In this document: positions 1 through 46,553 of the stretch, one piece after another
Position numbering within the stretch: the first letter of the stretch is position 1
Layout: each line of letters starts with the position of its first letter
Origin: Escherichia phage vB_EcoS_IME542
Direction: 5' to 3' (one strand)
Length of the DNA: 46,553 bases
Sequence record: MK372342
Translations under genes and position numbers: made by a program
Notes under the pieces: generated by a model
Database searches by the model: none
The model's input: only the letters and a program-made list of their open reading frames with translations
What the model was told of the DNA's origin: nothing

Positions 1-434
1 GCATCAGATGAGACCTGAGCACCAATAGCAGTAATTTCTCCAAATTGTGTGTTAACTCGGCTTACATCACTTGAAAATTTATCCTGATCAAAATCCTTAA
101 AAACATCAACTGCTGTTGCGACCTCTGATTCCATTGATTGATAGTAACGGAGAGTTTCAGCAACATCCTGAGCTAAACCCTGAACGGTAATTCCATCGTG
201 AGCAAGAATCGCGTAACCAGTTCCGGCAGGAACGGTATCAGAATTGGGGTTATAAACATTAATCTGAGTATCACTGATAATTTCAGAGATGGTGTAAATT
301 TGTACTGGTTCAGTTTTAAATACGATGGTTGCACCAACTCTAATCAGTGTAAGGGGCGCCTTCCATGTTGTCCCTACGCCAGTCACCTCGCCATTAGCGG
401 CCAGAGACGCTGTTCCTAAGTCATAAATTGCCAT
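1..434 (-). CDS. lateral tail fiber / tailspike, N-terminal part (start codon at 434..432; ORF runs off the window at position 1 and continues in frame at 46553)
   Basis: Hand translation of minus strand from ATG 434: MAIYDLGTASLAANGEVTGVGTTWKAPLTLIRVGATIVFKTEPVQIYTISE..., no stop to position 1; GGAG RBS 10 nt upstream; not in ORF track because it has no stop in window. Confidence 0.7.
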   Translation of the reverse strand, partial: MAIYDLGTASLAANGEVTGVGTTWKAPLTLIRVGATIVFKTEPVQIYTISEIISDTQINVYNPNSDTVPAGTGYAILAHDGITVQGLAQDVAETLRYYQSMESEVATAVDVFKDFDQDKFSSDVSRVNTQFGEITAIGAQVSSD

Positions 435-458
435 TGTGTAAAGTCTCCATTTGTAAAA

Positions 459-473
459 TAGCACTAATTGCTA
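459..473. promoter_or_regulatory. stand-alone copy of palindromic box TAGCA-CTAAT-TGCTA, just downstream of a minus-strand extended -10 (TGcTACAAT, 488..480) for the tail fiber gene
   Basis: Perfect inverted repeat read directly; same box occurs at 15 other intergenic sites. Confidence 0.5.
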
Positions 474-498
474 ATTTGGATTGTAGCATCTTTAAGGC

Positions 499-524
499 AT
501 AAAAAAACCTCCCGAAGGAGGTTA
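499..524 (-). terminator. rho-independent terminator after primase gene
   Basis: Minus strand reads AACCTCC-TTCG-GGAGGTT followed by TTTTTTT; overlaps stop codon. Confidence 0.7.
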
Positions 525-1445
525 ACTATTCAATAAATCACTCGCTTTATATATCTTCTTCCTGATACCGCTCTTGAATGAGTATTCATCATTTGGTATT
601 ACCACGTCAACGTTCCTGTCATCCGCAACGCAAAGCAATTCCCTATCAAGCTTGCATGCCACTCTCAGCTTGTAGTTTCTAAGCGCATAAGCAACCATCT
701 CCATGTTGTAGCTAGAGTGGCAAACAAGCACACAGCGTTTGCCAGTAGCAAGATGAACGCGAACACCATCAATCCAATTATCGACCAGATAAGCGTACTC
801 ATCATCTTTAAAGGTGCCAATAACAGCAATAGACTGGCGAGTATAATCTTTTGCAGCATAACTAACACCCCCTTCTTCATTGATAAACATTACATTGCAC
901 ATTTCTTCTGATATGCCGTCACTATAAGCCATAAAGCACGGCACTGCGTGTATTAGTTCGCCTGATTTTGTCCTGCCAGCATCAAAACCAAACTCGCTAT
1001 AAATACCCTCGTATATGCTGAGTGGAGTAGATTCTACTCTCTCAGTCCTTTCCATTATCTCCAGGCATCTTTCGTGATCAATCTGTGCGCCCATTTTGTA
1101 GAGCTGGGTTCTTGATGCTTGCTTGTTTGCTTTAACTATAACCTCAATTGGTGTTAAGTTCAGCCAGTCACCAAGCAAATTTACTGAATCGGCGAAGGAC
1201 GATCCAGTGCACTTCATGACCCATCCTATACCGGAGTCACTTCCGCATTTCGAACAAACTGCCGCGCCATTTCCTTTTTCACTGCCTATTTCGTCGGTAA
1301 ATCTGAATCTGTCAGTGCCAAAGCAGTATGGGCATGGTCCGTGCTTCTTACTTAGGTGTCTATCATTCCAACCAAGTTCCTTTGCATAAAATGATTTCCA
1401 CAATCCGGCCATCTTAGGTATAACTTCATTCTTATCGTAATTCAT
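522..1445 (-). CDS. DNA primase (zinc-ribbon, phage/plasmid primase type)
   Basis: N-terminal CPYCFGTDRFRF...CSKCG zinc-ribbon motif typical of P4/T7-type primase Zn-binding domains; 307 aa. Confidence 0.6.
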   Translation of the reverse strand: MNYDKNEVIPKMAGLWKSFYAKELGWNDRHLSKKHGPCPYCFGTDRFRFTDEIGSEKGNGAAVCSKCGSDSGIGWVMKCTGSSFADSVNLLGDWLNLTPIEVIVKANKQASRTQLYKMGAQIDHERCLEIMERTERVESTPLSIYEGIYSEFGFDAGRTKSGELIHAVPCFMAYSDGISEEMCNVMFINEEGGVSYAAKDYTRQSIAVIGTFKDDEYAYLVDNWIDGVRVHLATGKRCVLVCHSSYNMEMVAYALRNYKLRVACKLDRELLCVADDRNVDVVIPNDEYSFKSGIRKKIYKASDLLNS

Positions 1446-1921
1446 TTGCTTAACCCGTGATTTTCGTGAAAGTTGTATTTTCTCTCTGCTTCAATTCTTA
1501 CTTTATACGCCTGCTCTGGAGTATCGAAGTTCCCAAGGTGTAGATGCTTGCCGTCAACCTTGATGTGAGCCTTAAATTTTCCGTGATTTAGCTTTGCCAC
1601 TCCACAATAACCATTTGTTGATAAAACGCTAAGCTTGCAATTTCTTGAGTTACCTTGATTTGTTGTTACTCTTAGGTTTTCTATTCTGTTATCTAATTTG
1701 TTATGGTTTATATGATCAATGTAGTCGCCATTTTGAAGCTCTCCATTAAACATCTCCCACACAACTCTATGTACATAAGTCCTAAAGCCATTAACAGACA
1801 CTTTGTAATAGCCAGATGTAGATAGTGAGTTGCACTCATCGCCAACCTTAACACGTCTTGCAGTGCTAATCTTCCAATGCAATTTGCCATCTACATAGTA
1901 AAAATAATCATGCCAGTTCAT
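1442..1921 (-). CDS. HNH homing endonuclease (HNH + AP2-like C-terminus), paralog 1 of 5
   Basis: MNWHDYFYY...DHINHNKLDNRIENLRV HNH motif; shares N- and C-terminal motifs with ORFs at 20312, 32960, 42296, 43536. Confidence 0.85.
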   Translation of the reverse strand: MNWHDYFYYVDGKLHWKISTARRVKVGDECNSLSTSGYYKVSVNGFRTYVHRVVWEMFNGELQNGDYIDHINHNKLDNRIENLRVTTNQGNSRNCKLSVLSTNGYCGVAKLNHGKFKAHIKVDGKHLHLGNFDTPEQAYKVRIEAERKYNFHENHGLSK

Positions 1922-1936
1922 TTTCTTCTCTCCAAT

Positions 1937-1966
1937 AAAAAAGGATGTACCGATTATGGCACATCC
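1937..1966 (-). terminator. terminator hairpin after HTH gene whose loop carries an extended -10-like TGcCATAAT for the downstream HNH gene
   Basis: Minus strand: GGATGT-gccataatcggt-ACATCC then TTTTTTATT. Confidence 0.5.
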
Positions 1967-1972
1967 AATTCC

Positions 1973-2446
1973 TTACTCTTTAGCTTTTCGTGCTGCTTCG
2001 TTGGCGGCTTTAATTTTTCGCCACGAACGACACTCTGGCTTAGTGGCCAGTTCAGCCTCTGTAACCACGCGCAGCATGTGACGCTTTTTGCAGCGCAGAG
2101 TTAGCGGCTTGCCATTGCCGTCGAATTGCAGGTCTGGTCGGCAGAATGTGGCTCGAAAGCCTTCTCCATTTCGCTTGTAGTAGTTGTGTGAAAGCTGAGC
2201 TCCACGTGCCGATATCATTCCGCGCTTAAACCATTCTTCTACAGCCTGCGGTGTCACCTTTAGCTGCTTTGCGATATTCGCCTTTGTGCCGAAGAAATCA
2301 AGAACAATCTCCAGTCGCGCGCGTAGCCCGGCTCTTACTTCATCTTTTAAAACGTAGTAACCCGATGGTCGTTTTCGTTGTTTTTTGTCTTCAGTGCGGA
2401 CAGTTCCGTTATTGCCGTTAATGGTTCGCTTATCAACTGCATTCAT
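1973..2446 (-). CDS. HTH DNA-binding protein (candidate transcription regulator)
   Basis: 157 aa, basic; helix-turn-helix-like segment ANIAKQLKVTPQAVEEWFKRG; GAGGTGA RBS. Confidence 0.45.
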   Translation of the reverse strand: MNAVDKRTINGNNGTVRTEDKKQRKRPSGYYVLKDEVRAGLRARLEIVLDFFGTKANIAKQLKVTPQAVEEWFKRGMISARGAQLSHNYYKRNGEGFRATFCRPDLQFDGNGKPLTLRCKKRHMLRVVTEAELATKPECRSWRKIKAANEAARKAKE

Positions 2447-2459
2447 TTAATCACCTCAA

Positions 2460-2501
2460 TAGCATTTTTTGTTAAACAATAGGTTCGATAATTGCTATTA
2501 T
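2460..2501 (+). promoter_or_regulatory. promoter for helicase operon: degenerate TAGCA box plus extended -10 TGcTATTAT (2493..2501); overlaps a divergent minus-strand -10
   Basis: TAGCAttttttGTTAA then TGCTATTAT read directly; divergent intergenic region 2447..2542. Confidence 0.5.
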
Positions 2502-2542
2502 ACAGCAATGCAACGAACTAACAAACAGCTAGGATATTTAAA

Positions 2543-4537
2543 ATGCTTCCAGTAGAGCGCTTAGTAGCCAACTTTGATCAAGAGAAGATTAAGCAGATTC
2601 AGAAGGATTATCAGTTTGGAGAAATCACGCCATACCCATTCCAGTGCGTGACATTCGACCAAATAGGTAAGCACATCGCTAAGTACGAAGCGCCATTCAT
2701 AGCAGACCTGTCGGTATCGGCAGGTAAGACAATCATTCTTGCCATGATTGGTAAACGCATGGAGCAGCTTGGCCTTCCTTACATGGTGCTTTCTCGCCAG
2801 TCAGAAATCATCAGCCAGAATGCTGAAGAACTCCGTAACTTCGGTATCCGTAATAGCGTATATTGCGCTGGCCTTAACGTTAAATCTGTTTACTACCCAA
2901 CTATAGTGGCAAGTGAAGGAACGGCGGCAAACGGCTTGTTCAAGGGGCTTGGTGACTATGTTCCGGCAGTTATCGCTATTGATGAGTGTCACATGCTAAA
3001 TCATATGGATATTGTCGAAGCCGAAGAGAACGAGGAAACGTTTGAGCAGATGAGCACCGCAAAAGGTGAGATGGTTTTCAAGGATGGTGAATACACGGGG
3101 TTAACTGGTACAGGTCGTTCGCAATACACTTTAATCATTACAGAGATGAAACGCCGTTGCCGTGAGAAATACAAGCGAGAACTACGTATCTTTGGTCTCA
3201 CTGGTAGCCCATACCGTGATAACAATCATATCGTGGTAAGTAATCCTAACATTCGAGGATTTTGGCGTAAGACGGTTATGCAGGTTCCAACCAATTACCT
3301 GGTGGATTTGGGTTTTGTTGTCCCAACTGTTTACGGTGAGGTTGGTGATTTGGGTTATGATCTTGCTGAATTTGCGCCAGATGGTGATGATGGAATCAAA
3401 GACTTCAGTAAGAAAGAAATGGATGCGATGCAGGAAAAAATTCATCAAAACCAGTCCATGACGCAAAAGATTATGCAGTTCGCAGCCAAGTTTATGGAAA
3501 CTCGTAACGCAGCGCTAGTAACTTGTTCAGGCAAGCGGCATTGCGAGGAGGCAGCCGCGGCGCTTCCTGATGGCGTAACCTGGGCTATAGTAACTGACTC
3601 TACTGGTGAGAAAAAACGTCGTGAGATTCTTTCTGACGCAGCTGAAGGTAAGTATAAATTCATCTTTCAGATTGGTTGTCTCACAACCGGCGTGAACGTC
3701 CCGCCATGGGATACGTCAATAATTCTTCGGAAGGTTGGAAGCATCACGTTATTGATTCAACTTTTGGGGCGAGGTATGCGGATTCTTAAGAAGAAGCATA
3801 AGGAAATGGGAATGGTTAAGGATGATCACGTGGTGCTGGACTTCGCTGGTACTCTTGATGATATGGCAGAATTGTACTTTGACCCAATTATAGAGGAGGT
3901 GCAAGACCAGAAATTCAAGTCTTCTAGTAAAGGTGGTGACGAGCCAAGGGTATGTCCAGCTTGTAGCTATGAGAACTCGCCATTTGCTCGTCGTTGTAAT
4001 AATGTTATCGAAGGTAAAAGGTGTGAGCACTTTTTTCAGTTTCGTACCTGTGATGATATTGAAGACACGCAGACAAAAGTTACTATTAAGAAAGGTTGTG
4101 GTGAGAAGAATGATATTGCTGCTAAAAACTGCCGTTGCTGCGGAGAAATGCTTATTGACCCTAACGCAAAGCTGTCTGGAAAGATGTATCGACAAGGGGA
4201 TTGGTTGAGAGTTTACGGATTCAGTATTGGGTTAACTAAAAACCAAAACGGGATCGTTGCTCGCTATGAAATCATGGCTCACAGCGGTGACAGGTTTGTT
4301 GCTTACGAAACTTTCTTTCCAGAGAGTGATCATCGCGTTTGCTCTGTGAAGTGGAAGGCGTTTTGCCAAACTCACATCGCTAACAAAACAGAAGCATTTC
4401 GCATCGGGAGACTGCGTAATGCAAGAATGATTATGACTAACGCAAGTCAATTTCGTGAGCCTTTGCGGGTGACTCATAGAAAAAATCAGAAAGGTCAGGA
4501 TATCATTGCAAACAAATCTTTTACTATGGAGGATTGA
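2543..4537 (+). CDS. SF2 (DExH-type) helicase with C-terminal zinc-ribbon region
   Basis: Walker A VSAGKT, motif II IDECH, C-terminal CPACSY...CRCCG cysteine pairs; 664 aa. Confidence 0.7.
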   Translation: MLPVERLVANFDQEKIKQIQKDYQFGEITPYPFQCVTFDQIGKHIAKYEAPFIADLSVSAGKTIILAMIGKRMEQLGLPYMVLSRQSEIISQNAEELRNFGIRNSVYCAGLNVKSVYYPTIVASEGTAANGLFKGLGDYVPAVIAIDECHMLNHMDIVEAEENEETFEQMSTAKGEMVFKDGEYTGLTGTGRSQYTLIITEMKRRCREKYKRELRIFGLTGSPYRDNNHIVVSNPNIRGFWRKTVMQVPTNYLVDLGFVVPTVYGEVGDLGYDLAEFAPDGDDGIKDFSKKEMDAMQEKIHQNQSMTQKIMQFAAKFMETRNAALVTCSGKRHCEEAAAALPDGVTWAIVTDSTGEKKRREILSDAAEGKYKFIFQIGCLTTGVNVPPWDTSIILRKVGSITLLIQLLGRGMRILKKKHKEMGMVKDDHVVLDFAGTLDDMAELYFDPIIEEVQDQKFKSSSKGGDEPRVCPACSYENSPFARRCNNVIEGKRCEHFFQFRTCDDIEDTQTKVTIKKGCGEKNDIAAKNCRCCGEMLIDPNAKLSGKMYRQGDWLRVYGFSIGLTKNQNGIVARYEIMAHSGDRFVAYETFFPESDHRVCSVKWKAFCQTHIANKTEAFRIGRLRNARMIMTNASQFREPLRVTHRKNQKGQDIIANKSFTMED

Positions 4538-4773
4538 TTATGAGTGCATTAGCTTTAGCTATAAAGGAAATGATTGAAGAAGACATAAAGAAAAGAAACT
4601 ATGAGACTATAATGTCCGTCTCTGATAATGTTTTTGAACATATACTATATCATGGGGTAACGAGCGAGGATTCCTGTTGTGCAGGTATGGTGTACAATGG
4701 CATTTACCTTAGTGAGCATGAAATAATCTCAGCTTACTTTTCTAGAAATCAAGATGCGGAACCATTATTTTGA
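4534..4773 (+). CDS. hypothetical protein
   Basis: 79 aa ORF, ATGA start/stop overlap with helicase gene. Confidence 0.4.
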   Translation: MIMSALALAIKEMIEEDIKKRNYETIMSVSDNVFEHILYHGVTSEDSCCAGMVYNGIYLSEHEIISAYFSRNQDAEPLF

Positions 4774-5189
4774 AAATCACAGATAAAGAAGATTACATTG
4801 AGTTTTACCCTGGTGCTGTAAAGTCATGCCCAAAGGAGGACGACGAACAGATCTTTTGCTCTGATTGGGTTAAGTATCATTACCCTCAGATTGTTTACTG
4901 GCACACAGTTAATGAAGGGATGAAATCAATTGGGTCAGCAAGGAAGGATGCAGCTAAAGGGCTCCTTAAGGGCGTATCAGACTGCTTATTCCTGATACCT
5001 GAATCACTTCGCGGAAAGTACCCTTTCGGAGCCATAGAGCTAAAGAGGGCTGGCAAAACCCAGGCTAGCACAGTCAGCGACGAACAAAAGTCTTTCCTTA
5101 AAAGCGTAAGAGAATCAGGTGGTTTCTCCGCTGTAGCCTATGGGCGCGAAGGTTTTCTTGCAGCATTCAAAGAAATGATTTCAAAATAG
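4770..5189 (+). CDS. VRR-NUC / PD-(D/E)XK-like nuclease
   Basis: D-x(n)-E-L-K arrangement (DCLFL...GAIELKRAGK); 139 aa; stop TAG lies inside the TAGCA box. Confidence 0.5.
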   Translation: MKITDKEDYIEFYPGAVKSCPKEDDEQIFCSDWVKYHYPQIVYWHTVNEGMKSIGSARKDAAKGLLKGVSDCLFLIPESLRGKYPFGAIELKRAGKTQASTVSDEQKSFLKSVRESGGFSAVAYGREGFLAAFKEMISK

Positions 5190-5247
5190 CACGAATTGCT
5201 AAAGACGAATTGGTGAGTTGGTGTATTATCAACTCATCGAAACGAAA
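5187..5247 (+). promoter_or_regulatory. boxed promoter element: TAGCAcgaatTGCTA, TGTATTAT -10, CATCGAAACGAAA leader
   Basis: Read directly; shares architecture with 14 other copies. Confidence 0.55.
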
Positions 5248-5267
5248 CAAGCAAAGAGAGAAAGAAA

Positions 5268-5462
5268 ATGGCTACTATCTATACTGGCAAAATGTACGAA
5301 TCACGCAAAACTGGTTATGTGTACGAGTTGGTTATCACTGAAGGCGGTTATGTGCTTGATGATAATTGTGGTTACTCATTCGAAGTTAGCCCAACCTACA
5401 AAGATGATTTAGAAACTGTTAAAAACGCATTCGGCGAAAAATTTGATGAGGTATCAGAATAA
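5268..5462 (+). CDS. hypothetical protein
   Basis: 64 aa, purine-rich RBS, downstream of boxed promoter. Confidence 0.5.
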   Translation: MATIYTGKMYESRKTGYVYELVITEGGYVLDDNCGYSFEVSPTYKDDLETVKNAFGEKFDEVSE

Positions 5463-5683
5463 TGGCTATCTTTACTTTTGAAAATCAATGGGAAGTGTTT
5501 AAGTTAATGGCAGTTCATGAGCTAAAGAAATCTGGTTATAACAAAAACCCATGGGACTTAGCACTTTGTCTTGATATGAGCTTTGAAGAAGATTATTTAA
5601 ATACCGATATTGATACATGGCGTGACCGTATAATTGCTGATATCGAAGAAATGAAAAAGGATTGCCTGGAGGATTTTGAGTGA
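5462..5683 (+). CDS. hypothetical acidic protein
   Basis: 73 aa ORF, start overlaps previous stop. Confidence 0.45.
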   Translation: MAIFTFENQWEVFKLMAVHELKKSGYNKNPWDLALCLDMSFEEDYLNTDIDTWRDRIIADIEEMKKDCLEDFE

Positions 5684-5808
5684 TGAAAATAGTAGACAAA
5701 GAGATGTTCGAGATTGCACAGGTTTACGCAAGTGACGCTGTTAAGACTCGATCAGAGTATTGCTGGATGTGCGCTCGAGAATACTTAAAAATGGCTTACG
5801 GCCTATGA
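5683..5808 (+). CDS. hypothetical small protein (41 aa)
   Basis: Hand-translated MKIVDKEMFEIAQVYASDAVKTRSEYCWMCAREYLKMAYGL; GGAGGA RBS; below ORF-track length cutoff. Confidence 0.35.
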   Translation: MKIVDKEMFEIAQVYASDAVKTRSEYCWMCAREYLKMAYGL

Positions 5809-6047
5809 TAGTTGAAACCGGACGCGCCGCTGTATGGGCGCACTGTGGAGAGGCGGGTTTGCAAGATGACATCAAGAAAATATCTAAATACTTCGATATT
5901 CAAGAAATCAGCGTTGTGTACGGCGGTAAATTTTCATATATACAAGATCGTCCAAGGAAATATGTGAGAGTTAAGCCTGGTGTGAGTATTGATGTTAACG
6001 ATTTCCTGAAATCTCAGGGATGCAAATTTAAGATAACGAAGGTTTAA
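5805..6047 (+). CDS. hypothetical protein (ATG 5805 preferred over track TTG 5760)
   Basis: ATGA overlap with preceding small ORF; 80 aa. Confidence 0.45.
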   Translation: MIVETGRAAVWAHCGEAGLQDDIKKISKYFDIQEISVVYGGKFSYIQDRPRKYVRVKPGVSIDVNDFLKSQGCKFKITKV

Positions 6048-6049
6048 AT

Positions 6050-6301
6050 ATGTTAGGTTTAGATTTTCAGCCAGAGCATTACGATTTAGTACATGGGCAA
6101 AGTGGAGCAAAGTTCAGAGCGATACCTATTGCTGACTGGTTTCCTCCTGATTATGTGGATGTGAACGCAAAAACTAAAGACGGAAAGTGGGTGCAGATTT
6201 ACTATTCTCCAGCTTGTGGAAACCTTTGCATGACTGACTTAGATCAGAAATTAGCAATTAGTGCTGAGATGATTGATTATTGGTTAAAAGAGGTTGAATG
6301 A
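6050..6301 (+). CDS. hypothetical protein
   Basis: 83 aa ORF, 2 nt after previous stop. Confidence 0.45.
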   Translation: MLGLDFQPEHYDLVHGQSGAKFRAIPIADWFPPDYVDVNAKTKDGKWVQIYYSPACGNLCMTDLDQKLAISAEMIDYWLKEVE

Positions 6302-6383
6302 GAGCACTAACACTAGTAGCATTAACACCACTGTTTAGCTTTATTATCTTATACTTTATCGTAATGAATTAAGGAACTTAAAA

Positions 6384-7514
6384 ATGGCAACTGCAAAAAT
6401 AACCAACGAACAGCTTCGTGAAGAACTAGCGAGCGGCATGACTAACAAAGCAATAGCAGAGAAGTACGGTATGAATATTCGCAATGTTGAATTGCGTCGT
6501 AGTAAGCTAGCTAAGGCTGGAGATGGGCACGGTAGAGATGTAAGCAACCTTATTCCTCAAGGTTATGCAGTTAAGGGTGTATCAAGTCTTATTGGTGCTG
6601 ATGGTGAGATTAAGCAGCAGTGGGTTAAGTCTGACATCGACAAAGAGAAGCAAGAAGAGATGATGTTTCAGGCTATTGAAGCGCTTACTGATGAATTGCC
6701 GCGCGAGAAGCCTAGAGCATTAAGAGTTGGTTTGTGGGAAGACACTTTAAGTCTTTATCCTGTTTTTGATATGCACATTGGAGCAATGGCGCACCATGCA
6801 GAATGCGGGGAGAATTACAGTACTGAAATCGCAGAGCGTGTCCTTAATGATTATTTTGATTACGCTGTTGCTAAGGCTCCTTGTTCTAAGAAAGCAGTAT
6901 TGCTGATTGGTGGCGACTTCCTCCACTCAGATGGATTGGAAGCTGTTACGCCTACTAGTCATCATGTGCTGGACCAGGATAGCCGATACCATAAGCTTGT
7001 TTACGTAGCGGTTCGAGCGACTCGGCGAGCAATTAGCCGGATGCTTGATAAGCATAAAGAAGTTGAAGTTCAGATTATTCCAGGTAACCACGACCTTTCG
7101 GGTATGATTTGGTTGCGTGCAGCAATGGCGGCATTCTATATGGATGAGCCAAGGGTAAATGTTGATGCTTCACCTGCTGCGTTGCACGTAACTCAGTTTG
7201 GCAAGACGCTTCTTGGATACTGTCATGGTCATGAGCTTCGCAAGCCAGATACTCGCTTATCAACTTTGGCACGTGACCACCGCAAGGCGTTTGGTGAATC
7301 AGAATATGTTTATACCCATTCGGGCCATTATCACCATCAAACGATTACAGAAGGTAACTTGGGTATTGATGAGTCTCATGGTCAGCTTGGTGCGAAAGAT
7401 GCTTACAGCGCAAACGGTGGTTATCGCTCTTATCGCCAGGCGTCTGTAATAATCTACAGCCCTAAATTCGGCGAGATTGGTCGATTCACTTGTCGCCCAG
7501 AAATGTTTAGCTAA
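6384..7514 (+). CDS. calcineurin-like metallophosphoesterase with N-terminal HTH-like domain
   Basis: Motifs DMHIG, GGDFLHSDG, IPGNHDL, GHYHH; N-terminal MTNKAIAEKYGMNIRNVELRRSKL. Confidence 0.6.
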   Translation: MATAKITNEQLREELASGMTNKAIAEKYGMNIRNVELRRSKLAKAGDGHGRDVSNLIPQGYAVKGVSSLIGADGEIKQQWVKSDIDKEKQEEMMFQAIEALTDELPREKPRALRVGLWEDTLSLYPVFDMHIGAMAHHAECGENYSTEIAERVLNDYFDYAVAKAPCSKKAVLLIGGDFLHSDGLEAVTPTSHHVLDQDSRYHKLVYVAVRATRRAISRMLDKHKEVEVQIIPGNHDLSGMIWLRAAMAAFYMDEPRVNVDASPAALHVTQFGKTLLGYCHGHELRKPDTRLSTLARDHRKAFGESEYVYTHSGHYHHQTITEGNLGIDESHGQLGAKDAYSANGGYRSYRQASVIIYSPKFGEIGRFTCRPEMFS

Positions 7515-7572
7515 TAGCACTTTTTGCATAACCAATGCCGTAGAAATGCGGCATAATCACCGCATCGAAACT
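7515..7572 (+). promoter_or_regulatory. boxed promoter element (TAGCActtttTGCAT, hairpin TGCCG/CGGCA, CATAAT, CATCGAAAC)
   Basis: Read directly. Confidence 0.5.
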
Positions 7573-7598
7573 AGATAAACTAAACGAGTAAACACAAA

Positions 7599-7775
7599 AT
7601 GACTAAAATGATTTATTGCACCAAAAACAATTCCAAGACCCTGCCATTTACAGTCAACCAGCCGTACAATGCAGAGTACCAAGGTGACGGATATTACAAG
7701 ATTTACGGCGACGATATGACGTGGATTTTAGCGCCGATTGATGGTTCGTTAGTTGAATTTATTATCGCAGATTAA
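7599..7775 (+). CDS. hypothetical small protein (58 aa)
   Basis: Hand-translated MTKMIYCTKNNSKTLPFTVNQPYNAEYQGDGYYKIYGDDMTWILAPIDGSLVEFIIAD; follows boxed promoter. Confidence 0.4.
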   Translation: MTKMIYCTKNNSKTLPFTVNQPYNAEYQGDGYYKIYGDDMTWILAPIDGSLVEFIIAD

Positions 7776-7797
7776 CACATCAAAAACATAGATTTGC

Positions 7798-7828
7798 AAG
7801 CGGGGGGCCTTTTGGCTCCCCTTTTTTG
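7798..7828 (+). terminator. rho-independent terminator
   Basis: GC-rich hairpin GGGGGGCC-tttt-GGCTCCCC followed by TTTTTTGTG. Confidence 0.6.
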
Positions 7829-7903
7829 TGCTTACAATCCACACTTGCCTACTGTATTATATTTACACTATCTATTGACAAATTAGGATTTAAAGGTGAT
7901 CAC

Positions 7904-8119
7904 GTGAGGGAAGTAATTAACGCCGCTACGGCATCAACAGGTGGGGCGGCTGTAACTGGCGCCGCAACTGGTCAAATGACAATCGCAATAATCAGCCTTA
8001 TAGCTCTTGTTGTTTTCGGGTTGTGGGGAGCTTACTGGAAGTTTAAGGATAGCCAGGCAATCAGGAAGGCGCTGGAGTCAGGAGATTTAAAAAAAGCTAT
8101 CAATATTAGGAGTAAGTAA
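7904..8119 (+). CDS. holin, pinholin-like (GTG start at 7904; ATG at 7976 is an alternative)
   Basis: Gly/Ala-rich weakly hydrophobic segment then TM helix MTIAIISLIALVVFGLWGAYW and charged C-terminus; immediately upstream of SAR endolysin; track start TTG 7826 lies inside the terminator. Confidence 0.55.
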   Translation: MREVINAATASTGGAAVTGAATGQMTIAIISLIALVVFGLWGAYWKFKDSQAIRKALESGDLKKAINIRSK

Positions 8120-8604
8120 TGAAGCAGAAGCTGGCAATTAGTGCAGCGACGGCAGCGGCAATATACATAGCAGCGCCGATTATTGAGCTTGTAGAGGGCG
8201 TTGAGTACAAGCCTTACATGGACATTGCAGGAATCCCTACGGTCTGTGCTGGCATTACTGGCCCTGATGTTGTATGGGGTAAGAGGTACAGTAACAGGGA
8301 GTGCCGGAATCTGCTTGAGAAGCACATTCAGATTCATGGGAAGTATGTTCAGGATGCGGTGACATACCCTATCTCTCCAGAAACAAGAGCGGCATTAATC
8401 AGTTTTAGTTATAACGTTGGCGGCTCTGCAATGAGGAAGTCCACGGCAGTAAGGTTTATTAACCAAGGTAAGATTGAGGAGGGTTGCAAGGCTCTCGGGA
8501 TGTGGAACAAGATAACCAAGAATGGTAAGAAGGTTGTCGTCAAGGGGCTCGTGAACAGGCGCAACGAGGAAATAAAATTATGCTTAAGTGGGGTTGGAAA
8601 ATGA
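8119..8604 (+). CDS. SAR endolysin (T4-lysozyme-like muramidase with N-terminal signal-anchor-release domain)
   Basis: N-terminal hydrophobic ISAATAAAIYIAAPII followed by E-x8-D-x5-T catalytic spacing (ELVEGVEYKPYMDIAGIPT). Confidence 0.8.
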   Translation: MKQKLAISAATAAAIYIAAPIIELVEGVEYKPYMDIAGIPTVCAGITGPDVVWGKRYSNRECRNLLEKHIQIHGKYVQDAVTYPISPETRAALISFSYNVGGSAMRKSTAVRFINQGKIEEGCKALGMWNKITKNGKKVVVKGLVNRRNEEIKLCLSGVGK

Positions 8605-8993
8605 AGGTTGTATTAATTGCTGCGGTGATTCTGCTTTCTGGTTGTTCGGCAACATCTGCGCTGACCGGGTTAATTGGTAGTAAACCAGAGATTAGTGCTC
8701 AGGCAGGTGCGGAGAACAATAAGGTTGGAGTTGGTTTAACGAGCAAGGTTGACTCCAGTAGCTCCAGTGAATCCACGGTTAAAGATTCCAAGGTTGGGTC
8801 GCTGGATAGCTCTAGCGGGAAAAAGACTTCTGACAACTCGATTAAGGCCTCAACAATCACTGCTGAGAAGATTGAAATCACCAACAATGATTCATCTGGA
8901 ATTTATGAATTACTGGCATTAATTGGGTTCCCTCTGTTAATTGTTTTTAATGGCTGCTATGTACTTTATAGAGCAAACAAAAAAGCCCCGTAA
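8601..8993 (+). CDS. unimolecular spanin (N-terminal lipoprotein signal plus C-terminal TM helix)
   Basis: MKVVLIAAVILLSGC lipobox and C-terminal LLALIGFPLLIVFNGCYVLY; ATGA overlap with endolysin stop; architecture of the phage T1 u-spanin. Confidence 0.7.
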   Translation: MKVVLIAAVILLSGCSATSALTGLIGSKPEISAQAGAENNKVGVGLTSKVDSSSSSESTVKDSKVGSLDSSSGKKTSDNSIKASTITAEKIEITNNDSSGIYELLALIGFPLLIVFNGCYVLYRANKKAP

Positions 8994-9008
8994 TGGGGCT
9001 ATTTTTAT
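8975..9008. terminator. bidirectional terminator between convergent spanin and minus-strand genes
   Basis: GCCCC-gtaat-GGGGC flanked by A-run and T-run. Confidence 0.6.
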
Positions 9009-9340
9009 GCAAATAATTCTTCGTCATTCATGTTTGCTATTTTCATCATCTCATTCACATAGGCACTAGACTTACCTTCAAAGCTCATAAATTCAAACTG
9101 GAATGGCCTTTTGCTCGAGCCTTTAGACCAGTACACACCATTAACTCCATCAAGATACCCAGCCGTAAGCATTCTCGCCATAAACTCCTTCGAGCAACTC
9201 GATGCAAAATATCTTTCATCAACCCCCGCAGCTTTAGCAATCCTTGCACAATCCTTGTGCTTGTAGATGAATCTTGCGAGGTGTTGGCGGTTGAAGTTTT
9301 TGCATCCTTCGCAGAACCTGTACACGTCGAGAAGAAACAT
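9005..9340 (-). CDS. hypothetical protein
   Basis: 111 aa ORF, last gene of minus-strand early block. Confidence 0.45.
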   Translation of the reverse strand: MFLLDVYRFCEGCKNFNRQHLARFIYKHKDCARIAKAAGVDERYFASSCSKEFMARMLTAGYLDGVNGVYWSKGSSKRPFQFEFMSFEGKSSAYVNEMMKIANMNDEELFA

Positions 9341-9343
9341 AGG

Positions 9344-10927
9344 TTACCCCAGCAGTCTTGGATTGATGTAAATTTTATCACCAATCAGGCACGTATAGTT
9401 TTTTTCGTCCAGCATCGGAATCAAATGGTCCTTAATACGAGTCATGATTCCAGCTTGAGCTTCAAAAGGTTTAACCTTTCGCGCAGCTTCATACAATGAG
9501 CGAACACCAACGACACCCTTACCATTTTTTCCTTGCTTAATCAGAATATCAACCAGCTTATTCATCTCAGCATTATCACCGGCGTGACCAGCGGCACTAG
9601 CGGATGACAAATAAGTCTTGCTTAGTTCGTTAAAAATCATAACCGCCTCCTGCATTGTCTCAAGCTCAATCTCCCTGGACTTCTGGGGGCTCGACCCTGC
9701 TGGTGCGAACCAGTTACGAATAACGTGCAGCACAGAGGCGATACGAATTGCTTGCTTATCAAACTTACCTAGAGCGCCACGTAACATTGTGTGAGAGTAC
9801 TTACCACCATCACCAAGGTGCGGTTCCATTTCCTGACGCGCGCGGTTCAGGTAACACATTGAAGAGGCACTTACAGTTAGTTTCACTTCGACTTCACTCA
9901 TAATCTCATGAACGAGACGGAAGTAATCAGCCTTCAGCCCACCGTCAATAGCCTCATATGTTGAGTCACCATTCTCGTCAACAAACACGCGGTCTCCAAG
10001 GAATGACTTCTCACGCACAAGCAAGAAACGTTCTGACACACCGATACCACGCGCACCAGCATTCATGATCGCGTTGATGGTCTCATCCTGTGCGATAACA
10101 GAGATGCAGCCCATAGCGACAAAGCTCATGTTATTTTCAGCGTTCGCACGCGCAATAGAAACGTTACCAGCATCCCATGCTTTCAGCACAAGCTCGCTGT
10201 TCGTTTTCTTTGAGCCATCACCATAGGTCATGCCAAGTAGTGAGTTTACGCTCGTTGCCTCATCAGAGATTACTGCGAAGTTGCCCTGTCGGTTGTTTAT
10301 TCGCGCAAGACCTTCCGGCGTGGTGTCGGATACGGGGAAAACGATATCGCACAGCTTTTCCAGCTTCTCTTCTAAATCTTCTTTTTCCTCAAAAAGTGAA
10401 GCCATCTCTGACGGAGATTTTTCCTGCTTCATCTCTTTGGATAATGCAGATAGTTTGGCAATAATCTTTTTGCGCTCGCGCTTTCGCACTTCATTAATCC
10501 GCTCAGTCTCAGCAATCATTGGGGCAATTGAAAGCGAGTTAATTGCTGATTTACCAGTTGATGGTGGCTGGCTTGTTACGACGTAGAGCGCGGTTGGCTG
10601 CTGATTTCCGTGATACTCAACAGTAAATCGACCAAGCATGGCGGCAGAAATGCACCCCAGAAAGTGCATATAAGCTGAAGACTCAGGGAATTGAACCGAA
10701 CGAGCAATGTTAGCTGATAACTTGCCCACAACATCAATATCATTACCTAGTGAGATTACAGGGTACTTATCATTTGCAGCATCAATCTCGACCGGAGCCT
10801 TCCAGAATGATTGGGACTGTCGATAACCATTAGCATTAATAGCCACGCGAAGCGGTGGAAGGTTGTCGGTCGCAGCAATTGCCATAACCTGCTCAACAGA
10901 TAGTTTATCTTCGTTGAAATCAAACAT
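9344..10927 (-). CDS. P-loop NTPase, putative replication-associated ATPase (deviant Walker A QPPSTGKS)
   Basis: Walker A-like PPSTGKSA and Walker B-like AVISDEAT; ATG 10927 with GGAG RBS preferred over track GTG 10969; 527 aa. Confidence 0.5.
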   Translation of the reverse strand: MFDFNEDKLSVEQVMAIAATDNLPPLRVAINANGYRQSQSFWKAPVEIDAANDKYPVISLGNDIDVVGKLSANIARSVQFPESSAYMHFLGCISAAMLGRFTVEYHGNQQPTALYVVTSQPPSTGKSAINSLSIAPMIAETERINEVRKRERKKIIAKLSALSKEMKQEKSPSEMASLFEEKEDLEEKLEKLCDIVFPVSDTTPEGLARINNRQGNFAVISDEATSVNSLLGMTYGDGSKKTNSELVLKAWDAGNVSIARANAENNMSFVAMGCISVIAQDETINAIMNAGARGIGVSERFLLVREKSFLGDRVFVDENGDSTYEAIDGGLKADYFRLVHEIMSEVEVKLTVSASSMCYLNRARQEMEPHLGDGGKYSHTMLRGALGKFDKQAIRIASVLHVIRNWFAPAGSSPQKSREIELETMQEAVMIFNELSKTYLSSASAAGHAGDNAEMNKLVDILIKQGKNGKGVVGVRSLYEAARKVKPFEAQAGIMTRIKDHLIPMLDEKNYTCLIGDKIYINPRLLG

Positions 10928-10939
10928 CTTAATACTCCA

Positions 10940-11000
10940 TCTCGTTAATATGCGGGCATTATATAACACCCGCTCAGTATGTCTTTATCTTTTAGTGCTA
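10940..11000 (-). promoter_or_regulatory. boxed promoter element (degenerate box, -10 TATAAT within hairpin loop GCGGG/CCCGC)
   Basis: Minus strand reads TAGCACTAAAAGATA ... GAGCGGG-tgttatataat-GCCCGC ... AACGAGATGGAG. Confidence 0.45.
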
Positions 11001-11354
11001 TTATGAGTATTTTGCTTCAAACCTGTAGTCGCCACAGATAGTAACAAATCCAACATCCTCATCCCTATATAGCTGCCAGGCGGTTCCTTCTTTGTCATAG
11101 ATATATCCAGCGCGCTGACCAAGTCCAGCATGGATATCAACTTGATATCGCTTTCCTTCAGTGAAGTATTTGCGAATAGATGAGTGATGGTTAACCTTTG
11201 TACAATATAGAGTCTTGGTCTTGATGTATTTTCCGCGCTCTGTAAGATTCTGCCATTTTCCATTAACCTTAATCTGCTCTACACCATCTTTAACGCGGGC
11301 CTTGAACAAATTGTTATCGCTTGATACCCAGTTTTTTGTAATCGTAGTAGTCAT
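11001..11354 (-). CDS. hypothetical protein
   Basis: 117 aa ORF. Confidence 0.45.
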   Translation of the reverse strand: MTTTITKNWVSSDNNLFKARVKDGVEQIKVNGKWQNLTERGKYIKTKTLYCTKVNHHSSIRKYFTEGKRYQVDIHAGLGQRAGYIYDKEGTAWQLYRDEDVGFVTICGDYRFEAKYS

Positions 11355-11580
11355 TTTAAGCCCTCTCTTTCGTTTTCCACATGAATTTGTTAGGTACTGA
11401 TTTGCGCACGATGCGCACGACTATCTTATCTGTCTTTTGTACCAGTCCGTAAATCTTGCCATCAAGTGACGCGCGGTACACTGCCTCTTCCATTGCGTCA
11501 CAAAAGTTGTCGAACATTAGTGAGCCTTACAGTTGCTAGAAAATTTAGCACCAGCAAACTTTGAAGGGCCGCGGTTAGCG

Positions 11581-11691
11581 TTAATTGCTTCGTAAGTTTT
11601 TTTTAGTGTCGCGAGCATCAATCACTTCAACAACCATCATGGCAACCATCGGGAAAACTACTGCGATAACCATCATAGTTAAAATAATCAT
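11581..11691 (-). CDS. hypothetical small membrane peptide (36 aa)
   Basis: Hand-translated MIILTMMVIAVVFPMVAMMVVEVIDARDTKKNLRSN; AAAGG RBS; directly downstream of boxed promoter. Confidence 0.35.
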   Translation of the reverse strand: MIILTMMVIAVVFPMVAMMVVEVIDARDTKKNLRSN

Positions 11692-11699
11692 TTTCTTTA

Positions 11700-11770
11700 C
11701 CTTTCGTTGTTTCGTTTCGATGGAAAGATAATACCGCATCCTTGCGATTTCGTTTTAGCAATTCGTGCTA
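11700..11770 (-). promoter_or_regulatory. boxed promoter element (perfect TAGCAcgaatTGCTA, hairpin CGCA-agga-TGCG, TATTAT, CATCGAAACGAAA)
   Basis: Read directly on minus strand. Confidence 0.55.
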
Positions 11771-11916
11771 TTTCTTGCCTTTTCTATCGCCTTGAGCATA
11801 ATCTCGTGGCTTTCCAGCAAGTCCTCACGAAACCAGTCACCACAAGGCCAGCCCTTTCCGCTATAGGCGCTGATGACCTCAAGATCGAAATAATTTATCT
11901 CAGATGGTAGTAGCAT
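11755..11916 (-). CDS. hypothetical small protein (53 aa) whose C-terminus NSTNC-stop is encoded by the palindromic box
   Basis: Hand-translated MLLPSEINYFDLEVISAYSGKGWPCGDWFREDLLESHEIMLKAIEKARNSTNC; GGAGG RBS. Confidence 0.35.
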   Translation of the reverse strand: MLLPSEINYFDLEVISAYSGKGWPCGDWFREDLLESHEIMLKAIEKARNSTNC

Positions 11917-11919
11917 TAT

Positions 11920-12108
11920 TTAGGCCTCCATAATGTATTCAAACTCTGATGTAAACAATGGAAGTTCCCTTCCTGACGTAGTTTTAATACTAACCTCACC
12001 GGACTCATACTGGCGCATAACTTCGTAAACACCTCCAATCTCGACTTCGTAGAAATCTTTCTCATACTTGCCGTGTTTCGTTGCAAAGCTGATTAATTTA
12101 ATTTTCAT
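11920..12108 (-). CDS. hypothetical protein
   Basis: 62 aa ORF. Confidence 0.45.
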   Translation of the reverse strand: MKIKLISFATKHGKYEKDFYEVEIGGVYEVMRQYESGEVSIKTTSGRELPLFTSEFEYIMEA

Positions 12109-12347
12109 TATTTCACCTCATCAAACGTTGCGATTCCAGGAATAAACATACCAAGATTCCAGCCAGCGATAGCAATCCATCCAGAATCGTGCTTGTGAGG
12201 TCTCTCAGCGCCATTAATAACCCATTCGTTCGGGATTGTCTTACCTTTAATAATTAGCGGCTCGGCGTCGTATACAGAGCCTTTAACGAATGGAGTTAAT
12301 ACTTTCTTGTCGGCGCTGGTAATGCAATTGGTGCAGCGAATTTTCAT
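12108..12347 (-). CDS. hypothetical protein
   Basis: 79 aa ORF, start/stop overlap with 11920..12108. Confidence 0.45.
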   Translation of the reverse strand: MKIRCTNCITSADKKVLTPFVKGSVYDAEPLIIKGKTIPNEWVINGAERPHKHDSGWIAIAGWNLGMFIPGIATFDEVK

Positions 12348-12591
12348 ATTTCAATCCTCAAATAAATGGTAAACACTCGACGCATCCAAGTCCATCGCAG
12401 CACAGGAATTCATCATCTGACTGGAATTGCTTAGCTAAATTAATATCCAACTTTCCGCGCACCACAAGGTCGGTGTAATCCTCGTTAAGCCCAATCAGTG
12501 CGCATTCGTGGCGTAACTTATCTTTATAAATATTTATATCTGTACCCTCATTTGGTTTGTACCGGATGTCGTCCGGCGGCGATATAATTTA

Positions 12592-12831
12592 TTAGTGCTG
12601 CTTTGCTGTGTAAAACTTCCAGTCATCCTGGACTTCAATCAATGTACCTTTGGCGATCATTGAGTTGAGGCTATCTTCAGTAAGGAGAGTTCTCAACCAG
12701 GTGTATTTGTTGCCTACTCGAACATTGCCACAGTTATTAAACACGCTACCGTTTACCAACATCATCTCAACGCCTTTTGAGCCAGGCTTAGTGAAGAGAC
12801 GTTTTTCTGTTTTAGTGGTCTGAATGCTCAT
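12592..12831 (-). CDS. hypothetical protein (ATG 12831; track ORF extended to 13020 through the promoter element)
   Basis: MSIQTTKTEKRLF... starts 10 nt after GGAGA RBS downstream of boxed promoter. Confidence 0.5.
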   Translation of the reverse strand: MSIQTTKTEKRLFTKPGSKGVEMMLVNGSVFNNCGNVRVGNKYTWLRTLLTEDSLNSMIAKGTLIEVQDDWKFYTAKQH

Positions 12832-12843
12832 TTTTTTATCTCC

Positions 12844-12914
12844 GGTGTGTTCGTTTCGTTTCGATGAAGTAACTATACGCCATCCTTGGCATTGAGGTTT
12901 AGCAATTCGTGCTA
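12844..12914 (-). promoter_or_regulatory. boxed promoter element (perfect box, hairpin GCCA-agga-TGGC, TATAGT, CATCGAAACGAAACGAA)
   Basis: Read directly on minus strand. Confidence 0.55.
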
Positions 12915-13204
12915 TTGCGTTCGATGTATGCATTAATTTCTTCAGAAGTTTCCATTGCGGAGCGGAAAGCGCCTTTTGCGTGGCGAGCATCACGGAATGA
13001 CTGGAAGAATTTACGAGCAACGTTTGCGAACATCGCGCCAGTTATACGAGCATCACCGAAATTAGTTTCGATTGAGTTACTGATGCCATCACGGAACTCA
13101 TTCTCAGTCATGAACATTTCAGCAATTTCAGCGGTGGCGAAAAGGTCTGCCAGTGATTGCATATTTTCGTGGTCAGCTTTAGTGAAAAGGTTCATGTTAA
13201 TCAT
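12899..13204 (-). CDS. hypothetical protein; C-terminus NSTNC-stop encoded by the palindromic box
   Basis: 101 aa; GGAGA RBS; first gene of minus-strand early block. Confidence 0.5.
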   Translation of the reverse strand: MINMNLFTKADHENMQSLADLFATAEIAEMFMTENEFRDGISNSIETNFGDARITGAMFANVARKFFQSFRDARHAKGAFRSAMETSEEINAYIERNSTNC

Positions 13205-13221
13205 TTTCGTGTCTCCGTGAG

Positions 13222-13285
13222 TTCTTCGTTTCGATGGAGTAATAATAGCAAATCACTCCTGATTGGTCATTAGCAAAAAGTGCTA
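13222..13285 (-). promoter_or_regulatory. boxed promoter element (perfect box TAGCActttttGCTA, hairpin AATCA/TGATT, extended -10 TGcTATTAT, CATCGAAACGAAG)
   Basis: Read directly on minus strand. Confidence 0.55.
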
Positions 13286-13305
13286 TTCGTTGGATTTATT
13301 GATTC

Positions 13306-13400
13306 TTGCAGATATTGCAATGATTCACCTCATTATTGCACATATAGCAATATTGTATCTGATGCAATGATGTTTTTGATTGTTGCGAATTTAGCAATTA
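13306..13400. repeat. cluster of short WWGCAAT motifs (ATTGCAAT, ATAGCAAT, GATGCAAT, TTAGCAAT, TTGCAC, TTGCGAAT) in divergent control region
   Basis: At least six copies within ~100 bp read directly; ATTGCAAT is itself palindromic. Confidence 0.45.
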
Positions 13401-13549
13401 TTTGTGTGGGAGTGAATGAATAGAGGAAGGACTACCATACAAGTTGATTTTGATTCTGGCTGAGCCATTTTGGATGTACACGTTACCGAAGTTATGTTGT
13501 GTAGATGCACCCACCCTCCGTAGGAATGCTGTACGCCTATAACGCGCAA

Positions 13550-13635
13550 TTACGCAATGGTTACATAATAATATCTATATATATCAACCTTTTACTTTAT
13601 TATTATTATTATTATTATATATATGTATATCTTGT
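13550..13635 (+). repeat. copy A of ~85 bp direct repeat with (TTA)7 microsatellite in divergent non-coding region
   Basis: TTACGCAATGGTTACATAATAATATCTATATATATCAACCTTTTACT(TTA)n... nearly identical to 40753..40835. Confidence 0.7.
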
Positions 13636-13800
13636 ATATCTGTCATATGGGGAGGGTCGATAGTTTTTTATGAAAATGACTATATTTATCTATATTAATA
13701 TATATAGGTATACCCCCGACATTTCCGCGGAAATTCATACACACGACATTTACACCGCTTCTGGCGCGGCTCTCAGAGTGGTTTGGCGTATCTGGCTGAA

Positions 13801-13846
13801 AATAACATGAGATAACACTTGATAACATGTAGATGTGTGATACTAT
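13801..13846 (+). promoter_or_regulatory. candidate early promoter: three phased 10-bp repeats (AATAACATGA GATAACACTT GATAACATGT), -35 TTGATA, 16 nt spacer, extended -10 TGaTACTAT
   Basis: Read directly; about 40 nt upstream of RBS AGGAG and start 13889. Confidence 0.5.
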
Positions 13847-13888
13847 GGATGCATCTTAACGAAGAGCAACCAATCAGGAGTAATAAGA

Positions 13889-14407
13889 ATGTCAGAACGT
13901 AAAGAAGCAGTAAGTCTTGGTGAAGTAGCTCGCTACATGGCGACTCAGGCTTTAAATAGCGACACGAAATCATTTGCAGTACCAGTGCGTATGATTGTTC
14001 GCCAGGTGTACGGGCTTAGCAAGGAGGAAATTAGCAAGGTTTATGATGAAGACCTTAAGCCGGATGGTAAGTACAATCTCAATAAGCTGAAGTCCTCATA
14101 CGTTTCAAACACAGTAAGTCGCATGCCTGAAATTAAGGCTGCAAACGTCAGGTCCATGTTCTCGATAAAGGATATGGAGTTTAATGGTGAGGAGGTTCGT
14201 TCTGCGGTAATCTCGCTTGTTCCTGGTGCAATCAATCATGGCTCACGAAGCAAAGCAGGGGAAGAGAGGGAGGCGGCTATCATTGAGAAGTTCAAGAAGC
14301 GACTTCTTGCAGTTACTCCGAGCGTAATCCACCTGAAAGGCGAGGAGCTTAATGGCGCAATGTTCGCACTAACCGCTTACCAGGAACTTATCAAGGAGAC
14401 CAAATAA
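13889..14407 (+). CDS. hypothetical early protein (first gene of plus-strand early operon)
   Basis: 172 aa; AGGAG RBS 8 nt upstream. Confidence 0.55.
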   Translation: MSERKEAVSLGEVARYMATQALNSDTKSFAVPVRMIVRQVYGLSKEEISKVYDEDLKPDGKYNLNKLKSSYVSNTVSRMPEIKAANVRSMFSIKDMEFNGEEVRSAVISLVPGAINHGSRSKAGEEREAAIIEKFKKRLLAVTPSVIHLKGEELNGAMFALTAYQELIKETK

Positions 14408-14941
14408 TGGGAATGTTTGATTTCAATGATGTGAAGCTAAGTGGCGAGGAAATCGTAAGAATTGCGCAGCGTGATGGTTACTCAATTCTTCGCGTGGCAA
14501 TCAGTAATAACTGATATCGGCAAACTCAGCGCTTCTGGGGTCGCCCTGATGCATCGTCAATCTACAAAGGTAGCGAGCATGCGGTTCTTGTTAATCTAAT
14601 TAGGAAAATGGGAAGAAACGGGAAAAGGGGTGCTTGGTGTTAGGTCATTATACGAAGGCCTCAGGAAATCAAAACCAGTTGATTCACGTAATGTCAGACT
14701 AATGGCGAGGCTTCAGGAGGGACTTATCCCAGACCTAGAGAAGATGAATCTCGTCTGCATGATTGGTGATAAGATTTATGTTCACCCTGCAATCCTTGAT
14801 GAGTGTTGGGAACCTAACTTCAAAGTATACGAAGGTGAGCATCCTAGTAGACTACCATACCACTTGCGTTACAGTGAGGAGGAGGTTGAGATGGCTATGA
14901 AGTTCTATCGGAAAGCTAAATTACTCCTGACTGGGAAATAG
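14407..14941 (+). pseudogene. disrupted, internally deleted paralogue of the P-loop ATPase gene (9344..10927): N-terminal and C-terminal homology only, in-frame TGA and a frameshift
   Basis: MGMFDFNDVKLSGEEIVRIAQRDGYSILRVAISNN-stop-YRQTQRFWGRP matches ATPase N-terminus MFDFNEDKLSVEQVMAIAATDNLPPLRVAINANGYRQSQSFWKAP; GVRSLYEGLRKSKP...LVCMIGDKIYVHP matches ATPase C-terminus GVRSLYEAARKVKP...YTCLIGDKIYINP. Confidence 0.5.
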
Positions 14942-15000
14942 CACTTTTTGCCTAACGTAATAATGCCAAGGATGGCATAATCATCTCATCGAAACGAGAG
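14939..15000 (+). promoter_or_regulatory. boxed promoter element (box TAGCActtttTGCCT, hairpin GCCA-agga-TGGC, extended -10 TGgCATAAT, CATCGAAACGAGAG)
   Basis: Read directly. Confidence 0.55.
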
Positions 15001-15018
15001 ATGCAAAGGAAAAATAAA

Positions 15019-15237
15019 ATGAACAAGACAATCACACTGCAATGCATTAAGACAAATAACCCAGAATTTATTAAAGTTCACAAATATTTAGCAACCCTGG
15101 TAGACGGTAAAACATGGGCAGTTAAAGGTGGCTTCCAGGATTACAAATTCCCACTTGAGCACATACCTGGCGGAAACCTTGGTTTTGTTAGTAGCTGCCG
15201 CTCAGTTAAGTTCGTTTTTGAAGTGGTAATGAAATAG
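15019..15237 (+). CDS. hypothetical protein (second ATG with AAAGGA RBS preferred)
   Basis: 72 aa; stop TAG inside next box. Confidence 0.45.
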   Translation: MNKTITLQCIKTNNPEFIKVHKYLATLVDGKTWAVKGGFQDYKFPLEHIPGGNLGFVSSCRSVKFVFEVVMK

Positions 15238-15262
15238 CACTTTTCATCCTGACTGGTATAAT
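15235..15262 (+). promoter_or_regulatory. boxed promoter element, short form (TAGCA half-box, extended -10 TGgTATAAT)
   Basis: Read directly. Confidence 0.45.
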
Positions 15263-15334
15263 CCCCGCATAAACCACACGAAAGGAATTTGATTGACCAT
15301 ATACGAACACAAATTCAGCAGCAGGGGTATTGAT

Positions 15335-15418
15335 ATGCTCCTGCACTATTTAGACGAAAAATACGCAAAGCTCATGCTTAAGACGCATGGCGGCACAATA
15401 ACGAGGGTTGAGATATGA
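15335..15418 (+). CDS. hypothetical small protein (27 aa)
   Basis: MLLHYLDEKYAKLMLKTHGGTITRVEI; AGGGG RBS; ATGA overlap with next gene. Confidence 0.3.
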   Translation: MLLHYLDEKYAKLMLKTHGGTITRVEI

Positions 15419-15675
15419 GTAACTACGATCGAGAAATTATTGGGATTGATGGAACTGTGACAAAAGTAGATGTTTATCGTGTTCTTGATGCGTTCGGTGT
15501 ATCGGACCCGGCCACGCAGCATGCGATAAAGAAGATGCTTTGCACTGGCTTGCGTGGCCACAAGGATTACCTGACTGACCTTAATGACTCAATTGAATCA
15601 TTGCAGAAGGCTAAAGAGCTTTACGGTCAGAGAGTGATTAACGAGTCGGCCAAACCAAAACTTAATGTTAAATAG
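15415..15675 (+). CDS. hypothetical protein
   Basis: 86 aa ORF. Confidence 0.5.
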   Translation: MSNYDREIIGIDGTVTKVDVYRVLDAFGVSDPATQHAIKKMLCTGLRGHKDYLTDLNDSIESLQKAKELYGQRVINESAKPKLNVK

Positions 15676-15734
15676 CACTTTTTGTTAAAACTCCAGGGAA
15701 GGAGTTTGGCATAATAGCTTCATCGAAACGAGAG
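15673..15734 (+). promoter_or_regulatory. boxed promoter element (box, hairpin AAACTCC-agggaa-GGAGTTT, extended -10 TGgCATAAT, CATCGAAACGAGAG)
   Basis: Read directly. Confidence 0.55.
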
Positions 15735-15745
15735 AGGGATTCAAG

Positions 15746-15826
15746 ATGTACTACGACGTTATCGCTGTTTGCCTGGTTGGTATTGTGGCTATTGTTGCCA
15801 TTGTTAAGATTACGGAGAAGAATTAA
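15746..15826 (+). CDS. hypothetical small membrane peptide (26 aa)
   Basis: MYYDVIAVCLVGIVAIVAIVKITEKN, single TM helix. Confidence 0.35.
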   Translation: MYYDVIAVCLVGIVAIVAIVKITEKN

Positions 15827-15957
15827 TGCACAATCAATTGATGATGGGTGATGTTTTATATCAAACAATGCCATGGCTAATCTGGTCACTTGGATTTATG
15901 ATTGTGTATATGATTGCATCCTTCGCGGATGACGATAAAGAGGAGATTAAAGAATGA
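15826..15957 (+). CDS. hypothetical small membrane protein (43 aa)
   Basis: MHNQLMMGDVLYQTMPWLIWSLGFMIVYMIASFADDDKEEIKE, TM helix plus acidic tail; start overlaps previous stop. Confidence 0.35.
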   Translation: MHNQLMMGDVLYQTMPWLIWSLGFMIVYMIASFADDDKEEIKE

Positions 15958-16181
15958 TTACGATTAACCTGTCAGAGACAGATGCAGCAATTCTTAAGTC
16001 GATAATTAACTCACCAAAAGATACAAGGAGTTTTGCTGTAATGCGTGTGGCTAAAGAGGTTTGCACTCAGATTAACAATCAGCAATTCGATGTAAGCGAC
16101 TTCGAGTCATCTCGCCAGTACGAGTCACTAAGCGTCAACGCTGCATACTTGGCTAACTGGGATAAGGAAACAAAGAAATGA
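15954..16181 (+). CDS. hypothetical protein
   Basis: 75 aa ORF, ATGA overlap. Confidence 0.45.
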   Translation: MITINLSETDAAILKSIINSPKDTRSFAVMRVAKEVCTQINNQQFDVSDFESSRQYESLSVNAAYLANWDKETKK

Positions 16182-16315
16182 TTTACGTTCATACGTACTA
16201 CACGGGAAAATTTAACAGCGTTAAGCACGTTAGAGTGCACGATAGCTACGAGAGCGCAAAGGCGCAATGGCTGGTTCTTGGCGGTGACATTAATTCATAT
16301 AAAATCGCTGAATAG
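16178..16315 (+). CDS. hypothetical small protein (45 aa)
   Basis: MIYVHTYYTGKFNSVKHVRVHDSYESAKAQWLVLGGDINSYKIAE; stop TAG inside box. Confidence 0.35.
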   Translation: MIYVHTYYTGKFNSVKHVRVHDSYESAKAQWLVLGGDINSYKIAE

Positions 16316-16374
16316 CACTAATTGATAAAACAGGGTTGGGGTAATTTGGTATAGTTACCCTATCAAACGAGATG
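16313..16374 (+). promoter_or_regulatory. boxed promoter element (box TAGCActaatTGATA, hairpin GGGTAA/TTACCC, extended -10 TGgTATAGT)
   Basis: Read directly. Confidence 0.5.
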
Positions 16375-16385
16375 AGGTGACACAT

Positions 16386-16565
16386 ATGAGATTCCAACAG
16401 AGCGAACCTAAGCTTCAGGCCAACCACTTCGATGGCTACGCAACATTCATCATTGCACAGGCTTGCGGAATGCGTGAAGACCCACAGGTTCACACAATTC
16501 ATTTAACTGAAGAGCAGGCTCGAGAGTTGGCTTACGAAATTCTTGAGCAATTGAATCGAATTTAA
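16386..16565 (+). CDS. hypothetical protein (ATG 16386 with GAGGTGA RBS)
   Basis: 59 aa. Confidence 0.45.
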   Translation: MRFQQSEPKLQANHFDGYATFIIAQACGMREDPQVHTIHLTEEQARELAYEILEQLNRI

Positions 16566-16614
16566 CGCATCTAAAACGCATTCTAACGAACGATAATTTA
16601 AGGCATACGATTAG

Positions 16615-16770
16615 ATGGATAACTACGAATTACCAAGCCAGTGGGCAAAGAGAAAGATGGATGAGGCTAGGAATGGAGATATTGCTATGATGTACTTTGA
16701 GCCAATGAATCTATGGAAGGAGCGCGAGGATAAGATGGGACTTACAGCAGAGAAAAAAGAGCAAGAATAG
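16615..16770 (+). CDS. hypothetical small protein (51 aa)
   Basis: MDNYELPSQWAKRKMDEARNGDIAMMYFEPMNLWKEREDKMGLTAEKKEQE; weak RBS. Confidence 0.3.
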   Translation: MDNYELPSQWAKRKMDEARNGDIAMMYFEPMNLWKEREDKMGLTAEKKEQE

Positions 16771-16831
16771 CTAAACGCATTCGCCATGGACGGCATATAA
16801 TTACCTTATCAACACAATGAGAGATTGAGAG

Positions 16832-17020
16832 ATGAGTTATTCAAAGATTTATGTAGTCTATGGGTATAATATAGGTGACGAAGATTCTATAAGCGTCATC
16901 GCATTCCCGACGAGGTGTGACGCTGAATCATTCGTAAATTCAATGAACTGTAATGATAAGATGGCGTTTGATGAATACGATTTCGAAGAGATTGATTTTG
17001 CTGATACAACGAGAGGTTAA
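16832..17020 (+). CDS. hypothetical protein
   Basis: 62 aa ORF with GAGAG RBS. Confidence 0.45.
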   Translation: MSYSKIYVVYGYNIGDEDSISVIAFPTRCDAESFVNSMNCNDKMAFDEYDFEEIDFADTTRG

Positions 17021-17023
17021 ATA

Positions 17024-17260
17024 ATGTTCGGATTAGAAGACGCATACTTTAACGCAGTTAAGCGCCAGGCTGACAAGCTGAACGATGAGTACGGCAAACT
17101 GGGAGCAAAGAAGAAGGATGATAAAGTTGTTGCTGCACTTATAACCCAGATCTGGGGGCCCGTATCAACACTAATCGCGAGGGATAAGTTTGTATGGATT
17201 GCGGGTTATAGAAAAGGTCGTGTTGGTCATGATGAGAATGGGAATAGCCTTTATGAGTAA
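17024..17260 (+). CDS. hypothetical protein
   Basis: 78 aa ORF, 3 nt after previous stop. Confidence 0.45.
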   Translation: MFGLEDAYFNAVKRQADKLNDEYGKLGAKKKDDKVVAALITQIWGPVSTLIARDKFVWIAGYRKGRVGHDENGNSLYE

Positions 17261-17665
17261 GTTAGATAAAGCATTTTTTAGATTTGCTTTTTGTCTAGTG
17301 GTTGCATACAGCATCGGCGCTGTTGTGTTCGTGGTTATGTTATGAGCGAGTTAACAATCTGGTTTATCGAAGGGCTGGTTGCTTGAGATTATTTTTAATC
17401 GTTTAAATGAGGATTGTTAAAAAGATCTTGCATCTCTGAGCGGAAGCATCTAATATTAACCACGTAGACAAACGAGGCCACCAAGTGGCAACGGCGCACG
17501 GAGCGCAACTACTAAGTCCGTCGCTCATTAGGTAGCGTATGCGGCACATTAAACCCTCAAGGGGCTTGTAAGACCTAGCGCAAATAGGCAGTTAAATCGG
17601 TCGTAGCAGGCGACGCTGGAGCCGTAACCAGTAATCTTCATCTAGCAAGTCTAGCTAAAGATTAT

Positions 17666-17740
17666 GCTCTGTTAGCTTAATGGAGAAAGCCGCAGCCTTC
17701 TAAGCTGTTGATGGTGGTTCAACTCCACCACGGAGCGCCA
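17666..17740 (+). tRNA. tRNA-Arg (anticodon UCU), CCA encoded
   Basis: Hand-folded cloverleaf: acceptor GCTCTGT/ACGGAGC, D-arm GCTT-AATGGAGA-AAGC, anticodon stem GCAGC/GCTGT with loop CTTCTAA, T-arm GGTGG-TTCAACT-CCACC, discriminator G, CCA. Confidence 0.7.
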
Positions 17741-17759
17741 AATTCAAGGAGCACTATCA

Positions 17760-17942
17760 ATGTGGGATGTGAAGTTATCTATTCGTTTAATGGGTCGCAG
17801 TTGCAAGAATTGCACTCAAGAATACATCGCGTCAGTTGCCGCAATCAGCGCTGAGGATGCGGTAGCGAAAGTAAAGGAGATGTCGGGCGCTGACCCTGAC
17901 ACTCATAAATTCCTAGTATCTTACGTTCGTGAGCGAAAATAA
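17760..17942 (+). CDS. hypothetical protein
   Basis: 60 aa; AAGGAG RBS; followed by terminator. Confidence 0.45.
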   Translation: MWDVKLSIRLMGRSCKNCTQEYIASVAAISAEDAVAKVKEMSGADPDTHKFLVSYVRERK

Positions 17943-17986
17943 AAAGTGTTATACCCTCGTTTAAGTTTCATCTCTCTCGTTGTTTT

Positions 17987-18011
17987 AGCCCTCGCTTGAG
18001 GGCTTTTTTTC
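17987..18011 (+). terminator. rho-independent terminator
   Basis: AGCCCTC-gctt-GAGGGCT followed by TTTTTTT. Confidence 0.75.
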
Positions 18012-18021
18012 GTCTGCAATA

Positions 18022-18030
18022 TGCTATAAT
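18022..18030 (+). promoter_or_regulatory. extended -10 promoter element TGcTATAAT for the packaging/structural operon
   Basis: Perfect TGnTATAAT immediately after the terminator; no upstream TAGCA box. Confidence 0.45.
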
Positions 18031-18053
18031 CTATCCTGAACAGAGGAGGATTT

Positions 18054-18155
18054 ATGAGTAATATTATTGCTACAATTATCTTTGGTGCCACTTTGCCTTT
18101 CATTTGTTCTAGGTGTGGTATGGTTACTAACTTTACTAGGATTCTAATAACATGA
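18054..18155 (+). CDS. hypothetical small membrane peptide (33 aa)
   Basis: MSNIIATIIFGATLPFICSRCGMVTNFTRILIT; strong GAGGAGG RBS; ATGA overlap with next gene. Confidence 0.4.
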   Translation: MSNIIATIIFGATLPFICSRCGMVTNFTRILIT

Positions 18156-18658
18156 GCAAAGTAGCGTTAAAGATGGGCGAGGGGAATTTCAAGGCGCTCT
18201 ACAACAAGAAGTATGGCGATATTGCTATGGTGGCAATCAATCGCAAGTACACGCCAGAAGAGGTGTTTGATTTCGCGGTGAGATACTTCTCATGGGCTGA
18301 GAGTGAGGCAATCAAAGCTATTGAGACGGCGGCTTTCCGGGGAGTTGTTAGTGAAAACCTTGTACATAAGCCGAGAGTATTCACATTAACCGGCCTGGCG
18401 CTATTCATGGGTGTCAATATCAATAGATTCGCCAGCTGGCGTACTGAGGCTGGTTACTCTGACGTGATGGAATTTATTGATAACGTAATCTACGAGCAAA
18501 AATATCAGCTTGGCGTTGCGGGTATCATCAACCCCACAATCGTTGGTAAAGAGCTAGGGATTGATAAGCCGCAGGAGATTACCATTAGCAACAACTCCAC
18601 AGCTAACGACGTTGATAGCATGAAGGAAGCGCTGGAGTCTGTGATTAGCAAGCTGTAA
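18152..18658 (+). CDS. terminase small subunit (putative)
   Basis: 168 aa gene immediately upstream of terminase large subunit; call is positional. Confidence 0.5.
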   Translation: MSKVALKMGEGNFKALYNKKYGDIAMVAINRKYTPEEVFDFAVRYFSWAESEAIKAIETAAFRGVVSENLVHKPRVFTLTGLALFMGVNINRFASWRTEAGYSDVMEFIDNVIYEQKYQLGVAGIINPTIVGKELGIDKPQEITISNNSTANDVDSMKEALESVISKL

Positions 18659-18676
18659 CAATACGAGGGTATAACA

Positions 18677-20251
18677 ATGACTGATGTTTTAGTTTGGGAG
18701 GAACTATCCCAATCAGAGAAACAGGCGATTAAGCTACTATCCACCCACAACTTCGAAACATTCCTTCGTGTGTGGTTCAGCATCACGCAAGGGCAGAAGT
18801 ATATAATGAACTGGCATCATAGATACCTATGCAGGATTGTTGATGAGATTATTAGCGGAGAGCGAAAGGATACAATCATAAATGTATCACCTGGCGCCGG
18901 AAAAACCGAAATCACGTCCATTCACTTTCCTGTTTATAGTTACCTCAAGCTACCAAAAGTTCGTAACCTTAGCCTGTCATTCTCTGATAGCCTGGTCAAG
19001 CGAAACTCTAAGCGAGTTAGGGACCTTATTAAATCAATGGAGTTCCAGGAGTTATTCCCAAGCAGGTTCGGTACGTGTAAGGATGACGAGATTCAGGTGC
19101 TTGATGAATCAGGAAAGGTTAGATTTGAGTCAATATCAAAGGCTATTGGAGGGCAAATAACCGGATCGAGAGGTGGTTACATTACGGATACTTATAGCGG
19201 CTGCCTGATGCTGGATGACGTTGATAAAGTTGATGACATGCTTAGCAAGGTGAGGCGTGAAGCAGTACATATGCTTCTAAAGAACACAATTCGCTCTCGT
19301 CGGGCAAGTTCGGTAAAAGGAAAAGCAACACCAATTATATCAATACAGCAGCGATTGCATGTGAACGATAGCTCGTGGTTCATGGCTGAATCTGGGGGTA
19401 TGGGTATAGATTTCGATGTTGTGAAGATTCCAGCGATAGTTACTGAGGATTACATCGACACGCTCCCTGACTGGCTAAAGCCACACTTCGAGGCTGATGT
19501 TCTATCTAGCGAGTACATCGAGCGAGATGGGGTTAAATACTACAGCTACTACCCACAGAAGGAATCCATTCATGATTTAATGGCAATGCAGGACGCGGAC
19601 CCATATACGTTCGCAAGCCAATATATGCAAAGCCCAATAGCTCTCGGTGGCAACATGATTGATACGGATTGGTTTATTCGTTACGGTGGGGATTTGCGAG
19701 CGCCATTAAAGTATGACTACCGATTCATCACTGCGGATACCGCGCTCACGACTAAGTCGTACAGTGACTTTAGCGTGTTCCAGTTGTGGGGCGTTAAGGA
19801 TAGAAAGCTATACCTTCTTGATATGGTTAGGGGTAAGTATGAGGCACCGGAACTCGAGGCAACACTATTGGACTTTGAGGCCAAAGCAAGAGCCACTAGT
19901 CGAGAGGAGGGGATACTTCGCAAGGTAATAATCGAGAAGAAAGCGTCAGGTATCGGCTTAATTCAATCTGCAAGTAGGGTTATGCGCACACCGATTGAGC
20001 CATTTATACCAGATACAGACAAGGTAACTCGCGTACTTTCTGCCATGCCTCAGATTAAGGCTGGCAATGTCATGATACCAGAGTCAGCGCCGTGGATGAG
20101 TGCACTCATCTCTGAGTTTTCAGCATTTACAGCAGACCTATCTCACCGCCATGATGACATTGTAGACACAACAACCATGGCAATAAACTGTGAGCTAAAT
20201 TTAGCCGACGATGCAAAACTAAGAATGCTGCGCCTTGCTGGGATTAAGTAG
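18677..20251 (+). CDS. terminase large subunit
   Basis: 524 aa; Walker A-like VSPGAGKTE, Walker B-like CLMLDDVDK; position before portal. Confidence 0.8.
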   Translation: MTDVLVWEELSQSEKQAIKLLSTHNFETFLRVWFSITQGQKYIMNWHHRYLCRIVDEIISGERKDTIINVSPGAGKTEITSIHFPVYSYLKLPKVRNLSLSFSDSLVKRNSKRVRDLIKSMEFQELFPSRFGTCKDDEIQVLDESGKVRFESISKAIGGQITGSRGGYITDTYSGCLMLDDVDKVDDMLSKVRREAVHMLLKNTIRSRRASSVKGKATPIISIQQRLHVNDSSWFMAESGGMGIDFDVVKIPAIVTEDYIDTLPDWLKPHFEADVLSSEYIERDGVKYYSYYPQKESIHDLMAMQDADPYTFASQYMQSPIALGGNMIDTDWFIRYGGDLRAPLKYDYRFITADTALTTKSYSDFSVFQLWGVKDRKLYLLDMVRGKYEAPELEATLLDFEAKARATSREEGILRKVIIEKKASGIGLIQSASRVMRTPIEPFIPDTDKVTRVLSAMPQIKAGNVMIPESAPWMSALISEFSAFTADLSHRHDDIVDTTTMAINCELNLADDAKLRMLRLAGIK

Positions 20252-20294
20252 CACTTTTTGTTAAAAGAATAACTCAAGGATGAGTTATCATAAT
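20249..20294 (+). promoter_or_regulatory. boxed promoter element in front of HNH gene (box TAGCActttttGTTA, hairpin ATAACTCA-agga-TGAGTTAT, CATAAT)
   Basis: Read directly; terminase stop TAG is the first three bases of the box. Confidence 0.5.
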
Positions 20295-20311
20295 AAAAAT
20301 AAGGAGGGAAA

Positions 20312-20836
20312 ATGATTAAGCGAACTGAAATTTACGATATAGCAATAGATTATCTTACATACGACGGTGTTAATGTTTTATGGAAGAAGAAGATAAAAAA
20401 GAGTAAGTACTACCCTGGAGATGTTGCTGGAACAATTGACTTTCAGGGGTATATTAGGGTTGCTCTATTCAGAAAACCAGTAATGGCGCACAGGTTCGCT
20501 TGGGAGTTTATTAATGGACCAATACCTGACGGTATGCAAGTTGACCATATAAACCACAACAGGTCCGATAATAGAATTGAGAACTTAAGGTTAGTCACCC
20601 ATCATGAGAACTCAGTAAACATAAAGATGCCGAAGAACAACACATCTGGTCACATTGGCGTTCACTACAATAAAAACAGGGGGACCTGGCAAGCTTCGAT
20701 AGGTGGGCGCAACAAAGAAACTCATGAGCATCTTGGGTGTTTTCACAACAGGGAGGACGCAATAAAGGCAAGAAAGATAGCTGAGATTAGGCTTGGTTAT
20801 CACAAAAACCATGGCAAGACAGATGATGAAATCTGA
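20312..20836 (+). CDS. HNH homing endonuclease, paralog 2 of 5 (between terminase and portal)
   Basis: VDHINHNRSDNRIENLRLVT HNH motif, C-terminal GYHKNHGK. Confidence 0.85.
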   Translation: MIKRTEIYDIAIDYLTYDGVNVLWKKKIKKSKYYPGDVAGTIDFQGYIRVALFRKPVMAHRFAWEFINGPIPDGMQVDHINHNRSDNRIENLRLVTHHENSVNIKMPKNNTSGHIGVHYNKNRGTWQASIGGRNKETHEHLGCFHNREDAIKARKIAEIRLGYHKNHGKTDDEI

Positions 20837-20844
20837 GTTACAAT

Positions 20845-20868
20845 AGCCCCACATGGGGCTTTTTTTAT
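20845..20868 (+). terminator. rho-independent terminator
   Basis: AGCCCC-acat-GGGGCT followed by TTTTTTT. Confidence 0.7.
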
Positions 20869-20880
20869 TGGAGAAATGCA

Positions 20881-22137
20881 ATGGTAAAAACAGACAGCTA
20901 CGCCAATATCTTTCTTGGCGGCAGTGATGGTAGTGAGATTTACGGAAGTTTACAGAATCAAGCGCCTACAATTCTGGCTTCGCTTTATGCGGATAATGCA
21001 ATTGTGCGTCGAATTATTGACACAATCCCAGAGACGGCACTAGCAGCAGGATTCCACATTGACGGTATTGATGACGAACCCGCATTCTGGTCTCGCTGGG
21101 ACGATTTGGAGATGACGCAGAATATTAACGACGCTTGGTCGTGGGCCAGATTATTCGGCGGTTCTGCCATTGTAGCTATCGTTAAGGACAATAGAGCGCT
21201 AACAAGTCCGGTCAGAGAAGGTTCTGAGCTTGAAACTGTTCGCGTTTACGACCGTACGCAGGTAAAAGTACAGACTCGCGAAGAGAATCCGCGCAACGCA
21301 CGTTTCGGTAAGCCGCTAACCTATCGCATCACTACTAACGAGAGTGAAATGTTCTACGACGTACACTACAGCCGCATTCATATCATCGATGGTGAGCGAA
21401 TCCCTAACGTAATGCGTAGGCAGAATGATGGCTGGGGTCGTAGCGTTCTATCCAGTGACATTCTTGACTCAATCAAGGATTACACTAACTGCGAGCGACT
21501 CGCCACGCAATTACTTAGACGTAAACAGCAGGCAGTGTGGAAAGCGAAAGGGCTGGCTGAGTTATGTGATGATAGCGAGGGGTTTGGCGCTGCAAGATTA
21601 CGACTAGCGCAGGTTGACAATAATAGCGGCGTTGGTCAGGCAATTGGTATTGATGCCGAATCTGAAGAGTATAGCGTTCTCAACTCTGATATTGGCGGTA
21701 TTGATGCGTTCCTGGATAAGAAGTTTGACAGAATCGTTGCTCTGAGCGGCATTCATGAAATCATCCTGAAGAACAAGAACGTTGGTGGCTTATCATCCAG
21801 CCAGAATACGGCGCTTGAGACATTCCACAAGTTGATTGACCGTAAGCGCAACGCTGAACTACTGCCAATTCTTGAGTTCTTAATCCCGTTCATCGTAAAC
21901 GCAGAAGAATGGTCAGTTGAGTTTAACCCTCTAGCCCAGGAATCAAGCAAGGACAAGGCAGAAGTTTTGGAGAAGAACGTAAACAGCATCGCAGCACTAA
22001 TTGCATCTGGCGCTATGGATACCAATGAGGCACGTGATACACTACGAGCTATCGCACCAGAGATTAAGATTGGTGATAATGATATTCAGTTCGAGCAATC
22101 GGATTTAATTACAGAGACGGAGGTTGTAATTGCGTAA
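20881..22137 (+). CDS. portal protein (putative)
   Basis: 418 aa gene directly after terminase module; call is positional and by size. Confidence 0.6.
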   Translation: MVKTDSYANIFLGGSDGSEIYGSLQNQAPTILASLYADNAIVRRIIDTIPETALAAGFHIDGIDDEPAFWSRWDDLEMTQNINDAWSWARLFGGSAIVAIVKDNRALTSPVREGSELETVRVYDRTQVKVQTREENPRNARFGKPLTYRITTNESEMFYDVHYSRIHIIDGERIPNVMRRQNDGWGRSVLSSDILDSIKDYTNCERLATQLLRRKQQAVWKAKGLAELCDDSEGFGAARLRLAQVDNNSGVGQAIGIDAESEEYSVLNSDIGGIDAFLDKKFDRIVALSGIHEIILKNKNVGGLSSSQNTALETFHKLIDRKRNAELLPILEFLIPFIVNAEEWSVEFNPLAQESSKDKAEVLEKNVNSIAALIASGAMDTNEARDTLRAIAPEIKIGDNDIQFEQSDLITETEVVIA

Positions 22138-22202
22138 ATTAACTGGTTTCGGAGAGGGGTAATGAATGATGAGTTTGATGGATTTTAGTGAGGATAATTG
22201 GG

Positions 22203-23312
22203 ATGTGTAAAATACGCTATGACAGTGCAAAGGTGAAGGCTCGATTTGATGAAAACGGCTTTCTTGTTGATACCCCGATTGTTGCGCGCGTCGGGGTGCA
22301 AACTTACTACCTTCCAGACGGTACGGAACGCAGAGAATTTAGGCCAGCCTCAGAGGTATTTAAACCTGATTCTCTGGCTAGTTATCAAGGTAAGCCAATT
22401 ACATTGGGTCATGTGTTTGTTAACTCAGAGAATGCTAAAGAGGTTGTTGTAGGTGCTGTATCTGGCGCAGCTATGCGTGAAGACTCGAATGTTATTGTTC
22501 CTTTAACTGTTTACGACAAGGAATCAATTGAGAAGGCTAAATCTGGCGAGGCTGGTGAGTTATCAGTAGGATACTCCACTGTTGATATTGATTCGAAAGG
22601 TTGGGGTAGCAATGAAACTGGTGAGTATAAGCTAGATGGGGAGTACCAATCACAAGGTGAAATCCCTTCTGACTGGGTTAGATTCGATGCTCTGCAAACT
22701 GAAATCAAAGTAAACCACGTCGCACTTGTCTATCATGGTCGCGCGGGGGTAGCCAAACTTAATTTTGACGCTCAACAGGAAAACCCGTATACTGACAGCG
22801 TTGATTCTATTAAAGAGGACGTAAAAGAAATGGTTAAGATTAAACTAGACGGCGCTCAGGAGTTTGAAATTGCTCCCGAAGTCGCCGCTCACATTGAAGC
22901 AGTTAAAGCTGACTCCGCAAAAGAGAAAGCAAAAGCTGACGCGCTGGAAGCTGAGCGTGATGCACTTAAGGCTAAAGTTGATGCAATGCCAGCAGAAATC
23001 GAGAAAGCAGTTGCTAAAGCGAAATCAGACGCAGACGCGCTCGCAACTCTGGTTGCTGTTGCTGCTGAAGCTGGTGTTAAAGCTGATGGTCTGGATGCTA
23101 AAGGCATCAAAGTAGCTTACGTTAAAGAAGTCTCAGGTCTGGATGTTTCTGAGAAGTCTGACGCGTATATCGACGCGGCGTTCGACATTGCCAAGGAATC
23201 TGATAAAATGGCTGAAGTTCGCAAGGCTACCACAGCTTCCGATAAATCTGACGGCAAAGATGATGTGAAGGTTCTTAACCCTCGCGCTCGTCTGGCTAAA
23301 ATTAAAAAATAA
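22203..23312 (+). CDS. head morphogenesis protein: putative prohead protease/scaffold with Ala/Lys/Glu-rich coiled-coil C-terminus
   Basis: C-terminal AKEKAKADALEAERDALKAKVDAMPAEIEKAVAKAK... repeats; position between portal and capsid genes; ATG 22203 with GAGGA RBS. Confidence 0.5.
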   Translation: MCKIRYDSAKVKARFDENGFLVDTPIVARVGVQTYYLPDGTERREFRPASEVFKPDSLASYQGKPITLGHVFVNSENAKEVVVGAVSGAAMREDSNVIVPLTVYDKESIEKAKSGEAGELSVGYSTVDIDSKGWGSNETGEYKLDGEYQSQGEIPSDWVRFDALQTEIKVNHVALVYHGRAGVAKLNFDAQQENPYTDSVDSIKEDVKEMVKIKLDGAQEFEIAPEVAAHIEAVKADSAKEKAKADALEAERDALKAKVDAMPAEIEKAVAKAKSDADALATLVAVAAEAGVKADGLDAKGIKVAYVKEVSGLDVSEKSDAYIDAAFDIAKESDKMAEVRKATTASDKSDGKDDVKVLNPRARLAKIKK

Positions 23313-23322
23313 GGAGTCCTAA

Positions 23323-23793
23323 ATGGCAATTCGTTCTGTAGCTCTGGCAGGTATGGTAGCTGATACTTCCCTGTATAATATCGATGGCGCTTGTGTAGTT
23401 GGTGGCACTGCTCCAATCAATGTCGGTGTGGCTGTTAAAGTTTACCCAGCACCACTAATCGATGGTCACAAAGTTGTGGTCGCTACTGGCATCGCAGCTA
23501 ACCAGGCTGTCGGCGTAGTTGTTAACTCTCATTACGAGACTCCAGACGGCACCGCTAAAGCGAAGGAAGCCGTTAACGTAATGACTGATGGTAGAATTTG
23601 GATGCGCACCACCCTTACAAGAGCGCCAACATTTGGTGCTCCTGTACTGGTAAGCGCTACTGGCGTTGTAGGCGATTCTGGTGCAGCAACTGGCTGGACC
23701 TTCGCTGGCGGCTTCATTCCTAACACTGGCACTAAGCCGCAAGACCTTAGCGTAGATGGCGCTTTGGTTGAGGTTCAGGTTAAACAGAAGTAA
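23323..23793 (+). CDS. putative capsid decoration or other abundant head protein
   Basis: 156 aa; strong RBS TAAGGAG; Gly/Ala/Val-rich; followed by strong terminator. Confidence 0.35.
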   Translation: MAIRSVALAGMVADTSLYNIDGACVVGGTAPINVGVAVKVYPAPLIDGHKVVVATGIAANQAVGVVVNSHYETPDGTAKAKEAVNVMTDGRIWMRTTLTRAPTFGAPVLVSATGVVGDSGAATGWTFAGGFIPNTGTKPQDLSVDGALVEVQVKQK

Positions 23794-23810
23794 GATTATC
23801 CTTAATTAAA

Positions 23811-23837
23811 TAAGCCTCCTTCGGGAGGTTTTTTTAT
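23811..23837 (+). terminator. rho-independent terminator
   Basis: AAGCCTCC-ttcg-GGAGGTT followed by TTTTTTT. Confidence 0.75.
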
Positions 23838-24119
23838 GCTTAAAATCTGTTAACATCAACTCTCTTAAACAATTTCAGGAGTAACAAAATTAGCCTCATT
23901 GAATTAGTAAGGGAAAATATTCGCAATGGCGCAGTTAACATTAAAGGTGTTGAACTATCTAATGAGTTCTCTGTCTTTAAGGAGATTCGACCAGCCACAT
24001 CAATTGCGTCACCGCAAACAATCACTGCAAGGGATGAAACAAAGCTAAGATTTACTAACTACGGGTTTGCGACTGTTGCCAGCTCCTACACAGGAACTGC
24101 GCCAAGTAACGGCATTCAA

Positions 24120-25163
24120 ATGAAAGTCGAGTTTATGACAGATAGTCAACTTTTTGAGATTAAAACTATTGGTTCAATTGCCACATACTCAATCTTTGTT
24201 GATGGAAAGCTCTGCAATGCTGACGCAATCACTACCGCAAACGGAGAGGCTGTTAGCTGGATTCAGGTAAAGGCTAACGATGGAGTAATTCGAAAGGTAA
24301 GGCACGTTGAGATTTATGGCATAAACACAGCGCTTGGTGCAATCCAGGCAAACACGGAAGACACATTCTCTTCGGATATCAGCTCTGAGCGGCCATTAAT
24401 TTATCAGATGGGTGATAGTTACACTTATGGTACTGGTGCTGCATACCCAACTCAGGCTTATGTATCATCCCCAGCAATCAATGACTTTTATGCATATAGT
24501 CGCGCCCTAGGATTTGACGGAATTGCTGAATGGATCGGAGGTAGTGGGTGGAACAGTACTGGCGGTCAGTATCCAGCAACAAGGGTATCAACCAGGCTTG
24601 CTAATATTAACAGAAAACCATCTGCGATTGTTTTCGCTCTTGGTTACAATGACGCTGCCGCAATTAACTCTGGTACAAACAAAGAAAAGCTAGTAACCAG
24701 CATGATTGAAGCGGTATCGGCAGCCAAGGCCGCTCACCCAAATGTTCCAATCGTTGTAGTAAGCCCCGCCACTCCGAAGGGAATTACATCAAACATTCAG
24801 ACTGTTTATGACCTGGTTAAGGGTTTCTGCTCTAAGAATGGTATCGAGCTGCTCGAGGTTAGTAATGCGGTAACTAACGCCAATTCTGTTGTTTACACTG
24901 GCACGGATAACGTTCACCCTAACGGTCTTGGGCACCAACATCGTGGCTTGGAGATTGCAAGGTACGTCAAAAGGGTTGCTTTGTCTGGCGGCAGCCTTGT
25001 TCCGAAATTTACCTCTGGATATATTGTTAACTTTATCGAGAGAAACGGATTTTCTGTTGAAGTTAAATCGGAAACTGTTCAAGCTGAATCTCTTGAGGCT
25101 GCACAAAATATCATCAAGTCACGAGCTGAAGCTAACGGCTCTATAATGATTGAAATCGTTTAA
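24120..25163 (+). CDS. SGNH/GDSL-family hydrolase (esterase) with N-terminal non-catalytic domain
   Basis: Block I YQMGDSYTYG, block III LGYNDA, block V DNVHPN; in-frame stop-free extension upstream to 23844 without ATG/GTG/TTG. Confidence 0.7.
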   Translation: MKVEFMTDSQLFEIKTIGSIATYSIFVDGKLCNADAITTANGEAVSWIQVKANDGVIRKVRHVEIYGINTALGAIQANTEDTFSSDISSERPLIYQMGDSYTYGTGAAYPTQAYVSSPAINDFYAYSRALGFDGIAEWIGGSGWNSTGGQYPATRVSTRLANINRKPSAIVFALGYNDAAAINSGTNKEKLVTSMIEAVSAAKAAHPNVPIVVVSPATPKGITSNIQTVYDLVKGFCSKNGIELLEVSNAVTNANSVVYTGTDNVHPNGLGHQHRGLEIARYVKRVALSGGSLVPKFTSGYIVNFIERNGFSVEVKSETVQAESLEAAQNIIKSRAEANGSIMIEIV

Positions 25164-25254
25164 CTTAAGCGCCTCATGGACGAGGCTATTGCTACACCTG
25201 AAAACTAGTGTATAATTGACTTGTACATACCTAACTGAAAAGGAATAAACAAGA

Positions 25255-26199
25255 ATGGCCATTAAATTTGATGCAGAACAAGCAAAAATCACCGCTCACC
25301 TCGAGCAAATGGGCGTAGATAAAGCAGATGCTGCTGGTATCTGGACTGTTAAACAGCTGACCGCATCACTGAATCGCGCTTACGAACAAGAATACGCAGA
25401 CAACTCAGTTGTTAATATCTTTCCTGTAACCAACGAAATTCCGGGTCACGCGAAATACTTCGAATACCCTGAGTTTGATGGCGTTGGTATTGCTCAGATT
25501 ATCGCTGATTACTCAGATGACCTGCCGCTTGTTGATGCTTTTATGACCGAGAAGCAAGGTAAAGTTTTCCGTTTTGGTAACGCGTTCCTGATTTCCACCG
25601 ACGAAATCAAAGCCGGTGCCGCAACTGGTCAGTCACTGTCAACTCGCAAACAGGCTCTGGCTTTCGAAGCTCACGATAACCTGCTTGATAAGCTGGTATG
25701 GCAGGGCTCTGCCCCGCACGGCATCGTAAGCGTGTTTGACCAGCCGAATATTAACAACGTAGTTGCAACTCCTAACTGGAGCGTCCCACAGAACGCAGTT
25801 AACGACGTTACCGCAATGATTGATGCTGTAGAAACCAGCACCCAGGGCTTCCACCATGTAACTGATATTCTGCTGCCAGCTTCCGCTCGCCGTGTAATGC
25901 AAACGCTGGTTGCTAATACAACCCTGAGCTATGGTGAGTTGTTTACTCGTAACAACCCAGGTGTAACCCTGCGCTTTATGCAGTTCCTGGACAACTACGA
26001 TGGCGCAGGCGGTAAAGCTGCACTGGCGTTTGAAAAGGATCCGCTCAACATGAGCATCGAGATTCCGGAAGCGACGAACGTGCTACCTGGTCAACCTAAG
26101 GATTTGCATTTTAAATATCCTGTAACTTCCAAGGCAACTGGCTTGATTGTATACCGCCCTCTGACAATGGCAGTAATCAAAGGCATCACCTTCGCTTAA
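25255..26199 (+). CDS. major capsid protein (putative)
   Basis: 314 aa; position in head module; GGAATAAAC RBS; strong terminator after; call not motif-based. Confidence 0.65.
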   Translation: MAIKFDAEQAKITAHLEQMGVDKADAAGIWTVKQLTASLNRAYEQEYADNSVVNIFPVTNEIPGHAKYFEYPEFDGVGIAQIIADYSDDLPLVDAFMTEKQGKVFRFGNAFLISTDEIKAGAATGQSLSTRKQALAFEAHDNLLDKLVWQGSAPHGIVSVFDQPNINNVVATPNWSVPQNAVNDVTAMIDAVETSTQGFHHVTDILLPASARRVMQTLVANTTLSYGELFTRNNPGVTLRFMQFLDNYDGAGGKAALAFEKDPLNMSIEIPEATNVLPGQPKDLHFKYPVTSKATGLIVYRPLTMAVIKGITFA

Positions 26200-26204
26200 T
26201 AAAT

Positions 26205-26228
26205 TGCCCTCTCAGGAGGGCTTTTTTA
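26205..26228 (+). terminator. rho-independent terminator
   Basis: GCCCTC-tcag-GAGGGC followed by TTTTTT. Confidence 0.75.
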
Positions 26229-26291
26229 CGTCTGTACCAAATGGAATTGTTGGGTTATAATCACCAAATCAGATAAACAAAGGAGAAAGTA

Positions 26292-26537
26292 ATGATTAAG
26301 TTAGAACACAGTGGCGCGTGCATGATTGTTTACAAGGGTGATAAATACTTACCAGGCGACACAATTGAAGCAAATGAACTTTGTGACGGACTGAAGCGTC
26401 TGATTGCTGAAGGCAAACTCACCATTGAAGGTGACTACAAGGCAACAAAAGAAGTGGCACAAGAAATCAACAGTAAGAAAAAGCGAAAAGAACCGAAGAC
26501 CATTGACGAGGCTCAGACTGGTCAGGAATATAAATAA
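26292..26537 (+). CDS. hypothetical protein
   Basis: 81 aa; AAGGAG RBS. Confidence 0.45.
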   Translation: MIKLEHSGACMIVYKGDKYLPGDTIEANELCDGLKRLIAEGKLTIEGDYKATKEVAQEINSKKKRKEPKTIDEAQTGQEYK

Positions 26538-26578
26538 CCAAATGGGCGCTTCGGCGTCCGTTTTTGTATGGGGGTTTT

Positions 26579-26971
26579 ATGAACGAACAAGCACTAGTCT
26601 TTATGAGATCGTTAGTTCCTGCTTTGCGTAACGTGCCGGATGAAACTCTGGACGTATGGCTTGAACTGGCAAAGCTATACATCTGCGCCAGTAAGTTTGG
26701 TGATGATGCTTACAAGGCTTTGGCGCTATACACTTTACACATAGCCTTTCTTGATGGTGCACTTAAGCAGAATGAGTCACTAGATGATTATGGCAAGAAG
26801 GTAGCCAGTTACTCCCTGAGCGGTGAATTCTCTATTAGCTACGAATCAAGCTCTCAAACCCAATCATCACTAACAGCTACTCCATGGGGTCGTCTTTATT
26901 GGAATCTCCTTCGCAAGAAAGGTGGCGGCTTTGGTTTAATTTCGTCCTCTGGGCGTGGGTGCGGTTGCTGA
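26579..26971 (+). CDS. putative head-tail connector/adaptor protein
   Basis: Positional; ATG 26579 preferred over track start 26564. Confidence 0.4.
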   Translation: MNEQALVFMRSLVPALRNVPDETLDVWLELAKLYICASKFGDDAYKALALYTLHIAFLDGALKQNESLDDYGKKVASYSLSGEFSISYESSSQTQSSLTATPWGRLYWNLLRKKGGGFGLISSSGRGCGC

Positions 26972-27342
26972 TGAATTATTCTCAAGTAGAATCATTAATG
27001 CGCACGGGAATAAATATCTTTAGCGATGGCGATGGCACTTTCACCATGAAAACAGGTAAGGGCGGCGTTGAGATTGTTGATGGTGTTGAGGTTCCGGTAT
27101 CTGGTGGCGTTGCTTTGATTAAGGGTTTAGTAAGGGAGATTAAGAATAGGGATATTGATGGAGAATATATCCAGTTTGGCGACAAGCGTGGAATCTTCAC
27201 TTCTGAAGTTCCTATCCTGCAAGGCTATAAGATTATCGTAGATAGTGAAACTTACGTAGTGGTTGACCCAAGACCAGTTAAACCAACGGGTACTGTAGTG
27301 GCTTACAGACCCATCCTTAGGAGGATTGCTACTTATGGATAA
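26971..27342 (+). CDS. putative head-tail joining (neck) protein
   Basis: Positional; ATG 26971 overlaps preceding stop (TGATG). Confidence 0.4.
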   Translation: MNYSQVESLMRTGINIFSDGDGTFTMKTGKGGVEIVDGVEVPVSGGVALIKGLVREIKNRDIDGEYIQFGDKRGIFTSEVPILQGYKIIVDSETYVVVDPRPVKPTGTVVAYRPILRRIATYG

Positions 27343-27772
27343 CAATGTTGGTGGCTTAGCCACCTTCACCAACTCTATTAATAATTGGATTTCAAGGGCT
27401 GATGATGGCTTCTCGGACATTGTTTCCGGAACTGTAATTAAAGCGGCAAATGCTATTGTTGATTTGTCTCCTGTAGATACTGGTAGGTTCAAAGCAAACT
27501 GGCAAATCACCGCCAACTCACCAGCCCAGCAATCATTAAATGATTATGACAAATCAGGAAATGAAACTAAGGCTTCATTAGCCAGGCAGGCGAGGGCAGT
27601 TGCTAACTCCAGTGCCACAAAAGTTATCTACATCACCAACCGCCTTGATTATGCGTCTGGCCTTGAATACGGGTCATCAAGGCAAGCGCCAGCGGGTGTT
27701 CTTGGCGTTGTTAATATCAGGCTTGGCAGGTATTTTGAAGAGGCAGTAGCTGAAGCTAGGAGTAAGCGATAA
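27335..27772 (+). CDS. tail completion / neck protein, HK97 gp10-like
   Basis: Motifs VDTGRFKANWQ and YASGLEYGSS; AGGAGG RBS before ATG 27335. Confidence 0.55.
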   Translation: MDNNVGGLATFTNSINNWISRADDGFSDIVSGTVIKAANAIVDLSPVDTGRFKANWQITANSPAQQSLNDYDKSGNETKASLARQARAVANSSATKVIYITNRLDYASGLEYGSSRQAPAGVLGVVNIRLGRYFEEAVAEARSKR

Positions 27773-28170
27773 TGCAATATGAATTATCTTTAGCATCAAG
27801 AAGGTTTGTAACTGATTTAGTAAAAACATTACCAGTCAGATATCCAATTGCTTACGAAAATGTAGCTTTCTCCCCACCAAATAATGGTGGAATGTGGTTC
27901 AAGTATGACTACACAGAAGCTGATACTGTAACATACGGGATAAGCAGAAAGTGTAAATATTATGTGGGCATGGTTCAAGTGTCAATCTTCTTCTCACCTG
28001 GAGATGGTATCGATACCGCAAGGAGAATTGCTAATCAATTGGCAGAATCAATGACTGATGGTACAATGCTTGACACAGGCTACATTTATGAGGGTGGAGT
28101 AGTTCACCCAGTAGTGAAGTCACAATCTGGCTGGTTCATTCCAGTTCGTTTCTATGTTCGTCTAGACTAA
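27772..28170 (+). CDS. putative tail terminator / minor tail protein
   Basis: Positional, upstream of major tail protein. Confidence 0.4.
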   Translation: MQYELSLASRRFVTDLVKTLPVRYPIAYENVAFSPPNNGGMWFKYDYTEADTVTYGISRKCKYYVGMVQVSIFFSPGDGIDTARRIANQLAESMTDGTMLDTGYIYEGGVVHPVVKSQSGWFIPVRFYVRLD

Positions 28171-28181
28171 AAGGAAAATAT

Positions 28182-28838
28182 ATGGCCCATCTTAGTAACG
28201 GCACTCAGGTCTTCGTAGAAGGCACCAGGGGAGCTACTATCGACGTAACCGCGATTTCCAACGCCGTTACTCCTGTTTTAACTTTATCCAGCGTTGAAGA
28301 TATTGCTCGCGGTGATTACCTTCTGTTTACCAGCTCAGCTTCAACCCTGCTGGCTGACAAGCAAGTTCGCGTTACCGCAGTATCTGGTTCAACTGTAACC
28401 GTTGAAGGTATTGATACCTCCAACACCACCAAGTTCCCGGCCGGTTTAACTGGCGAAGTGGTTAAGATTCTTAGCTGGTTTGAGGTTCCTTGTGTTCAGG
28501 ACGTATCCACTGACGGTGGTGAACAGCAGTTCGTTAACTTCCAGTGTTTGTCCGATGACCGTGAACAGCAGATTCCAACCTATAAGTCTGCTGTAACTAA
28601 CACCTACACGTTCGCGCACGAATACACCAACCCTGTATATCCGGTTCTGCGTAACTACGATGAGTCTGGCCAGGTTGTTGCGATTCGTCTGTTCGTACCT
28701 CGAGCTAGCGAAATGCGCTTGCAGTCCGGCACTATCGCTTTCAACGACACCCCTACCATTGGTGTTAACGAAATCGAAACGGTATCCATCGCAGTATCAA
28801 TTCGTGGTCGCCTGTCCTCTGTGGCAGCTGAAGTTTAA
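28182..28838 (+). CDS. major tail protein (putative)
   Basis: 218 aa; AAGGAAAA RBS; followed by strong terminator; precedes chaperone and tape measure genes. Confidence 0.6.
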   Translation: MAHLSNGTQVFVEGTRGATIDVTAISNAVTPVLTLSSVEDIARGDYLLFTSSASTLLADKQVRVTAVSGSTVTVEGIDTSNTTKFPAGLTGEVVKILSWFEVPCVQDVSTDGGEQQFVNFQCLSDDREQQIPTYKSAVTNTYTFAHEYTNPVYPVLRNYDESGQVVAIRLFVPRASEMRLQSGTIAFNDTPTIGVNEIETVSIAVSIRGRLSSVAAEV

Positions 28839-28844
28839 AACACA

Positions 28845-28868
28845 AACCCTCTTCGGAGGGTTTTTTAT
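28845..28868 (+). terminator. rho-independent terminator
   Basis: AACCCTC-ttcg-GAGGGTT followed by TTTTTT. Confidence 0.75.
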
Positions 28869-28872
28869 TGCA

Positions 28873-28933
28873 TAGCACTTTTTGCTAAAGCACTTATTCA
28901 GCTTTACTGTATAGTTATCTCATCGAAACGAAA
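28873..28933 (+). promoter_or_regulatory. boxed promoter element (perfect box TAGCActttttGCTA, hairpin AAAGC/GCTTT, TATAGT, CATCGAAACGAAA)
   Basis: Read directly. Confidence 0.55.
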
Positions 28934-28948
28934 TGAGAGATTAAAGAA

Positions 28949-29197
28949 ATGAATAACGTTAAAAACATCATCAAACTTGCTGCAGTTCTTGTTGCTTTTT
29001 ATGCAGTAGTTCAGATTGTTAACCCAACTGGTGAGGCTGATGCCAATAGCAAGGCAAACAAATATACCGTTGAGTTCGCTAAAGCTGAGCGAGCATGTCA
29101 GGAGCTTGTGGGTAGTAAAGTTGACCAAATCATGAAATATGGCAAAGAGGTCTGCAAGGACTCAGCTGCTAAGATTGCAAAAGAAAACACTAAGTAA
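28949..29197 (+). CDS. small secreted or membrane-anchored protein (possible moron)
   Basis: N-terminal hydrophobic IIKLAAVLVAFYAVVQIV; own boxed promoter; inserted between major tail and chaperone genes. Confidence 0.45.
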   Translation: MNNVKNIIKLAAVLVAFYAVVQIVNPTGEADANSKANKYTVEFAKAERACQELVGSKVDQIMKYGKEVCKDSAAKIAKENTK

Positions 29198-29236
29198 TAG
29201 AATACATACTCACAAACAATAAGAGGATTAACTAAG

Positions 29237-29551
29237 ATGGCTAAGTTCAAACTTTCACTGGCAGCACTCCCTGACTTCAAGCTTCCGGTAAAATTCAAGC
29301 TGGCTAACGACCAGGATGTAGAGGTTATCTTTACAGTCAAGCATAAGAAAACATCTGAGCTTCAGGAGCTTTTGCAGAAAGAAGACTTGAGTACTAAAGA
29401 ATTGATTATGGCAATCGCCTCTGATTGGGATTTGGAAGAAGAATACAACGAGGATAACGTTAATGAGTTCTCCGACCTGTTCCCAGCGTCAACGGTTGCA
29501 CTGACTACCGCTTACATGCAGGCACTGGCAGGCCAGCGGGTAAAAAACTAA
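29237..29551 (+). CDS. tail assembly chaperone (lambda gpG-like)
   Basis: 104 aa acidic protein immediately upstream of tape measure gene; ends at slippery heptamer. Confidence 0.6.
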   Translation: MAKFKLSLAALPDFKLPVKFKLANDQDVEVIFTVKHKKTSELQELLQKEDLSTKELIMAIASDWDLEEEYNEDNVNEFSDLFPASTVALTTAYMQALAGQRVKN

Positions 29552-29871
29552 AGAGGGCGGTGTATCTACAGTACCAGTCAGATCCAACTGATGCCGAACT
29601 GGAAGCTATTGGGATGCGCCGCTCTGATTACGAAGATGAAGAGCCTGAAGTTTTACACTTCGACGACAACATGATGAAGGCTTGGGACATTTATTGTTCA
29701 ATGGCCACGCAATGGAGGGTTGGAGCTAACGGAGCTACAGGGTTAGATTACAACGTGCTAAATTTCCTCTTTAGAGTGTATAATGTCTCAGAAGAAGAAT
29801 TGGTGCTCAGTGATTTACGCATCCTTGAAGCTAAGGCTCTCGAGATGATGGATAATCTGAGAAAAAAATAA
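29542..29871 (+). CDS. gpT-like extension reached by programmed -1 frameshift at A_AAA_AAC (29542..29548), giving a G-T fusion
   Basis: Downstream ORF is in the -1 frame and open from the heptamer; zero-frame stop TAA immediately follows the heptamer. Confidence 0.6.
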   Translation, partial: KKLKRAVYLQYQSDPTDAELEAIGMRRSDYEDEEPEVLHFDDNMMKAWDIYCSMATQWRVGANGATGLDYNVLNFLFRVYNVSEEELVLSDLRILEAKALEMMDNLRKK

Positions 29872-29906
29872 CCCGCTTCGGCGGGTTTTCTATTATGGAG
29901 GCTTAG

Positions 29907-32888
29907 ATGGCAACAAATGAATTAGCCGGAATCACACTAGCCGTAGACGTCTCGCAGGTAGACAGAGGTACACAGTCCCTGCGGAAGTTCAGGCAGGCAA
30001 ACCAGCAGGCCGCTTCCGGCATTAGTGAGTTCGTCAACGCCGAGCAGGTTGCAAAGAATCAAGCCAGAGACACAGCTCGCGCACTGGCTGAACGGCAATC
30101 ATCTTTGGCTAAATTGCAAACGGCTATTGACCCAACTGCGGCAAAGTTCCGTAAACTCCAGGAGGCTGCTGTAGGTCTTGATAAGGCTTTCGCGGCTGGA
30201 GTAGTTCCTGATGAGGAGTTTTTCCGCTTAGGTGAGGCGCTTGAAACGCAGAACGCAAAACTTGCTCGTTCACGTGCGGCACTAACTGAAGAGGGTAGAG
30301 CGGCGGCGCAAGCTGCAAAGGATAAGGCAAAGGCAAAGGCTGAAGCGGATAGATTCATTGCATCACTTGAGCGTCAGGCTCAGGCGGCAACATTGACGCG
30401 AGAGGAGTACCTAAAGTTACAAGCGGCCCAGCTTGGCGTAAGTTCTCAGGCGGCGCCTATTATTGACAGAATCGCCGATGCATCACGGAAGGCAAACACC
30501 CAGCTAATTGCTCAGAGCAAGGCCTTTCAACGCTCTGGCTTAAGCGCAGGTCAATACAAGGCTGCAATCTCTCAATTGCCAGCGCAGATTACAGATATTG
30601 GGACATCACTTGCTGGCGGCATTCCGATTTGGCTTATTGCAATTCAGCAAGGTGGACAAATTAAGGATGCATTTGGAGGTATTGGTAACACATTTAGTTT
30701 TGCGCTTGCTGCTTTAAACCCGTTCAACGTAGCAGTTGGGGTTCTCGGTGGCGCGCTTGTTGCTTTAGGCGTCGGTGCTGCGCAGGCTGAAAGTGAATTC
30801 AGGGCGTTAAACTCCGCCATTGCGTTCTCAAACAACTCCACAATCGCATCAATCTCGCAGGTTAGAGAGTTGGTTAGCTCTGTTTCTGATGCCACTGGTG
30901 CAACCAGAGGACTTGTGACTAGCATCGCAACAAGCCTTGTTGAGCAAGGAAACCTTACGCTAACGCAGATTGACAAGATTACTAAATCAACAGCCAGATG
31001 GGCTCAGTTGACAGGTAAGGATGCAAAGGAAATTACTGGTTACTATAACCAGATTGCGAGCGACCCAATTCAAGGACTTGCTGATTTAGACAAGAGGTTT
31101 AACTTCCTTACACAGGGGCAGTTAACAACAATTGAAAGATTGAGAGAGACTAGGGGTGAGGTTGAAGCCGTAACTGCTGCTATTGATATATTTAGCAAAT
31201 CACAAGAGGCAAACCTTAACGATATTGCAGCCCAGCTTACTCCTCTTGAATTGGCCTGGAATGACTTCAGGAAGTACATATCTGATGTATGGGATGCAAT
31301 TAGTCGCAGAACGGTTGGGGCGCTAAACCTGTTTGTTGACGTAATCGCCGGAACAATTGAGCAAATTAGGGTCTTCATCAACCAGGGTGATGTGCTGATT
31401 GGTGAATTCGTAATTAGCGCAACACAGGCACTGCAGAACATCCCCGGCCTTGATGGTGTTGGTGATGATGTTGTCAAGGGACAGCAGAAGATTATCGATG
31501 CCGCTAAGAAGCAAAACATTGAGCTAGAGAAGTCTATCAAGGAGCGCGATGCCAGAATCAGAGAAGGAGAACTTGGCTACGTTACTCGCAGAGAAAATCA
31601 GAATACCAATGAGCAGTCAGGCACGGATGAGGAGTTTGCAAAAAGGAAGAAAGCGCTTCAGGATGAACTTGATGCGATCAAGAAGAGCAGGAAAGAAGAA
31701 AATGGTAGGGTTAAAGAGCAAAGAGACCTTACAATTGGTTACGAATCTGGCGTACTTGCACTACAGGCACAACTCAAGGTGCTTCAGGAAAACAGGGATA
31801 TTGGCGCAGTAATAAGCAATGAGCGCAAGCAGTATCTTCAGGAGGTTGCAAAATTCCAGATTCTTGAGCAAAGGCAGCGTGATGGCTCAATAAAAAAAGA
31901 GCAAGCAAGACTTATTCTCGAGAAAGATAAAGTTCTGGAACTAGCAAGGCAGAAAGCTGAACTTGGCGATCAGATTGTTTTGCAGGAAAGAGCTAATAAG
32001 TTAGCTGAGGATAACAGGAAGAAGATTCTTCAGATCAACAACGAAGCAAATAACATTGGTTTTGGCGCCGGATTATCATCTCGTGAGCAGCAGAGAGCCA
32101 GAGAGATTCAGTCGCTTCAGTCCAATCAGTTAAACAAAGGTGGCTCTGTAGATGACACTGATTTTCAGGCTTTACTCGAAGCAAGGCGTAATTTCTATGC
32201 TCAAGAGGATGCGCTACGTGAAAACTGGCTTGCTGGCGTGAATCAATCCTTTGCTAACTGGGCTGAAAGCGCTACAGATGCTTTCTCAATTGCCGGAAGT
32301 TTAACCACTAAGGTATTTGAAGGCATTACTGACCAGATTACTGACCTTGTAACCACTGGAGAAACAAACTTCAGGGAGTTTACTGTAAACATACTCAAGC
32401 AGATTGCAAGAATTGCAACTCAGCTTCTTATTGTTAAGGCTATCGAGTCTAGCTTAAGTAGCTTTGGTGGTACTGGTGGCGCGATTGGGTCTATCGCATC
32501 TGCGATTGGCGGTGGCTTTGCTAGCGGCGGTTACACTGGAGACGGTGGAAAATATCAACCAGCAGGCACTGTACATAAGGGGGAGTTTGTATTCACAAAA
32601 GAAGCAACAAGCAGGATTGGTGTTAAAAACCTTTACGCATTGATGAGAGGTTACGCAAATGGCGGTGTTGTAGGCGGGCCTTCGGGCTATGCAAATGGCG
32701 GCTTGGTTTCTGGTGGTGCAGATGTTAATGTTAGCGGAATAACCGTTAACGTTAATAGTGGGATTGGAAGCGACCCGGAACAGGCCAAGGCGCTGCAAAA
32801 TGGCGTTAAGGCAATTGTAGCAGAAGAGATTGCTCAGTCTTTCCAGCAGGGCGGCAGAGCATTTGCTTATTTGAGAGGTTTCAACTAA
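29907..32888 (+). CDS. tail tape measure protein
   Basis: 993 aa, long alpha-helical Ala/Gln/Glu-rich N-terminal half, Gly-rich C-terminus; position after G/GT. Confidence 0.85.
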   Translation: MATNELAGITLAVDVSQVDRGTQSLRKFRQANQQAASGISEFVNAEQVAKNQARDTARALAERQSSLAKLQTAIDPTAAKFRKLQEAAVGLDKAFAAGVVPDEEFFRLGEALETQNAKLARSRAALTEEGRAAAQAAKDKAKAKAEADRFIASLERQAQAATLTREEYLKLQAAQLGVSSQAAPIIDRIADASRKANTQLIAQSKAFQRSGLSAGQYKAAISQLPAQITDIGTSLAGGIPIWLIAIQQGGQIKDAFGGIGNTFSFALAALNPFNVAVGVLGGALVALGVGAAQAESEFRALNSAIAFSNNSTIASISQVRELVSSVSDATGATRGLVTSIATSLVEQGNLTLTQIDKITKSTARWAQLTGKDAKEITGYYNQIASDPIQGLADLDKRFNFLTQGQLTTIERLRETRGEVEAVTAAIDIFSKSQEANLNDIAAQLTPLELAWNDFRKYISDVWDAISRRTVGALNLFVDVIAGTIEQIRVFINQGDVLIGEFVISATQALQNIPGLDGVGDDVVKGQQKIIDAAKKQNIELEKSIKERDARIREGELGYVTRRENQNTNEQSGTDEEFAKRKKALQDELDAIKKSRKEENGRVKEQRDLTIGYESGVLALQAQLKVLQENRDIGAVISNERKQYLQEVAKFQILEQRQRDGSIKKEQARLILEKDKVLELARQKAELGDQIVLQERANKLAEDNRKKILQINNEANNIGFGAGLSSREQQRAREIQSLQSNQLNKGGSVDDTDFQALLEARRNFYAQEDALRENWLAGVNQSFANWAESATDAFSIAGSLTTKVFEGITDQITDLVTTGETNFREFTVNILKQIARIATQLLIVKAIESSLSSFGGTGGAIGSIASAIGGGFASGGYTGDGGKYQPAGTVHKGEFVFTKEATSRIGVKNLYALMRGYANGGVVGGPSGYANGGLVSGGADVNVSGITVNVNSGIGSDPEQAKALQNGVKAIVAEEIAQSFQQGGRAFAYLRGFN

Positions 32889-32931
32889 TAGCACAAAATG
32901 GTAAAGCCAAAAGGATTTGGCTTGCTATAAT
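32889..32931 (+). promoter_or_regulatory. boxed promoter element in front of HNH gene (box TAGCAcaaaaTGGTA, hairpin AGCCAAA-agga-TTTGGCT, extended -10 TGcTATAAT)
   Basis: Read directly. Confidence 0.55.
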
Positions 32932-32959
32932 CAACTCATTAAAATCATAAGGAGATAAA

Positions 32960-33430
32960 ATGAACTGGAATGATATTTTTGATTATAGAAATGGCGTTCT
33001 TTATTGGAAGATAAAGCCAGCAATACAATACAATATTGGCGATGTTGCTGGTTTCTTTTGTGAAAAGAGAGGTTACATAATCGTTCAATACAAGCGTGTA
33101 AAGGTAATGGCCCATAGGGTTGTATGGGAAATGTTTAATGGAAGAATAGCTGATGACATGGAAATTGATCACATTGACCACTCTAGAAAAAACAACAACA
33201 TATCAAACATAAGACTGGTAACGAAGAGTGATAACATGAAAAACAAAAGCATGTACTCATCAAATAAAACTGGCGTTGTCGTGGTTAGTTACTGCAAAAC
33301 AAAGAAAAAATTTATATCAAAGATAGGTAAGAGAATTCTATTAACAACAAGCAATTTTGAAGAGGCTGTAAAAGCGAGAAAAAGCGCAGAGATAGCCCTT
33401 AATTATCACAAAAATCACGGGGGTAAATAA
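32960..33430 (+). CDS. HNH homing endonuclease, paralog 3 of 5 (between tape measure and gpM-like gene)
   Basis: MNWNDIFDYRNGVLYWKIK..., EIDHIDHSRKNNNISNIRLVT, C-terminal NYHKNHGGK; AT-rich codon usage. Confidence 0.85.
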   Translation: MNWNDIFDYRNGVLYWKIKPAIQYNIGDVAGFFCEKRGYIIVQYKRVKVMAHRVVWEMFNGRIADDMEIDHIDHSRKNNNISNIRLVTKSDNMKNKSMYSSNKTGVVVVSYCKTKKKFISKIGKRILLTTSNFEEAVKARKSAEIALNYHKNHGGK

Positions 33431-33431
33431 T

Positions 33432-33782
33432 ATGGCTCTAGATACGTTTAATTTTTGCACTCAGATTCAAAATGGAGGCGCGACATTCTCTAACACCAAT
33501 AACGTGCGTATTGTTAGCTTTGGCAATGGTTATGAACAAAGAGGGACGGGAGGATACCGCAGCAATAAGCGCAGCTACCAGATGACTTACACAAACAAGA
33601 ACTGGCGTGAGGTTATGGATTTCTGTTTCAATCACATCATCACACCATTCTTCTGGAGAACACCGCAAGGCGATACTTCTATGTTTGTTATTCAGCAAGA
33701 TAGCATCAGTGTAACGCCATTAAGTAGCGAAGTTCAGACTGTAAGCATGCAATTCGTGGAAGTCTTTAGCTCAATGCGTTAA
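33432..33782 (+). CDS. minor tail protein, lambda gpM-like
   Basis: 116 aa; segments SFGNGYEQR and FFWRTP parallel lambda gpM. Confidence 0.55.
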   Translation: MALDTFNFCTQIQNGGATFSNTNNVRIVSFGNGYEQRGTGGYRSNKRSYQMTYTNKNWREVMDFCFNHIITPFFWRTPQGDTSMFVIQQDSISVTPLSSEVQTVSMQFVEVFSSMR

Positions 33783-33786
33783 ACTA

Positions 33787-33810
33787 AGCCCCATTAGGGG
33801 CTTTTTTTAT
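33787..33810 (+). terminator. rho-independent terminator-like hairpin
   Basis: AGCCCC-atta-GGGGCT followed by TTTTTTT. Confidence 0.6.
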
Positions 33811-33821
33811 TGGAGAAAATC

Positions 33822-34577
33822 ATGTTAAGTCCAAAGTTTGAAAATCAGTTGCAAAGCCTTTTCCCTGGCGAGATTGTGACACTAATCCAGGTTGATGGGA
33901 CGGCATTTGGTAGTCTCGTTTATAATTTCCACAATGAAAACATCTCATACACGCCAGAGGAAATCATGCTGGCCCAAATGAACGGAGAGCCACTGCCAGA
34001 GAAGACAATTACCTTCCGCGGTGAAGAGTATGGGCCCCGACCATTTGGTATCTCGGGTATCAATATGACTTCTGACGGCAAGGCAAACAAGGTTACTCTG
34101 ACAGTATCAAACGTAGACCAGCGCATTAGCGCATTGATTCGTGAATACAATGGTCTAGTTAAGGCTAAGGTTACTATCTGGATTACTACGCGCGATAACA
34201 TCAATGAAGACGGAAGCATCGCTGATGGGGACTATCGACGATTCGTTTACTTCATTGAGCGACCAAAGCAGGTTGACTACAAGACTGCCTCGTTTGAGCT
34301 AAGTAGCCCAATGGATATGGATGGAATTTACATTCCAGCGCGACTTGTTCAGTCAGTTTGCTATTGGGCTTCTCGTGGCTGGTATCGTAGCGGCAATGGT
34401 TGCGCCTATGCTGGAAACCGATACTTTGATAAAGATGATAACCCAGTTAGTGATCCCTCATTAGACTTCTGCTCCGGAACGGTAAACAGTTGCAAAATTA
34501 GATTTGGCGCTAACAATCAATTGGATTTCGGCGGTTGTGCGGCAGCAAGCCTTCAGGCAAAGTCCAATCAGAACTAA
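33822..34577 (+). CDS. minor tail protein, lambda gpL-like (C-terminal Cys cluster)
   Basis: C-terminal cysteines CYWAS...CAYAG...CSG...CKI; GGAG RBS before ATG 33822. Confidence 0.65.
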   Translation: MLSPKFENQLQSLFPGEIVTLIQVDGTAFGSLVYNFHNENISYTPEEIMLAQMNGEPLPEKTITFRGEEYGPRPFGISGINMTSDGKANKVTLTVSNVDQRISALIREYNGLVKAKVTIWITTRDNINEDGSIADGDYRRFVYFIERPKQVDYKTASFELSSPMDMDGIYIPARLVQSVCYWASRGWYRSGNGCAYAGNRYFDKDDNPVSDPSLDFCSGTVNSCKIRFGANNQLDFGGCAAASLQAKSNQN

Positions 34578-34590
34578 GAGGGATTTATTA

Positions 34591-35349
34591 ATGTTAAGTT
34601 CAAAGGTTAAACTGGAAATTTTCCAGCACGCAAAGGAAGTTTACCCGCATGAGTGCTGTGGAGTTGTTACGCAGAAGGGTCGTGCGCAGAAGTATCATAG
34701 AATAACCAATGTCAGCAAAGACCCTGAAAATGAGTTTGTACTTGATTCAAATGAGTATGCCGACATTGCATTTAATCTGGTTGATAACGAGTCAATTGTT
34801 TACGTAGTTCACTCCCACACTGGTGATGGTGCGACAACAAGACCTAGCCCAGCGGATATCTGTAGCTGCAACGAGTGCGAGATCCCTTATGTTATCGTCA
34901 GTATTCCAGAAGGAGACATGAGGATACTTGAACCATCAACAATGCCACTAATTGGTCGACCGTGGGGTTTGGGTAGCTTTGATTGCTGGGAGTTAGTCAT
35001 GGGATTTCACAAAAAATACAGCGTCAAACTAAACGACTACCGAGTTAATTACCCGTGGTGGGAGAAGAGGTACGGGGAAAATATCTATGACGACAACTGG
35101 GTTAAGGAAGGTTTTGAGCTAGTAAAAACTTCAGATATTCCAATTGGCTCAATGATCATGATGCAAGTGCAAAGCGAGGTTACTAACCACGCAGGAATCT
35201 ACATTGGCAACAACAGATTCATACATCACCTTTATGGTAAAATGAGTTCTGTAGATATTTATTCCGATTACTGGCGCGAGCGAACTGTTCGCATTGTTCG
35301 CCATAAGGATTTACCAGAGGATGTAATTTATGACCCAGAAACTGATTGA
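34591..35349 (+). CDS. tail assembly protein, lambda gpK-like (JAB/MPN metalloprotease-like plus NlpC/P60-like domains)
   Basis: HSHTGDGATTRPSPAD (H-x-H...S..D) and later Cys (FDCWELV) and His (NHAGIYI); ATG 34591 preferred. Confidence 0.7.
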   Translation: MLSSKVKLEIFQHAKEVYPHECCGVVTQKGRAQKYHRITNVSKDPENEFVLDSNEYADIAFNLVDNESIVYVVHSHTGDGATTRPSPADICSCNECEIPYVIVSIPEGDMRILEPSTMPLIGRPWGLGSFDCWELVMGFHKKYSVKLNDYRVNYPWWEKRYGENIYDDNWVKEGFELVKTSDIPIGSMIMMQVQSEVTNHAGIYIGNNRFIHHLYGKMSSVDIYSDYWRERTVRIVRHKDLPEDVIYDPETD

Positions 35350-35902
35350 TATTAAGTTAGGCCTATCTCTAGGTCGCAAGTTTGGCAAGGTTCACCAAAT
35401 GGCAGTAAACAGTGTGCCTGAGGCAATGAGGGCGCTTTGTTCTCAGATTCCAGCCTTCAAGGAGTTCATGAATAGCCATGTGGGGCAAAACACCAGGTAT
35501 GCAATTTTTGTGGATGGTAGAAATGTTAATGAGCATAGAGTTGCTGATTTTAGCGCCGTTCAGGAGATACGCATTCTTCCAGTTCCGCAGGGTCGTAAGT
35601 CTGGTGGGTTATTTCAGACAATACTAGGTGCCGCGCTTATTACAGTTGGCATCTTCACTGGGCAGGTTTACTTGATTGGCGCTGGTGTTTCTCTGGCTGC
35701 TGGCGGCATTGCCCAGCTTCTTTCACCTCAAGCTACCGGATTAAAAGACCAAAGTAACCAGACAAGCAATAGAGCTTCTTACGCATTCGGCTCTGCTGTA
35801 AACACGGTAGCGGCTGGTTATCCAGTTTGCCTTCCATATGGTTATAGAACGGTTGGCGGCTCCGTGTTTAGTGCGGGAAGCTATTCTGAAGACAATGCTT
35901 AA
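35330..35902 (+). CDS. tail assembly protein, lambda gpI-like
   Basis: 190 aa with C-terminal hydrophobic segment; between K-like and J-like genes. Confidence 0.55.
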   Translation: MTQKLIDIKLGLSLGRKFGKVHQMAVNSVPEAMRALCSQIPAFKEFMNSHVGQNTRYAIFVDGRNVNEHRVADFSAVQEIRILPVPQGRKSGGLFQTILGAALITVGIFTGQVYLIGAGVSLAAGGIAQLLSPQATGLKDQSNQTSNRASYAFGSAVNTVAAGYPVCLPYGYRTVGGSVFSAGSYSEDNA

Positions 35903-35908
35903 ATATCA

Positions 35909-35933
35909 TACCCGCCTAGTGCGGGTTTTTTAT
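35909..35933 (+). terminator. rho-independent terminator-like hairpin
   Basis: CCCGC-ctagt-GCGGG followed by TTTTTT. Confidence 0.6.
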
Positions 35934-35943
35934 TTAGTGTAGA

Positions 35944-38900
35944 ATGGCACAAATGATCAAAACAAACATGAGGCTTTGTGATATGGCTGAAGAAATTAAG
36001 ATTTATGGTGCCAAAGGCGGTAGCCAGAAGCAGCATCAACCAGTGGAGCAGGAAGATAACCTAATTTCACTTAACAAGGTTAAGGTATTACTTGCGGTTG
36101 CTGACGGAGAGGTGGACCCTAACTTCTCATTGAAGGATTTATACCTTGCTGATGTTCCAGTGCAAAATCAGAATGGCACCTACAACTATGAAGGTGTTCG
36201 CGCCGAGTTTCGCGCTGGTACGCAATATCAGGACTATATCGCTGGGCTTGACGGTGCGAACTCAGAGATTCAGGCTTCCAGGGAAATTACGAACGATACC
36301 CCGTACATCATTGCGGTTAATAACAGCCAGCTTTCGGCGATTCGAGTTAAACTCTTTTGGCCTCGACTGATCAAACAAGAAAGTAACGGAGACCTGAATG
36401 GCACAACTTGCGAGTATGCAATTGACTTGTCAGTTAATGGTGGGGCATATCAGCAATATACTCGCGGAGTTGCAAACGGGAAAACAACAACTGGTTACGA
36501 CCGTAGCATACGTGTAAACCTTCCCGCTGAATTTGATAGTGCGCTGGTTCGCATCCGTAAGATTACAGCAGACTCAACAAGTAGCACGCTGGTTAATGGA
36601 ATGCAGATTACAACCTATCAGGAAGTAATTGACGCTAAATTCCGCTATCCGCTTACTGCTCTGGTTTACGTTGAGTTCGGCTCTGACCTGTTCCCTAACG
36701 GAATCCCAACAATCTCTATCAAGAAGCGATGGAAGTTAATTCAGGTCCCAACAAACTATAACCCTGAAAGCAGAACTTACAGCGGCACATGGAATGGTTT
36801 ATTTAAAATGGCGTGGTCAAATAACCCAGCATGGGTTCTTTATGACTTAGTGACAAACCGCAGATATGGACTTGACCAGCGAGAGTTAGGTGTAGAGATT
36901 GATAAGTGGGGCTTGTATGAAGCTGCACAATTCTGCGACCAGATGGTTCCAGATGGTAAAGGTGGAATGGAACCTCGTTATCTTTGCGATATGGTTGTAC
37001 AGAATAAGGTTGAGGCATACACACTAATTCGTGATGTCTGCTCAATATTCCGCGGCCTGACATTCTATGATGGCGAAAAGATTGGCATCGTAGTTGATAA
37101 GCCTCGCAATCCATCTTACATCTTCACGAACGATAACGTTGTAAATGGATTATTCAGCCGCACATTCGCTAGCGAAAAGAGTCTTTACACTACTGCGAAC
37201 GTACAGTTTGATGATGTGGAGAATAACTATCAGCAAGATGTAGAGCCGGTATTTGAATTAGAGGCAACCCGCCGCTTTGGATTTAACCCTGTTGATTTAA
37301 CTGCTATTGGCTGCACTCGCAGAAGTGAAGCAAACAGGCGCGGAAGATGGCTTCTAAAAACCAACCTGAGAAGCGAAACTATCAGCTTCACAACTGGGTT
37401 AGAAGGTATGATTCCGATGATTGGCGAGGTTATTGCGGTTAATGACGCAGCATGGTCGAGCAACTATCAGTTAAACCTTTCTGGTCGAATCGAATCTGTG
37501 CAAGGATTGCAGGTTTTTACTCCGTTTAAAGTTGATGCAGCACCTGGTGACAGAATCCTGCTTAACAAACCGGACGGTAGCCCAGAGGCTAGAACTATCG
37601 CAAGCGTATCTGAAGATGGTAGAACTATTAACCTGAACACGGCGTTCAGTTTTGTAGCTCAGCAAGATACTGTTTTCGCAATCGACAAGGACAATCTGGC
37701 ACTTCAGCAATATGTTGTGACTGGTATTCAAAAAGCAGATACTGATGGTCAGGACTCGTTCCAGTACACAATTACTGCTGTTGAGTACGACCCGAACAAA
37801 TATGACGAGATTGACTACGGAGTTAACATTATAGACCGCCCTACTTCAATTGTAGAACCTGACAGATTGTCGCCACCTGAGAACTTAACAGTATCAAGCT
37901 ACAGCAAGGTTGTTCAGGGTTTATCGGTTGAGACGATGGTAATAGGGTGGGACAAAGCGCCATACGCTAAAACATACAATGTTCAGTGGAGGAAAGAGAA
38001 TGGTAACTGGATTAACGTACCCAGAACAGCTAGCACAGAAGTTGATATTGAAGGTATTTACGCAGGAATCTATGACGTTAGGGTTCGCAGCGTATCAGAT
38101 ACTGAAAACGTCTCTGCCTGGTCTGATATTGTAACTGTATCGCTAACTGGCAAGATTGGTCGCCCATCTGCGCCAACCGTTATTACTGCTTCAACTGATG
38201 AGGTGTTTGGCATTCGTGTTAAATGGGGATTCCCTGAAGGCTCAGGCGACACAGCTTACACTGAACTTCAGCAAGTTGCTGATAACGGTGACGGTACTTA
38301 CAACCCTGATAACGCGAGCTTGCTGACGCTGCTTCCTTATCCAGCCTATGAATACTGGCACACGCCAATTCAGCCAGGCAAGGTTATCTGGTATCGTGCA
38401 AGATTAATTGACAGAATCGGCAACACCTCTGACTGGTCTGATTTCGCTAGAGGTATGAGCACTGACGATGCCAACATTATCAACGAATATATCAAAGTTG
38501 ACATTGAAGGTTCGGAAGGATTCAAATATCTCGAACAGAATGCGATTCAAAAGAATCAGGACATTCAGAATCAGGCTGAGGCAATCATCGAGAACGCATT
38601 AGCAAATGACACTGATGTTCGCCGCATGACAAAGGAGAATGGTGCCAGAAAGGCTGAATACGTTCAGGCGGTGAATCTTATTGCTGATGAAACTCAGGCG
38701 CGCGTAGAGGCTCTCACGCAGCTTAAAGCGCAGATTGATGGTGAGGTTGTAGCTTCCATAACTGAGGTTCAGACGGCACTAGCCACCGAAACAGAAGCAA
38801 GGACCACTGCCGATACTGCTTTGAGAGCTCAGCTTGGAGATACTCAGGCTGCACTTAATGAAAAACTTGACTCATGGGTTGATGCGGAATCCGCTGGCGC

Positions 38901-39372
38901 TCAGTACGGTGTTAAGTTAGGTCTAAAATATAATGGGGTTGAGTATAGCGCAGGGATGAGCATGGAGCTTGTTGGCAGTGGTACTGGCGTTAAGAGTCAG
39001 TTCATCTTTGACGCAAACAGATTCGCTATCAGTAACGGGATTGGATCTGGTTCCGGTCAGTGGTCATTGCCTTTTGTTGTTGAGAGCAACCAGGTGTTCA
39101 TCCAGAGCGCCGTGATCAAGGATGGATCAATCACTAATGCCAAGATTGGTAACAGAATTCAATCAAATAACTACGTTCAAGGAAGTCAGGGGTGGGCTAT
39201 TGATAAATCTGGTTTTGCTGAACTAAGTAATGCCACCGTTAGAGGAAGCCTTTACGCTAACAATGGTAACTTCGCGTTTAACGGAACAGGCAACACTGTT
39301 CAGATTAACGGTAACGGAATCACTGTTAACCTACCAGGTGGAGGAATGGTTGTAGTTGGAGTATGGAGTTAA
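35944..39372 (+). CDS. central tail fiber / host specificity protein, lambda gpJ-like
   Basis: 1142 aa; recognisable gpJ segments (SGTWNGLFKMAWSNNPAWVLYDLVTNRRYG, IDKWGLYEAAQFCDQMVPDGKGGMEPRY, RRGRWLLKTNL). Confidence 0.85.
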   Translation: MAQMIKTNMRLCDMAEEIKIYGAKGGSQKQHQPVEQEDNLISLNKVKVLLAVADGEVDPNFSLKDLYLADVPVQNQNGTYNYEGVRAEFRAGTQYQDYIAGLDGANSEIQASREITNDTPYIIAVNNSQLSAIRVKLFWPRLIKQESNGDLNGTTCEYAIDLSVNGGAYQQYTRGVANGKTTTGYDRSIRVNLPAEFDSALVRIRKITADSTSSTLVNGMQITTYQEVIDAKFRYPLTALVYVEFGSDLFPNGIPTISIKKRWKLIQVPTNYNPESRTYSGTWNGLFKMAWSNNPAWVLYDLVTNRRYGLDQRELGVEIDKWGLYEAAQFCDQMVPDGKGGMEPRYLCDMVVQNKVEAYTLIRDVCSIFRGLTFYDGEKIGIVVDKPRNPSYIFTNDNVVNGLFSRTFASEKSLYTTANVQFDDVENNYQQDVEPVFELEATRRFGFNPVDLTAIGCTRRSEANRRGRWLLKTNLRSETISFTTGLEGMIPMIGEVIAVNDAAWSSNYQLNLSGRIESVQGLQVFTPFKVDAAPGDRILLNKPDGSPEARTIASVSEDGRTINLNTAFSFVAQQDTVFAIDKDNLALQQYVVTGIQKADTDGQDSFQYTITAVEYDPNKYDEIDYGVNIIDRPTSIVEPDRLSPPENLTVSSYSKVVQGLSVETMVIGWDKAPYAKTYNVQWRKENGNWINVPRTASTEVDIEGIYAGIYDVRVRSVSDTENVSAWSDIVTVSLTGKIGRPSAPTVITASTDEVFGIRVKWGFPEGSGDTAYTELQQVADNGDGTYNPDNASLLTLLPYPAYEYWHTPIQPGKVIWYRARLIDRIGNTSDWSDFARGMSTDDANIINEYIKVDIEGSEGFKYLEQNAIQKNQDIQNQAEAIIENALANDTDVRRMTKENGARKAEYVQAVNLIADETQARVEALTQLKAQIDGEVVASITEVQTALATETEARTTADTALRAQLGDTQAALNEKLDSWVDAESAGAQYGVKLGLKYNGVEYSAGMSMELVGSGTGVKSQFIFDANRFAISNGIGSGSGQWSLPFVVESNQVFIQSAVIKDGSITNAKIGNRIQSNNYVQGSQGWAIDKSGFAELSNATVRGSLYANNGNFAFNGTGNTVQINGNGITVNLPGGGMVVVGVWS

Positions 39373-39377
39373 AATAT

Positions 39378-39400
39378 AGCCCCCTTCTGGGGGCTTTTTT
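39378..39400. terminator. terminator hairpin between convergent J gene and minus-strand RBP gene
   Basis: AGCCCCC-ttct-GGGGGCT followed by TTTTTT. Confidence 0.65.
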
Positions 39401-40370
39401 AGTACATGTTTGGTATGTACGGTAACCGCATTGAGATGTTGGTGTTGAATGGGAACCGCGCGCCAGACTGCGTTGAGTAGTTACCATAAACACTTCCTTT
39501 ATGCGCCCTAACCTGACCATTTGACATTGCAACGCCCTTGTATCTAAGGTTGTTGTATCTACCAGTAACCTCAACCATCGCGCCGCACCTTAGTATTGGG
39601 AAAAACCCATTACCTATTGATTGGTATGAGTTGGAAAGCTGGAGGAATCCACTTAGTACAAAAGGTCGCTTGACGCTGGAAAACACTATCTGGCCAGAGG
39701 CGTTTGACATTGTTAAACCAGGCCCTGCGGTTGGTGCTGTATTGTTGAATATAACAAGATCGATAGTTACTGATGCTGATACATTATCAATTCCTGTGTA
39801 GGTATTGTTTCTACATAGTATTCTTTTCCCGTCAAACTCAAGGGTGACATTTGGGTTATTCCACCTTCCAAACGGTATTCCAGTCATCGGGAGTGTATAG
39901 CTTCCATTCACAGTCACAGTTCCGACATACTGAGCAGTCAGGAGTCTACTGTTTGATGTTATTGCAGTGAAGTTAGTCGAATCACTGACAAATATCCCCT
40001 CACTGCCTGGTGATTCACCAAGAACCTCAAAACCTTGCGCACCAAATCCAATCAAACGTCCTGATGAGCCGTTAAAGTTACCTATACTTATCCTTCCAGT
40101 TGAGTTATTGACCCTGGAAAATCCATTCATGAAATAAACCTCAGGTATGAAGTTGAAGTCATAAACGTCAATAGCCTTTGTCGGCAATATGAAGGCCTCA
40201 GATCCTTGAGTCATTGTTAGTCCGAAGTCTCTAGTGCCATTGGCGGAATTAAACGTGGAGTTACTGCTAAGGCTTCCTGTTACTGATGGCGCTCTTAAAC
40301 CTGCAGTTATCTCCATTCTCGGTCTTCCGTCATTCAAGTCTATCAAGATACCCTGAGGCATTATTTCCAC
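39399..40370 (-). CDS. putative receptor-binding protein (antisense, downstream of J)
   Basis: 323 aa Asn/Ser/Thr/Gly-rich protein; co-transcribed with upstream lipoprotein gene; call is by position and composition. Confidence 0.45.
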
Positions 40371-40591
40371 TCCTTGGTGCCATGATCTTTAACTGATCCA
40401 GAGAAGTTTTTGATACCATCCCAGCGGATATCTGTTTCACCTGAAGCTACAACTACACCTCCTTTCCATTTAGCAACACATGAGCCGTTAACTTCAGTCG
40501 CGCACCAACCGTCAGGTCGGGGTCCGGAAGAACAACCTACAGTCATGATTACTGCTGCCGCGATTATTGCTGATTTGATGAAGTTAGTCAT
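40361..40591 (-). CDS. small lipoprotein, candidate superinfection-exclusion (Cor/Llp-like) protein
   Basis: [22 protein letters not shown] signal peptide with lipobox; 76 aa; AAGGA RBS; boxed promoter upstream. Confidence 0.5.
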
Positions 40592-40609
40592 TTTGTATTC
40601 CTTAGTGAG

Positions 40610-40675
40610 TGTGTTTCGTTTCGATGGAGTAACTATAGCAAAGGATGATTACGGAGTCTTTAGCTATTCGTGCTA
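40610..40675 (-). promoter_or_regulatory. boxed promoter element (box TAGCAcgaatAGCTA, extended -10 TGcTATAGT, CATCGAAACGAAACAC)
   Basis: Read directly on minus strand. Confidence 0.55.
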
Positions 40676-40752
40676 TTGTATACGCGTAACCGATGTAACT
40701 CGGTGTATACAATCTCGTCCGCGGAAAATGGTATACGCGCTGTTACGCCTAG

Positions 40753-40835
40753 TTACGCATTAGTTACATTAAAATATCTATATATATCAACCTTTTACTC
40801 TTATTATTATTATTATTATATATTACTGTGTATAT
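40753..40835 (+). repeat. copy B of ~85 bp direct repeat with (TTA)5, in second divergent non-coding region; flanked by GTATAC-containing repeats
   Basis: TTACGCATTAGTTACATTAAAATATCTATATATATCAACCTTTTACTC(TTA)n; matches 13550..13635. Confidence 0.7.
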
Positions 40836-40986
40836 CATGTAACTACTTCTATAGAGTGTTCCGGTTATAATTTTAATATCATGTGGATTTATACAGTATT
40901 GCGCGGCAGCTATACCGATGCACCCTTAGCGAGAAACGGTATACACGATATACACACTAGTTACATTAAGCTATATCTGGGCCGAG

Positions 40987-41334
40987 ATGCCAGAAAGCGT
41001 AACCATTGGCAATGTCTACACGAAATTACAAGGATTCACGCGTAAGTATGAGTCAACGATTGGCAAAACCAATTGGACTAGCTACCGTGCCGAATATATA
41101 GTTAACCCATCGAAAGCAAACAACCAGAGAGATAGAGAAATGACCTACTACATTATCAAAGAGAAAAACAACGCACTGTTCGGCGATTGCTACTTTGGTG
41201 GCCCTGCTGGATACACAACGGATAAAAACGAGGCTGACAGATTCGAGACCAAAGAAGAAGCCCGCGATGTTCTGACCGGGTGCTTCACTGAAGAAGATTT
41301 GAAATCTGTTAAGGTAGTTAAGGTTAAGGAATAA
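40987..41334 (+). CDS. hypothetical protein (alternative start ATG 41140 with purine-rich RBS)
   Basis: 115 aa ORF; no good RBS at 40987. Confidence 0.4.
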   Translation: MPESVTIGNVYTKLQGFTRKYESTIGKTNWTSYRAEYIVNPSKANNQRDREMTYYIIKEKNNALFGDCYFGGPAGYTTDKNEADRFETKEEARDVLTGCFTEEDLKSVKVVKVKE

Positions 41335-41337
41335 AAT

Positions 41338-42309
41338 ATGGGCTTTAAAGTTTTTACGCGAGAGGAGTTAAGCAGCGAGTCTTACCACTCTGAGACTGAT
41401 CACATCTCTGGCAGTTCACTTGTCGAGATTATCCAGGGTTCTCCAGCTAAGTGGAAGTTCAAGCAGCGAAACAATGATAGTAAGGCGCTTAAGTTTGGCA
41501 CTTTATCTCACTGTATGATTCTAGAACAAGATGTGTTCGATAAAGAGTACTTGCGAGCAACCGACCTTGATGCGATTGATGGTTTAATTACAAGTCAGAC
41601 AGCATTATCGGCAGCACTTAAAAAAGTTGGTGTAGCTGGCACGTCAGGGAAGGGGTATAGCGAGCTTGTAGAGATGATGTATCGCTCTGGTGAGGATTGG
41701 AGTGTTAAATGGTTAATTGAGCAGCAGGAGAGCGCCCAAGCGCTTGTGGAGGGTAAGGAGCTGGTTAGCGCAGCAGACTATGACGAAGTGGTCGCCATGC
41801 GTGAGGTTCTTTGCAATATTCCGGCATATAATAAAATCGTGAATAGCGAAACGGCGCAGAAAGAGTTATCAATATTTGGTGAGATTCTCGGTGTAGGAGT
41901 GAAGATTCGAATAGACCACGTAGATGTAATTGATGGAGTTGTATGCATTACAGACCTGAAGACGACAGCCAGCGCATCACCTCAGGAGTTTGGGAGGCTT
42001 GCATTCAAGCACGGGTATCTCGCAAAAATGGCCCTTCAGCACGATGTTTTCGTCAGGGCTTTTAACGAGAAAAGAAGAACAAAAGTAAGGTTACTTGCAA
42101 TCGAGAAAGAGGCACCTTACTTACCAATGCTTTACAATATTACAGAAGAGCAACTGAAGGTTGGTCGTAGAATGTATCTAGAGGCCCTTGCAACTTACAA
42201 GAAGTGCAAAGAGAATGATGTGTGGCCCGGATATGCGATGGGTGCAACAGAGATTGATTTAGATGTACCTGAGTGGGATATGAGGAAATACAGAGATGAA
42301 CTGGTCTGA
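41338..42309 (+). CDS. recombination exonuclease, PD-(D/E)XK type (putative)
   Basis: IDHVDVIDGVVCITDLKTT resembles D...(D/E)xK nuclease core; located next to Erf-like and SSB genes. Confidence 0.5.
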   Translation: MGFKVFTREELSSESYHSETDHISGSSLVEIIQGSPAKWKFKQRNNDSKALKFGTLSHCMILEQDVFDKEYLRATDLDAIDGLITSQTALSAALKKVGVAGTSGKGYSELVEMMYRSGEDWSVKWLIEQQESAQALVEGKELVSAADYDEVVAMREVLCNIPAYNKIVNSETAQKELSIFGEILGVGVKIRIDHVDVIDGVVCITDLKTTASASPQEFGRLAFKHGYLAKMALQHDVFVRAFNEKRRTKVRLLAIEKEAPYLPMLYNITEEQLKVGRRMYLEALATYKKCKENDVWPGYAMGATEIDLDVPEWDMRKYRDELV

Positions 42310-42787
42310 AATTTTTGATTACGATGGGGTTAATTTGATATGGAAGATAATGAGCGGAACTAGAGGTTGCATTGGTAAAGTTGCTGGAAATGTAAGTAAG
42401 ACTAACGGTTATGTAAGGTTGAGGTACGATGGCAGGGAGCACAAGGTTCACAGAATTATATTGGATATCGTAAATGGTAAAATACCTAGTGGTTTATTTG
42501 TTGATCACATAAATCACATTAGAAATGATAACAGGATTGAGAACTTGCGATTGGTGAATAGGCAAGGAAATGCCATGAATCAGTCATTGAGAAAAACAAA
42601 CAAAACCGGAGTTCTGGGTGTTAGTTGGGTGCCAAGGCTATCAAAATATGTAGCAAGAATGGGTGTGGATGGTTACGAGTATCACATTGGGTGTTTTGAC
42701 TCAATCGAGGAAGCCGCTAGAGCAAGAAAAAGCGAAGAGGTTAAGTTGGGATTTCATAGAAATCACGGAAATAGCACAAATTGCTAA
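42296..42787 (+). CDS. HNH homing endonuclease, paralog 4 of 5
   Basis: MNWSEIFDYDGVNLIWKIM..., VDHINHIRNDNRIENLRLVN, C-terminal GFHRNHGN; overlaps end of exonuclease gene by 14 nt. Confidence 0.85.
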   Translation: MNWSEIFDYDGVNLIWKIMSGTRGCIGKVAGNVSKTNGYVRLRYDGREHKVHRIILDIVNGKIPSGLFVDHINHIRNDNRIENLRLVNRQGNAMNQSLRKTNKTGVLGVSWVPRLSKYVARMGVDGYEYHIGCFDSIEEAARARKSEEVKLGFHRNHGNSTNC

Positions 42788-42843
42788 AACAACAATGGAT
42801 AGCTCAGGTATAGTTATCCCATCAAAAACGAACGAGGTTAAAG

Positions 42844-43494
42844 ATGCAAATTTCAGAATCATGCAAATCAATTTTAAACGCGCTACACACTGCAAAAGCA
42901 ATGTTTGCAAAGGCTGAGCGCTCTAAGCAGAACTCGCACCTTAAAAACAAGTATGCAACCTTAGATGATGTTTTAGCAGCCGTTGAGCCTGGTTTGGATG
43001 AGTGTGGTTTGGTTATGTTTCAAAGCGTCCTAGATGACGAGCAAACTAATAGAATGAAGGTTGAGACAAAGCTATTTCATGCTGAGTCAGGAGAGTGGGT
43101 TAGCTTCTTAATGATTGTCCCAATCAGCAAGAATGACGCTCAAGGTTACGGCTCTGCTCTTACATATGCTAGACGCTACGGCATTACAGCAGCTTTAGGT
43201 CTTAGTCAGGCAGATGACGATGGCAATCTCGCAGCTAAAGGTGTTAAAGACTTCAAGCGCGAGCTAGAGAAGTGCAACACGCTTGATGAGTTACGTAAAG
43301 TCTGGAAAGAGGCCAAGCAATCACTAGACGCGGCGGGATGGAAGGTTTTCGAACCTCACATTATCGAGCGCAAGGCAGAGATTGAAGCCAATGCAGCAAC
43401 TGGATTCAACCCAGCAACACCAAAGAAAGTTGCAGAAAAAAGTGGTGCTGACGAAAAGGTTGAAGTAGAATCACAACAAATCGACACATTCTAA
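42844..43494 (+). CDS. erf: Erf-like single-strand annealing protein
   Basis: KNKYATLDDVL and GYGSALTYARRYGITAALGL parallel P22 Erf KYKYRSCEDIL and GATSSYARKYCLNGLFGI. Confidence 0.65.
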   Translation: MQISESCKSILNALHTAKAMFAKAERSKQNSHLKNKYATLDDVLAAVEPGLDECGLVMFQSVLDDEQTNRMKVETKLFHAESGEWVSFLMIVPISKNDAQGYGSALTYARRYGITAALGLSQADDDGNLAAKGVKDFKRELEKCNTLDELRKVWKEAKQSLDAAGWKVFEPHIIERKAEIEANAATGFNPATPKKVAEKSGADEKVEVESQQIDTF

Positions 43495-43535
43495 ATAAAA
43501 CGGGGCTTATGCCCCAACAAAACAGAGAGAAAAGA

Positions 43536-44048
43536 ATGAATGGTAAGAATTTGAGCTTTGAATACTTATCTAAGTTATTCAAAATAGATTCAGATGGAAA
43601 CCTTTGCAGGAGATTCGCGGTAAAAAAGGCTAAGGCCGGATTAGTTGTAGGAAAGCCGGATCATCTTGGTTATATGTCAATATACCAAGACAATAAAAGA
43701 CTAAAAGTGCATCGCATTGCATATTGCGTTAACTCTGGAGAGGATTTGCTAGGTAGCTTTGAGATTGATCATATTGATGGTAATCCATCAAACAACAACG
43801 TTGCAAATTTAAGGAAATGCAATAGGGTAGAAAACCAACAAAACAGTGGTGCCAATAAAAATAATTCACTTGGATATAAAGGTGTTTGCTTACACAAGAA
43901 AACAGGAAAGTACTTCGGTAGATGGATGTACAATAGAAAGTTTTACTCAACAAAGTATCACCTGCTACCTATAGATGCGTACAATGAGTTGTTGGATATA
44001 AAATCAAAGTTTAAATCCGAATTTATAAACGGAGAGGAAATGAAATGA
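43536..44048 (+). CDS. HNH homing endonuclease, paralog 5 of 5 (divergent)
   Basis: EIDHIDGNPSNNNVANLRKCNRVEN; ATG 43536 with purine-rich RBS preferred over track 43509. Confidence 0.75.
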   Translation: MNGKNLSFEYLSKLFKIDSDGNLCRRFAVKKAKAGLVVGKPDHLGYMSIYQDNKRLKVHRIAYCVNSGEDLLGSFEIDHIDGNPSNNNVANLRKCNRVENQQNSGANKNNSLGYKGVCLHKKTGKYFGRWMYNRKFYSTKYHLLPIDAYNELLDIKSKFKSEFINGEEMK

Positions 44049-44473
44049 GTCACGTAATTACCGGTACAATTCGCCGCCAGCCATTCACAAAAGAAGGCAG
44101 CAATTCAAATGGTTTATGGAAAATGTATGCTATAGACTTGTCAGAAAGATATAAGAACAAAGATAATGAAACTTGCTGGAACAATTACAGGGCTGTATTC
44201 TTTGCAAAAGAATCAATGCTTGCATGGTATGACGAGGCATTTCAGGAAGGAAAGATTGTTAGCGTAAGTTGCGAAACGTTGGCTGTTGATGTTCGTGATA
44301 AGGATGGAAAGACTTACGTAACAATCAACATGAATAACCCGCGACTTGAGTTTAGTCAGCGTGGTGATTCAGCACCACAACAACAACATCAACAGCAACA
44401 GCAGCCGCAACAGCAGCAGCAGCAAAAACAACCACAGCAGAATCAGACTTTTGAAGATGATATTCCATTTTGA
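44045..44473 (+). CDS. ssb: single-stranded DNA-binding protein with Gln-rich linker and acidic DDIPF tail
   Basis: C-terminal ...FEDDIPF matches the conserved SSB tail (E. coli SSB ends DDDIPF); poly-Q linker. Confidence 0.75.
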   Translation: MSHVITGTIRRQPFTKEGSNSNGLWKMYAIDLSERYKNKDNETCWNNYRAVFFAKESMLAWYDEAFQEGKIVSVSCETLAVDVRDKDGKTYVTINMNNPRLEFSQRGDSAPQQQHQQQQQPQQQQQQKQPQQNQTFEDDIPF

Positions 44474-44477
44474 TAGT

Positions 44478-44507
44478 AAAAACCCCGCATAGGCGGGGTT
44501 TTTTTAT
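44478..44507. terminator. bidirectional rho-independent terminator between convergent ssb and tailspike genes
   Basis: A-run, CCCCGC-atag-GCGGGG, T-run. Confidence 0.75.
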
Positions 44508-44509
44508 TG

Positions 44510-46553
44510 TTAAAAGTTTCTATATACCTCAGTCCACCCCTCTGGCTCTATTAACTCAACCATAATAATGTGTCTAGTTGATTTCAAGGCCACGTCTACT
44601 CCTCCTTTCATATAAAAACTTGAACTAGATTTTAATGTCAAAGTGTTTGATGCAGAAGCTGATGAACTCCTTATTTGTATTTGCATCCCGGCTTCCTCAG
44701 TGTAGCCAGTTATTCCATCTACACTAGAGCTTGCACTATGAGTTAATCTATATTTATTACCGGGATTTGTATTAAATTGTATCTTCTGGTTACTTCCCGA
44801 AACGGTCACATTAACGACAGGATTAATTAATACTCTCGCTAACTGCTTAGTAAACTCAGTTCGACCAACCCCAGAGTTTGGCATTACGGAGTTCCCAATA
44901 TCAAGGTCTGTAGTTCGCGTTGTGTAGTTACGAAGAGCAGTGGTGTTAACTGCAATGTTTTCCACCCACTGGTTACTACCGCCGCCCGCCTCAATATCTA
45001 CCCCACCTGTTTGCGTGGTGTTAAGAAGATAAAACATATTAGAAAAACTAGCATCTTGGCTTCCACATGTATTACCAATAACGCGACATGATGAAAGGCT
45101 GCCTTGTATAAAGAATGCAGCTAAAGGGATGCTTCCGACAGTAATCCAGTCTTCCATGTTGTAATCGTCACTACCATTGAACCCAGCATCAACATGATTA
45201 TCCCTAATGATCATGTTAGGGTTGTTGTTTGTTCCAGAATAATGCCCAATAAAAAACCCACCACGACGTATCCTATTGCCATGACACAACACATGACCTG
45301 CATTTGAACCACCAGTAATTCGAATTCGCCCGTACTCAATTGCGTTATCGCGAATTGTGATTGATGCGGTCGTCAAGTTTGACGCAACAGTTTGCAGTGT
45401 TACACCGCCTCTTATCGTGGCTGTTCCTTCGTACAATGGCTCACACTCGTAAGGGTTGGTTACTGGGATAACTCCAGCACTGCGGAATGTATTGTCATGG
45501 ATTTCCACATACTGCATATTCTGGCCTGACGAGTTTGGTTCTAGATCTATTTCTCCGTAAATAATATTGTCATGTACTTTCAGGCCTACGACGTCGATAA
45601 CAGCCATTGCCAAACGGGATCGTGTGCCGCCACCTGATGCGTCCCAGGATCGAATGCCGTTGCCGTAACGCTCCTTAAGTATGCAATTCCTTACTGTTAC
45701 ATCTCTAGAGAATTTTCCTGTTATTGCGCCATTCTCAAGATCTCCACCAAAATAGATGCAGTCACCGTAGAAGTTATCAATGTAAACATTATCGAAAATG
45801 ACGCTCTTGCATTTATAACCCAACGCGAATGCCTGGTCTCTTTCTCGAGAGGGCGAAGTAGCACCGCCACCGTAACCTATCACCTTCATATTTCGGATGA
45901 TAACGTTGTTCGCAGCATAAAGCCCGAACAATCTTCCAATATCATCGCAATAGAGTTCGGTTGAGAATCCATCCCCCTCAATAATTACATTCTTTAAACC
46001 TGCACCCTCAACACCTAAAGTAACAGCTACGCCACCTGGCTTGTATGTGTTTAGACGCTTAAATCTAAACTTCCCTGACGGGAATCTTAATGTCACATTA
46101 CCTCCGTTGGAAATAACATCATTGATTGCTTCCTGAAGTGCAGTGACGTTATTTGTTCCGTTAGATACGCCAGTGGTGGGATCAAAGTCACCAACAAGAC
46201 CGTAATCTGTAACAAGGTTAATAACTGTATTCTGGTAAAAATCAGCAATCGTAGTCGATAAGTTTGATGTAAGACCGCCCCTTTTCAAATTAATGAGTTC
46301 ACCTCCTCTCTCGGACAAATCATTAATTATTTTTGAGTCAGTCTCATCCCTGGAGTAAACATCAAGGTTCTGCCTTGCTAGTGGCTTGTCAGTTAAGTCT
46401 GATAGCGCCAAGTCTTTTCTTAATAGGTTCTGTATGTCAAGTGACGCCGCATAATCTGCCGCCTCCCGCGCTGATGCAGCTGCCGCATCTTTGTCAGCGG
46501 ATGCGCTGGTTGCACTTGCTGCCGCTGCATTCTTATCGGTGGTCACTTTGGCG
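44510..46553 (-). CDS. lateral tail fiber / tailspike, C-terminal part with predicted beta-helix (pectate-lyase-like) glycan-depolymerase domain; 5' end continues across window edge to 434..1
   Basis: Frame is open to position 46553 (track start 46546 is an internal GTG); Ala-rich N-proximal segment with KPLARQNLDVY; recurring beta-strand motifs (VIIRNM, VTVRNC, ITIRDN, MIIRDN). Confidence 0.75.
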   Translation of the reverse strand, partial: AKVTTDKNAAAASATSASADKDAAAASAREAADYAASLDIQNLLRKDLALSDLTDKPLARQNLDVYSRDETDSKIINDLSERGGELINLKRGGLTSNLSTTIADFYQNTVINLVTDYGLVGDFDPTTGVSNGTNNVTALQEAINDVISNGGNVTLRFPSGKFRFKRLNTYKPGGVAVTLGVEGAGLKNVIIEGDGFSTELYCDDIGRLFGLYAANNVIIRNMKVIGYGGGATSPSRERDQAFALGYKCKSVIFDNVYIDNFYGDCIYFGGDLENGAITGKFSRDVTVRNCILKERYGNGIRSWDASGGGTRSRLAMAVIDVVGLKVHDNIIYGEIDLEPNSSGQNMQYVEIHDNTFRSAGVIPVTNPYECEPLYEGTATIRGGVTLQTVASNLTTASITIRDNAIEYGRIRITGGSNAGHVLCHGNRIRRGGFFIGHYSGTNNNPNMIIRDNHVDAGFNGSDDYNMEDWITVGSIPLAAFFIQGSLSSCRVIGNTCGSQDASFSNMFYLLNTTQTGGVDIEAGGGSNQWVENIAVNTTALRNYTTRTTDLDIGNSVMPNSGVGRTEFTKQLARVLINPVVNVTVSGSNQKIQFNTNPGNKYRLTHSASSSVDGITGYTEEAGMQIQIRSSSASASNTLTLKSSSSFYMKGGVDVALKSTRHIIMVELIEPEGWTEVYRNF

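Follow-up and report, generated by a model that had tools for sequence, protein, structure and literature searches.

The window analyzed here, by which we mean the whole stretch of 46,553 nucleotides, begins and ends inside one and the same gene. On the minus strand an open reading frame starts with the ATG at 434-432 and reaches base 1 after 144 codons, leaving the two bases GC of an unfinished codon. The complement of base 46553 completes this codon to GCC (Ala, codon 145), and past the junction the same minus-strand frame remains free of stops until the TAA at 44510-44512. When 46553 is joined to 1, the restored reading frame encodes 825 amino acids and its product reads ...AIGAQVSSDAAKVTTDKNAAAASATSA... 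across the junction. Translation of the joined ends bears out the original prediction that the frame opened at 434 continues through GCC into 44510..46553 and that the product runs smoothly across the join; the length, which had been put at about 826 residues, is corrected to 825. The gene encodes a lateral tail fiber protein. Its 5' part specifies most of the conserved N-terminal anchor to the virion, while the 3' part specifies an Ala-rich linker, the end of the anchor (to residue ~215-225) and a β-helix receptor-binding module (residues ~226-825).

Several sequence elements frame this gene. A Shine-Dalgarno-like motif precedes the start codon, and a terminator-like hairpin, AACCTCCTTCGGGAGGTT followed by a T-run, separates it from the primase gene (522-1445, minus strand); the same terminator arrangement between primase and tail fiber genes has been described in SU57 (PMC7718038). 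At the other end a strong hairpin flanked by an A-run and a T-run, possibly a bidirectional terminator, lies between the tail fiber stop codon and a convergent gene for a single-stranded DNA-binding (SSB) protein (44045-44473, plus strand). The SSB-like protein carries a Gln-rich tract near its C-terminus, encoded by a run of CAA/CAG codons at 44360-44440 (plus strand) directly before the ...DDIPF tail. The coordinates of these and other features of the window are collected in Table 1.

Table 1 Features of the window (positions refer to the 46,553-nucleotide stretch)
Feature	Position	Strand	Remarks
Lateral tail fiber gene, 5' part	1..434	-	ATG 434-432, codons 1-144, first two bases of codon 145 (translation)
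Lateral tail fiber gene, 3' part	44510..46553	-	third base of codon 145, codons 146-825, TAA 44510-44512
Shine-Dalgarno-like GGAG	445..448	-	10 nt upstream of ATG 434; read from sequence
Terminator-like hairpin with T-run	506..523	-	between primase and tail fiber genes
Region homologous to the TR1 pac segment	13266..13647		79% identity; TR1 3615 corresponds to window ~13427
tRNA-Arg (anticodon TCT), single, upstream of terS	17666-17740	+	
Small terminase subunit (TerS)	18152..18658	+	PF16677 GP3_package, E 9e-13 (P22 gp3 family); phrog_606
Large terminase subunit (TerL)	18677..20251	+	PF17289; phrog_38; 97% aa identity to phiA2-1, ~50-57% to other T1-like phages
Portal protein	20881..22137	+	Pfam and PHROG matches
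Strong hairpin, possible bidirectional terminator	44478..44503		between SSB gene and tail fiber stop codon

Two unrelated ends would be joined in frame by chance about once in three cases, and it is therefore the homology evidence that carries the weight for the junction. The record of phage TR1 (OP087522.1) contains the 3 kb around the junction as one unbroken match of 99.7% identity (15628-18627), and at this locus TR1 is annotated with an 825-residue 'tail fiber protein' showing 7 residue differences from the joined product of the window. An exact 120-mer spanning the junction occurs inside 11 independent public assemblies, among them TR1 and near-identical sister genomes. Comparison with the loci of closely related sister contigs gave gap-free alignments of 99.7-99.8% identity over the joined window, from 11445 to 1 and from 46553 to 37075, a span that takes in positions 1950-11445, where TR1 is only 65-88% identical. 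The gap-free sister alignments, the exact 120-mer and the return of the reading frame to the 825 residues of TR1 agree that the two ends adjoin directly, with no base lost or added between them. An exact junction 44-mer was not found among IMG/VR viral contigs or JGI metagenome contigs, the lineage being present instead in Logan and NCBI data. Neither the joined 825-residue protein nor the window helicase was found by exact look-up; the lack of an identical tail fiber record is to be expected if the source contig was opened within the tail fiber gene.

The sister contigs also establish the completeness of the sequence. Several SRA runs yielded contigs of 46,560-46,669 bp that carry exact copies of the window TerL, primase and exonuclease, as does NZ_VSMK01000220.1, and on each of these contigs a single uninterrupted 825-residue tail fiber gene is called. 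The full-length contigs of 46,560-46,669 bp are opened at positions corresponding to window ~7229, ~17694, ~21815 and ~43141, and VSMK01000220.1 is opened inside the ERF recombinase gene. The first and last 127 nt of VSMK01000220.1 are identical, so that its unit measures 46,542 bp; an exact end overlap of 127 nt is the mark that an assembler working at k=127 leaves on a circular contig. For the Logan contig SRR26268151_6565, mapping of the coordinates of the 46,571-bp Logan contigs, as distinct from a direct k-mer match of the ends, suggests an end overlap of about 30 nt. Outside a region at ~28.3-32.0 kb the sisters (NZ_VSMK01000220.1 and Logan contigs of the SRR26268xxx and SRR22796xxx series) share 99.4-100% identity with the window over ~42 kb and have a unit length within ~12 bp of it, and they resemble it further in being circular assemblies with an intact tail fiber gene, while differing in the allele of that region and in their opening positions. 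Against TR1, the window maps in strict order to 17127 down to 1 and then to 44099 down to 17128, thereby covering the map exactly once, and self-BLAST of the window revealed no terminal direct repeat between its ends. Colinearity with TR1 round the full circle together with the lack of a terminal repeat indicates that the window holds exactly one unit length (46,553 bp). These results confirm that the window is one complete copy of the genome, a circular assembly linearized in codon 145 of the tail fiber gene. The earlier proposals that the window is a whole genome whose ends join, and that this genome was opened inside the tail fiber gene, are thus upheld by the gap-free sister junctions, the differently opened sister contigs, the 127-nt overlap and the TR1 colinearity, and by a restored reading frame that matches the TR1 gene in length. 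The term circular describes the assembly map; the virion DNA of Drexlerviridae is linear.

The window is the genome of a virulent T1-like siphovirus of Escherichia coli, belonging to the Drexlerviridae, subfamily Braunvirinae, near the genus Christensenvirus. All of its nearest relatives are Drexlerviridae/Braunvirinae. Genomes of this family measure 43-52 kb and have a conserved gene order and core genes (PMC8594841). The window, at 46,553 bp, falls in this range, and T1-type holin, portal, major capsid, gpJ and DUF6453 proteins were found. The window itself yielded TerS, TerL, portal, gpJ, primase and DUF6453; the T1-type holin and the remaining capsid, tail, lysis and replication functions were assigned from the nearly identical sister contigs.

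The comparison with TR1 (Drexlerviridae, Braunvirinae, Christensenvirus) reveals a mosaic. The two genomes share gene order round the entire circle, but TR1 measures 44,099 bp, its record is cut beside terS, outside any gene, and it has no match to a gene at 24120-25163 or to part of the 15-16 kb region of the window. From ~32000 through 46553 and 1 to ~1950, a block of 16.5 kb, the window is ~99.7% identical to TR1. This block covers the distal tape measure, tail tip, gpJ, recombination genes, SSB, lateral fiber, primase and an HNH gene, whereas the remaining ~30 kb are 64-88% identical or without a match. The block points to a very recent exchange of a large module between otherwise distinct phages. 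A further patch at ~28.0-32.2 kb takes in the tail chaperone genes and the stretch coding for the N-terminal portion of the tape measure. It shares 96% identity with IME253, phiA2-1 and ZL19, and would come from a third donor to the mosaic; the different sister allele mentioned above falls here. Within INPHARED, no record exceeded ~83% identity over window positions 4000-28999, which argues for a new mosaic genome at the species level. The phage is a new member of the Braunvirinae.

Other differences from TR1 were also observed. The gene at 24120-25163 (plus strand) encodes 347 residues and stands between the decoration/cement protein and major capsid genes; its equivalent on sister contigs matches PF00657/PF13472 (GDSL/SGNH lipase-esterase), and the call in the window is made by this equivalence. 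The counterpart of the window tRNA-Arg (TCT) is annotated in the TR1 record as tRNA-Arg-CCT. In TR1 an HNH homing endonuclease gene lies between terS and terL (43000-43506). It is absent from the corresponding position in the window (18658-18677); the window, like its sisters, has an HNH gene just after terL (20312-20836).

The terminase genes bear on how such a genome would be packaged. TerS belongs to the P22 gp3 family and TerL to the phrog_38/T1-like group, and both are homologous to the terminases of a clade shown experimentally to package by headful. T1 and TLS are reported to start headful packaging at pac, and their DNA to be terminally redundant and partly circularly permuted (PMC11447400). 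Circular permutation is supported for SU57, and cos ends were excluded there by experiment (PMC7718038). For TR1, PhageTerm analysis indicated headful packaging and placed the first cut (pac) at 3615 (PMC10450929). The window resembles T1, TLS and SU57 in genome size, in module order and in a block of small reading frames between the non-coding pac region and terS-terL. These phages nevertheless belong to other subfamilies or genera, are far apart from it in DNA, and had their packaging determined experimentally, while ours is deduced. The TerL identity of ~50-57% with T1-like phages refers to tunus, NBD2 and vB_Henu5_2, and not to T1, TLS or SU57 themselves. On family membership and homology, both read from sequence alone, we infer, in line with the original proposal of a headful-type genome, pac-type headful packaging of this genome, with terminal redundancy and permutation. 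The position equivalent to the TR1 pac, ~13427, falls in a divergent non-coding region of ~700 nt (13204-13889), 4.7 kb upstream of terS, with leftward genes ending at 13204 and rightward genes starting at 13889. The first packaging cut is therefore expected, from this homology, at ~13.4 kb, and the mapping of the TR1 pac to this place implies that the window ends are not physical termini.

Taken together, we consider it very likely that the window represents one unit length of a headful-packaging T1-like phage, its circle cut inside the tail fiber gene. The contiguity of the ends, the completeness and the circular sister assemblies were observed directly, and family membership would supply the mechanism and the place of the pac cut. 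The DNA of phages of this family replicates as concatemers, on which the terminase makes a first cut at pac and later cuts by headful. Their virions contain linear DNA, terminally redundant and partly circularly permuted, and shotgun reads of such permuted DNA assemble to a circle without true ends. An assembler or depositor would have linearized this circle at an arbitrary point, which happened to be codon 145 of the 825-residue fiber gene. The observation of a gene wrapped across the ends is thus confirmed and its reading supported; a mid-gene opening is an ordinary outcome of Drexlerviridae DNA packaging and no novel biological feature.

Other explanations of the wrapped gene were weighed. 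An incomplete or chimeric linear contig whose ends meet in frame only by accident has in its favor the one-in-three prior for in-frame ends and the mosaic nature of the genome, since misassembly could in principle produce a composite of three or more sources, as is seen here. An accident of this kind would not place the exact junction 120-mer in 11 independent assemblies, nor both flanks (1950-11445 and 37075-46553) without gaps at 99.7-99.8% identity within single sister contigs; nor would it restore a gene of exactly the TR1 length or leave the whole circle colinear with TR1 and the sister genome. The contiguity of the junction in independent assemblies effectively refutes this reading, to which we attach almost no probability. 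Just as hard to credit is a truly circular replicon, a plasmid-prophage or excised prophage in place of a virion genome. The assembly is circular and the lineage does occur as a contig in a bacterial genome assembly, yet that contig stands free as a circular 'NODE_2' without host flanks, in a sulfate reducer that is an implausible host. The gene content and order are those of virulent T1-like phages, and among the Pfam assignments of the genes called on the sister contigs there is no integrase or partition gene.

Somewhat less remote, though still improbable, is a genome that has fixed physical ends at some place in the map, either cos or exact direct terminal repeats, the circle having arisen from ligated or repeat-collapsed ends. 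A circular assembly alone cannot separate headful genomes from those with direct terminal repeats or cos ends, and no distinct sub-molar pac fragment was obtained from SU57 (PMC7718038). Against such ends stand the P22 gp3 type of TerS (PF16677) and the headful packaging reported for the closest characterized relatives, namely TR1 by PhageTerm, TLS and T1 by restriction mapping, and SU57 by the exclusion of cos. Fixed terminal repeats and cos are absent from the window ends, as self-BLAST and the tail fiber gene spanning them indicate, a result that covers the window ends only.

The divided gene encodes a protein of composite architecture. Residues 1 to ~180 match many tail fiber PHROG families, and residues 1-175 match the N-terminus of solved depolymerases (PDB 7vyv, 7vz3 and 7lzj), which we take to be capsule depolymerase tailspikes of Webervirus, phages of Klebsiella. 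About 100 homologs align only to the first ~210-250 residues, while 17 others align only from residue ~211-235 onward, and this split coverage places a domain-swap boundary at residue ~215-225. The context of the locus is the same as in AugustePiccard, TR2 and BEK3, with the gene beside the primase. Lateral fibers of Drexlerviridae are encoded beside the primase and consist of a conserved far N-terminus followed by a hypervariable distal part (PMC8594841); with its conserved N-terminal anchor, variable distal part and primase-adjacent position, the window fiber fits this description.

A Pfam scan of the tail fiber, including its C-terminal 600 residues, identified no domain, and its fold was accordingly approached through structure prediction. 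The C-terminal module of 600 residues has only 23 relatives among 5.8 billion proteins, and these carry differing N-terminal anchors (PF18668, PF09008 or none); the module is rare and horizontally exchanged. An AlphaFold2 model of mean pLDDT 82.8 is almost entirely β-strand and predicts a right-handed parallel β-helix. Foldseek matched it to AlgE4/AlgE6 epimerases, GH110 galactosidases and the Sf6, HK620, CBA120 TSP3 and Pam1 tailspikes with E-values of 1e-9 to 1e-4, at 9-15% sequence identity. The O-antigen tailspikes Sf6, HK620 and CBA120 TSP3 and the Webervirus depolymerases thus share with the window protein the predicted right-handed β-helix of the C-terminal module, and the depolymerases also share the N-terminal ~175 residues as homologous sequence, but the β-helix of the window belongs to no detectable common sequence family with either. 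The model accordingly predicts a tailspike-type lateral tail fiber and not a simple fiber. Such a protein most probably binds a surface glycan as primary receptor, in agreement with the role proposed for Drexlerviridae lateral fibers (PMC8594841), and may cleave or modify that glycan; invariant acidic residues in the alignment are candidate catalytic residues only.

The point at which the record was opened merits separate consideration. Megablast matches of AugustePiccard, TR2, BEK2/3 and SU57 stop 0-4 nt from the junction. In the alignment, DNA conservation ends right after ...TCATCTGATGC (VSSDA) and gives way to the variable Ala/Ser-rich linker. The opening therefore coincides with the 3' edge of a lateral-fiber DNA block conserved in Braunvirinae (...GTCTCATCTGATGC, encoding VSSDA). 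An opening at a boundary between protein modules was considered and rejected; that boundary lies at residue ~215-225 and the junction at residue 145, ~70 codons apart. By a rough estimate an opening would meet the edge of DNA conservation by chance in ~3% of cases. Chance may account for the coincidence, or the opening may reflect a branch point in the assembly graph. It is conceivable, though we regard it as unlikely, that the opening was not arbitrary at all: the edge would be a preferred recombination boundary for swaps of receptor-binding modules, variants co-circulating in the sample would have produced the branch in the graph, and together with the 16.5-kb TR1-like block this would speak for recent exchange of large modules. 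If so, T1-like phages occurring as contaminants of laboratory and fermentation cultures of E. coli would have exchanged large modules very recently. The main conclusion is untouched by this question.

Annotators should handle the window as a complete circular map and merge the fragments at its ends into one 825-residue gene instead of listing them as two truncated reading frames. The topology itself is routine and unsurprising, with a physical packaging start expected near 13.4 kb. The rare β-helix module and the contaminant contigs may be of modest use in studies of phage host range and in the tracking of contamination. The free circular contig 'NODE_2' (NZ_VSMK01000220.1) comes from the assembly of the sulfate reducer Nitratidesulfovibrio liaohensis XJ01, and the lineage is also present in many SRA runs, as Logan contigs from SRR26268xxx, SRR22796xxx and SRR186826xx. 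These occurrences most likely reflect contamination by a T1-like coliphage. As a consequence of the phage contig in the N. liaohensis assembly, RefSeq lists the tail fiber as a protein of that bacterium (WP_208294706.1).

Follow-up and report, generated by a model that had tools for sequence, protein, structure and literature searches.

A 21-nt direct repeat common to the phages T1, TLS and Rtp was published for TLS in 2024 and left unexplained (PMC11447400). The distance from repeat to ATG in TLS is roughly 76 nt, and the authors proposed an analogy with stoperators and noted a resemblance to UP elements (PMC11447400). In T4-type phages, the elements known as PeSLs comprise a stop codon, a promoter whose stem-loop covers the -10 or lies between it and the -35, a Shine-Dalgarno sequence and an ATG; both promoter and terminator activity of PeSLs have been shown experimentally (PMC2839356). 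Escherichia phage vB_EcoS_IME542 is a T1-like phage (Drexlerviridae), and the window analysed here, 46,553 nucleotides in length, is its complete genome. A repeated intergenic element had been noticed in it in a preliminary description based on the sequence alone.

Repeated cassettes in the phage genome

Full cassettes numbered 16 in the window, which also contained one stand-alone reversed box and three degenerate copies. The cassette consisted of the box AATAGCACnnnTTG(C/T)TAAA, 20 nt of spacer, a -10 hexamer, 6 nt, the start context C-A(+1)TCGAAACGA, a Shine-Dalgarno sequence and the ATG, the preceding gene often having its stop codon inside the box. The exact palindrome TAGCA-N5-TGCTA occurred seven times against 0.10 expected, and a search with the 19-mer AATAGCACNNNNTGCTAAA allowing up to three mismatches gave 18 matches against 2.44 expected, a number attained by none of 100 shuffles. 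Fourteen copies had 20 nt between box and -10, two had 21 nt and one had 19 nt; the hexamers were TATTAT, CATAAT, TATAAT, TATAGT or TATCAT, with the C-A start context 6 nt beyond. The exact string ATCGAAACGA began at the predicted +1 in eight copies, the Shine-Dalgarno sequence and ATG lay 14-35 nt beyond the predicted +1, and the distance from box to ATG was 65-86 nt. All 16 sites of the preliminary description were recovered where it had placed them, which confirms the repeated element. Three copies were absent from its list, a full one at 42770(+), beyond the range it covered, and degenerate ones at 1997(-) and 16757(+). It had credited two HNH genes with their own copy; we counted three, 1442..1921(-), 20312..20836(+) and 32960..33430(+).

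On the plus strand, the cassette of the helicase gene (2543..4537) occupied 2458..2542, with its box at 2458-2476 and TATTAT at 2496-2501. The full cassette at 5185..5267 (perfect box, predicted +1 at 5236, predicted to drive 5268..5462) contained the stop of the VRR-NUC gene as the TAG within its box and a 12-bp hairpin around its -10, TATTAT. The one at 7513..7598, past the stop of 6384..7514, had a hairpin ATGCCG/CGGCAT terminating in the -10 CATAAT and a predicted +1 at 7564; the gene it is predicted to drive, 7599..7775, lies upstream of the lysis genes. At 14937..15018 the TAG of the box was the stop of 14630..14941, and a hairpin GCCA-AGGA-TGGC preceded CATAAT (predicted +1 at 14988). 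The truncated copy at 15233..15262 joined the left half of the box to catcctgactgg and TATAAT (15257-15262); by comparison with 12210I 27335(-) and Rtp 1367(+), about 15 nt have been lost in an internal deletion that took the box's right half and some of the spacer. A full cassette at 15671..15745, with CATAAT and a predicted +1 at 15722, used the TAG of its box as the stop of 15415..15675, and another at 16311..16385, with GGGTAA/TTACCC around TATAGT, preceded the ORF starting at 16386. The box at 16757..16831 was degenerate (AAGAGCAAGAATAGCTAAA) with spacing and TATAAT intact ahead of 16832..17020; its orthologues 12210I 25610(-) and Rtp 4027(+) have intact boxes. The inserted HNH gene 20312..20836 had its cassette at 20247..20311 (ACTCA-AGGA-TGAGT hairpin, short leader), with the stop of the large terminase gene as the TAG in the box; no such unit was present at the terminase/portal junction of 12210I. 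The cassette at 28871..28948, directly following the major tail gene's terminator, preceded 28949..29197, and that of the inserted HNH gene 32960..33430, at 32887..32959 (GCCAAA-AGGA-TTTGGC, TATAAT), adjoined the tape-measure stop directly. At 42770..42843 a full cassette with a perfect box and GGATA/TATCC around TATAGT preceded the Erf gene (42844..43494), the TAA of its box ending the HNH gene 42296..42787.

On the minus strand, full cassettes were found at 10928..11002 (GCGGG/CCCGC around TATAAT, ahead of the DUF3987 helicase-like gene 9344..10927), at 11692..11772 (perfect box, CGCA-AGGA-TGCG upstream of TATTAT, 36-codon ORF), at 12832..12916 (perfect box, GCCA-AGGA-TGGC upstream of TATAGT, 79-codon ORF) and at 40592..40677 (21-nt spacing, TATAGT, without a clear hairpin, ahead of 40361..40591). 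The first leftward cassette, 13205..13287, also had 21-nt spacing, with GGAGT/ACTCC around TATTAT, and preceded 12899..13204. The copy at 1922..1997 had a degenerate box, AGCAGCACGAAAAGCTAAA, in the 3' end of a regulator gene. Next came a strong hairpin (GGATGTGCC/GGTACATCC) whose loop contained CATAAT, then a T-run, a Shine-Dalgarno sequence and the start codon (ATG) of HNH gene 1442..1921. This copy was the only canonical terminator among those in the window; T1 (35995-), TLS (35240-) and Sushi (27390-) have terminator-type homologues behind the regulator gene.

Reversed boxes were located downstream of two promoters, that of the tail fibre and that of the regulator gene, and both arrangements are conserved across the family. 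The tail-fibre unit (457..488, minus strand) comprised the promoter TGCTACAAT at 488..480 and the reversed box at 475..457, which covered about +1..+20, an operator-like position, followed by a Shine-Dalgarno sequence and an ATG near 428. This arrangement is as first described and is conserved in relatives: the order terminator, TGnTAnAAT, reversed box, Shine-Dalgarno and ATG (MAIY..) was kept in Rtp, 12210I, T1 and more than 15 IMG/VR relatives. The regulator gene had a canonical -35/-10 promoter in the window (-35 TTGTTA at 2524..2519, -10 TATAAT at 2502..2497) and likewise in 12210I/Rtp, T1, TLS and Sushi; its -10 overlapped that of the helicase cassette on the opposite strand.

Promoter geometry and conservation of the box

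A motif search across related phages found the element in T1-like relatives, and the same cassette layout in T1, TLS and Rtp as well as in relatives from Klebsiella, Citrobacter and Vibrio. The box, 19 bp long, covers -51..-33, and its dyad is centred at -42. Of 142 box matches in seven genomes, 95 had a -10-like hexamer exactly 20 nt downstream, and 116 (82%) passed the -10 test, against 9% of random positions. The exact 20-nt distance was likewise found for 310 of 497 distinct units drawn from 86 loci and the window. A search blind to the box, using the -10 and leader only, returned 176 units, and in 70% of these a good box lay at precisely the right offset. Across the family, the start region was conserved at G(-14) (77%), T(-15) (46%), C(-1) (66%) and A(+1) (84%), and the Shine-Dalgarno signal peaked shortly after the predicted +1, at +10..+14 or 12-20 nt. 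No -35 hexamer was found: a consensus promoter scan of 13000-21000 flagged a single cassette, 13287(-), with a weak ATGACC, and the TTGCTA of the box is 22 bp from the -10. The rigid spacing, the C(-1)A(+1) context, G(-14) and the Shine-Dalgarno peak support the earlier view of these elements as candidate promoters, and the box position without a -35 corresponds to class II activator geometry, in line with the activator-suited position proposed for it. The extended -10 (TGn) described with them held for about half of the units, which carry the full motif, and failed for the rest; units with the full motif might fire without any factor.

The best-conserved columns of the box include G(-47), C(-46), C(-44) and G(-38), and these invariant G/C positions argue for a sequence-specific reader. 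Conservation was asymmetric, the left half being nearly invariant and the right half variable, and the distance between the halves can be 1 bp shorter in HCF1; both features fit a symmetric dimer poorly. T1 and TLS also have boxes without a -10 directly before terS or tail gene J, so a promoter-independent role of the box is possible.

The variable hairpin

Two hairpin designs were present, one upstream of the -10 and the other, the commonest, enclosing it. A helix of at least five Watson-Crick pairs was found in 81% of 217 non-redundant units compared with 36% of shuffles, and the mean folding energy of -32..+3 was -9.5 kcal/mol against -3.9 kcal/mol for shuffles preserving the -10 hexamer (p<=0.01 in 54% of units). 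In a fixed-register test, double-sided changes exceeded all 500 shuffles, and at orthologous sites the hairpin was kept while sequence and design had both altered. Internal mismatches were G·T in 106 cases and A·C in 34 (p=8e-10), against 328 and 323 in shuffles. The hairpin is thus under selection on the sense strand, and its site of action is most likely read-through RNA. A stem that changes while pairing is kept, as originally noticed, is borne out by the helix excess and the double-sided changes; as a feature of promoter DNA the hairpin is contradicted by the sense-strand selection. The AGGA loop called frequent was present in five window copies and is confined to this lineage. Of 217 hairpins, 30 (~14%) had the T-rich tail characteristic of intrinsic terminators, in the window only that of 1997(-). 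The hairpin carries a terminator annotation in many relatives, and several cassette hairpins do so in the T1 and Sushi records. The -10-enclosing design has no obvious termination mechanism. A comparison with Rfam gave no matching family.

Candidate box-binding proteins

Two encoded proteins are putative readers of the box. The product of 1973..2446(-), a 157-aa regulator homologous to T1 gp23, Rtp52 and TLS gp57, is an all-alpha Cro-like HTH protein with an invariant basic N-terminal arm, and its best structural matches were Cro repressors. Its recognition helix varies across the family and the box does not, which counts against it. The 376-aa candidate encoded by 6384..7514(+), a homologue of T1 gp16, has an N-terminal LuxR/GerE/sigma-r4-type HTH fused to a metallophosphoesterase, and its recognition helix is conserved.

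Interpretation of the element

The element is a standard, general-purpose promoter cassette of T1-like coliphages. Judging from sequence features, we consider it probable that it is an activator-type promoter lacking a -35, with an embedded attenuator hairpin and starts predicted from the -10. Four functions would share the roughly 75 bp that separate two genes. The box most likely stands in for the -35 as the docking site of a sequence-specific protein, probably phage-encoded, which would recruit host sigma70 RNA polymerase in the manner of a class II activator. The predicted start is set by the -10 hexamer, the frequent G(-14) and C(-1)A(+1). The A/C-rich, unstructured leader AUCGAAACGA, running directly into the Shine-Dalgarno sequence at the transcript 5' end, probably aids promoter escape and ribosome loading. 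The hairpin, nested in the otherwise free spacer or wrapped around the -10, would act in RNA from upstream polymerases as a terminator/attenuator or 3'-end stabiliser, insulating each cassette. Past the two box-less promoters, of the tail fibre and the Cro-like regulator gene, the reversed box may be an operator, which would make its binding protein both activator and repressor.

A purely negative role, with the Cro-like protein binding the box as its operator or stoperator, appears unlikely to us. The bound protein would silence some 20 constitutive extended -10 promoters, or block read-through polymerases, later in infection. The structural kinship of the regulator with Cro repressors, the ATAGC that the N15 Cro operator TTATAGCTAGCTATAA has in common with the box, the two promoters with a reversed box downstream, the boxes without a -10 in T1 and TLS, the full TGn motif in about half of the units and the analogy drawn by the TLS authors (PMC11447400) all suit such a role. 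A repressor site, however, needs neither the 1-bp precision seen in the 310 of 497 units nor a fixed orientation relative to the -10; -51..-33 overlaps neither the -10 nor the start, where repression is most effective; and promoters without a -35, half of them without the full TG, would be weak unaided.

That the host machinery reads the box, as an UP-like element for the alpha C-terminal domains or sigma or as the site of an abundant host factor, with no phage protein needed, also seems improbable. Such a factor might be Lrp, whose consensus YAGHAWATTWTDCTR resembles TAGCA-N5-TGCTA, but the invariant C at box position 8 conflicts with that consensus. The A/T-rich box centre with its T- and A-tracts recalls UP elements, a resemblance remarked on for TLS (PMC11447400); however, UP elements lack invariant G/C such as the four positions of the box, which is also 8-9 bp nearer the -10 than the UP consensus, and its TTGCTA is beyond the reach of sigma region 4. 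In favour of a host reader, the earliest leftward-arm genes are preceded by box promoters. Phages reported on Escherichia, Klebsiella, Citrobacter and Vibrio also share an unaltered box, which fits a conserved host partner. We regard as very unlikely that the conserved parts function chiefly at the RNA level, within polycistronic transcripts, as a nut-like antitermination or RNA-processing signal before each gene. The box would then form a hairpin UAGCA-N5-UGCUA (5 bp, 5-nt loop) of lambda boxB size, with the variable hairpin and then the single-stranded leader after it. Sense-strand selection on the variable hairpin is clear, a G·U pair survives in TGTTA, the most frequent box variant, and hairpin-terminators dotted along the genome would suit antitermination. 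Against this, the left half of the box never covaries; box mismatches outside the C/T dimorphism at position 15 do not favour G·U (about 16 were A·C-type and about one other was G·T); the rigid -10 distance and C-A start context are DNA-level promoter features; and an Rfam match is absent.

Against the favoured activator model, the first leftward early gene (13287-) also lies behind a box promoter; if a phage activator is required, such genes would not be immediate-early. The interpretation offered in the preliminary description is partly supported. The finding is only partly new, since the box is already in print: it is the 21-nt direct repeat of TLS, and its 65-86 nt to the ATG in the window match the TLS distance. 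The cassettes travel with inserted HNH genes and are probably portable regulatory modules like the PeSLs of T4-type phages, whose promoter/stem-loop cassettes their overall architecture parallels.

Box copies in the genome

The closest annotated relatives of this complete T1-like siphovirus genome are ACG-M12 and vB_EcoS-12210I (hereafter 12210I; Drexlerviridae, Braunvirinae), with about 82% DNA identity, and its gene order is that of T1, TLS and Rtp. Positions 1 and 46553 of the window both belong to the tail-fibre gene, whose start is near 428 (-) and whose remainder runs from 46553 downwards, indicating that the window is a circular permutation of the complete genome. It holds a single tRNA gene at 17666-17737 (+), where relatives annotate tRNA-Arg(tct).

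The exact palindrome TAGCA-N5-TGCTA was found seven times in the window against 0.10 expected, and the 19-mer box with up to three mismatches 18 times against 2.44 expected, a number reached in none of 100 shuffles. Every site was printed with its flanks and measured. All 16 intergenic copies listed in the preliminary description proved to be real, but the list was incomplete, having overlooked a perfect copy, 42770(+), and the degenerate copies 1997(-) and 16757(+) (copies are named by box coordinate and strand). Copy 15233(+) is an internally deleted form with an intact counterpart in 12210I, Rtp and T1. The window consensus was AATAGCAC(G/T/A)(A/T)(A/T)TTG(C/T)TAAA. In 11-12 of the 17 full-box copies the stop codon of the upstream gene was inside or abutting the box, either as TAG at box positions 3-5, as TAA at positions 16-18 or as TAA immediately 5' of it. 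Sixteen of 17 copies were co-directed with the downstream gene, and the distance from box start to ATG was 65-86 nt.

A promoter module with fixed spacing

The spacer between the box and a -10 hexamer (TATTAT, CATAAT, TATAAT, TATAGT or TATCAT) was 20 nt in 14 window copies, 21 nt in two and 19 nt in one. Six nucleotides after the hexamer a C-A followed, then a leader, ATCGAAACGA, exact in eight copies, with the Shine-Dalgarno (SD) sequence and ATG 14-35 nt past the predicted start. Taking the hexamer as -12 to -7, the box would occupy -51 to -33 with its dyad centre at -42 relative to this predicted +1. Column conservation was 76-97% in the box, 77% for G(-14), 46% for T(-15), 66% for C(-1) and 84% for A(+1), A(-11) and T(-7) being selection criteria for the units; within the box G(-47), C(-46), C(-44) and G(-38) were conserved at 78-84%. 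The leader consensus, A-T-C-G-A-A-A-C-n-A (45-75% per position), was more uniform in the lineage of the window than in T1 or TLS. Pairing with the 3' end of 16S rRNA was maximal at +10 to +14, so that the conserved leader constitutes nearly the entire 5' UTR before the ribosome-binding site. No -35 hexamer was present at 16-18 bp from the -10, and a consensus promoter scan of 13000-21000 flagged a single cassette of those in this stretch, its -35 (ATGACC) being weak.

The preliminary description had suggested a motif search in related phage genomes, and this identified units in T1, TLS, Rtp, 12210I, Klebsiella phage Sushi, Citrobacter phage HCF1 and Vibrio phage Vc1. Scans of these relatives gave 10-21 units per genome; for TLS, T1 and Rtp the count with the same pattern as in the window was 18-22 each. 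A -10-like hexamer followed at exactly 20 nt in 95 of 142 box matches from seven genomes, no other offset accounting for more than 12, and 116 of the 142 passed the -10 test, compared with 9% of random positions. The hexamer was also exactly 20 nt away in 310 of 497 distinct units, a set that drew on 79 further loci fetched around the gene for the Cro-like regulator described below. A box-blind search using only the -10 and leader recovered 176 units, 70% of which had a good box at the exact offset, demonstrating that the association of box and -10 is true in both directions. Subgroups defined by the central triplet comprised 36 (G), 52 (T) and 19 (A) units in seven genomes, and window copies fell into all three. 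TTT-type boxes of HCF1 have four T rather than five, placing the left half-site 1 bp closer. The core of the module, which is rigid, oriented and family-wide, directly displays all the hallmarks of a -35-less sigma70 promoter, as judged from sequence.

In T1 (25021, 8362) and TLS (24908), a good box without a -10 was observed directly before the start codons of terS and tail gene J, showing that the box occurs without a promoter too. The corresponding copy at the J gene of the window (35944) has drifted into coding sequence, ATGGCACAAATGATCAAA.

A hairpin nested in the promoter

Folding of the region -32 to +3 gave a mean of -9.5 kcal/mol, compared with -3.9 kcal/mol in shuffles that kept the -10 hexamer fixed, and 54% of units reached p<=0.01. 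A strand-symmetric helix finder detected a helix of at least five Watson-Crick pairs in 99 of 116 units; for a larger non-redundant set the figure was 176 of 217 (81%), against 36% of shuffles. Internal transition mismatches were G·T in 106 cases and A·C in 34 (p=8e-10), whereas shuffles gave 328 and 323. This excess indicates that pairing is selected on the sense strand, and the asymmetry rules out a DNA cruciform as well as a hairpin or RNA of the antisense strand. Sense-strand selection would reflect the RNA of polymerases reading through from upstream; the non-template DNA strand is a much less plausible substrate.

Two designs were distinguished. In design (a) the stem-loop lies within the spacer with its 3' end at about -13 to -7, and in design (b) the 5' arm is near -24 to -16 and the 3' arm is the -6 to -1 discriminator, in some units prolonged to +3 (3' arms ended at -1 to +4), which leaves the -10 in the loop. 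Design (b) was associated with TATAGT and a GAA-type box, design (a) with TATTAT or CATAAT and a TTT-type box. At the site after the VRR-NUC gene, orthologous units differed between lineages in stem and even in design, with compensatory changes such as GAGTTG/CAACTC vs GGGGTG/CACCTC. That stems change between copies while pairing is kept, as originally noticed, was borne out for design (b) by a fixed-register covariation test on 100 units, which gave 113 double-sided changes against 81.5 +/- 8.9, above all 500 shuffles. The same test on one register of design (a) gave a weak signal because the register varies among copies, and for this design the register-free tests are the informative ones.

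Several cassette hairpins are annotated as terminators in the T1 and Sushi records, and TLS contains a unit of textbook terminator type, CCCGC-tacg-GCGGG-TTTTGTATTAT. A terminator-like T-rich tail followed 30 of the 217 hairpins and, within the window, only that of 1997(-). Hairpins enclosing the -10 were mostly not T-tailed, the next sequence being ATCGAAAC. A search of the window for known RNA families in Rfam matched the tRNA only.

HNH genes with their own cassettes

Five HNH_3 endonuclease genes were found in the 46.5-kb genome, two of them at 42296-42787 (+) and 43509-44048 (+). The other three are insertions relative to 12210I, located between regulator and primase (1442-1921, -), terminase and portal (20312-20836, +) and tape measure and minor tail genes (32960-33430, +), and each has its own cassette. 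HNH genes with their own copy had been recognised in the preliminary description, which counted two rather than three. That three HNH genes bring their own cassettes is consistent with portability of the cassette. This link to inserted HNH genes can be read directly from the nucleotide sequence, as can the sense-strand selection on the hairpin within the cassette and the many cases in which box and stop codon overlap.

Reversed boxes and box-less promoters

The tail-fibre promoter, where the box (475..457) is reversed, has the order terminator, TGnTAnAAT, reversed box, SD and ATG. Braunvirinae, T1 and a large number of uncultivated relatives keep this order, the -10 and the box being 5-11 nt apart, in agreement with the operator-like position initially proposed for this copy. 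The other reversed box belongs to the regulator gene (1973..2446, -), where it lies at about +20 to +38 of the regulator's own transcript, just before the SD. The promoter of this gene has canonical -35 and -10 elements in the window, 12210I/Rtp, T1, TLS and Sushi, and its -10 (2502..2497) overlaps the -10 of the helicase cassette (2496..2501) on the opposite strand. The regulator/helicase intergenic arrangement is the layout of a putative autoregulated switch. It is at these two genes, for the tail fibre and the regulator, that the box would function as an operator.

A second, box-less promoter type precedes late genes (17987-18054, 480-520); in it a strong hairpin terminator with its T7 run is followed after 11-13 nt by a full extended -10. 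One example, TGCTATAAT at 18022-18030, is the promoter of a small ORF (18055) located before terS, and the other, TGCTACAAT at 488..480 (-), drives the tail fibre. No box is present at 13819-13888, before the first rightward early gene (DUF7174, 13889..14407), whose promoter is canonical (TTGATA-16-TACTAT, with a TG upstream); the leader of this gene, CATCTTAACGA, resembles the cassette leader.

Candidate proteins for box recognition

The invariant G/C positions in the box favour recognition by a sequence-specific protein rather than by the alpha subunit of RNA polymerase. Two helix-turn-helix (HTH) proteins of the phage are candidates. One is the 157-amino-acid product of the regulator gene, a homologue of T1 gp23, whose model (pLDDT 86) has a core resembling the all-alpha Cro proteins Xfaso1 and N15 in structural comparison. 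Its putative recognition helix, TPQAVEEW, has H0 Thr, H1 Pro, H3 Ala and H7 Trp as in N15 Cro, and ATAGC, the core of the box, is found within the consensus operator of N15 Cro, TTATAGCTAGCTATAA (PMC6649833). Against this candidate, the recognition helix is variable across the family. Better conserved than the HTH is the N-terminal arm, DKRTxNGNNGTxRGxDKKxRKRP, which is invariant from Escherichia to Vibrio phages and predicted to be disordered, with an AT-hook-like RKRP; it may bind DNA or a host protein.

The second candidate is the 376-amino-acid protein encoded at 6384..7514 (+), a homologue of T1 gp16, in which an HTH, a beta-hairpin linker and a metallophosphoesterase fold are fused in a universally conserved arrangement. 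Its N-terminal three-helix HTH (model helices 8-16, 21-28 and 32-44) is of the LuxR/GerE/sigma-region-4 type on the basis of matches to Pfam GerE (0.014) and an EsrB profile (0.013) and a note by the annotators of Sushi, and its recognition helix is conserved (R33, V35, E36, R38). LuxR-type activators typically bind dyads near -42. A fold search with the protein (model pLDDT 72) returned only generic metallophosphoesterase matches with weak E-values, and no sequence match was detectable in the PDB; homologues are annotated as 'DNA repair exonuclease'.

Phyletic distribution failed to discriminate between the two candidates, each being present in every complete locus and thus universal in the T1-like family; only the HCF1 record is without the 376-amino-acid protein. 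That record (33999-34247, 39811/40003) also shows a tandem duplication between the regulator and helicase genes, and its regulator gene is frameshifted. Together these features look like an assembly error, and gene absences in HCF1 are consequently not trustworthy. The reader of the box may be either the Cro-like regulator or the HTH-metallophosphoesterase or, less probably, a host factor.

Alternative readings

Other explanations for the box were weighed against its position and base composition. Like the stoperators of mycobacteriophage L5, an analogy drawn by the authors of the TLS re-annotation, the boxes are many short, asymmetric intergenic sites in one orientation relative to transcription. 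L5 stoperators are sites for a lysogenic repressor and have no fixed distance to a -10, whereas the T1-like relatives are virulent and their box is locked to the -10 hexamer in a rigid geometry, which speaks against a site of promoter-independent position. An UP element would be A/T-rich at -40 to -60 without specific G/C; the box has conserved G/C positions and reaches -33. Sigma54 promoters have the consensus TGGCAC-N5-TTGC, with the GG and GC elements one helical turn apart. The box resembles this as TAGCAC-N3-TTGC, but AG stands in place of GG and the spacing falls 2 bp short. Its TTGCTA would be 22 bp from the -10 if taken as a -35, and no alternative -10 was found 17 bp downstream. Read as an extended -10 (TGcTAAAA), the box is without the essential final T, and nothing is conserved at its would-be -35.

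Two readings at the RNA level were also considered. The palindrome could form a hairpin in RNA, and one wobble-type dimorphism was seen, but there was no general G·U preference in the box. The 5' arm and AGGA loops of the nested hairpin could act as an SD-like decoy; the anti-SD signal at -26 to -20 was weak (mean -1.6 kcal/mol) and is attributable to G-richness. The reading retained as most likely is that of a protein-binding site forming the upstream element of a -35-less promoter.

Discussion

The composite element is real, and it is a variation on element types already known, not a new type. In the mechanism that we propose, the box would recruit polymerase through a bound protein in a class II-like manner and, when reversed, would repress; the hairpin would attenuate or terminate incoming transcripts or stabilise their 3' ends, insulating each cassette; and the leader might help promoter escape and translation. 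A more far-reaching version, which we consider improbable, is that T1-like phages, which are described as relying on host transcription without modifying it, have a dedicated middle-gene transcription system instead, in which a phage protein (6384..7514 or 1973..2446) reads the box in place of a -35 at about 20 promoters per genome, the same box is the operator at the regulator and tail-fibre genes, and the -10-enclosing RNA hairpin is a new co-transcriptional insulator without a U-tract.

The family includes more than 800 sequenced phages in which the associated regulator gene is present, and many of these serve in therapy and in studies of defence systems. The cassettes are compact, insulated promoter parts that could be of use in phage engineering.

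By its sequence features, the box of the window is a member of the 21-nt repeat family of T1-like phages. The 2024 re-annotation of TLS reported the direct repeat aaATAGCACnnnTTGnTAAAA at 18 intergenic sites, co-oriented with transcription, about 76 nt before start codons and in A, T and G subgroups, and noted repeats of this type also in T1, Rtp and Rogue1 (PMC11447400). Only three sigma70 promoters were found in that study, which raised stoperator, enhancer or UP-element ideas and listed the function of the repeat as an open question (PMC11447400). The window box is like the TLS repeat in sequence, intergenic site, orientation, distance to the start codon (about 76 nt) and central triplets (GAA, TTT, AAA/TAA). 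That paper (PMC11447400) reports neither the -10 at a constant 20 bp nor the conserved start and leader, and likewise has nothing on the sense-strand hairpin within the cassette, on stop codons overlapping the box or on the reversed, operator-like copies; the fixed-spacing -10, conserved start, nested hairpin and stop-codon overlap were absent from the other T1-like genome papers examined as well. The analysis shows the published repeat to be the first half of a rigid promoter module, in which the box is followed after 20 bp by the -10 and then by the conserved start. This explains the promoters that had been missing throughout the family. In the literature we found no start-site mapping or transcriptomics for T1 or Drexlerviridae.

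Class II activator-dependent promoters include the middle promoter Pm of phage Mu, with its Mor site at about -51 to -33, and those with LuxR/TraR-type sites near -42. Relative to the predicted +1, the box has the geometry of this class, with a site near -41.5/-42 and strict spacing to the -10, and the two have in common a dyad-like site over the -35 position and a poor or absent -35. The box differs in its strongly asymmetric conservation, in its occurrence at about 20 promoters per genome rather than at one or a few, and in that its activator is hypothetical. T4 middle promoters combine a MotA box, (a/t)(a/t)TGCTT(t/c)A, centred at -30 and 11-13 bp from the -10, with an extended -10, and depend on sigma appropriation by AsiA/MotA. 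They resemble the T1-type cassettes in using host sigma70 polymerase without a -35, with a core of extended -10 type and, upstream of it, a conserved box with TGCT that is specific to the phage. In contrast to the MotA box, the T1-type box has its end 20 bp away from the -10, and no homologue of MotA or AsiA was present among the proteins examined.

The closest architectural precedent, by analogy, is the promoter-early stem-loop (PeSL) of T4-type phages, a composite promoter/terminator cassette (PMC2839356, PMC4122927). Promoter activity of PeSLs has been shown experimentally, upstream termination by the stem-loop has been proposed and shown for one PeSL, and PeSLs have a role in modular gene shuffling, the cassettes recombining via mini-circles (PMC2839356, PMC4122927). 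Both kinds of cassette consist of an upstream stop codon, promoter, stem-loop, SD and ATG, are repeated tens of times, stand mostly before small genes of unknown function and accompany inserted genes, and in both the stem-loop, with G-T pairs, lies between the upstream element and the -10 or over the -10. Of the PeSL features, the T1-type cassette shares the -10, the nested stem-loop and the extent from stop codon to SD and ATG, and is without a sigma70-like -35. PeSLs alone have a consensus sigma70 -35 together with an AT-rich UP region, and they work as strong early promoters unaided, whereas the T1-type cassette has, in place of the -35, a specific 19-bp box that lies 5 bp further upstream. 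The two are without sequence homology and belong to different phage families. With the T1-type cassette, the idea of a portable promoter/terminator cassette extends from T4-type myoviruses to an unrelated family of siphoviruses.

Follow-up and report, generated by a model that had tools for sequence, protein, structure and literature searches.

The window analysed here, the whole 46,553-nucleotide stretch of Escherichia phage vB_EcoS_IME542 (MK372342), represents a complete, circularly permuted genome of a T1-like coliphage (Drexlerviridae, Braunvirinae). Five genes predicted to encode homing endonucleases of the HNH_3 family are distributed over this genome: H1 (1442..1921, minus strand, 159 aa), H2 (20312..20836, 174 aa, HNH_3 combined with AP2), H3 (32960..33430, 156 aa), H4 (42296..42787, 163 aa) and the divergent H5 (43536..44048, 170 aa), the latter four on the plus strand. 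In line with a first-pass annotation, which had listed five HNH reading frames at these positions, all of them match the Pfam model HNH_3 (PF13392; 35.9-77.9 bits, E 6e-9 to 4e-22, gathering score 24.8 bits) as well as PHROG 99 (E 7e-39 to 1e-59). A profile HMM built from H1 to H5 returned just these five genes from the six-frame translation of the window, with the next match at E=1, and hence no sixth copy.

H1 is located between the gene for the primase zinc ribbon (522-1445) and that of a Cro-like regulator (1973-2446), a pair that was absent from the earlier list of separated genes. The remaining copies part TerL (18677-20251) from portal (20881-22137; H2), the tape measure gene (29907-32888) from a gpM-like minor tail gene (33432-33782; H3), a PDDEXK exonuclease gene (41338-42309) from erf (42844-43494; H4), and erf from ssb (44045-44473; H5), as had been proposed and as is borne out by the annotation of the flanking genes. 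The SSB protein has no Pfam match and matches PHROG 44 (E 9e-29). The previous description of the five sites as module boundaries holds insofar as they are gene boundaries, but each of them is internal to a module (packaging, tail, recombination or replication).

An alignment of 79 family members, H1 to H5 among them, shows no variation at H60, D78, H79, N91 and N103 (H2 numbering); none of the window copies has lost a catalytic residue. The short motifs formerly attributed to the copies are less uniform. An N-terminal MNW, claimed for four of them, is present in H1, H3 and H4, but H2 starts with MIKRTEIYDIAIDY; the HNH core DNRIENLR is not preserved in H3, which reads NNNISNIRL, and the C-terminal (G/N)(Y/F)H(K/R)NHG is altered to NFHENHG in H1.

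With respect to the AP2 domain, the Pfam model (PF00847; gathering score 33.3 bits) does not match any of H1 to H5 at the default threshold. At a relaxed threshold H2, H4 and H5 yield scores below the cut-off (15.6-16.5 bits, E 0.011-0.021), and H1 and H3 have no match even at E <= 10; in the family as a whole, 26 of the 79 members contain a Pfam AP2 match. For H2, the one protein submitted to structure prediction, the question was decided by a confident model that matches I-HmuI plus AP2 domains. The predicted structure comprises the beta-beta-alpha-metal fold and the N-terminal DNA-binding sheet as in I-HmuI, followed by a C-terminal AP2/ERF DNA-binding domain consisting of a three-stranded sheet plus helix. 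Alignment to H2 and the remaining family suggests an AP2 domain in H1, H3, H4 and H5 as well, so that most or all of the five would have one at the C-terminus.

All five genes are below the mean GC content of the genome (0.436). The low value of H3 (0.340, z = -3.4 relative to non-HNH 500-nt windows) agrees with the AT-richness noted before, but H5 is equally AT-rich (0.347, z = -3.1 on the same scale). AT-richness as a sign of recent acquisition of H3 was rejected, since it is a family-wide trait common to H5. The identity islands at H1 and H3 described below constitute better evidence than AT-richness.

Insertion junctions and expression context

When compared with HNH-free alleles, the insertion junctions of the HNH genes are clean. 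H1 is inserted right after the T-run of the terminator of the Cro-like regulator gene, and its stop codon overlaps the ATG of the primase gene (ATGA). H2 has its own ribosome-binding site (AAGGAGG), and an intrinsic terminator hairpin is located downstream of it (20845..20860, plus strand). This hairpin is also present in HNH-free alleles; therefore, H2 was placed between the TerL stop codon and the terminator. At the H3 site, HNH-free alleles contain a hairpin only.

H4 starts within the exonuclease gene, sharing its first 14 nt with the 3′ end of that gene, in agreement with the overlap reported before, and the insertion swaps the last exonuclease codons from KEI* to RDELV*. At the other end, the ancestral intergenic sequence supplies the last six codons of H4 and its stop codon. 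H5 uses the ribosome-binding site that belongs to ssb in HNH-free alleles, and its stop codon and the start codon of ssb overlap in ATGA. We prefer the start at 43536 because its ribosome-binding context is that of ssb in HNH-free alleles. An extension to the ATG at 43509, offered by the ORF finder, was rejected, as this codon sits inside the hairpin after erf; in phage TR1 the corresponding segment contains a stop codon. The expression context thus varies, with H1, H3 and H5 tightly coupled to the downstream gene and H4 overlapping the upstream gene.

Occupancy in relatives and lateral transfer

Occupancy was surveyed at identical positions in ten genomes, namely the window and nine relatives. 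The primase/regulator site (A) and the tape measure/gpM site (C) are occupied in four genomes each, the exonuclease/erf site (D) in three, the erf/ssb site (E) in two and the TerL/portal site (B) in one of the ten. All five sites are empty in 12210III, which represents 43 near-identical records (MK9072xx), and H1 is absent from IME253, ZL19, 12210III, T145P1, BEK6 and phiEB49. Conversely, five more sites are occupied by HNH genes in relatives and empty in the window. The combination of H4 and H5 was found in one of 183 records matching the recombination module. Mobility had been proposed for these genes, and it would have been argued against by relatives that are all occupied; HNH-free alleles are, however, common at all five sites. 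An HNH-free allele with near-identical flanks was not found at any of the five sites, and a scan of IMG/VR with the ERF protein returned six loci, all of them copies of phages already in the survey. The annotated HNH genes of TR1 and vB_EcoS_IME542 (Christensenvirus), CEB_EC3a, DTL and IME253 are the same genes at the same sites, as rtp40 of Rtp may also be.

The five genes had been termed paralogous. They do belong to one family, as defined by HNH_3 and PHROG 99, but they are not duplicates within this genome, each being closest to same-site genes elsewhere. Intragenomic duplication was rejected, as pairwise identity among the copies is 24-45%, compared with 48-100% to their same-site counterparts in other phages. 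For H2, H3 and H4, the closest non-clonal relatives are found at the corresponding site of another phage, among them a gene with 56% aa identity at the H4 site of TR2 and a more distant one (48% aa) at the H3 site of phiEB49. The low identity among the copies therefore points to separate site-specific lineages rather than recent duplicates.

For two of these lineages, the cassette is more similar between phages than its flanks. H1 is 98.5-100% identical at the nucleotide level, and at the same site, in TR1, DTL, CEB_EC3a, RobRod40, phiA2-1 and AugustePiccard, the genomes of which are ~80-83% identical elsewhere. Relative to CEB_EC3a, identity is 98-100% over H1 and ~250 nt at the start of the primase gene, and ~70-90% in the flanks. 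The H3 cassette is 97-99.8% identical at the nucleotide level in TR1, IME253 and phiA2-1, and relative to IME253 identity reaches 96-100% inside flanks of ~80%; ACG-M12 and Rtp rtp40 yield weaker DNA matches to H3, counted irrespective of their position. Near-identity of cassettes of 0.5-0.8 kb extends to phages classified in different genera. At the level of sequence comparison, these islands of 97-100% identity in flanks of ~80-90% show recent lateral movement of H1 and H3. The cassette of H2 does not exceed its flanks in similarity.

All of the genes except H2 are present at the corresponding positions of TR1, a close relative, with aa identities of 100% (H1), 99.4% (H3), 99.4% (H4) and 98% over a truncated ORF (H5). 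For IME542 proteins, the TR1 paper gives identities that agree exactly with those obtained for the window. The four copies lie in a single block of 16.6 kb, which extends from 31899 to 46553 and on through position 1 to ~1970, and which is ~99.7% identical to TR1 (51 differences). Its right end lies upstream of the H1 start, no more than ~50 nt away. On the left, the block begins at 31899, a position within the tape measure gene that is 1.06 kb away from H3 and at which 100% identity to IME253/ZL19 comes to an end. Judged from these alignments, one recombination breakpoint is at the edge of an HNH gene, H1. High-identity 'HEG islands' have been described by Barth, Dunham & Seed 2023 (PMC10448857). 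The block may be comparable to these: it exceeds 10 kb, is near-identical between otherwise diverged phages and is bounded by a homing endonuclease gene at its H1 end; it differs from them in that the left breakpoint is in the tape measure gene, away from an HNH gene, and it represents one pairwise case. The IME542 genome is assembled from at least three sources.

The 21-nt repeat at cassette edges

T1-like phages contain a 21-nt direct repeat that has been described, with its function stated to be open (PMC11447400). In the window, the H2 insertion begins, right at the TerL stop codon, with one copy of this repeat, aaATAGCACnnnTTGnTAAAA (20246..20266, plus strand); the HNH-free TerL/portal alleles of 12210III, BEK6 and TR1 lack this copy. 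Another (32886..32906, plus strand), seen at its site in HNH-containing alleles only, makes up the 5′ end of the H3 insertion, and an extended -10-like box, TGCTATAAT, comes next. H2 and H3 thus each bring their own copy of the ATAGCAC repeat together with a -10-like box, and at sites B and C, the two that were checked, the repeat is confined to HNH-carrying alleles. The copy upstream of erf (42769..42789, plus strand) is present in HNH-containing and HNH-free alleles alike, with its 5′ edge marking the exact end of the H4 insertion.

Among 23 HNH genes in the ten genomes, 12 start right after a 21-nt repeat and another three terminate at such a repeat; for comparison, the share of all genes preceded by the repeat was roughly estimated at only ~20%. 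A promoter role of the repeat and the -10-like box before H2 and H3 is not established, since a sigma-70 consensus scan of the region from 18 to 34 kb yielded 27 promoter-like sites, compared with 27.4 in shuffled sequence. Tentatively, the ATAGCACnnnTTGnTAAAA repeat might serve as a mobile module for expression or regulation, carried along at the 5′ edge of HNH and other small insert cassettes, with its many copies doubling as short homology patches that give such cassettes access to new intergenic sites. If true, this reading, which we regard as possible rather than probable, would explain the occurrence of one HNH family at at least ten gene junctions in this phage group.

Proposed homing and alternative explanations

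We consider it very likely that H1 to H5 are free-standing, I-HmuI-like HNH_3 homing endonuclease genes, which represent five lineages, each tied to one intergenic site. This reading is supported by the domain architecture and catalytic residues, the precisely mapped junctions, the presence/absence polymorphism at every site, the near-identical H1 and H3 cassettes in diverged backgrounds and the decaying H5 of the sister phage TR1. By analogy with established phage systems (I-HmuI, the T4 Seg/Mob enzymes), we infer their cleavage activity, target sequences and homing. During mixed infection, each enzyme would recognize an extended target, close to where its own gene is inserted, in a co-infecting relative lacking the gene, and nick or cut it. 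The break would be repaired by recombination against the HNH-carrying genome, and the repair would copy in the HNH cassette and a stretch of flanking sequence. The carrier genome would be protected, as the insertion and linked adjacent substitutions would alter the target.

Alternatively, the genes could be inherited relics that once invaded and are now fixed, inactive or decaying, being passed on vertically or in large recombining blocks with no current homing. Several observations would be compatible with this explanation. The sole other copy of H5 in the phage collection, that of TR1, contains a nonsense codon (TAA) at position 19. For H2, divergence of the positional relatives in L016 and L018 is about as large as that of their flanks, a pattern that fits long vertical residence rather than recent movement. 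Moreover, H3, H4, H5 and H1 are common to TR1 only within the one identical block, and the near-identical copy of H4 and the copy of H5 are known only from TR1, inside this block, which is identical anyway. Relics are nevertheless a rather unlikely explanation for the set, as no window copy has lost its catalytic residues, and the islands at H1 and H3 require recent transfer of cassette-sized segments.

A domesticated role, with H2 acting as a packaging cofactor like the HNH protein of HK97-type terminases or the set acting as general nucleases or exclusion weapons, is improbable. H2 directly follows TerL upstream of the shared terminator and would thus be co-transcribed with it, three relatives including TR1, which lacks H2, have an HNH gene between TerS and TerL, and the recombination module holds two copies. 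H2 is, however, absent from all nine relatives compared, and only three of 841 records matching this junction cover more than 80% of a TerL-H2-portal query, so that H2 cannot be essential for packaging; nor was it found in any record of the phage collection searched. The conserved, obligatory place beside the terminase that characterizes packaging HNH proteins of the HK97 gp74 type is likewise not seen for H2. The architecture is that of I-HmuI-like HNH_3 plus AP2, and PF01844, which we take to be the Pfam model covering short terminase-associated HNH proteins, matches just one of the 79 family members, and weakly. In addition, packaging in T1-like phages follows the headful (pac) mode (PMC11447400). 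That the proteins function mainly in regulating adjacent genes, through AP2-type DNA binding and not as nucleases, as the AP2-like fold and the close association with a regulatory-looking 21-nt repeat might suggest, is highly improbable given a nuclease motif that is invariant across the family, and presence/absence polymorphism and cassette transfer that reflect the behaviour of selfish elements and not of core regulators.

The interpretation as homing endonuclease genes places H1 to H5 close to known systems. HNH-AP2 homing endonuclease genes and their place beside essential genes have been described (PMC10448857), as have the HNH-AP2 family of phages, cyanobacteria and protists (Magnani et al., as cited in PMC10448857) and the 'IPA-HNH' genes of ICP1. 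The IME542 genes resemble this family in combining an N-terminal HNH with, for most or all of them, a C-terminal AP2 domain, in being free-standing and in lying beside essential phage genes. They differ in that Pfam AP2 remains below cut-off, and from the ICP1 genes, whose own domains are too divergent for Pfam HNH_3 (PMC10448857), in matching this model strongly. I-HmuI of phage SPO1 (PDB 1u3e), unlike the free-standing H1 to H5, is encoded by a group I intron, and its C-terminal domain is of the helix-turn-helix type, where H2 has a predicted AP2-type domain.

Taken together, HNH homing genes between essential genes are a well-known pattern in phages, which is mapped here and is not new, and the current understanding of homing endonucleases remains unchanged. 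That the HNH cassettes of H2 and H3 carry the 21-nt repeat is a modest new point, and this link provides a testable lead on a question that the T1-phage literature calls open. For annotation, the five genes are to be regarded as selfish inserts outside the packaging, tail and recombination machinery, and phylogenies of T1-like phages should omit the HNH genes and the adjoining sequence. IME542 thus represents a clear small-genome example of homing endonuclease genes accompanying mosaicism.

The five HNH genes and their products

All five open reading frames called in the first-pass annotation, namely H1 (1442-1921, minus strand), H2 (20312-20836), H3 (32960-33430), H4 (42296-42787) and H5 (43536-44048), are present in the window, and their HNH identity was borne out by Pfam HNH_3 scores far above the cut-off as well as by assignment to PHROG 99 ('HNH endonuclease'). 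A profile HMM built from H1-H5 retrieved exactly these five genes from the six-frame translation of the window, the next match having an E value of 1, and the pairwise identity of the proteins is just 24-45%. The neighbors named previously were likewise recovered, with TerL and portal flanking H2, the tape measure and a gpM-like minor tail protein flanking H3, a PDDEXK exonuclease and ERF flanking H4, and ERF and SSB (PHROG 44) flanking H5. H1, for which no pair had been named, is located between the genes for the primase and a Cro-like regulator. Moreover, the start of H5 at position 43536 is preferred over a longer reading frame beginning at 43509. Position 43536 is where ssb starts in HNH-free alleles, i.e., at the same junction in relatives without an HNH gene, and the ribosome-binding context is the same. 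The alternative ATG at 43509 was rejected; it lies within the hairpin following erf, and TR1 contains a stop codon in the extension.

The presence of five HNH homing endonuclease genes is an ordinary finding. In the related phage TR1, four of the five already carry the annotation 'HNH endonuclease', and according to the table in the TR1 paper the same holds for at least H1, H3 and H4 of IME542. The HNH-AP2 class is already described in the literature, and the 'infestation' of coliphage genomes by homing endonucleases is routinely noted together with the accompanying gene conversion. The finding is real, and, judged from sequence comparison, the interpretation as homing genes appears to be right in substance.

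The details of the proposed motifs held in part. An MNW start, ascribed to four copies, is present in H1, H3 and H4 but not in the other copies, and the HNH core DNRIENLR, also ascribed to four, does not apply to H3, which departs from the motif. In an alignment of 79 sequences, comprising the collected relatives of H2 and all five window proteins, residues H60, D78, H79, N91 and N103 are invariant, and a C-terminal H-x-N-H-G following the AP2 helix is near-invariant (H164, N166, H167 and G168 in H2 numbering). This motif is found at the C-termini of H1-H4 (H2 residues 164-168), and H5 lacks it. The AlphaFold2 model of H2 derived from this alignment is confident (pLDDT 92.7, pTM 0.81) and comprises the HNH core and, C-terminal to it, three strands and a long helix. 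Pfam AP2 stayed below the threshold in the window proteins and was recognized in 26 of these 79 relatives. The designation 'HNH-AP2 type' is hence correct for H2, and the alignment makes it plausible for H1, H3, H4 and H5. Finally, the AT-richness attributed to the third copy is indeed observed (GC 0.340, z -3.4), but it does not set H3 apart, as H5 behaves likewise (0.347, z -3.1); the GC content of all five genes is below the genome mean of 0.436.

Occupancy of the sites and their junctions

Nine full relatives were fetched, and members of the HNH family together with 22 landmark genes were located in each. The primase/regulator junction holding H1 is occupied by an HNH gene in the window, CEB_EC3a, TR1 and TR2, the latter with a divergent copy. 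The tape measure/gpM junction is occupied in the window, IME253, TR1 and phiEB49, the exo/erf junction in the window, TR1 and TR2 (the TR2 copy having 56% amino acid identity), the erf/ssb junction in the window and TR1, and the TerL/portal junction in the window only among the ten genomes. Five other junctions, empty in the window, are HNH-occupied in relatives: TerS/TerL, gpI/gpJ, MCP/next gene, near the major tail gene, and upstream of a 115-aa gene. No member of the HNH family was found in vB_EcoS-12210III, which stands for 43 near-identical records. H4 and H5 occur together in one of 183 collection records matching the recombination module, and a TerL-H2-portal query was covered by more than 80% in three of 841 records. 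In T145P1, the exo/erf junction contains an insert of ~550 nt (22407-22954) that the HNH family HMM does not match, and the slot may hold a different element.

The junctions are clean. H1 comes after the terminator T-run of the regulator and overlaps the primase ATG with its stop codon. H2, equipped with its own AAGGAGG ribosome-binding site, has the stop codon of TerL on one side and, on the other, the terminator hairpin present upstream of portal in all alleles. H3 takes the place of a short hairpin that separates the tape measure gene from the gpM gene. H4 replaces the last three exonuclease codons (KEI-stop to RDELV-stop), its 3′-end reading six codons into ancestral intergenic sequence, while H5 has taken over the ssb ribosome-binding site, with its stop codon overlapping the ssb ATG.

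Mosaic genome, with signs of transfer and decay

When compared by megablast with 50,697 phage records, 25 kb of the window matched exclusively T1-like coliphages of the Drexlerviridae, subfamily Braunvirinae, at ~82-85% identity, and the gene order agrees with that of IME253, CEB_EC3a, ZL19 and TR1. IME542 is the type species of Christensenvirus. The window ends adjoin each other in TR1, and the window therefore represents the complete, circularly permuted 46,553-bp genome, cut within a tail-fibre gene. TR1 and the window share 100% identity for one HNH protein and for the primase, 99.39% and 99.36% for two further HNH proteins and 98.26% for a 115-aa protein. The table in the TR1 paper gives the same five values for TR1 versus vB_EcoS_IME542, which makes it probable that the window is IME542 itself or a near-twin.

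A map obtained by 250-nt sliding comparison and fine alignments reveals a mosaic genome with at least three sources. IME253/ZL19 match the segment 28,700-31,899 at 100% identity; this segment carries the tail chaperones and, of the tape measure gene, the 5′ two-thirds. The segment from 31,899 to 46,553 continuing from 1 to ~1,970 shows 51 differences from TR1 in 16.6 kb (99.7% identity), 7,750-8,500 is 99% identical to TR1, and the remainder is 60-90% identical to every relative compared. The left end of the TR1 block is a crossover within the tape measure gene (~31899), 1.06 kb before H3, and this gene is chimeric; the right end lies at most ~50 nt from the start of H1. The block is reminiscent of the 'HEG islands' described by Barth et al.; since it is a single example, we take the likeness as no more than suggestive.

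Two regions of the window stand out by their lack of matches. No DNA match to any of the nine relatives was found for 23750-25250, where a 347-aa ORF (24120-25163) resembles head-decoration proteins (PHROG 9703, E 2.5e-100). It occupies a variable position, flanked by the scaffold and major capsid genes, where BEK6 and phiEB49 have a different ~230-aa gene. Likewise, the early region 13500-14500 is almost devoid of DNA matches in these relatives, the exception being one edge that matches T145P1 in part. The 172-aa ORF of this region (13889-14407) matches PHROG 4841 at the protein level.

Identity to CEB_EC3a is 98-100% over H1 together with ~250 nt at the 5′-end of the primase gene, dropping to ~70-90% on both sides. 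The entire H1 gene is present at the same site, with no less than 98.5% identity, in TR1, DTL, CEB_EC3a, RobRod40, phiA2-1 and AugustePiccard, several of which share only ~80-83% identity with the window elsewhere. Similarly, H3 shows 96-100% identity to IME253 within ~80% identical flanks, and three phages share it at 97-99.8% identity. The H1 and H3 patterns point to recent transfer. The positional homologs of H2 (72% and 61% amino acid identity) are as diverged as their flanks, which suggests that H2 has long been in place instead of having moved recently. A 1.6-kb SRA contig containing H2 is 99.6% identical throughout and therefore derives from the same phage.

H5 is intact in the window, and codon 19 of the TR1 copy (TR1 19633-20088) is changed from TCA to TAA (C-to-A, equivalent to window position 43591). 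This nonsense change represents the decay stage expected of a fixed selfish gene. The gene annotated in TR1 is a 124-aa N-terminally truncated remnant.

The 21-nt repeat at the cassette edges

The heptamer ATAGCAC occurs 15 times in the window versus 6.1 expected. It forms the head of the T1-family direct repeat aaATAGCACnnnTTGnTAAAA, behind which come a TATAAT-like box at ~30 nt and often CATCGAAACGA. Copies of aaATAGCACnnnTTGnTAAAA are located on the plus strand at 459, 5187, 7515, 14939, 15673, 16313, 20249, 28873, 32889 and 42772 and on the minus strand at 11000, 11770, 12914, 13285 and 40675; most of the fifteen begin directly at the stop codon that ends the preceding gene. The repeat was previously described in TLS, T1, Rtp and Rogue1, and PMC11447400 lists its function as an open question.

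At the TerL/portal junction of IME253 (14428-14915), CEB_EC3a (7244-7706) and ZL19 (8215-8702), the repeat precedes an ORF of 110-118 aa instead of an HNH gene; two of the records call its product a 'virion structural protein', and ZL19 lists it as hypothetical. The unannotated T145P1 (2117-2624) likewise contains the repeat and a gap of similar size. Given the repeat with a small ORF in relatives and H2 in the window, this junction accepts different repeat-led cassettes.

H2 and H3 are each led by a repeat copy at the upstream stop codon that is missing in HNH-free alleles, and the repeat preceding erf marks the exact end of the H4 insertion. Across the ten genomes, which harbor 13-20 repeats and roughly 70-78 genes each, the repeat is found directly 5′ of 12 of the 23 HNH genes and directly 3′ of three more, counts that include orthologous copies and are thus non-independent. 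A scan with the sigma-70 consensus revealed no excess of matches over chance. Since the counts are non-independent and the scan is at chance, we consider the relation between the repeat and the HNH genes an association and not a demonstrated promoter. The repeat itself was already known; the present comparison adds that it forms the edge of HNH cassettes.

Follow-up and report, generated by a model that had tools for sequence, protein, structure and literature searches.

Terminator and predicted promoter signals interleaved at the HTH gene junction of an Rtp-like Drexlerviridae coliphage

The window, i.e., the whole 46,553-nucleotide stretch of Escherichia phage vB_EcoS_IME542 (MK372342), belongs to an Rtp-like coliphage of the Drexlerviridae (T1/Rtp-like). 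Two gene junctions of its minus strand are considered. The first one (site 1) follows the gene of a Cro-like HTH regulator, and the second one (site 2) precedes a DUF3987 helicase gene, called ATPase gene in an earlier sequence-only reading of this DNA. A 1.2-kb query around site 1 retrieves TR1, DTL, EC3a, Rtp and other Rtp-like Drexlerviridae with 80-95% identity. All the features discussed below are listed in Table 1.

Table 1. Genes, hairpins and promoter-like elements of the two junctions and copies of the box/-10 module in the window.
Feature	Position	Strand	Remark
DNA primase gene	522..1445	-	In Rtp and other relatives directly served by the site 1 module (predicted)
HNH endonuclease gene	1442..1921	-	Follows the terminator/promoter module, precedes the primase gene
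HTH (Cro-like) transcriptional regulator gene	1973..2446	-	Upstream transcription unit at site 1
HTH gene promoter, canonical sigma70-type, TTGTTA-16-TATAAT	2497..2524	-	Has a -35, no box
Site 1 hairpin, 9-bp stem (5 G-C, 1 G.U), 6-nt loop ATAATC	1943..1966	-	Predicted to form in the RNA of the HTH transcript
Site 1 U-tract TTTTTTATT	1934..1942	-	T-tract proper 1942..1937; +5..+13 of the predicted transcript of the embedded promoter
Site 1 extended -10 TGcCATAAT, hexamer 1958-1953	1953..1961	-	From module-alignment register and ortholog conservation; predicted start a1946
Site 1 degenerate upstream box GCAGCACgaaAAGCTAA	1980..1996	-	Within the final HTH codons; CATAAT follows after 22 nt
DUF3987/DNA helicase gene	9344..10927	-	ATG at 10927
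Site 2 hairpin GCGGGTGTT/ATAT/AATGCCCGC	10952..10973	-	Arms 10973-10965 and 10960-10952
Site 2 -10 hexamer TATAAT	10958..10963	-	From scan and module register; predicted start a10951
Site 2 -35-like AAGACA	10980..10985	-	16 bp from TATAAT; only in the copy of this phage
Site 2 box ATAGCACtaaAAGATAA	10985..11001	-	Its first A ends the upstream stop codon
Box/-10 module of the helicase gene, divergent HTH/helicase region	2459..2518	+	Hexamer 2496-2501 overlaps the -10 of the HTH promoter on the opposite strand
Box/-10 module	5186..5245	+	Hairpin arms flank the hexamer
Box/-10 module	7514..7573	+	Spacer hairpin
Box/-10 module	11712..11771	-	Weak spacer hairpin, then ATTATCTTTC
Box/-10 module	12856..12915	-	Weak spacer hairpin (AGGA loop)
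Box/-10 module	13227..13286	-	-10 in hairpin loop
Box/-10 module	14938..14997	+	Spacer hairpin (AGGA loop) and TGGCATAAT
Box/-10 module	15672..15731	+	Spacer hairpin
Box/-10 module	16312..16371	+	-10 in hairpin loop and 3' arm
Box/-10 module	28872..28931	+	No hairpin; separate terminator 28844-28863 immediately upstream
Box/-10 module	32888..32947	+	Spacer hairpin; upstream of the second HNH gene (32960-33430)
Box/-10 module	40617..40676	-	Divergent intergenic region; no hairpin
Box/-10 module	42771..42830	+	Arms flank the hexamer; upstream of the Erf-like gene

The stop codon of the HNH gene overlaps the start codon of the primase gene (ATGA). Only 8 of the 102 matching records have the HNH gene; elsewhere the homology ends just past the T-tract of site 1. 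The hairpin of site 1 belongs to the HTH/primase junction, since in Rtp and ETEP102, which lack the HNH gene at this place, the primase gene follows it directly. As judged from this comparison, the HNH gene is an insertion at that junction.

On the minus strand, site 1 consists of GGATGTGCC (1966-1958), ATAATC (1957-1952), GGTACATCC (1951-1943) and then TTTTTTATT. It lies after the stop codon of the HTH gene (1975-1973) and before the Shine-Dalgarno (SD) sequence GGAGAG (1933-1928) and the ATG of the HNH gene (1921). The terminator scan retains it with 9 pairs, 5 of them G-C, and a loop of 6. Its RNAfold energy is -17.1 kcal/mol (z -4.3), a stability reached by 0 of 200 shuffled sequences. A G+C-containing stem of at least 5 bp, a loop of 3-8 nt and a U-tract directly 3' are thus all present, as in the intrinsic terminators known from E. 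coli and coliphages; like these, site 1 has the stem, the short loop and the U-tract directly behind a stop codon. Both the EC3a record and the T1 RefSeq entry (35930-35971) carry a terminator annotation on the orthologous element. The sequence-only reading had placed a terminator between the HTH gene and the HNH start, and the scan, the fold and the T-tract agree with it. From these sequence features and from its conservation, site 1 is a canonical intrinsic terminator of the HTH transcript, as far as termination can be deduced in this way.

The same reading had put the whole TGcCATAAT inside the loop of this terminator. This holds for ATAAT(C), the only bases of the loop; the three bases of TGc and the first base of CATAAT belong to the 5' arm, and the hexamer straddles the closing pair and the loop. 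The idea that the -10 is paired in the hairpin is not retained either, the hexamer being placed in the loop instead.

Site 2 was described as a similar terminator. A real hairpin surrounds TATAAT there, with an energy of -13.1 kcal/mol (z -3.1) and a stem made of 5 G-C pairs in addition to wobble and A-U pairs, but no U-tract was found after it (the following bases are ATATTAACGAG) and the terminator scan does not contain it. Neither in the window nor in any relative with a hairpin enclosing the hexamer is a U-tract present, and a terminator function of site 2 was rejected.

The presence of a -10-like hexamer in a hairpin loop can be fortuitous. Counting the hairpins of at least 6 bp, with at least 3 G-C pairs and a loop hexamer matching the -10 at 5/6 positions or better, gives 15 in the window vs. 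7.1 +/- 2.6 in dinucleotide shuffles. For this sequence alone, the observation is modestly beyond chance, and the strong support is the comparison with relatives. No RNA family of Rfam corresponds to either hairpin, the sole match being a tRNA.

Site 1 might be a terminator or attenuator and nothing else, the hairpin lowering the read-through into the primase gene and the -10-like loop being merely A/T-rich. A terminator precedes dnaG in the rpsU-dnaG-rpoD operon of E. coli in a comparable way. The canonical features of the terminator, the seven or so hairpins with such loops expected by chance in the window, the C at position -12 of CATAAT (which counts against a promoter), the degenerate box and the lack of a -35 are all in line with this explanation. 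On the contrary, the other strong terminators of the phage have G+C stems and tetraloops, without such a hexamer, and the positions of the hexamers relative to a repeated sequence, as well as their conservation, speak against it.

At least 16 copies of a module of about 60 nt are found in the window. The module reads AATAGCAC-N3-TTGcTAA (the box), 22-23 nt, (TGn)TAnnnT, N5 and CATCGAAACGA. The box was first seen upstream of site 2 as a conserved AATAGCAC...TTGnTAA, and its word ATAGCAC occurs 15 times in the window for 6.1 expected. Fifteen extended copies of the box and site 1 can be aligned without gap in the same register, into which both sites fit: at site 1, the -10 column contains CATAAT and the start column CATC. 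The second base (A2) and the sixth base (T6) of the hexamer are kept in 15/16 copies and TGn in 8/16. All copies point toward a downstream gene apart from that at 458, which is antisense to its neighbours.

At site 1, the TG of an extended -10 is present at -15/-14 (TGc) and the box starts 75 nt before the start codon of the HNH gene (1996 to 1921). At site 2, the corresponding distance to the helicase start codon is 74 nt (11001 to 10927); the bases in register with TGn are TTA, i.e., the -10 is not of the extended type.

The first 21 nt of the module are the «direct repeat» of T1-like phages, known in TLS, T1, Rtp and Rogue1 (PMC11447400). According to the 2024 reannotation of TLS, this genome has 18 intergenic copies of aaATAGCACnnnTTGnTAAAA, located about 76 nt upstream of start codons and oriented in the direction of transcription (PMC11447400). 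The copies described here thus have the same consensus, orientation and distance to the start codon (about 76 nt reported vs. 74-75 nt). The same text reports only three sigma70-like promoters in TLS, neither an RNA polymerase (RNAP) gene nor a sigma gene, and lists the function of the repeat as an open question, for which stoperator, enhancer and UP-like roles are offered (PMC11447400). In the sections consulted the repeat stands alone, with no link made to a -10 hexamer (PMC11447400); here it is the upstream part of a module of about 60 nt with a hexamer at fixed distance and a conserved start region CATCGAAACGA. Literature searches with ATAGCAC and CATCGAAACGA returned unrelated papers only.

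The two sites differ in the quality of the repeat. At site 2 it reads ATAGCACtaaAAGATAAAG, with a perfect left half and AAG instead of TTG. At site 1 it reads GCAGCACgaaAAGCTAAAG, i.e., degenerate (GCAGCAC/AAGCTA) with respect to the consensus, and it lies inside coding sequence, unlike the intergenic repeats described. The left half is perfect (ATAGCAC) in the site 1 orthologs of the T1 group, e.g., ATAGCACaatTTGACTAA; other lineages keep the DNA box although their HTH reading frame has a different end.

No -35 is present at 17 bp in the module class, and TGn is missing as well in half of the modules. TTGCTA as a normal -35 was rejected, its spacer being 22-23 nt in every copy. A sigma54 promoter (TGGCAC-N5-TTGCW, with GG and GC elements exactly 10 nt apart) was also rejected: the box is TAGCAC-N3-TTGC, where AG stands for GG, and its spacing is too short by 2 nt in all copies. 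An imperfect dyad, TAGCA-N5-TGCTA, can be recognised in the box; with the A of CATCG taken as +1, its centre is near -42, and its left half-site is far better conserved than the right one. From the alignment, the box appears to be the upstream element of a class of -35-less promoters with a -10 at fixed distance (often extended) and a conserved start region.

Several sigma70 promoters without -35 depend on an activator: class II CRP promoters such as galP1 (-41.5, extended -10), lambda PRM with cI, Mu Pm with Mor (dyad near -43.5) and the T4 middle promoters (MotA box and -10). The module likewise has a -10 (often with TGn), no -35 at 17 bp, a dyad-like element near -42 and a rigid spacing; it differs in that the box resembles none of the CRP, cI, Mor and MotA sites and in the unequal conservation of its half-sites. 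Because the centre near -42 is the position of a class II activator, a dimeric factor, encoded by the phage or by the host, is predicted to bind the box, and the neighbouring HTH protein is a candidate.

It is also conceivable that the -10 elements are real but that the box is a site for a repressor («stoperator»-like) or a UP-like element, the promoters running on the extended -10 alone. Such roles are among those raised in PMC11447400, half of the modules have TGn and site 2 has its own -35-like sequence. Nevertheless, the rigid register of 22-23 nt and the dyad centre near -42 suit a factor contacting RNAP, the box is not A/T-only as a UP element would be, and half of the modules are devoid of both TGn and -35; this role of the box is considered improbable.

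The comparison with relatives was made for both sites. The lineages are phylogenetically related, and the numbers of unique versions given below must not be taken for those of independent events. For site 1, the relatives of the HTH protein encoded by 71 IMG/VR loci were used and the sequence after their stop codon was read; it exists in 33 unique versions. The ungapped hairpin finder missed the bulged stems of the T1-type orthologs, for which RNAfold was used. At least 10 unrelated stems were obtained, with a median dG of -18.1 and a z of -5.2. They differ wholly from one lineage to another: GGATGTGCC, AGGTTGTGCC, GCGTATCTGG, ATCGCGTGTGTGG, CGCCTACCGGG and AGCCGATGATT, to which GCCTGGCATGATG, ATCGCGCGCGTGG, ACGGGCGCGGTTA, GCCTGGCTCGG and GGCACTGTGC can be added. 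In each of these lineage examples the hairpin is strong (-16 to -25 kcal/mol) and precedes a T-run and an SD. The exceptions for the T-run are L010 and L011, which have a different downstream gene and weaker structures (-7.7 to -8.5 kcal/mol). The pairing of the arms reaches 95% when the arms come from the same sequence vs. 39% when they are exchanged between lineages.

The loops of these hairpins contain CATAAT, TATCAT, TAGATT, TATATT, TAAAGT, TATGAT, TATTAT, CATTAT, TAACAT or TATAGT. A2 and T6 are found in 32/33 versions, 21-23 nt from the box, and TGn in 20/33. Compared to ordinary intrinsic terminators, the loop of site 1 is thus constrained in sequence (A2, T6) and the whole element is included in a predicted promoter. 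For site 2, A2 and T6 are present in 17/17 orthologs, the median dG is -14.6 (z -4.1), and the arms covary in the same manner (98% of pairing for own arms vs. 41% across lineages); no site 2 ortholog has a T-run after the hairpin enclosing the hexamer.

These results make it quite unlikely that site 1 is only a terminator: the loop hexamer keeps A2 and T6 in nearly all versions while the stems are wholly replaced, it remains at 21-23 nt from the box with TGn in most versions, and the same spacing is observed in 15 other modules, including those without hairpin. The proposal that the loop hexamer of site 1 is a -10 is strengthened by its register with the conserved box, by the near-invariance of A2 and T6 on unrelated stems and by the enrichment in TGn. 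Judging from this conservation, the hexamers of both sites are probably real -10 elements. Site 2 would then be a promoter of the same class as site 1, serving the DUF3987 helicase gene. The overlapping layout of terminator and predicted promoter is, by sequence comparison, kept across the phage family at the HTH junction.

A hairpin is found between the box and +1 in 12 of the 16 modules of the window (z below -1.8 for these 12; mean z -2.25). Two forms can be distinguished: (i) arms flanking the hexamer (5186, 16312, 42771, 13286, 2459, site 1 and site 2); (ii) a spacer hairpin that immediately precedes the hexamer (7514, 14938, 15672, 32888, 12915 and 11771). Most of these hairpins, site 2 included, have no U-tract, in contrast with intrinsic terminators; «terminator» is therefore not their general function.

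The nature of the pairing is indicated by the mismatches tolerated in the stems. With a symmetric scoring, the G.T to A.C ratio is 13:2 for the family of the window, 31:5 for the site 1 orthologs and 12:4 for the site 2 orthologs. The excess of G.T shows a selection for pairing of the sense strand, in the simplest case as RNA. The promoter of the helicase gene in the divergent region, which has no co-directional gene upstream, can be used as a control: the box and the hexamer (A2, T6) are kept in 44/44 versions, and no hairpin signal is detected in these orthologs (median dG -3.9, z -0.4, vs. -18.1 and -14.6 for sites 1 and 2). Two modules of the window are likewise without hairpin, i.e., 28872, which has a separate terminator just upstream, and 40676, located in a divergent region. 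Since the same promoter class keeps box and hexamer without a conserved hairpin, the mechanism of the promoter does not include the hairpin. Taken together, the asymmetry, the helicase control and the hairpin-less modules place the function of the hairpins on the read-through RNA and not on the promoter, as far as sequence comparison indicates. For site 2, the hairpin most likely acts on the read-through RNA of the upstream gene, as a 3'-end or stability element or as a weak attenuator.

A structure at the DNA level was also considered, in which an extruded hairpin or cruciform would offer a single-stranded -10 to sigma70 and replace the -35, or in which the palindrome would be the operator of a repressor. 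Many modules, in the window as well as in T1, have arms on both sides of the hexamer, the module promoters have no -35, and the hairpin promoters of the virion RNAP of phage N4 are a precedent. However, the hairpin is missing from the same promoter type where there is no upstream transcription, in several modules it is entirely upstream of the hexamer, and the TGn of an extended -10, which is read as duplex DNA, sits in the 5' arm. Moreover, the excess of G.T over A.C speaks against a two-strand cruciform or a duplex operator, and arms unrelated between lineages leave no shared operator. This possibility is considered very unlikely.

The hairpin promoters of the N4 virion RNAP and the Frpo of the F plasmid depend on a dedicated polymerase or on single-stranded DNA, and their stems and loops have fixed features (for the N4 type, a stem of 5-7 bp and a 3-nt loop of fixed sequence). 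These systems share with the present one an inverted repeat around promoter bases, but here the stems and loops are variable and the promoter class can do without the hairpin. As no polymerase gene was found among the ORFs profiled in the window, and in view of the variable stems and the dispensable hairpin, an N4-like or single-strand promoter was rejected.

The preferred explanation, which is judged fairly probable, is that two independent signals are interleaved, the constrained bases of the promoter occupying the free loop of the terminator. RNA polymerase coming from the sigma70 promoter of the HTH gene would transcribe the inverted repeat (1966-1943) and the T-tract, and the RNA hairpin with its U-tract would end the HTH transcript. 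The same DNA would be a promoter of the box class, with a degenerate box in the end of the HTH coding sequence, no -35 at 17 bp, the extended -10 TGcCATAAT exactly 22 nt after the box and a start at the A of the conserved CATC (a1946). The arms of the terminator would use the unconstrained parts of the promoter, i.e., the spacer (-20..-12) and the discriminator/+1 region (-5..+4). The transcript starting at a1946 would escape the terminator and pass the T-tract, because it lacks the 5' arm and is predicted to be unstructured (-3.1 kcal/mol; 0 kcal/mol for that starting at a10951 of site 2). It would serve the next gene, i.e., primase in Rtp and other relatives, HNH and primase here. The terminator and the predicted start signal of the next gene thus share the same 30 bases. 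With the box overlapping the stop codon and an SD within about 25 nt of +1, a hairpin present only in the read-through RNA would have almost no other place. It must be added that a promoter overlapped by a terminator is not shielded from occlusion by incoming polymerases, which counts against this arrangement. The activity of the promoters, their start sites and the efficiency of termination are predictions here; in the literature searched, no transcript 5' or 3' ends and no transcription start sites were found for Drexlerviridae, and the search for a promoter located within a terminator returned nothing relevant.

The sharing of the bases could also reflect a coupling of termination and reinitiation, the RNAP that releases the HTH transcript being handed directly to the embedded promoter, so that upstream transcription would drive downstream initiation. 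The point of release (+5..+13) is inside the footprint of the embedded promoter, the design with a terminator and a -10 in its loop is conserved family-wide at the HTH junction, and recycling is documented in vitro, where RNAP stays on the DNA after intrinsic termination and reinitiates nearby (PMC6978380, PMC10372574, PMC11364550). The published work deals with separated elements, whereas here the terminator is within a few bases of a co-directional promoter, an arrangement for which recycling could be relevant. Against a coupling, the same promoter class occurs at positions without terminator or hairpin, most of the hairpins with a -10 in the loop have no U-tract, so that no release of RNAP is expected, and geometric compaction accounts for the overlap by itself. 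Such a coupling is thus unlikely.

More generally, the overlap might be a functional device and not a compaction, either by recycling RNAP in place onto the embedded promoter or by presenting a single-stranded -10 in a sense-strand hairpin; this is regarded as highly improbable. If true, the device would be a counterpart, for the host polymerase, of the N4-type hairpin promoters or of the recycling of RNAP seen in vitro, family-wide in Drexlerviridae; with recycling, the polymerase for one transcription unit would be physically loaded by the stop signal of the preceding one.

In terms of known kinds, the element is a combination of an overlapping terminator and promoter with a -35-less promoter of the activator type. 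T1-like phages are common contaminants in laboratories and industry and candidates for phage therapy, and their transcription programme is essentially unmapped. The interpretation given here (i) provides a concrete and testable function for a repeat regarded as unexplained; (ii) would account for the failure of standard promoter finders on these genomes; (iii) implies that such promoters are routinely interleaved with RNA hairpins ending or capping the upstream message; (iv) predicts start and stop sites at the level of the single nucleotide and offers a compact natural terminator-plus-promoter part.

Comparable arrangements are seen in the annotations of relatives. In T1, most modules have arms of the GGGG.../...CCCC type around the hexamer, and in three box modules the hexamer lies within an annotated terminator. 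In AKS96, terminator and promoter annotations overlap on one box module. This module and T1 41980-42007 represent a second solution, with a hairpin in the spacer and a hexamer that begins the U-tract. The tails of the spacer hairpins are mostly U-poor in the window; for AKS96 and T1 41980-42007 it is plausible that the spacer hairpins are weak terminators with the -10 as U-tract.

The 21-nt direct repeat published for T1-like phages (the box, an imperfect dyad made of a left and a right half-site) is taken in and lengthened by a module of about 60 nt, with the layout AATAGCAC-N3-TTGcTAAA, 22-23 nt, (TGn)TAnnnT, N5, CATCGAAACGA. The centre of its dyad lies near -42 and its start region is C/A-rich and conserved. 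The window contains at least 16 copies, and the module looks like the main promoter class of the phage.

Positions of the features in the window.
Feature	Position	Strand	Detail
Module copies	458, 2459, 5186, 7514, 14938, 15672, 16312, 28872, 32888, 42771	+	
Module copies	40676, 13286, 12915, 11771, 11001, 1996	-	
AGGA-loop spacer hairpins	14963-14978, 32899-32918	+	
AGGA-loop spacer hairpins	12892-12877, 11748-11733	-	
HNH endonuclease gene	1442-1921	-	
HNH endonuclease gene	32960-33430	+	
-10 of the canonical HTH promoter	2502-2497	-	TATAAT
-10 of the helicase box-type promoter	2496-2501	+	TATTAT
tRNA-Arg gene	17666-17740	+	anticodon TCT
Window ends relevant to the tail-fibre cut	1-470, 44510-46546	-	

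Several spacer hairpins share an AGGA tetraloop (SD-like) and also have similar arms (ATGCCA/TGGCAT, ATCGCA/TGCGGT, AAGCCAAA/TTTGGCTT). This likeness of loops and arms suggests either a duplication of the module or a common function of the loop.

There are departures from the layout. At 458-517 (+) the box is perfect (ATAGCACtaaTTGCTAA) and the hexamer is defective (CATAAA); the module is antisense, is aimed into the primase/tail-fibre intergenic region and leads into a bidirectional terminator (506-523). This copy may be a relic, or it may serve as an antisense start or as a binding site. A short variant at 15234-15262 (+) consists of ATAGCAC, only 16 nt and then TGGTATAAT; it has no right half-site, and its left half-site falls approximately at the expected -35 position. 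In the box upstream of the hairpin that surrounds TATAAT before the DUF3987 helicase gene, the right half is degenerate (AAGATA), and a -35-like AAGACA stands at 16 bp from TATAAT (both within 10980-10991, minus strand). The relatives retain TTGATA, TTGCTA or TTGTTA in that right half; the copy of the window phage may have drifted toward factor independence.

Both HNH endonuclease genes belong to the same PHROG. The minus-strand gene, which Rtp and most relatives do not have, is inserted exactly past the T-tract of the HTH terminator and replaces the primase leader, its 3' end (ATGA) overlapping the primase start. The plus-strand gene has its own box module (32888) and lies after the tape-measure ORF, ahead of the tail genes further downstream.

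The window appears to be a complete genome that is circularly permuted and has its cut within the tail-fibre gene, downstream of the primase; the right-end ORF (678 aa) has no PHROG match at 1e-8.

At 2496-2502 two -10 elements on opposite strands overlap face to face. The predicted HTH and helicase promoters should be mutually exclusive, which could serve as an early-to-middle switch.

Follow-up and report, generated by a model that had tools for sequence, protein, structure and literature searches.

A very likely T1-type host-lysis cassette in Escherichia phage vB_EcoS_IME542: a probably pinholin-like holin, a SAR endolysin and a unimolecular spanin

Introduction

Three genes occupy positions 7904-8993 of the DNA of Escherichia phage vB_EcoS_IME542 (record MK372342; 46,553 nucleotides, the whole of which is called the window here). 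The initial annotation took them for a pinholin-like holin, an endolysin of the signal-anchor-release (SAR) type and a unimolecular spanin (u-spanin). The locus raises the questions of whether these genes form a host-lysis cassette, where the genes start, and whether the holin would open small or large lesions in the inner membrane.

Results and discussion

Three overlapping genes match T1 13, 12 and 11

The region 7904-8993 contains three genes in one direction, and all the features ascribed to them were found at the positions listed in Table 1. What the analysis shows is the structure of the genes, their homology and motifs, the hydropathy of their products, and the synteny and conservation of the locus. 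The family profile matches of all three genes (PHROG, Pfam) were far above chance, and the products are orthologs of T1 gp13, gp12 and gp11, with the order and flanks found in T1, which bears out the reading of a holin, SAR endolysin and u-spanin cassette. The start-to-stop overlap that had been described for all three genes was also found; the holin and endolysin genes share 1 base (TAATG, 8117-8121), and the endolysin and spanin genes share 4 nt (ATGA, 8601-8604). Four inner alternative or antisense ORFs, at 8035-8337 (-), 8201-8359 (+), 8749-8919 (+) and 8702-8887 (-), matched no PHROG family. It is very likely that 7904-8993 serves a T1-like (Drexlerviridae) coliphage as its host-lysis cassette, gene-for-gene orthologous to T1 13, 12 and 11. 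The source phage is a T1-like member of the Drexlerviridae with the standard lysis module of that family. The main value of the analysis lies in correct annotation, namely the holin start, the options for the spanin start and the placement of the phage as T1-like.

Table 1. Positions of the genes, protein segments and putative signals in and around the lysis region
Feature	Position	Strand	Remarks and basis
Exonuclease homolog	6384-7514		PHROG 704; the DUF7244 gene lies between the exonuclease and holin genes
DUF7244 (SH3-clan) protein, 58 aa, T1 gp14 homolog	7599-7775	+	Outside 7904-8993; 128 nt 5' of the holin gene
Terminator-like hairpin and T-run	7802-7827	+	8-bp stem with 7 GC pairs, then TTTTTT; divides the DUF7244 gene from the cassette
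Promoter-like region	7831-7889	+	CTTACA-18-TATTAT at 7831-7860; TTTACA-16-TAGGAT at 7862-7889; consensus scan
Shine-Dalgarno-like AAAGGTGA	7892-7899	+	Ends 4 nt 5' of GTG 7904; read from sequence
Holin, 71 aa, T1 gp13 ortholog	GTG 7904 to TAA 8117-8119	+	PHROG 2877; T1 gp13 alignment
Holin N-terminal segment, Gly/Ala/Ser/Thr-rich	7913-7975	+	Residues 4-24; hydropathy
Holin strong transmembrane domain (TMD)	7976-8038	+	Residues 25-45; hydropathy
SAR endolysin, 161 aa, GH24 lysozyme, T1 gp12 ortholog	ATG 8119 to TGA 8602-8604	+	Pfam; PHROG; T1 gp12
Signal-anchor-release segment, Ala-rich	8131-8184	+	Endolysin residues 5-22; preceded by K2 and K4
Catalytic E26, D35 and T41	8194-8196, 8221-8223, 8239-8241	+	E-x8-D-x5-T
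u-Spanin, 130 aa, T1 gp11 ortholog	ATG 8601 to TAA 8991-8993	+	PHROG 1804; T1 gp11
Spanin lipobox LSGC, Cys15	8634-8645	+	N-terminus MKVVLIAAVILLSGC
Spanin periplasmic region, Ser-rich		+	Residues 16-100
Spanin C-terminal TMD	8901-8969	+	Residues about 101-123, then basic tail RANKKAP
Bidirectional terminator-like hairpin	8984-9000	both	Spanin stop TAA 8991-8993 forms the loop
Convergent gene past the cassette	9005-9340	-	

Terminator-like hairpins stand on both sides of the cassette. In relatives belonging to several genera, a hairpin and T-run likewise stand where the upstream one does. The downstream one has its counterpart in T1 in an annotated terminator that overlaps the end of gene 11. 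The consensus scan for promoters returned a number of sites not above the shuffled expectation, and the alignment of relatives showed conservation of ATTGACAAAT at 7874-7883 and of a TATTAT-like hexamer. A promoter may tentatively be placed at 7831-7889. As a repeated phage promoter element, ATTGACAAAT was rejected, since its 4 matches in the window, versus 6.2 expected, show no enrichment.

The holin starts at GTG 7904

The holin aligned over its full length with PHROG 2877 (E 5.7e-37, its residues 1-71 covering profile positions 1-71) and without gaps with T1 gp13 (56% identity over 71/71 residues, E 5e-31), and its 27 unique homologs are 71-74 aa long. The start codon had been left between GTG 7904 and ATG 7976. 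The doubt is resolved in favour of the former by the conservation of codons 2-24, which in comparison with close relatives carry 6-10 synonymous and 0-1 non-synonymous changes, indicating purifying selection. A GGTGG or GGAGG equivalent of the Shine-Dalgarno-like sequence precedes the holin ATG in relatives. ATG 7976, the codon of M25, was rejected as the start: it lacks a Shine-Dalgarno sequence, its Met is replaced by L, I or V in relatives, the 24 codons 5' of it are conserved as protein, and both the PHROG profile and T1 gp13 align from residue 1. We also rejected TTG 7826, the start of a mechanical 97-aa ORF that is used in the record of the related phage TR1, as it falls within the T-run of the upstream terminator; the extra 26 N-terminal residues matched nothing. 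As judged from the sequence, the holin start is settled as GTG 7904, giving a protein of 71 aa in place of the 97-aa form in the related GenBank record TR1.

The endolysin carries a predicted SAR segment of the R21 type

The second gene product matched Pfam PF00959 (Phage_lysozyme; E 3.5e-34) and PHROG endolysin family 7 (E 7.4e-49), and shares 46% identity with T1 gp12 (E 2e-45) and 43% with R21, a SAR endolysin of solved structure (3HDE, 3HDF). Searches of the PDB returned 3HDE (E 2.3e-26) and 4ZPU (E 6.2e-27), and residues 10-158 aligned to residues 18-163 of 3HDE, reaching into the SAR segment. E26, D35 and T41 aligned to E35, D44 and T50 of R21. The N-terminus consists of MKQK followed by LAISAATAAAIYIAAPII, a run of 18 uncharged residues, and E26 stands 4 residues past its end. 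Over the best 19-residue window (7-25) the Kyte-Doolittle mean is 1.85, and 47% of the residues are Gly, Ala, Ser or Thr. With homology to R21, an aligned triad and an N-terminal anchor, the SAR domain and the E-x8-D-x5-T spacing proposed earlier are both upheld.

The same N-terminus could be imagined as a cleavable Sec signal peptide, with the soluble secreted enzyme restrained in some other way, since an n-region (MKQK) and an h-region are present and the Ala-rich stretches might offer AxA-like sites. However, the sole IAA site is followed by Pro20, and only 3 residues separate I22 from E26, so that cleavage would leave no linker. In the homolog R21, moreover, the N-terminal segment is proven to act as a SAR domain and to become part of the enzyme body on refolding, and the endolysin aligns with R21 into this segment; the uncharged run and the catalytic triad recur in 26/26 unique holin-first relatives. 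We therefore regard a cleavable signal peptide as very improbable. In the P1 Lyz subtype of SAR endolysin, a Cys inside the SAR segment permits activation by disulfide exchange (isomerisation). Since no Cys lies within residues 1-25 of the endolysin, nor in this stretch of any holin-first relative, the enzyme would be of the R21 (refolding) type and not of the P1 type. Export by Sec, tethering to the membrane and release upon loss of the proton-motive force are predicted for it from its homology to R21 and from the literature (PMC9636201).

The third gene is supported as a u-spanin

The product of the last gene matched PHROG 1804 over its full length (E 4.1e-46) and shares 40% identity (48/120) with T1 gp11 (E 1e-24) and 50-87% with other members of the family. 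T1 gp11 is the prototype u-spanin and complements the lambda Rz/Rz1 defect (PMC6139136). The family was clustered at >=40% identity over >=40% length (PMC6139136, Kongari et al. 2018), an identity level that the spanin reaches with its relatives and that is borderline against T1 gp11 itself (40%). An alternative in-frame ATG at 8580 is open and would give 137 aa with a 25-nt overlap with the endolysin gene, leaving the mature protein unchanged.

Both a lipobox LSGC and a C-terminal TM helix had been claimed for this single chain, and both were found here and across related loci. The signal MKVVLIAAVILLSGC consists of Lys2, a 10-residue h-region and L-S-G-C ending in Cys15, and fits the PROSITE-type lipobox rule. 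Cys15 is followed by Ser (+2) and Ala, and SA or ST follows the Cys in 81 related loci; a lipoprotein whose lipoylated Cys has no Asp at the +2 position is sorted to the outer membrane. At the other end, residues 104-123 are uncharged with a best 19-residue Kyte-Doolittle mean of 2.26 (family minimum 1.81). The only Cys residues are Cys15 in the lipobox and Cys119 inside the TMD, and periplasmic Cys is likewise absent in 81/82 related spanins. In the one exception (L020), the script took a spurious upstream 'IIAC' for the VSGC lipobox, and the two counted Cys residues lie in the signal peptide.

The gene could in principle encode a generic phage lipoprotein, such as a superinfection-exclusion factor of the Cor/Llp type, that follows the endolysin gene by chance. 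Weak PHROG matches to Cor and other lipoproteins were indeed obtained (E 0.05-0.4), but they cover the signal peptide alone, in contrast to the full-length spanin match and the identity to T1 gp11. The C-terminal TMD is found in related loci whereas Cor-type lipoproteins have none, and T1 encodes its cor elsewhere (gene 30). This alternative is thus extremely unlikely. The gene is the last of the cassette, overlaps the endolysin stop and is followed by the terminator, and T1gp11-family spanins sit in pinholin and SAR-endolysin cassettes (PMC6139136). Its homology and motifs support the assignment of the protein as an outer-membrane-disrupting u-spanin, complementation being known for T1 gp11 only. 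The description of this architecture as rare and first described in T1 stands as regards the prototype; 'rare' is a relative term, with homologs in 1093/50,697 phage records.

The periplasmic domain of the T1 gp11 family is reported to consist mainly of beta strands (PMC6139136). The hydrophobic moment of the spanin shows beta-type periodicity at residues 25-38, 41-54 and 90-98, and the alpha-type signal is almost nil. Single-sequence AF2 placed helices only at 2-25 and 99-128 (pLDDT 73-86 for the latter) and predicted no strands between residues 26 and 98; with its mean pLDDT at 60, the model is uninformative for the periplasmic domain.

The holin is probably pinholin-like

In the holin, a first hydrophobic segment leads into a strong TMD, and the C-terminus forms a basic tail. 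Residues 4-22 have a Kyte-Doolittle mean of 0.91 and contain 79% Gly/Ala/Ser/Thr, compared with 0.64 and 63% in TMD1 of the pinholin prototype S21 68, whose sequence was verified against phage 21. BLASTP found no similarity between the two proteins (E 1.8), and the holin matched no Pfam holin family at E < 0.01; any resemblance to S21 68 is one of architecture, not ancestry. A dual-start antiholin motif is absent from the holin, in which the sole other in-frame Met, M25, lies at the edge of the TMD. A dual-start antiholin is not obligatory for pinholins. The SAR endolysin gene adjoins the holin gene, as expected for a pinholin. From this architecture and pairing, the holin is probably pinholin-like, a class call that sequence cannot prove. 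Specialists also class T1-family holins as pinholins (PMC6139136, PMC11447400); we found no experiments on T1 gp13 or its relatives in the literature, where the pinholin calls are bioinformatic (PMC6139136, PMC11447400, PMC13164509). The term 'pinholin-like' of the initial annotation can thus be kept for the architecture, the SAR endolysin neighbour and the published T1 calls, whereas it does not extend to sequence similarity with S21 68.

The holin of the same cassette could instead be of the canonical large-hole kind and have a single TMD (N-out, C-in). Depolarisation would activate the SAR endolysin anyway, and the holes would also pass cytoplasmic proteins such as the DUF7244/SH3-like protein encoded upstream. 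Only Gly-Gln separates the first hydrophobic segment from the main TMD; the two form one unbroken uncharged stretch of 42 residues without an inter-helix loop, and simple hydropathy calls one TMD. Since the two segments are contiguous, a single-TMD N-out/C-in topology would be equally compatible with the sequence as two TMDs, and the T1 GenBank record annotates its holin with a 'single transmembrane domain'. The lack of homology to S21 points in the same direction, as does the precedent of phage P1, which pairs a SAR endolysin with a non-pinholin; SAR endolysins can also work with large-hole holins, as they do there. A linked, conserved, signal-less and putatively wall-binding DUF7244 protein would, in addition, need a large hole to reach the peptidoglycan. 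On the other hand, this linkage may be mere synteny, with a terminator between the DUF7244 gene and the holin gene, and the N-terminal segment, which is strongly conserved, is as weakly hydrophobic and as rich in Gly/Ala/Ser/Thr as the SAR-type TMD1 of S21 68. Together with the specialists' pinholin calls, these points make a large-hole holin possible but doubtful. The choice between the two holin types concerns the family as a whole and not this phage in particular.

A DUF7244 gene lies directly upstream

The DUF7244 gene at 7599-7775 was overlooked in the first reading of the cassette. Its product matched Pfam PF23896 (E 1.3e-29, 102.5 bits versus a cutoff of 27) and PHROG 4788 (E 9.4e-34) and is 44% identical to T1 gp14. 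The gene lies directly 5' of the holin gene in 28/32 holin-first loci. The DUF7244/SH3-like protein was recently put forward as a possible accessory ('shell') part of the Drexlerviridae lysis module (PMC13164509). We consider it improbable that this signal-less protein takes part in lysis, a role suggested for it in 2026. If it did, the T1-family holin could not be a simple pinholin. Its lesions would then have to let through a folded protein with a mass of about 6.6 kDa, or else the SH3-like protein would work from the cytoplasmic side, perhaps binding the basic tail of the holin as an antiholin outside the membrane or as a timing factor. In both cases the textbook account of T1 lysis, 'pinholin + SAR endolysin + u-spanin', would need revision.

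Proposed course of lysis

With a pinholin-like holin, the following course can be proposed on the T1 and phage 21 paradigms, in which topology, timing, pore size and membrane fusion are predictions for the present proteins. The cassette would be transcribed as a single unit between the two terminators, and translation of its three genes would be coupled via the TAATG and ATGA junctions. Sec would export the endolysin, and the weakly hydrophobic SAR segment would tether the enzyme, still inactive, to the inner membrane on its periplasmic side. Meanwhile, the 71-aa holin would build up in the inner membrane until, at a programmed time, its lesions collapse the proton-motive force. These lesions are probably small 'pinholes', because the endolysin needs no large hole to exit. 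Depolarisation would free the SAR segment, and the endolysin would refold as in R21, without a disulfide switch, into an active muramidase (E26/D35/T41) that degrades the peptidoglycan. The spanin would be lipoylated at Cys15 and, having Ser at +2, be sent to the outer membrane, with its C-terminal helix still anchored in the inner one. Loss of the wall meshwork would then allow the spanin to disrupt the outer membrane, in all likelihood through fusion of the two membranes.

Comparison with known systems

The gene order exonuclease, DUF7244, holin, endolysin, spanin, terminator and two convergent genes corresponds to T1 16-14-13-12-11-10-9. T1 also has a 71-aa holin and shares the LSGC lipobox and the E-x8-D-x5-T triad, although the sequences have diverged (the identities given above for holin, endolysin and spanin fall from 56% to 46% and 40%). 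The T1 holin starts with ATG instead of GTG, an HNH endonuclease gene (gene 15) that is absent here stands between the exonuclease gene and gp14, the junctions are of the ATGA and TAATG types but not identical to those here, and the spanin TMD is unrelated in sequence except in hydrophobicity.

The nearest database relative is TR1 (OP087522; Braunvirinae, Christensenvirus), with 90.9% nucleotide identity over the region and the same three genes annotated as holin, lysozyme and u-spanin. Its holin coding DNA is identical, and 160/161 endolysin residues are identical, whereas the spanin is only 77% identical. A frameshift behind the divergent spanin TMD was ruled out, the DNA of this C-terminal segment itself having been replaced. 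The upstream spanin ATG is closed by TAA in TR1, whereas ATG 8580 is open here, and the holin CDS in the TR1 record begins at the TTG inside the terminator, which makes it 26 codons too long.

Phage 21 (S21 68, R21, Rz/Rz1) is the functional paradigm, and R21 is a true homolog of the present endolysin. The holins are alike in size (68 aa in phage 21, 71 aa here) and in layout, with a first segment of weak hydrophobicity followed by a strong TMD and then a basic tail, and the genes overlap start-to-stop in both phages. S21, however, has a 7-residue inter-TMD loop and the dual-start antiholin S21 71, neither of which is present here, and phage 21 has an embedded i-spanin/o-spanin pair in place of the single-chain spanin. 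Klebsiella T1-like phages of about 43 kb possess a u-spanin about 51% identical to that described here, with a shared CSATSALTGL(I/V)GSKP motif at the lipobox Cys. They also have a SAR-type GH24 endolysin, but a longer one (199-203 aa); their genes stand in a permuted order that begins with the spanin, the DUF7244 gene is absent, and the holin belongs to another family (80-83 aa) with a clear inter-TMD loop.

A cassette of a small holin, a membrane-tethered lysozyme and a single-chain spanin is an ordinary type that is already known. The Young laboratory, and other authors after it, have described the T1-family cassette as pinholin, SAR endolysin and u-spanin (PMC6139136, PMC11447400, PMC13164509), a reading given for TLS and T1 (PMC11447400) and for KanT1 and 508/522 Drexlerviridae (PMC13164509).

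Organization of the lysis genes and relationship to T1

We read the region 7700-9200 directly and listed its ORFs. Three genes, all on the + strand, occupy 7904-8993, and the next gene after the downstream hairpin is convergent on the opposite strand. The initial annotation had described a cassette of a pinholin-like holin, a SAR endolysin and a unimolecular spanin (u-spanin). Its sequence description was accurate. Gene structure, homology, motifs and conservation of the cassette were all observed directly.

Features of the lysis region of MK372342
Feature	Coordinates	Strand	Remarks
DUF7244 (SH3-clan) gene, T1 gp14 homolog	7599-7775	+	58 aa; directly upstream of the cassette; overlooked in the initial annotation
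Terminator-like hairpin and T-run	7802-7827		upstream of the lysis unit
Holin ORF	GTG 7904 to TAA 8117-8119	+	71 aa; AAAGGTGA upstream of GTG
Endolysin ORF	ATG 8119 to TGA 8602-8604	+	161 aa; shares one base with the holin stop (TAATG)
Spanin ORF	ATG 8601 to TAA 8991-8993	+	130 aa; 4-base overlap with the endolysin stop (ATGA)
Bidirectional hairpin	8984-9000		downstream end of the unit; loop is the spanin stop codon

All three lysis proteins gave strong, full-length profile matches: the holin to PHROG 2877 (E 5.7e-37; residues 1-71 on profile positions 1-71), the endolysin to Pfam Phage_lysozyme (E 3.5e-34) and PHROG 7 (E 7.4e-49), and the spanin to PHROG 1804, 'Rz-like spanin' (E 4.1e-46). 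In a nucleotide search, the region grouped with T1-like coliphages. The top match was Escherichia phage TR1 (Drexlerviridae, Braunvirinae; 90.9% identity), whose record labels a holin, a lysozyme and a u-spanin. Pairwise identities to the T1 proteins were 56% for the holin (71/71 residues, gapless), 46% for the endolysin and 40% for the spanin. T1 and the window share the order exonuclease (gene 16), small gene 14, holin 13, endolysin 12 and spanin 11, followed by a terminator and the convergent genes 10 and 9. They differ only in gene 15 (HNH endonuclease), which T1 carries between the exonuclease gene and gp14 and which is missing from window 7515-7598, where the DUF7244 gene almost abuts the 3' end of the exonuclease gene (6384-7514). 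The three genes are orthologs of the T1 lysis genes and not look-alikes. The cassette is real and had been correctly interpreted.

Outside the lysis region, window 1-25000 matched the nearest database phages (the vB_EcoS-12397 group) at only ~82% identity across 68% of its length, and the phage may thus represent a species absent from the August 2025 phage collection. A single tRNA-Arg gene (anticodon TCT) lies at 17666-17740 (+) and is also annotated in related vB_EcoS phages.

Start codon and type of the holin

The holin start had been left open between GTG 7904 and ATG 7976; four lines of sequence evidence settle it at GTG 7904. T1 gp13 and the PHROG profile both align with the holin from residue 1. 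Related loci yielded 27 unique homologs; these measure 71-74 aa, have in common the N-terminal consensus M-(R/K)-(E/D)-x-(I/L)-N-x-A-T-x-x-T-G-G…G-A-A-T-G-Q, and mostly have ATG at the equivalent codon. In close relatives (DNA ~18% different), codons 2-24 show 6-10 synonymous versus 0-1 non-synonymous changes. Finally, ATG 7976 lacks a ribosome-binding site, and relatives have L, I or V in place of its Met. A longer mechanical ORF from TTG 7826 was also rejected because this codon lies inside the terminator T-run and the extra 26 residues match nothing. The TR1 holin CDS in GenBank OP087522 (2704-2997 of the TR1 locus) starts at such a TTG in the upstream T-run and encodes 97 aa. The family profile covers just the final 71 of these residues, so the public record probably overextends the CDS by 26 codons.

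The sequence ATTGACAAAT (7874-7883, +), ~20 nt upstream of the holin start, is kept in relatives of several genera, but not in T1. It is too near the start codon for an ordinary -35 element, and no enrichment was seen in the rest of the window (4 matches versus 6.2 expected).

The holin was compared with the prototype pinholin S21 68, whose sequence was checked against phage 21 beforehand. The architectures resemble each other: the lengths are 71 and 68 aa, the Kyte-Doolittle mean of the holin's first segment (residues 4-22) is 0.91, with 79% Gly/Ala/Ser/Thr, compared with 0.64 and 63% in the SAR-type TMD1 of S21, and both proteins have a strong TMD followed by a basic cytoplasmic tail. On the other hand, no sequence similarity to S21 68 (E 1.8) was detected, and the two hydrophobic segments are contiguous, with just Gly-Gln in between. 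The holin matched no Pfam holin family and showed no dual-start antiholin. The T1 GenBank record gives its holin a 'single transmembrane domain', while the TLS paper assigns two TMDs and class II pinholin (PMC11447400); pinholin is also the call of the Young laboratory and of a 2026 study (PMC6139136, PMC13164509). The label 'pinholin-like' is thus plausible and moderately likely, in line with current expert opinion, and unproven.

The SAR endolysin

Among solved structures, E. coli RrrD (4ZPU) and phage 21 R21 (3HDE, 3HDF) are nearest, with E values of 6e-27 to 1e-25. The endolysin is 43% identical to R21 as encoded in the phage 21 genome, and E26, D35 and T41 aligned onto R21 E35, D44 and T50, in agreement with the annotated lysozyme catalytic spacing. 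The N-terminus consists of MKQK and 18 uncharged Ala-rich residues leading directly into the catalytic Glu region, a design kept in 26/26 unique holin-first relatives. The first 25 residues contain no Cys, which excludes the P1-Lyz disulfide-switch subtype and leaves the R21 refolding type as the model.

The unimolecular spanin

Both a lipoprotein signal and a TM helix at the C-terminus are present in one chain, as had been proposed. The signal MKVVLIAAVILLSGC contains a canonical lipobox and carries a Ser at +2 for sorting to the outer membrane. A hydrophobic helix spans residues 104-123, with a basic tail behind it, and cysteines occur at two sites only, the lipoyl Cys15 and, within the TMD, Cys119. 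These are exactly the features by which Kongari et al. 2018 defined u-spanins (PMC6139136). Among related loci from a viral contig collection, TR1 and T1, the lipobox (LSGC or LTGC in 79) and C-terminal TMD are kept, together with the motif C-S-(A/T)-(S/T)-S-A-L-(T/S)-G-L-(I/V)-G-S-K-P. A scripted scan found 81 related spanins without periplasmic Cys; in the one exception, locus L020, it had matched a spurious upstream 'IIAC' instead of the VSGC lipobox read from the sequence. Single-sequence AlphaFold2 gave a low-confidence model in which the two membrane segments alone are helical. A beta-rich periplasmic domain is a reported family trait (PMC6139136), and a hydrophobic-moment scan showed beta-type periodicity, which is suggestive only.

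A further open start is the in-frame ATG 8580, preceded by GAGGA at 9 nt (MLKWGWK-MKV… at 8580-8603, +); both starts give a valid lipoprotein signal and an identical mature protein. In TR1 (3458-3481 of its locus) a TAA in the codon preceding the ATG closes the upstream start, whereas IME253-like relatives have only the upstream type (MLKWIAAL…). The signal-peptide N-region was evidently remodelled by a short insertion. Compared with TR1, the DNA for the C-terminal TMD (8895-8975, +) is replaced, whereas the two phages share 100% of the holin gene DNA and 160/161 aa of the endolysin, which indicates a mosaic junction within the spanin gene.

The DUF7244 gene upstream

The 7599-7775 ORF matched Pfam DUF7244 (E 1.3e-29; 102.5 bits, cutoff 27) and showed 44% identity to T1 gp14. 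Eremina et al. 2026 described it as a standalone SH3-clan domain, found in 188/522 Drexlerviridae always beside lysis genes, and proposed it as an auxiliary lysis component (PMC13164509). Among 32 holin-first loci, 28 carry the gene before the holin, and none of 47 spanin-first loci does so. The spacing is always 121-146 nt and contains a terminator-like hairpin. This linkage could be simple synteny. As for an auxiliary lysis role, the protein has no signal sequence, and action on peptidoglycan would need a hole larger than a pinhole. This thread alone carries any novelty and is not particular to the window.

The 47 spanin-first loci (among L021-L082, Klebsiella-type IMG/VR contigs of about 43 kb) begin with a homologous u-spanin, followed by a different 80-83-aa holin of clear two-TMD layout and a longer SAR endolysin (199-203 aa). 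In these loci the cassette is thus permuted and lacks the DUF7244 gene.

Proposed lysis mechanism and comparison with known systems

The lysis genes would be co-transcribed between the two terminators and translationally coupled. The endolysin would be exported and held inactive by its SAR tether while the holin builds up. On holin triggering, the proton-motive force would collapse, and the SAR segment would exit the membrane, allowing the endolysin to refold and degrade the wall. The spanin, with its lipid anchor in the outer membrane and helix anchor in the inner membrane, would be freed from the meshwork and disrupt the outer membrane, probably via membrane fusion (PMC6139136; PMC9636201). 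The topology, timing, pore size and fusion in this scheme are modelled on T1 and phage 21. T1 gene 11 complements a lambda Rz/Rz1 defect, and the T1gp11 family is the largest of the u-spanin families, its members being located in pinholin and SAR-endolysin cassettes (PMC6139136). Of 50,697 phage records, 1093 contain a homolog of the window spanin. The cassette is already known: it is the standard, published T1-like lysis module, present in 508/522 Drexlerviridae (PMC13164509).

Follow-up and report, generated by a model that had tools for sequence, protein, structure and literature searches.

A probable DUF3987-family, MCM-like helicase gene of a T1-like phage and its disrupted, headless paralogue

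The window, which is the whole stretch of DNA analysed here (46.5 kb), is in essence the full genome of a T1-like siphovirus of the Braunvirinae (Drexlerviridae); its structural half is ~85% identical to phage IME253 and its gene order agrees with that of annotated relatives. A leftward block of small genes spans from ~13204 down to 9005 and carries, near its end, the gene with which this study is concerned. It is separated by a 680-bp AT-rich intergenic region from a rightward block of small genes, which starts at 13889 and leads into the terminase at ~18150. The genes relevant to the following account are these:

522..1445, minus strand: stand-alone primase bearing a zinc ribbon of the T7 type (Pfam Zn_Ribbon_Prim, E = 3e-10; named DNA primase in the JeanPiccard and TR1 annotations)
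1442..1921, minus strand: HNH endonuclease
1973..2446, minus strand: Cro-like regulator
2543..4537, plus strand: SF2 helicase of 664 aa (Helicase_C and ResIII matches)
4770..5189, plus strand: VRR-NUC nuclease
8119..8604: endolysin of the lysis cassette
8580..8993: spanin of the lysis cassette
9005..9340, minus strand: 111-aa gene, PHROG 2794, function unassigned, beginning 3 nt past the helicase stop
9344..10927, minus strand: gene for a DUF3987-family, predicted MCM-like AAA+ helicase of 527 aa (stop codon 9344..9346; called from the ORF, Pfam PF13148 and PHROG 2373)
13889..14407, plus strand: DUF7174 gene (Pfam PF23796, E = 1.3e-50), whose stop overlaps the ATG of the next gene (TAATG)
14407..14941, plus strand: disrupted 'headless' paralogue of the helicase (PHROG 7327), comprising the helicase N-terminus, the winged helix and a ~45-aa tail, with the ATPase core missing

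The 527-aa minus-strand reading frame at 9344..10927, from which the original prediction set out, is a real gene with an ATG start. In its longest form the frame occupies 9344..10969 and would encode 541 aa from a GTG; that start was rejected and the ATG at 10927 adopted, given that Met1 of the shorter form is invariant across 24 homologues and that GGAG is located 7 nt 5' of this ATG. At the DNA level the gene is 84–87% identical to its counterparts in phiA2-1, TR1, JeanPiccard and Veterinaerplatzvirus isolates (86.6% for phiA2-1, the protein of which is 97% identical), and its exact sequence had no match in public assemblies. Pairing with the 111-aa gene is also seen in JeanPiccard, phiA2-1 and TR1, and the product of that gene may be a partner of the helicase.

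Pfam assigns residues 81–433 of the protein to DUF3987 (PF13148; E = 1.4e-39, 136.8 bits versus a gathering cut-off of 27), a helicase ATPase family, with the match covering profile positions 3–352 of 364, while PHROG 2373 (phrog_2373, 'DNA helicase') matches over the whole length (E = 2.4e-252). DUF3987 has been described as a divergent helicase family of SF6, related to MCM, whose members carry a wHTH at the C-terminus and are predicted to be replicative helicases (PMC4889955; see also PMC5862659), and its members are often fused to, or adjoin, primases (PMC4889955). The protein, present in all T1-like phages, is an ordinary and highly conserved member of this family and of an already known kind, labelled in several relatives as 'DUF3987 domain-containing protein', 'DNA helicase' or 'putative helicase'. 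Homologues were recovered by tblastn from 921 phage records, JeanPiccard among them, and are nearly full length in 896; identities are 57% for T1, 65% for KP36-like Klebsiella phages and 35% for Vi II-E1-type Salmonella phages. When 1.84 billion cluster representatives were searched with a profile, 5,936 relatives were found at E ≤ 0.001. The gene is under strong purifying selection, with a dN/dS of 0.017–0.037 (versus phiA2-1 and JeanPiccard) that is uniform across the N-terminus, core and winged helix. A literature search found no biochemical or genetic study of any Drexlerviridae member of DUF3987, and searches on T1 replication genetics and on DUF7174 returned nothing usable.

The motifs and domains of the protein were located in the sequence and in a predicted structure, and lie as follows (all on the minus strand):

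10793..10927, minus strand: N-terminal three-helix module, residues 1–45 (model helices 11–21, 25–33 and 36–41), duplicated in the paralogue
10547..10570, minus strand: Walker A motif QPPSTGKS, residues 120–127, with Q120, P121, P122, S123, G125, K126 and S127 invariant in 24 homologues
10355..10558, minus strand: long helical hairpin, residues 124–191, extending the P-loop helix (model helices 124–168 and 172–191)
10253..10264, minus strand: Walker B motif DEAT, residues 222–225, following the predicted strand FAVIS (216–221)
10091..10174, minus strand: beta-hairpin, residues 252–279 (strands 252–258 and 267–279), with Arg260 at its flexible tip and ending in VIAQDE
10025..10036, minus strand: SERF motif, residues 298–301, containing Arg300 and immediately preceding the last core strand (302–305)
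9347..9592, minus strand: C-terminal winged-helix domain, residues 446–527, duplicated in the paralogue

Conservation was assessed in two sets, one of 24 close and moderately distant homologues and one of the 150 best representatives at 50% identity. The Walker A motif had been called deviant for want of its first glycine; that absence is confirmed, but QPPSTGKS is not deviant in its own family, since glutamine occupies the canonical first-Gly position in 138 of 142 representatives. The same number hold to Q-P-x-x-x-[GAS]-K-[ST], QPPS[TSA]GKS is invariant in the 24 homologues, and distant members fused to primases likewise carry the glutamine (QPSGTGKS, QPASSGKS and QPPAAAKS). On these alignments the Q-for-G substitution is the consensus of the whole DUF3987 subfamily and not an oddity of one protein. 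The P-loop of MCM proteins also contains a proline (GDPxx[AG]KS), so the likeness of the helicase to MCM would extend to Walker A. The DEAT motif, earlier described as Walker-B-like, is present, and its Glu223 is found in 144/144 representatives. Its Asp222 is an aspartate in just 55 of 147 and alanine or serine in most of the others; because about half of the representatives have Ala or Ser here, classical coordination of Mg2+ is not a constant of the family. Downstream, Arg260 is kept in 144 of 145 representatives and Arg300 in all 142, with E299 and R300 both invariant in the 24 homologues; Lys388 is invariant and Arg383, in the lid, occurs in 99/147. Taken one by one, K126, E223, R260, R300 and K388 are each retained in at least 141 of the ~147 representatives at 50% identity.

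An AlphaFold2 model built on the 24-sequence alignment (pLDDT 87, pTM 0.86) predicts, after the N-terminal module, a helical region (66–97), an alpha/beta core from ~101 to 345, a helical lid (354–446) and a winged helix (451–521). The hairpin at 124–191 is a charged, coiled-coil-like insertion for which searches gave just weak matches of coiled-coil type, and distant members of the family align in two stretches that omit it. From the model and the conservation together, the beta-hairpin at 252–279, whose tip (residues 261–266) has a pLDDT below 50, may be read as a presensor-1 hairpin with the sensor-1 strand, the former being the element that contacts DNA in MCM; by the same analogy Arg300 of SERF appears to mirror the 'SRF' arginine finger of MCM. 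An MCM-type AAA+ core fold with both of these elements is found in the predicted model. When this model was compared with the PDB by Foldseek, all 50 best matches were MCM subunits (best E = 8e-6), at TM-scores of just 0.3–0.38 over the full length. Searches of PDB chains by sequence with phmmer and hmmsearch, using the single protein and the 24-sequence profile, yielded noise alone (6zsv, FabG and a designed coil, E ≥ 0.1) and neither an MCM chain nor a solved DUF3987 structure. The N-terminal OB-fold/zinc domain of MCM, the lack of which is a counterpoint to the likeness, is absent: residues 1–100 are predicted to be all-helical and have no Cys4 motif.

The Pfam search and structure prediction that had been named as checks on the original prediction both bear on its central claim, that of a replication-type P-loop ATPase, which gains support from the DUF3987 profile match, the MCM fold matches and the conservation of the motifs. 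Two of the more specific assignments then offered fare worse. A P-loop, a large size and a place in an early region of a phage are the general features, and the only ones, that would suit an SF3 primase-helicase ATPase of the D5/VirE type, or a helicase loader resembling DnaC or lambda P; both the profile and the fold searches contradict such an identity, and we regard it as very improbable. The Pfam search returned no VirE (PF05272), D5, MCM (PF00493, E ≤ 0.1) or loader-family match, DnaC/IstB and lambda P included, and neither fold-search list contained an SF3 helicase or a DnaC-type loader.

The genomic company kept by the family points to the replication fork. In metagenomic relatives at 36–39% identity, a DnaG-type primase gene directly follows the DUF3987 gene; in one locus (L029) the order is DUF3987, primase within 4 nt and then an SF2 helicase, and in another (L028) it is DUF3987, a 75-aa gene, a 310-aa gene and an SF2 helicase. 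Among fused proteins, one (P0150) joins a DnaG zinc-ribbon to an entire DUF3987 module and another (P0185) joins the N-terminal, primase-binding domain of DnaB to DUF3987. DUF3987, primase and SF2 helicase genes are all present in the window but dispersed, with the primase ~8 kb from the helicase. No DNA polymerase is annotated in the gene lists of relatives, and T1 and TLS are stated to be without polymerase genes in the TLS paper. This primase linkage and fusion, the gene content and the lack of an annotated polymerase best support a mechanism in which an AAA+ helicase forms a ring and works at the fork of the phage. The explanation that we favour, and consider likely, is that the gene encodes an MCM-like (SF6, AAA+) helicase of the DUF3987 family, a core gene of T1-like phages acting at the fork, and that at the second locus the gene for a derived mini-protein persists as a pseudogene. 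The protein most likely serves in replication as a hexameric helicase alongside the primase of the phage and the polymerase of the host, the hexamer, the helicase activity and the replicative role each being predicted.

In such a scheme, subunits would assemble into a ring and bind ATP at Lys126/Ser127 of the Q-P-P-S-T-G-K-S loop, with Glu223 serving hydrolysis and Arg300 of the neighbouring subunit, in the MCM-like SERF motif, completing the active site. DNA would be drawn through the central channel by the flexible beta-hairpin with its invariant Arg260, while binding of DNA or partner proteins would fall to the two ends of the protein, the winged helix at the C-terminus and the small helical module at the N-terminus. 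The fork would be unwound for the stand-alone phage primase at 522..1445, its presumed partner, and for the host DNA polymerase, the use of which is proposed because the phage encodes no polymerase. For a phage family that relies on a borrowed polymerase, the evidence points to the DUF3987 protein as the replisome's ring helicase. Counterpoints are the ~8-kb distance to the primase, the frequent loss of the Walker B Asp in the family, the opposed polarities of AgaPH (5'-3') and MCM (3'-5'), the low full-length TM-scores of a fold comparison made on a predicted model, and the 664-aa SF2 helicase also present in the window, which many annotators call 'the' DNA helicase; the value of the present assignment is mainly corrective, many T1-like genomes labelling the DUF3987 gene 'hypothetical' and reserving 'the' helicase for the SF2 enzyme. 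T1-like phages are frequent laboratory and fermentation contaminants and candidates for phage therapy, and their replication has barely been studied.

Because the helicase ends in a winged helix, it could combine the roles of initiator and helicase. The winged helix and N-terminal module would then recognise the phage origin and the protein would load itself, melt the origin and proceed as the fork helicase, for which the Rep proteins of staphylococcal pathogenicity islands offer a precedent. We consider this extension, which adds to the favoured explanation without replacing it, possible but tentative: no origin has been mapped for the phage, iterons neither adjoin the helicase gene nor lie within it, any of the many small early genes of unassigned function could encode an initiator, and the winged helix of MCM proteins often has a regulatory and not an origin-binding function. 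An AAA+ motor employed away from the fork, whether a recombination/repair translocase, a chaperone-like ATPase of the MoxR/RavA type or an anti-defence factor, seems unlikely. A defence or anti-defence family in particular is unsupported, since no meaningful NCBIfam or PADLOC match was obtained for the helicase, the paralogue fragment or the DUF7174 protein.

Several known systems place the favoured fork helicase in context. AgaPH, a PriCT-DUF3987 protein of a Seonamhaeicola mobile element, forms oligomers and unwinds DNA 5'-3' in an ATP/dATP-dependent manner, for which Walker A and B are required; it also binds its primase-polymerase (PMC11724360). It shares with the phage helicase the PF13148 domain, both Walker motifs and a small C-terminal winged helix; as a family, DUF3987 is associated with primases. 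AgaPH, however, possesses PriCT, in place of which the phage helicase has its 45-residue helical module followed by the helical region, and AgaPH lies adjacent to an AEP PrimPol, whereas the primase of the phage is of the DnaG/T7 type and distant in the genome. The predicted long helical hairpin after the P-loop is a further feature that sets the phage helicase apart from AgaPH. Archaeal and eukaryotic MCM proteins (PF00493), which move 3'-5' where AgaPH moves 5'-3', are 10–16% identical to the phage helicase, which has no Pfam MCM match, lacks their N-terminal OB-fold and zinc finger, and differs by its Q for the first Walker A Gly and by the extra helical hairpin. SaPI Rep and SCCmec Cch (DUF927), from staphylococcal elements, belong to another Pfam family and match the phage helicase much more weakly in structure; they are self-loading helicases, whereas origin binding is a candidate property of the phage protein. 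The dns protein of phage N4 and an SF6 protein of mycobacteriophage Corndog are likewise phage DUF3987/SF6 proteins and predicted replicative helicases, although N4 dns has an AEP primase domain at its C-terminus and the protein described here is helicase-only (Kazlauskas et al., 2016; PMC4889955). The vaccinia D5/VirE-type proteins are also P-loop replication ATPases of phages and viruses, often beside primase domains, but constitute another superfamily (SF3) to which the phage helicase has no sequence or fold match. Three features make DUF3987 worthy of structural work: a P-loop with Q for G, a Walker B Asp that is frequently lost and the long hairpin after the P-loop.

The second locus bears out the earlier claim that the terminal domains of the helicase are duplicated in a disrupted paralogue at 14407..14941. 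For alignment its frame was repaired, a TGA being read as X and one A removed, and BLASTP then gave 56% identity to helicase residues 1–45 (E = 1e-12) and 51% to residues 458–526 (E = 1e-21). Profile-profile comparison aligned residues 51–131 of the mini-protein with helicase residues 446–527 at 99.4% probability (E = 5e-22). The duplication thus takes in both ends of the helicase and nothing of the ATPase core; the architecture is that of the helicase minus residues ~46–445 plus a tail of ~45 residues, …EGEHPSRLPYHLRYSEEEVE.A.EFYRKAK.LL.G. The mini-protein would have arisen from the helicase by loss of this central part and gain of the short tail. It corresponds to PHROG 7327, with a profile of 179 positions, has no Pfam family and is previously undescribed.

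Intact paralogues form 267 clusters at 90% identity and, among the matches listed, almost all are 173–178 aa long, a length of 174–177 aa being the norm. Nearly full-length copies occur in ~109 phage records, belonging to Braunvirinae and Rogunavirinae (JeanPiccard, TR1, DTL and Jk06 among them) with a few others, and always directly 3' of the DUF7174 gene (JeanPiccard, phiA2-1, Veterinaerplatzvirus, TR1 and Jk06). They evolve far faster than the helicase, with a dN/dS of 0.13–0.31 and identities of 45–56% between phages whose helicases are 93–98% identical. Concerted evolution of the two genes was rejected: paralogues are no closer to the helicase of their own phage than to those of others, so there is no sign of gene conversion. 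An intact mini-protein probably competes with the helicase, or assists it, at the same DNA site or partner. We tentatively picture it, as one possibility, as a functional and fast-evolving modulator of the helicase, in which the N-terminal module and the winged helix are supplemented by a linker, disordered, and by a helix at the end. It is confined to the Braunvirinae/Rogunavirinae branch, where its gene invariably comes second in a rightward operon leading from the pac-proximal intergenic region. Were this so, it might occupy the DNA site or partner of the helicase as a dominant-negative timer, an adaptor or a decoy for a host sensor. The headless paralogue in any case amounts to a natural experiment on which parts of the helicase can act alone.

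In the window this gene carries two lesions:

14512..14514, plus strand: in-frame TGA at codon 36, in place of the conserved Gly of NANGYRQ (homologues have Gly)
14620..14630, plus strand: GGGAAAAGGGG run with one extra base (+1 frameshift) versus intact homologues; removing one A restores ...RNGKGVLGVRSLYE...

Reading from the ATG at 14407, the frame encodes MGMFDFNDVKLSGEEIVRIAQRDGYSILRVAISNN, meets the TGA at 14512..14514 and continues in the same frame with YRQTQRFWGRPDASSIYKGSEHAVLVNLIRKMGRNGK; a +1 shift within the run is required to join the ORF at 14630..14941. That ORF covers PHROG 7327 positions 74–179 (E = 9e-33), and no single ORF of the locus matches the profile over its full length. 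With both the TGA and the frameshift, the paralogue has no plausible full-length product and the phage appears, from its sequence, to have lost the gene. The dN/dS of this copy (0.19–0.31) does not exceed the values for intact copies, and the inactivation would therefore be recent or, less likely, an artefact. An intact gene in the real phage, the TGA and frameshift being errors of sequencing or assembly, is doubtful, although the frameshift sits in a homopolymer run, the low dN/dS would suit it, and in-frame stops with conserved downstream sequence occur in three other lineages (two TGA and one TAG). It would have to account for two independent lesions within a gene of 535 bp, one of which, the TGA, arose by substitution and is unlike a homopolymer error; recent inactivation, moreover, predicts the low dN/dS equally well. 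A still less likely variant invokes read-through together with +1 slippage; recoding twice within a single small gene would lack any precedent, and programmed recoding of this copy (read-through of the TGA plus a +1 slip on AAA-A) was rejected as needing two rare events.

The stops of the three other lineages all fall within eight codons of the disordered linker: YE[TGA]EHPS in Veterinaerplatzvirus, YEG[TAG]HAS in DTL and EHPS[TGA]LPY in phiA2-1. By a rough estimate, the probability that three of four stops cluster by chance within 8 codons of a 175-codon gene is ~1%. It is possible that loss of the tail is tolerated or favoured while the body of the protein is kept, and possible also that low-level read-through produces two isoforms. 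If the mini-protein is a modulator, conflicting selection on its C-terminal tail would explain both the linker stops of the three lineages and the loss of the gene here, and repeated truncation of the paralogue hints at a cost that depends on the host. The tails 3' of the linker stops remain in frame and conserved, with a low dN/dS (0.10–0.51) over just ~30 codons, these pairwise values averaging both lineages.

Across the family-wide alignment, alanine or serine stands in place of the Walker B aspartate in about half of the DUF3987 representatives, and the glutamate at the next position is invariant. Loss of this aspartate is out of the ordinary for an active AAA+ ATPase, and its replacement deserves a structural explanation. 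The helicase also carries an additional element adjoining its P-loop:

10355..10558, (-) strand, charged helical hairpin of about 68 residues (124-191), extending from the P-loop helix

Judged from sequence, this hairpin looks clade-specific, since distant DUF3987 members align in two stretches that flank it. Its matches to SNARE, 14-3-3 and JetC coiled-coil proteins were weak and were rejected as spurious.

Close members of the family carry fusions to a DnaG zinc-ribbon primase or a DnaB N-terminal domain (profile-search representatives P0150 and P0185), and metagenomic relatives at 36-39% identity encode DUF3987 protein, primase and SF2 helicase in contiguous order (L029, 7540..8319; L028). 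In T1-like phages this module is split apart. Three features lie next to its helicase and primase genes in the window:

1442..1921, (-) strand, HNH_3 homing-type endonuclease, between the primase and a Cro-like regulator
9005..9340, (-) strand, 111-aa protein of PHROG 2794 without a Pfam family, starting 3 nt past the helicase stop
10958..10985, (-) strand, sigma-70-like promoter match (AAGACA, 16 nt spacer, TATAAT; 10/12), a consensus match only

The endonuclease is present at this position in TR1 and IME542, and JeanPiccard has no HNH_3 endonuclease between primase and regulator. Synteny of the 111-aa gene with the helicase is retained in JeanPiccard, phiA2-1 and TR1, and its product may be a helicase partner. 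The promoter match sits within the 73-bp gap directly 5' of the helicase gene, in a region where the number of such matches equals the shuffle expectation.

The mini-paralogue of the helicase contains in-frame stops in four lineages:

14512..14514 and 14620..14630, lesions in the window copy
Codon 141, stop in Veterinaerplatzvirus (L008/L003)
Codon 141, stop in DTL (L010)
Codon 141, stop in phiA2-1 (L002)

In three of the four lineages the stops (TGA, TAG and TGA) all fall within 8 codons of the linker YEGEHPSR, which is predicted to be disordered, and the tails 3' of these three stops keep both their frame and a conserved sequence. The usual stop codon of the phiA2-1 copy has, in addition, become Trp.

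Two further elements lie in the intergenic stretch that separates the divergent blocks of small genes:

13306..13321, 13336..13351 and 13383..13398, exact copies of the 16-bp imperfect palindrome TTGCNNATNTNGCAAT
13560..13715, strongly AT-rich stretch, with the palindromes on one side and the rightward operon on the other
13597..13618, (TTA)7, inside the AT-rich stretch

Allowing at most one mismatch, the palindrome has 5 matches in the whole window against 0.55 expected by chance. Relatives carry one or two copies at the equivalent position, and in TR1 the motif is some 80 bp away from the PhageTerm-mapped pac site; the palindrome may act as an operator or as a site recognised by terminase (pac). 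The AT-rich stretch also holds TA-rich repeats of 9-10 bp; it may serve as a DNA-unwinding element or a cluster of promoters, or belong to pac.
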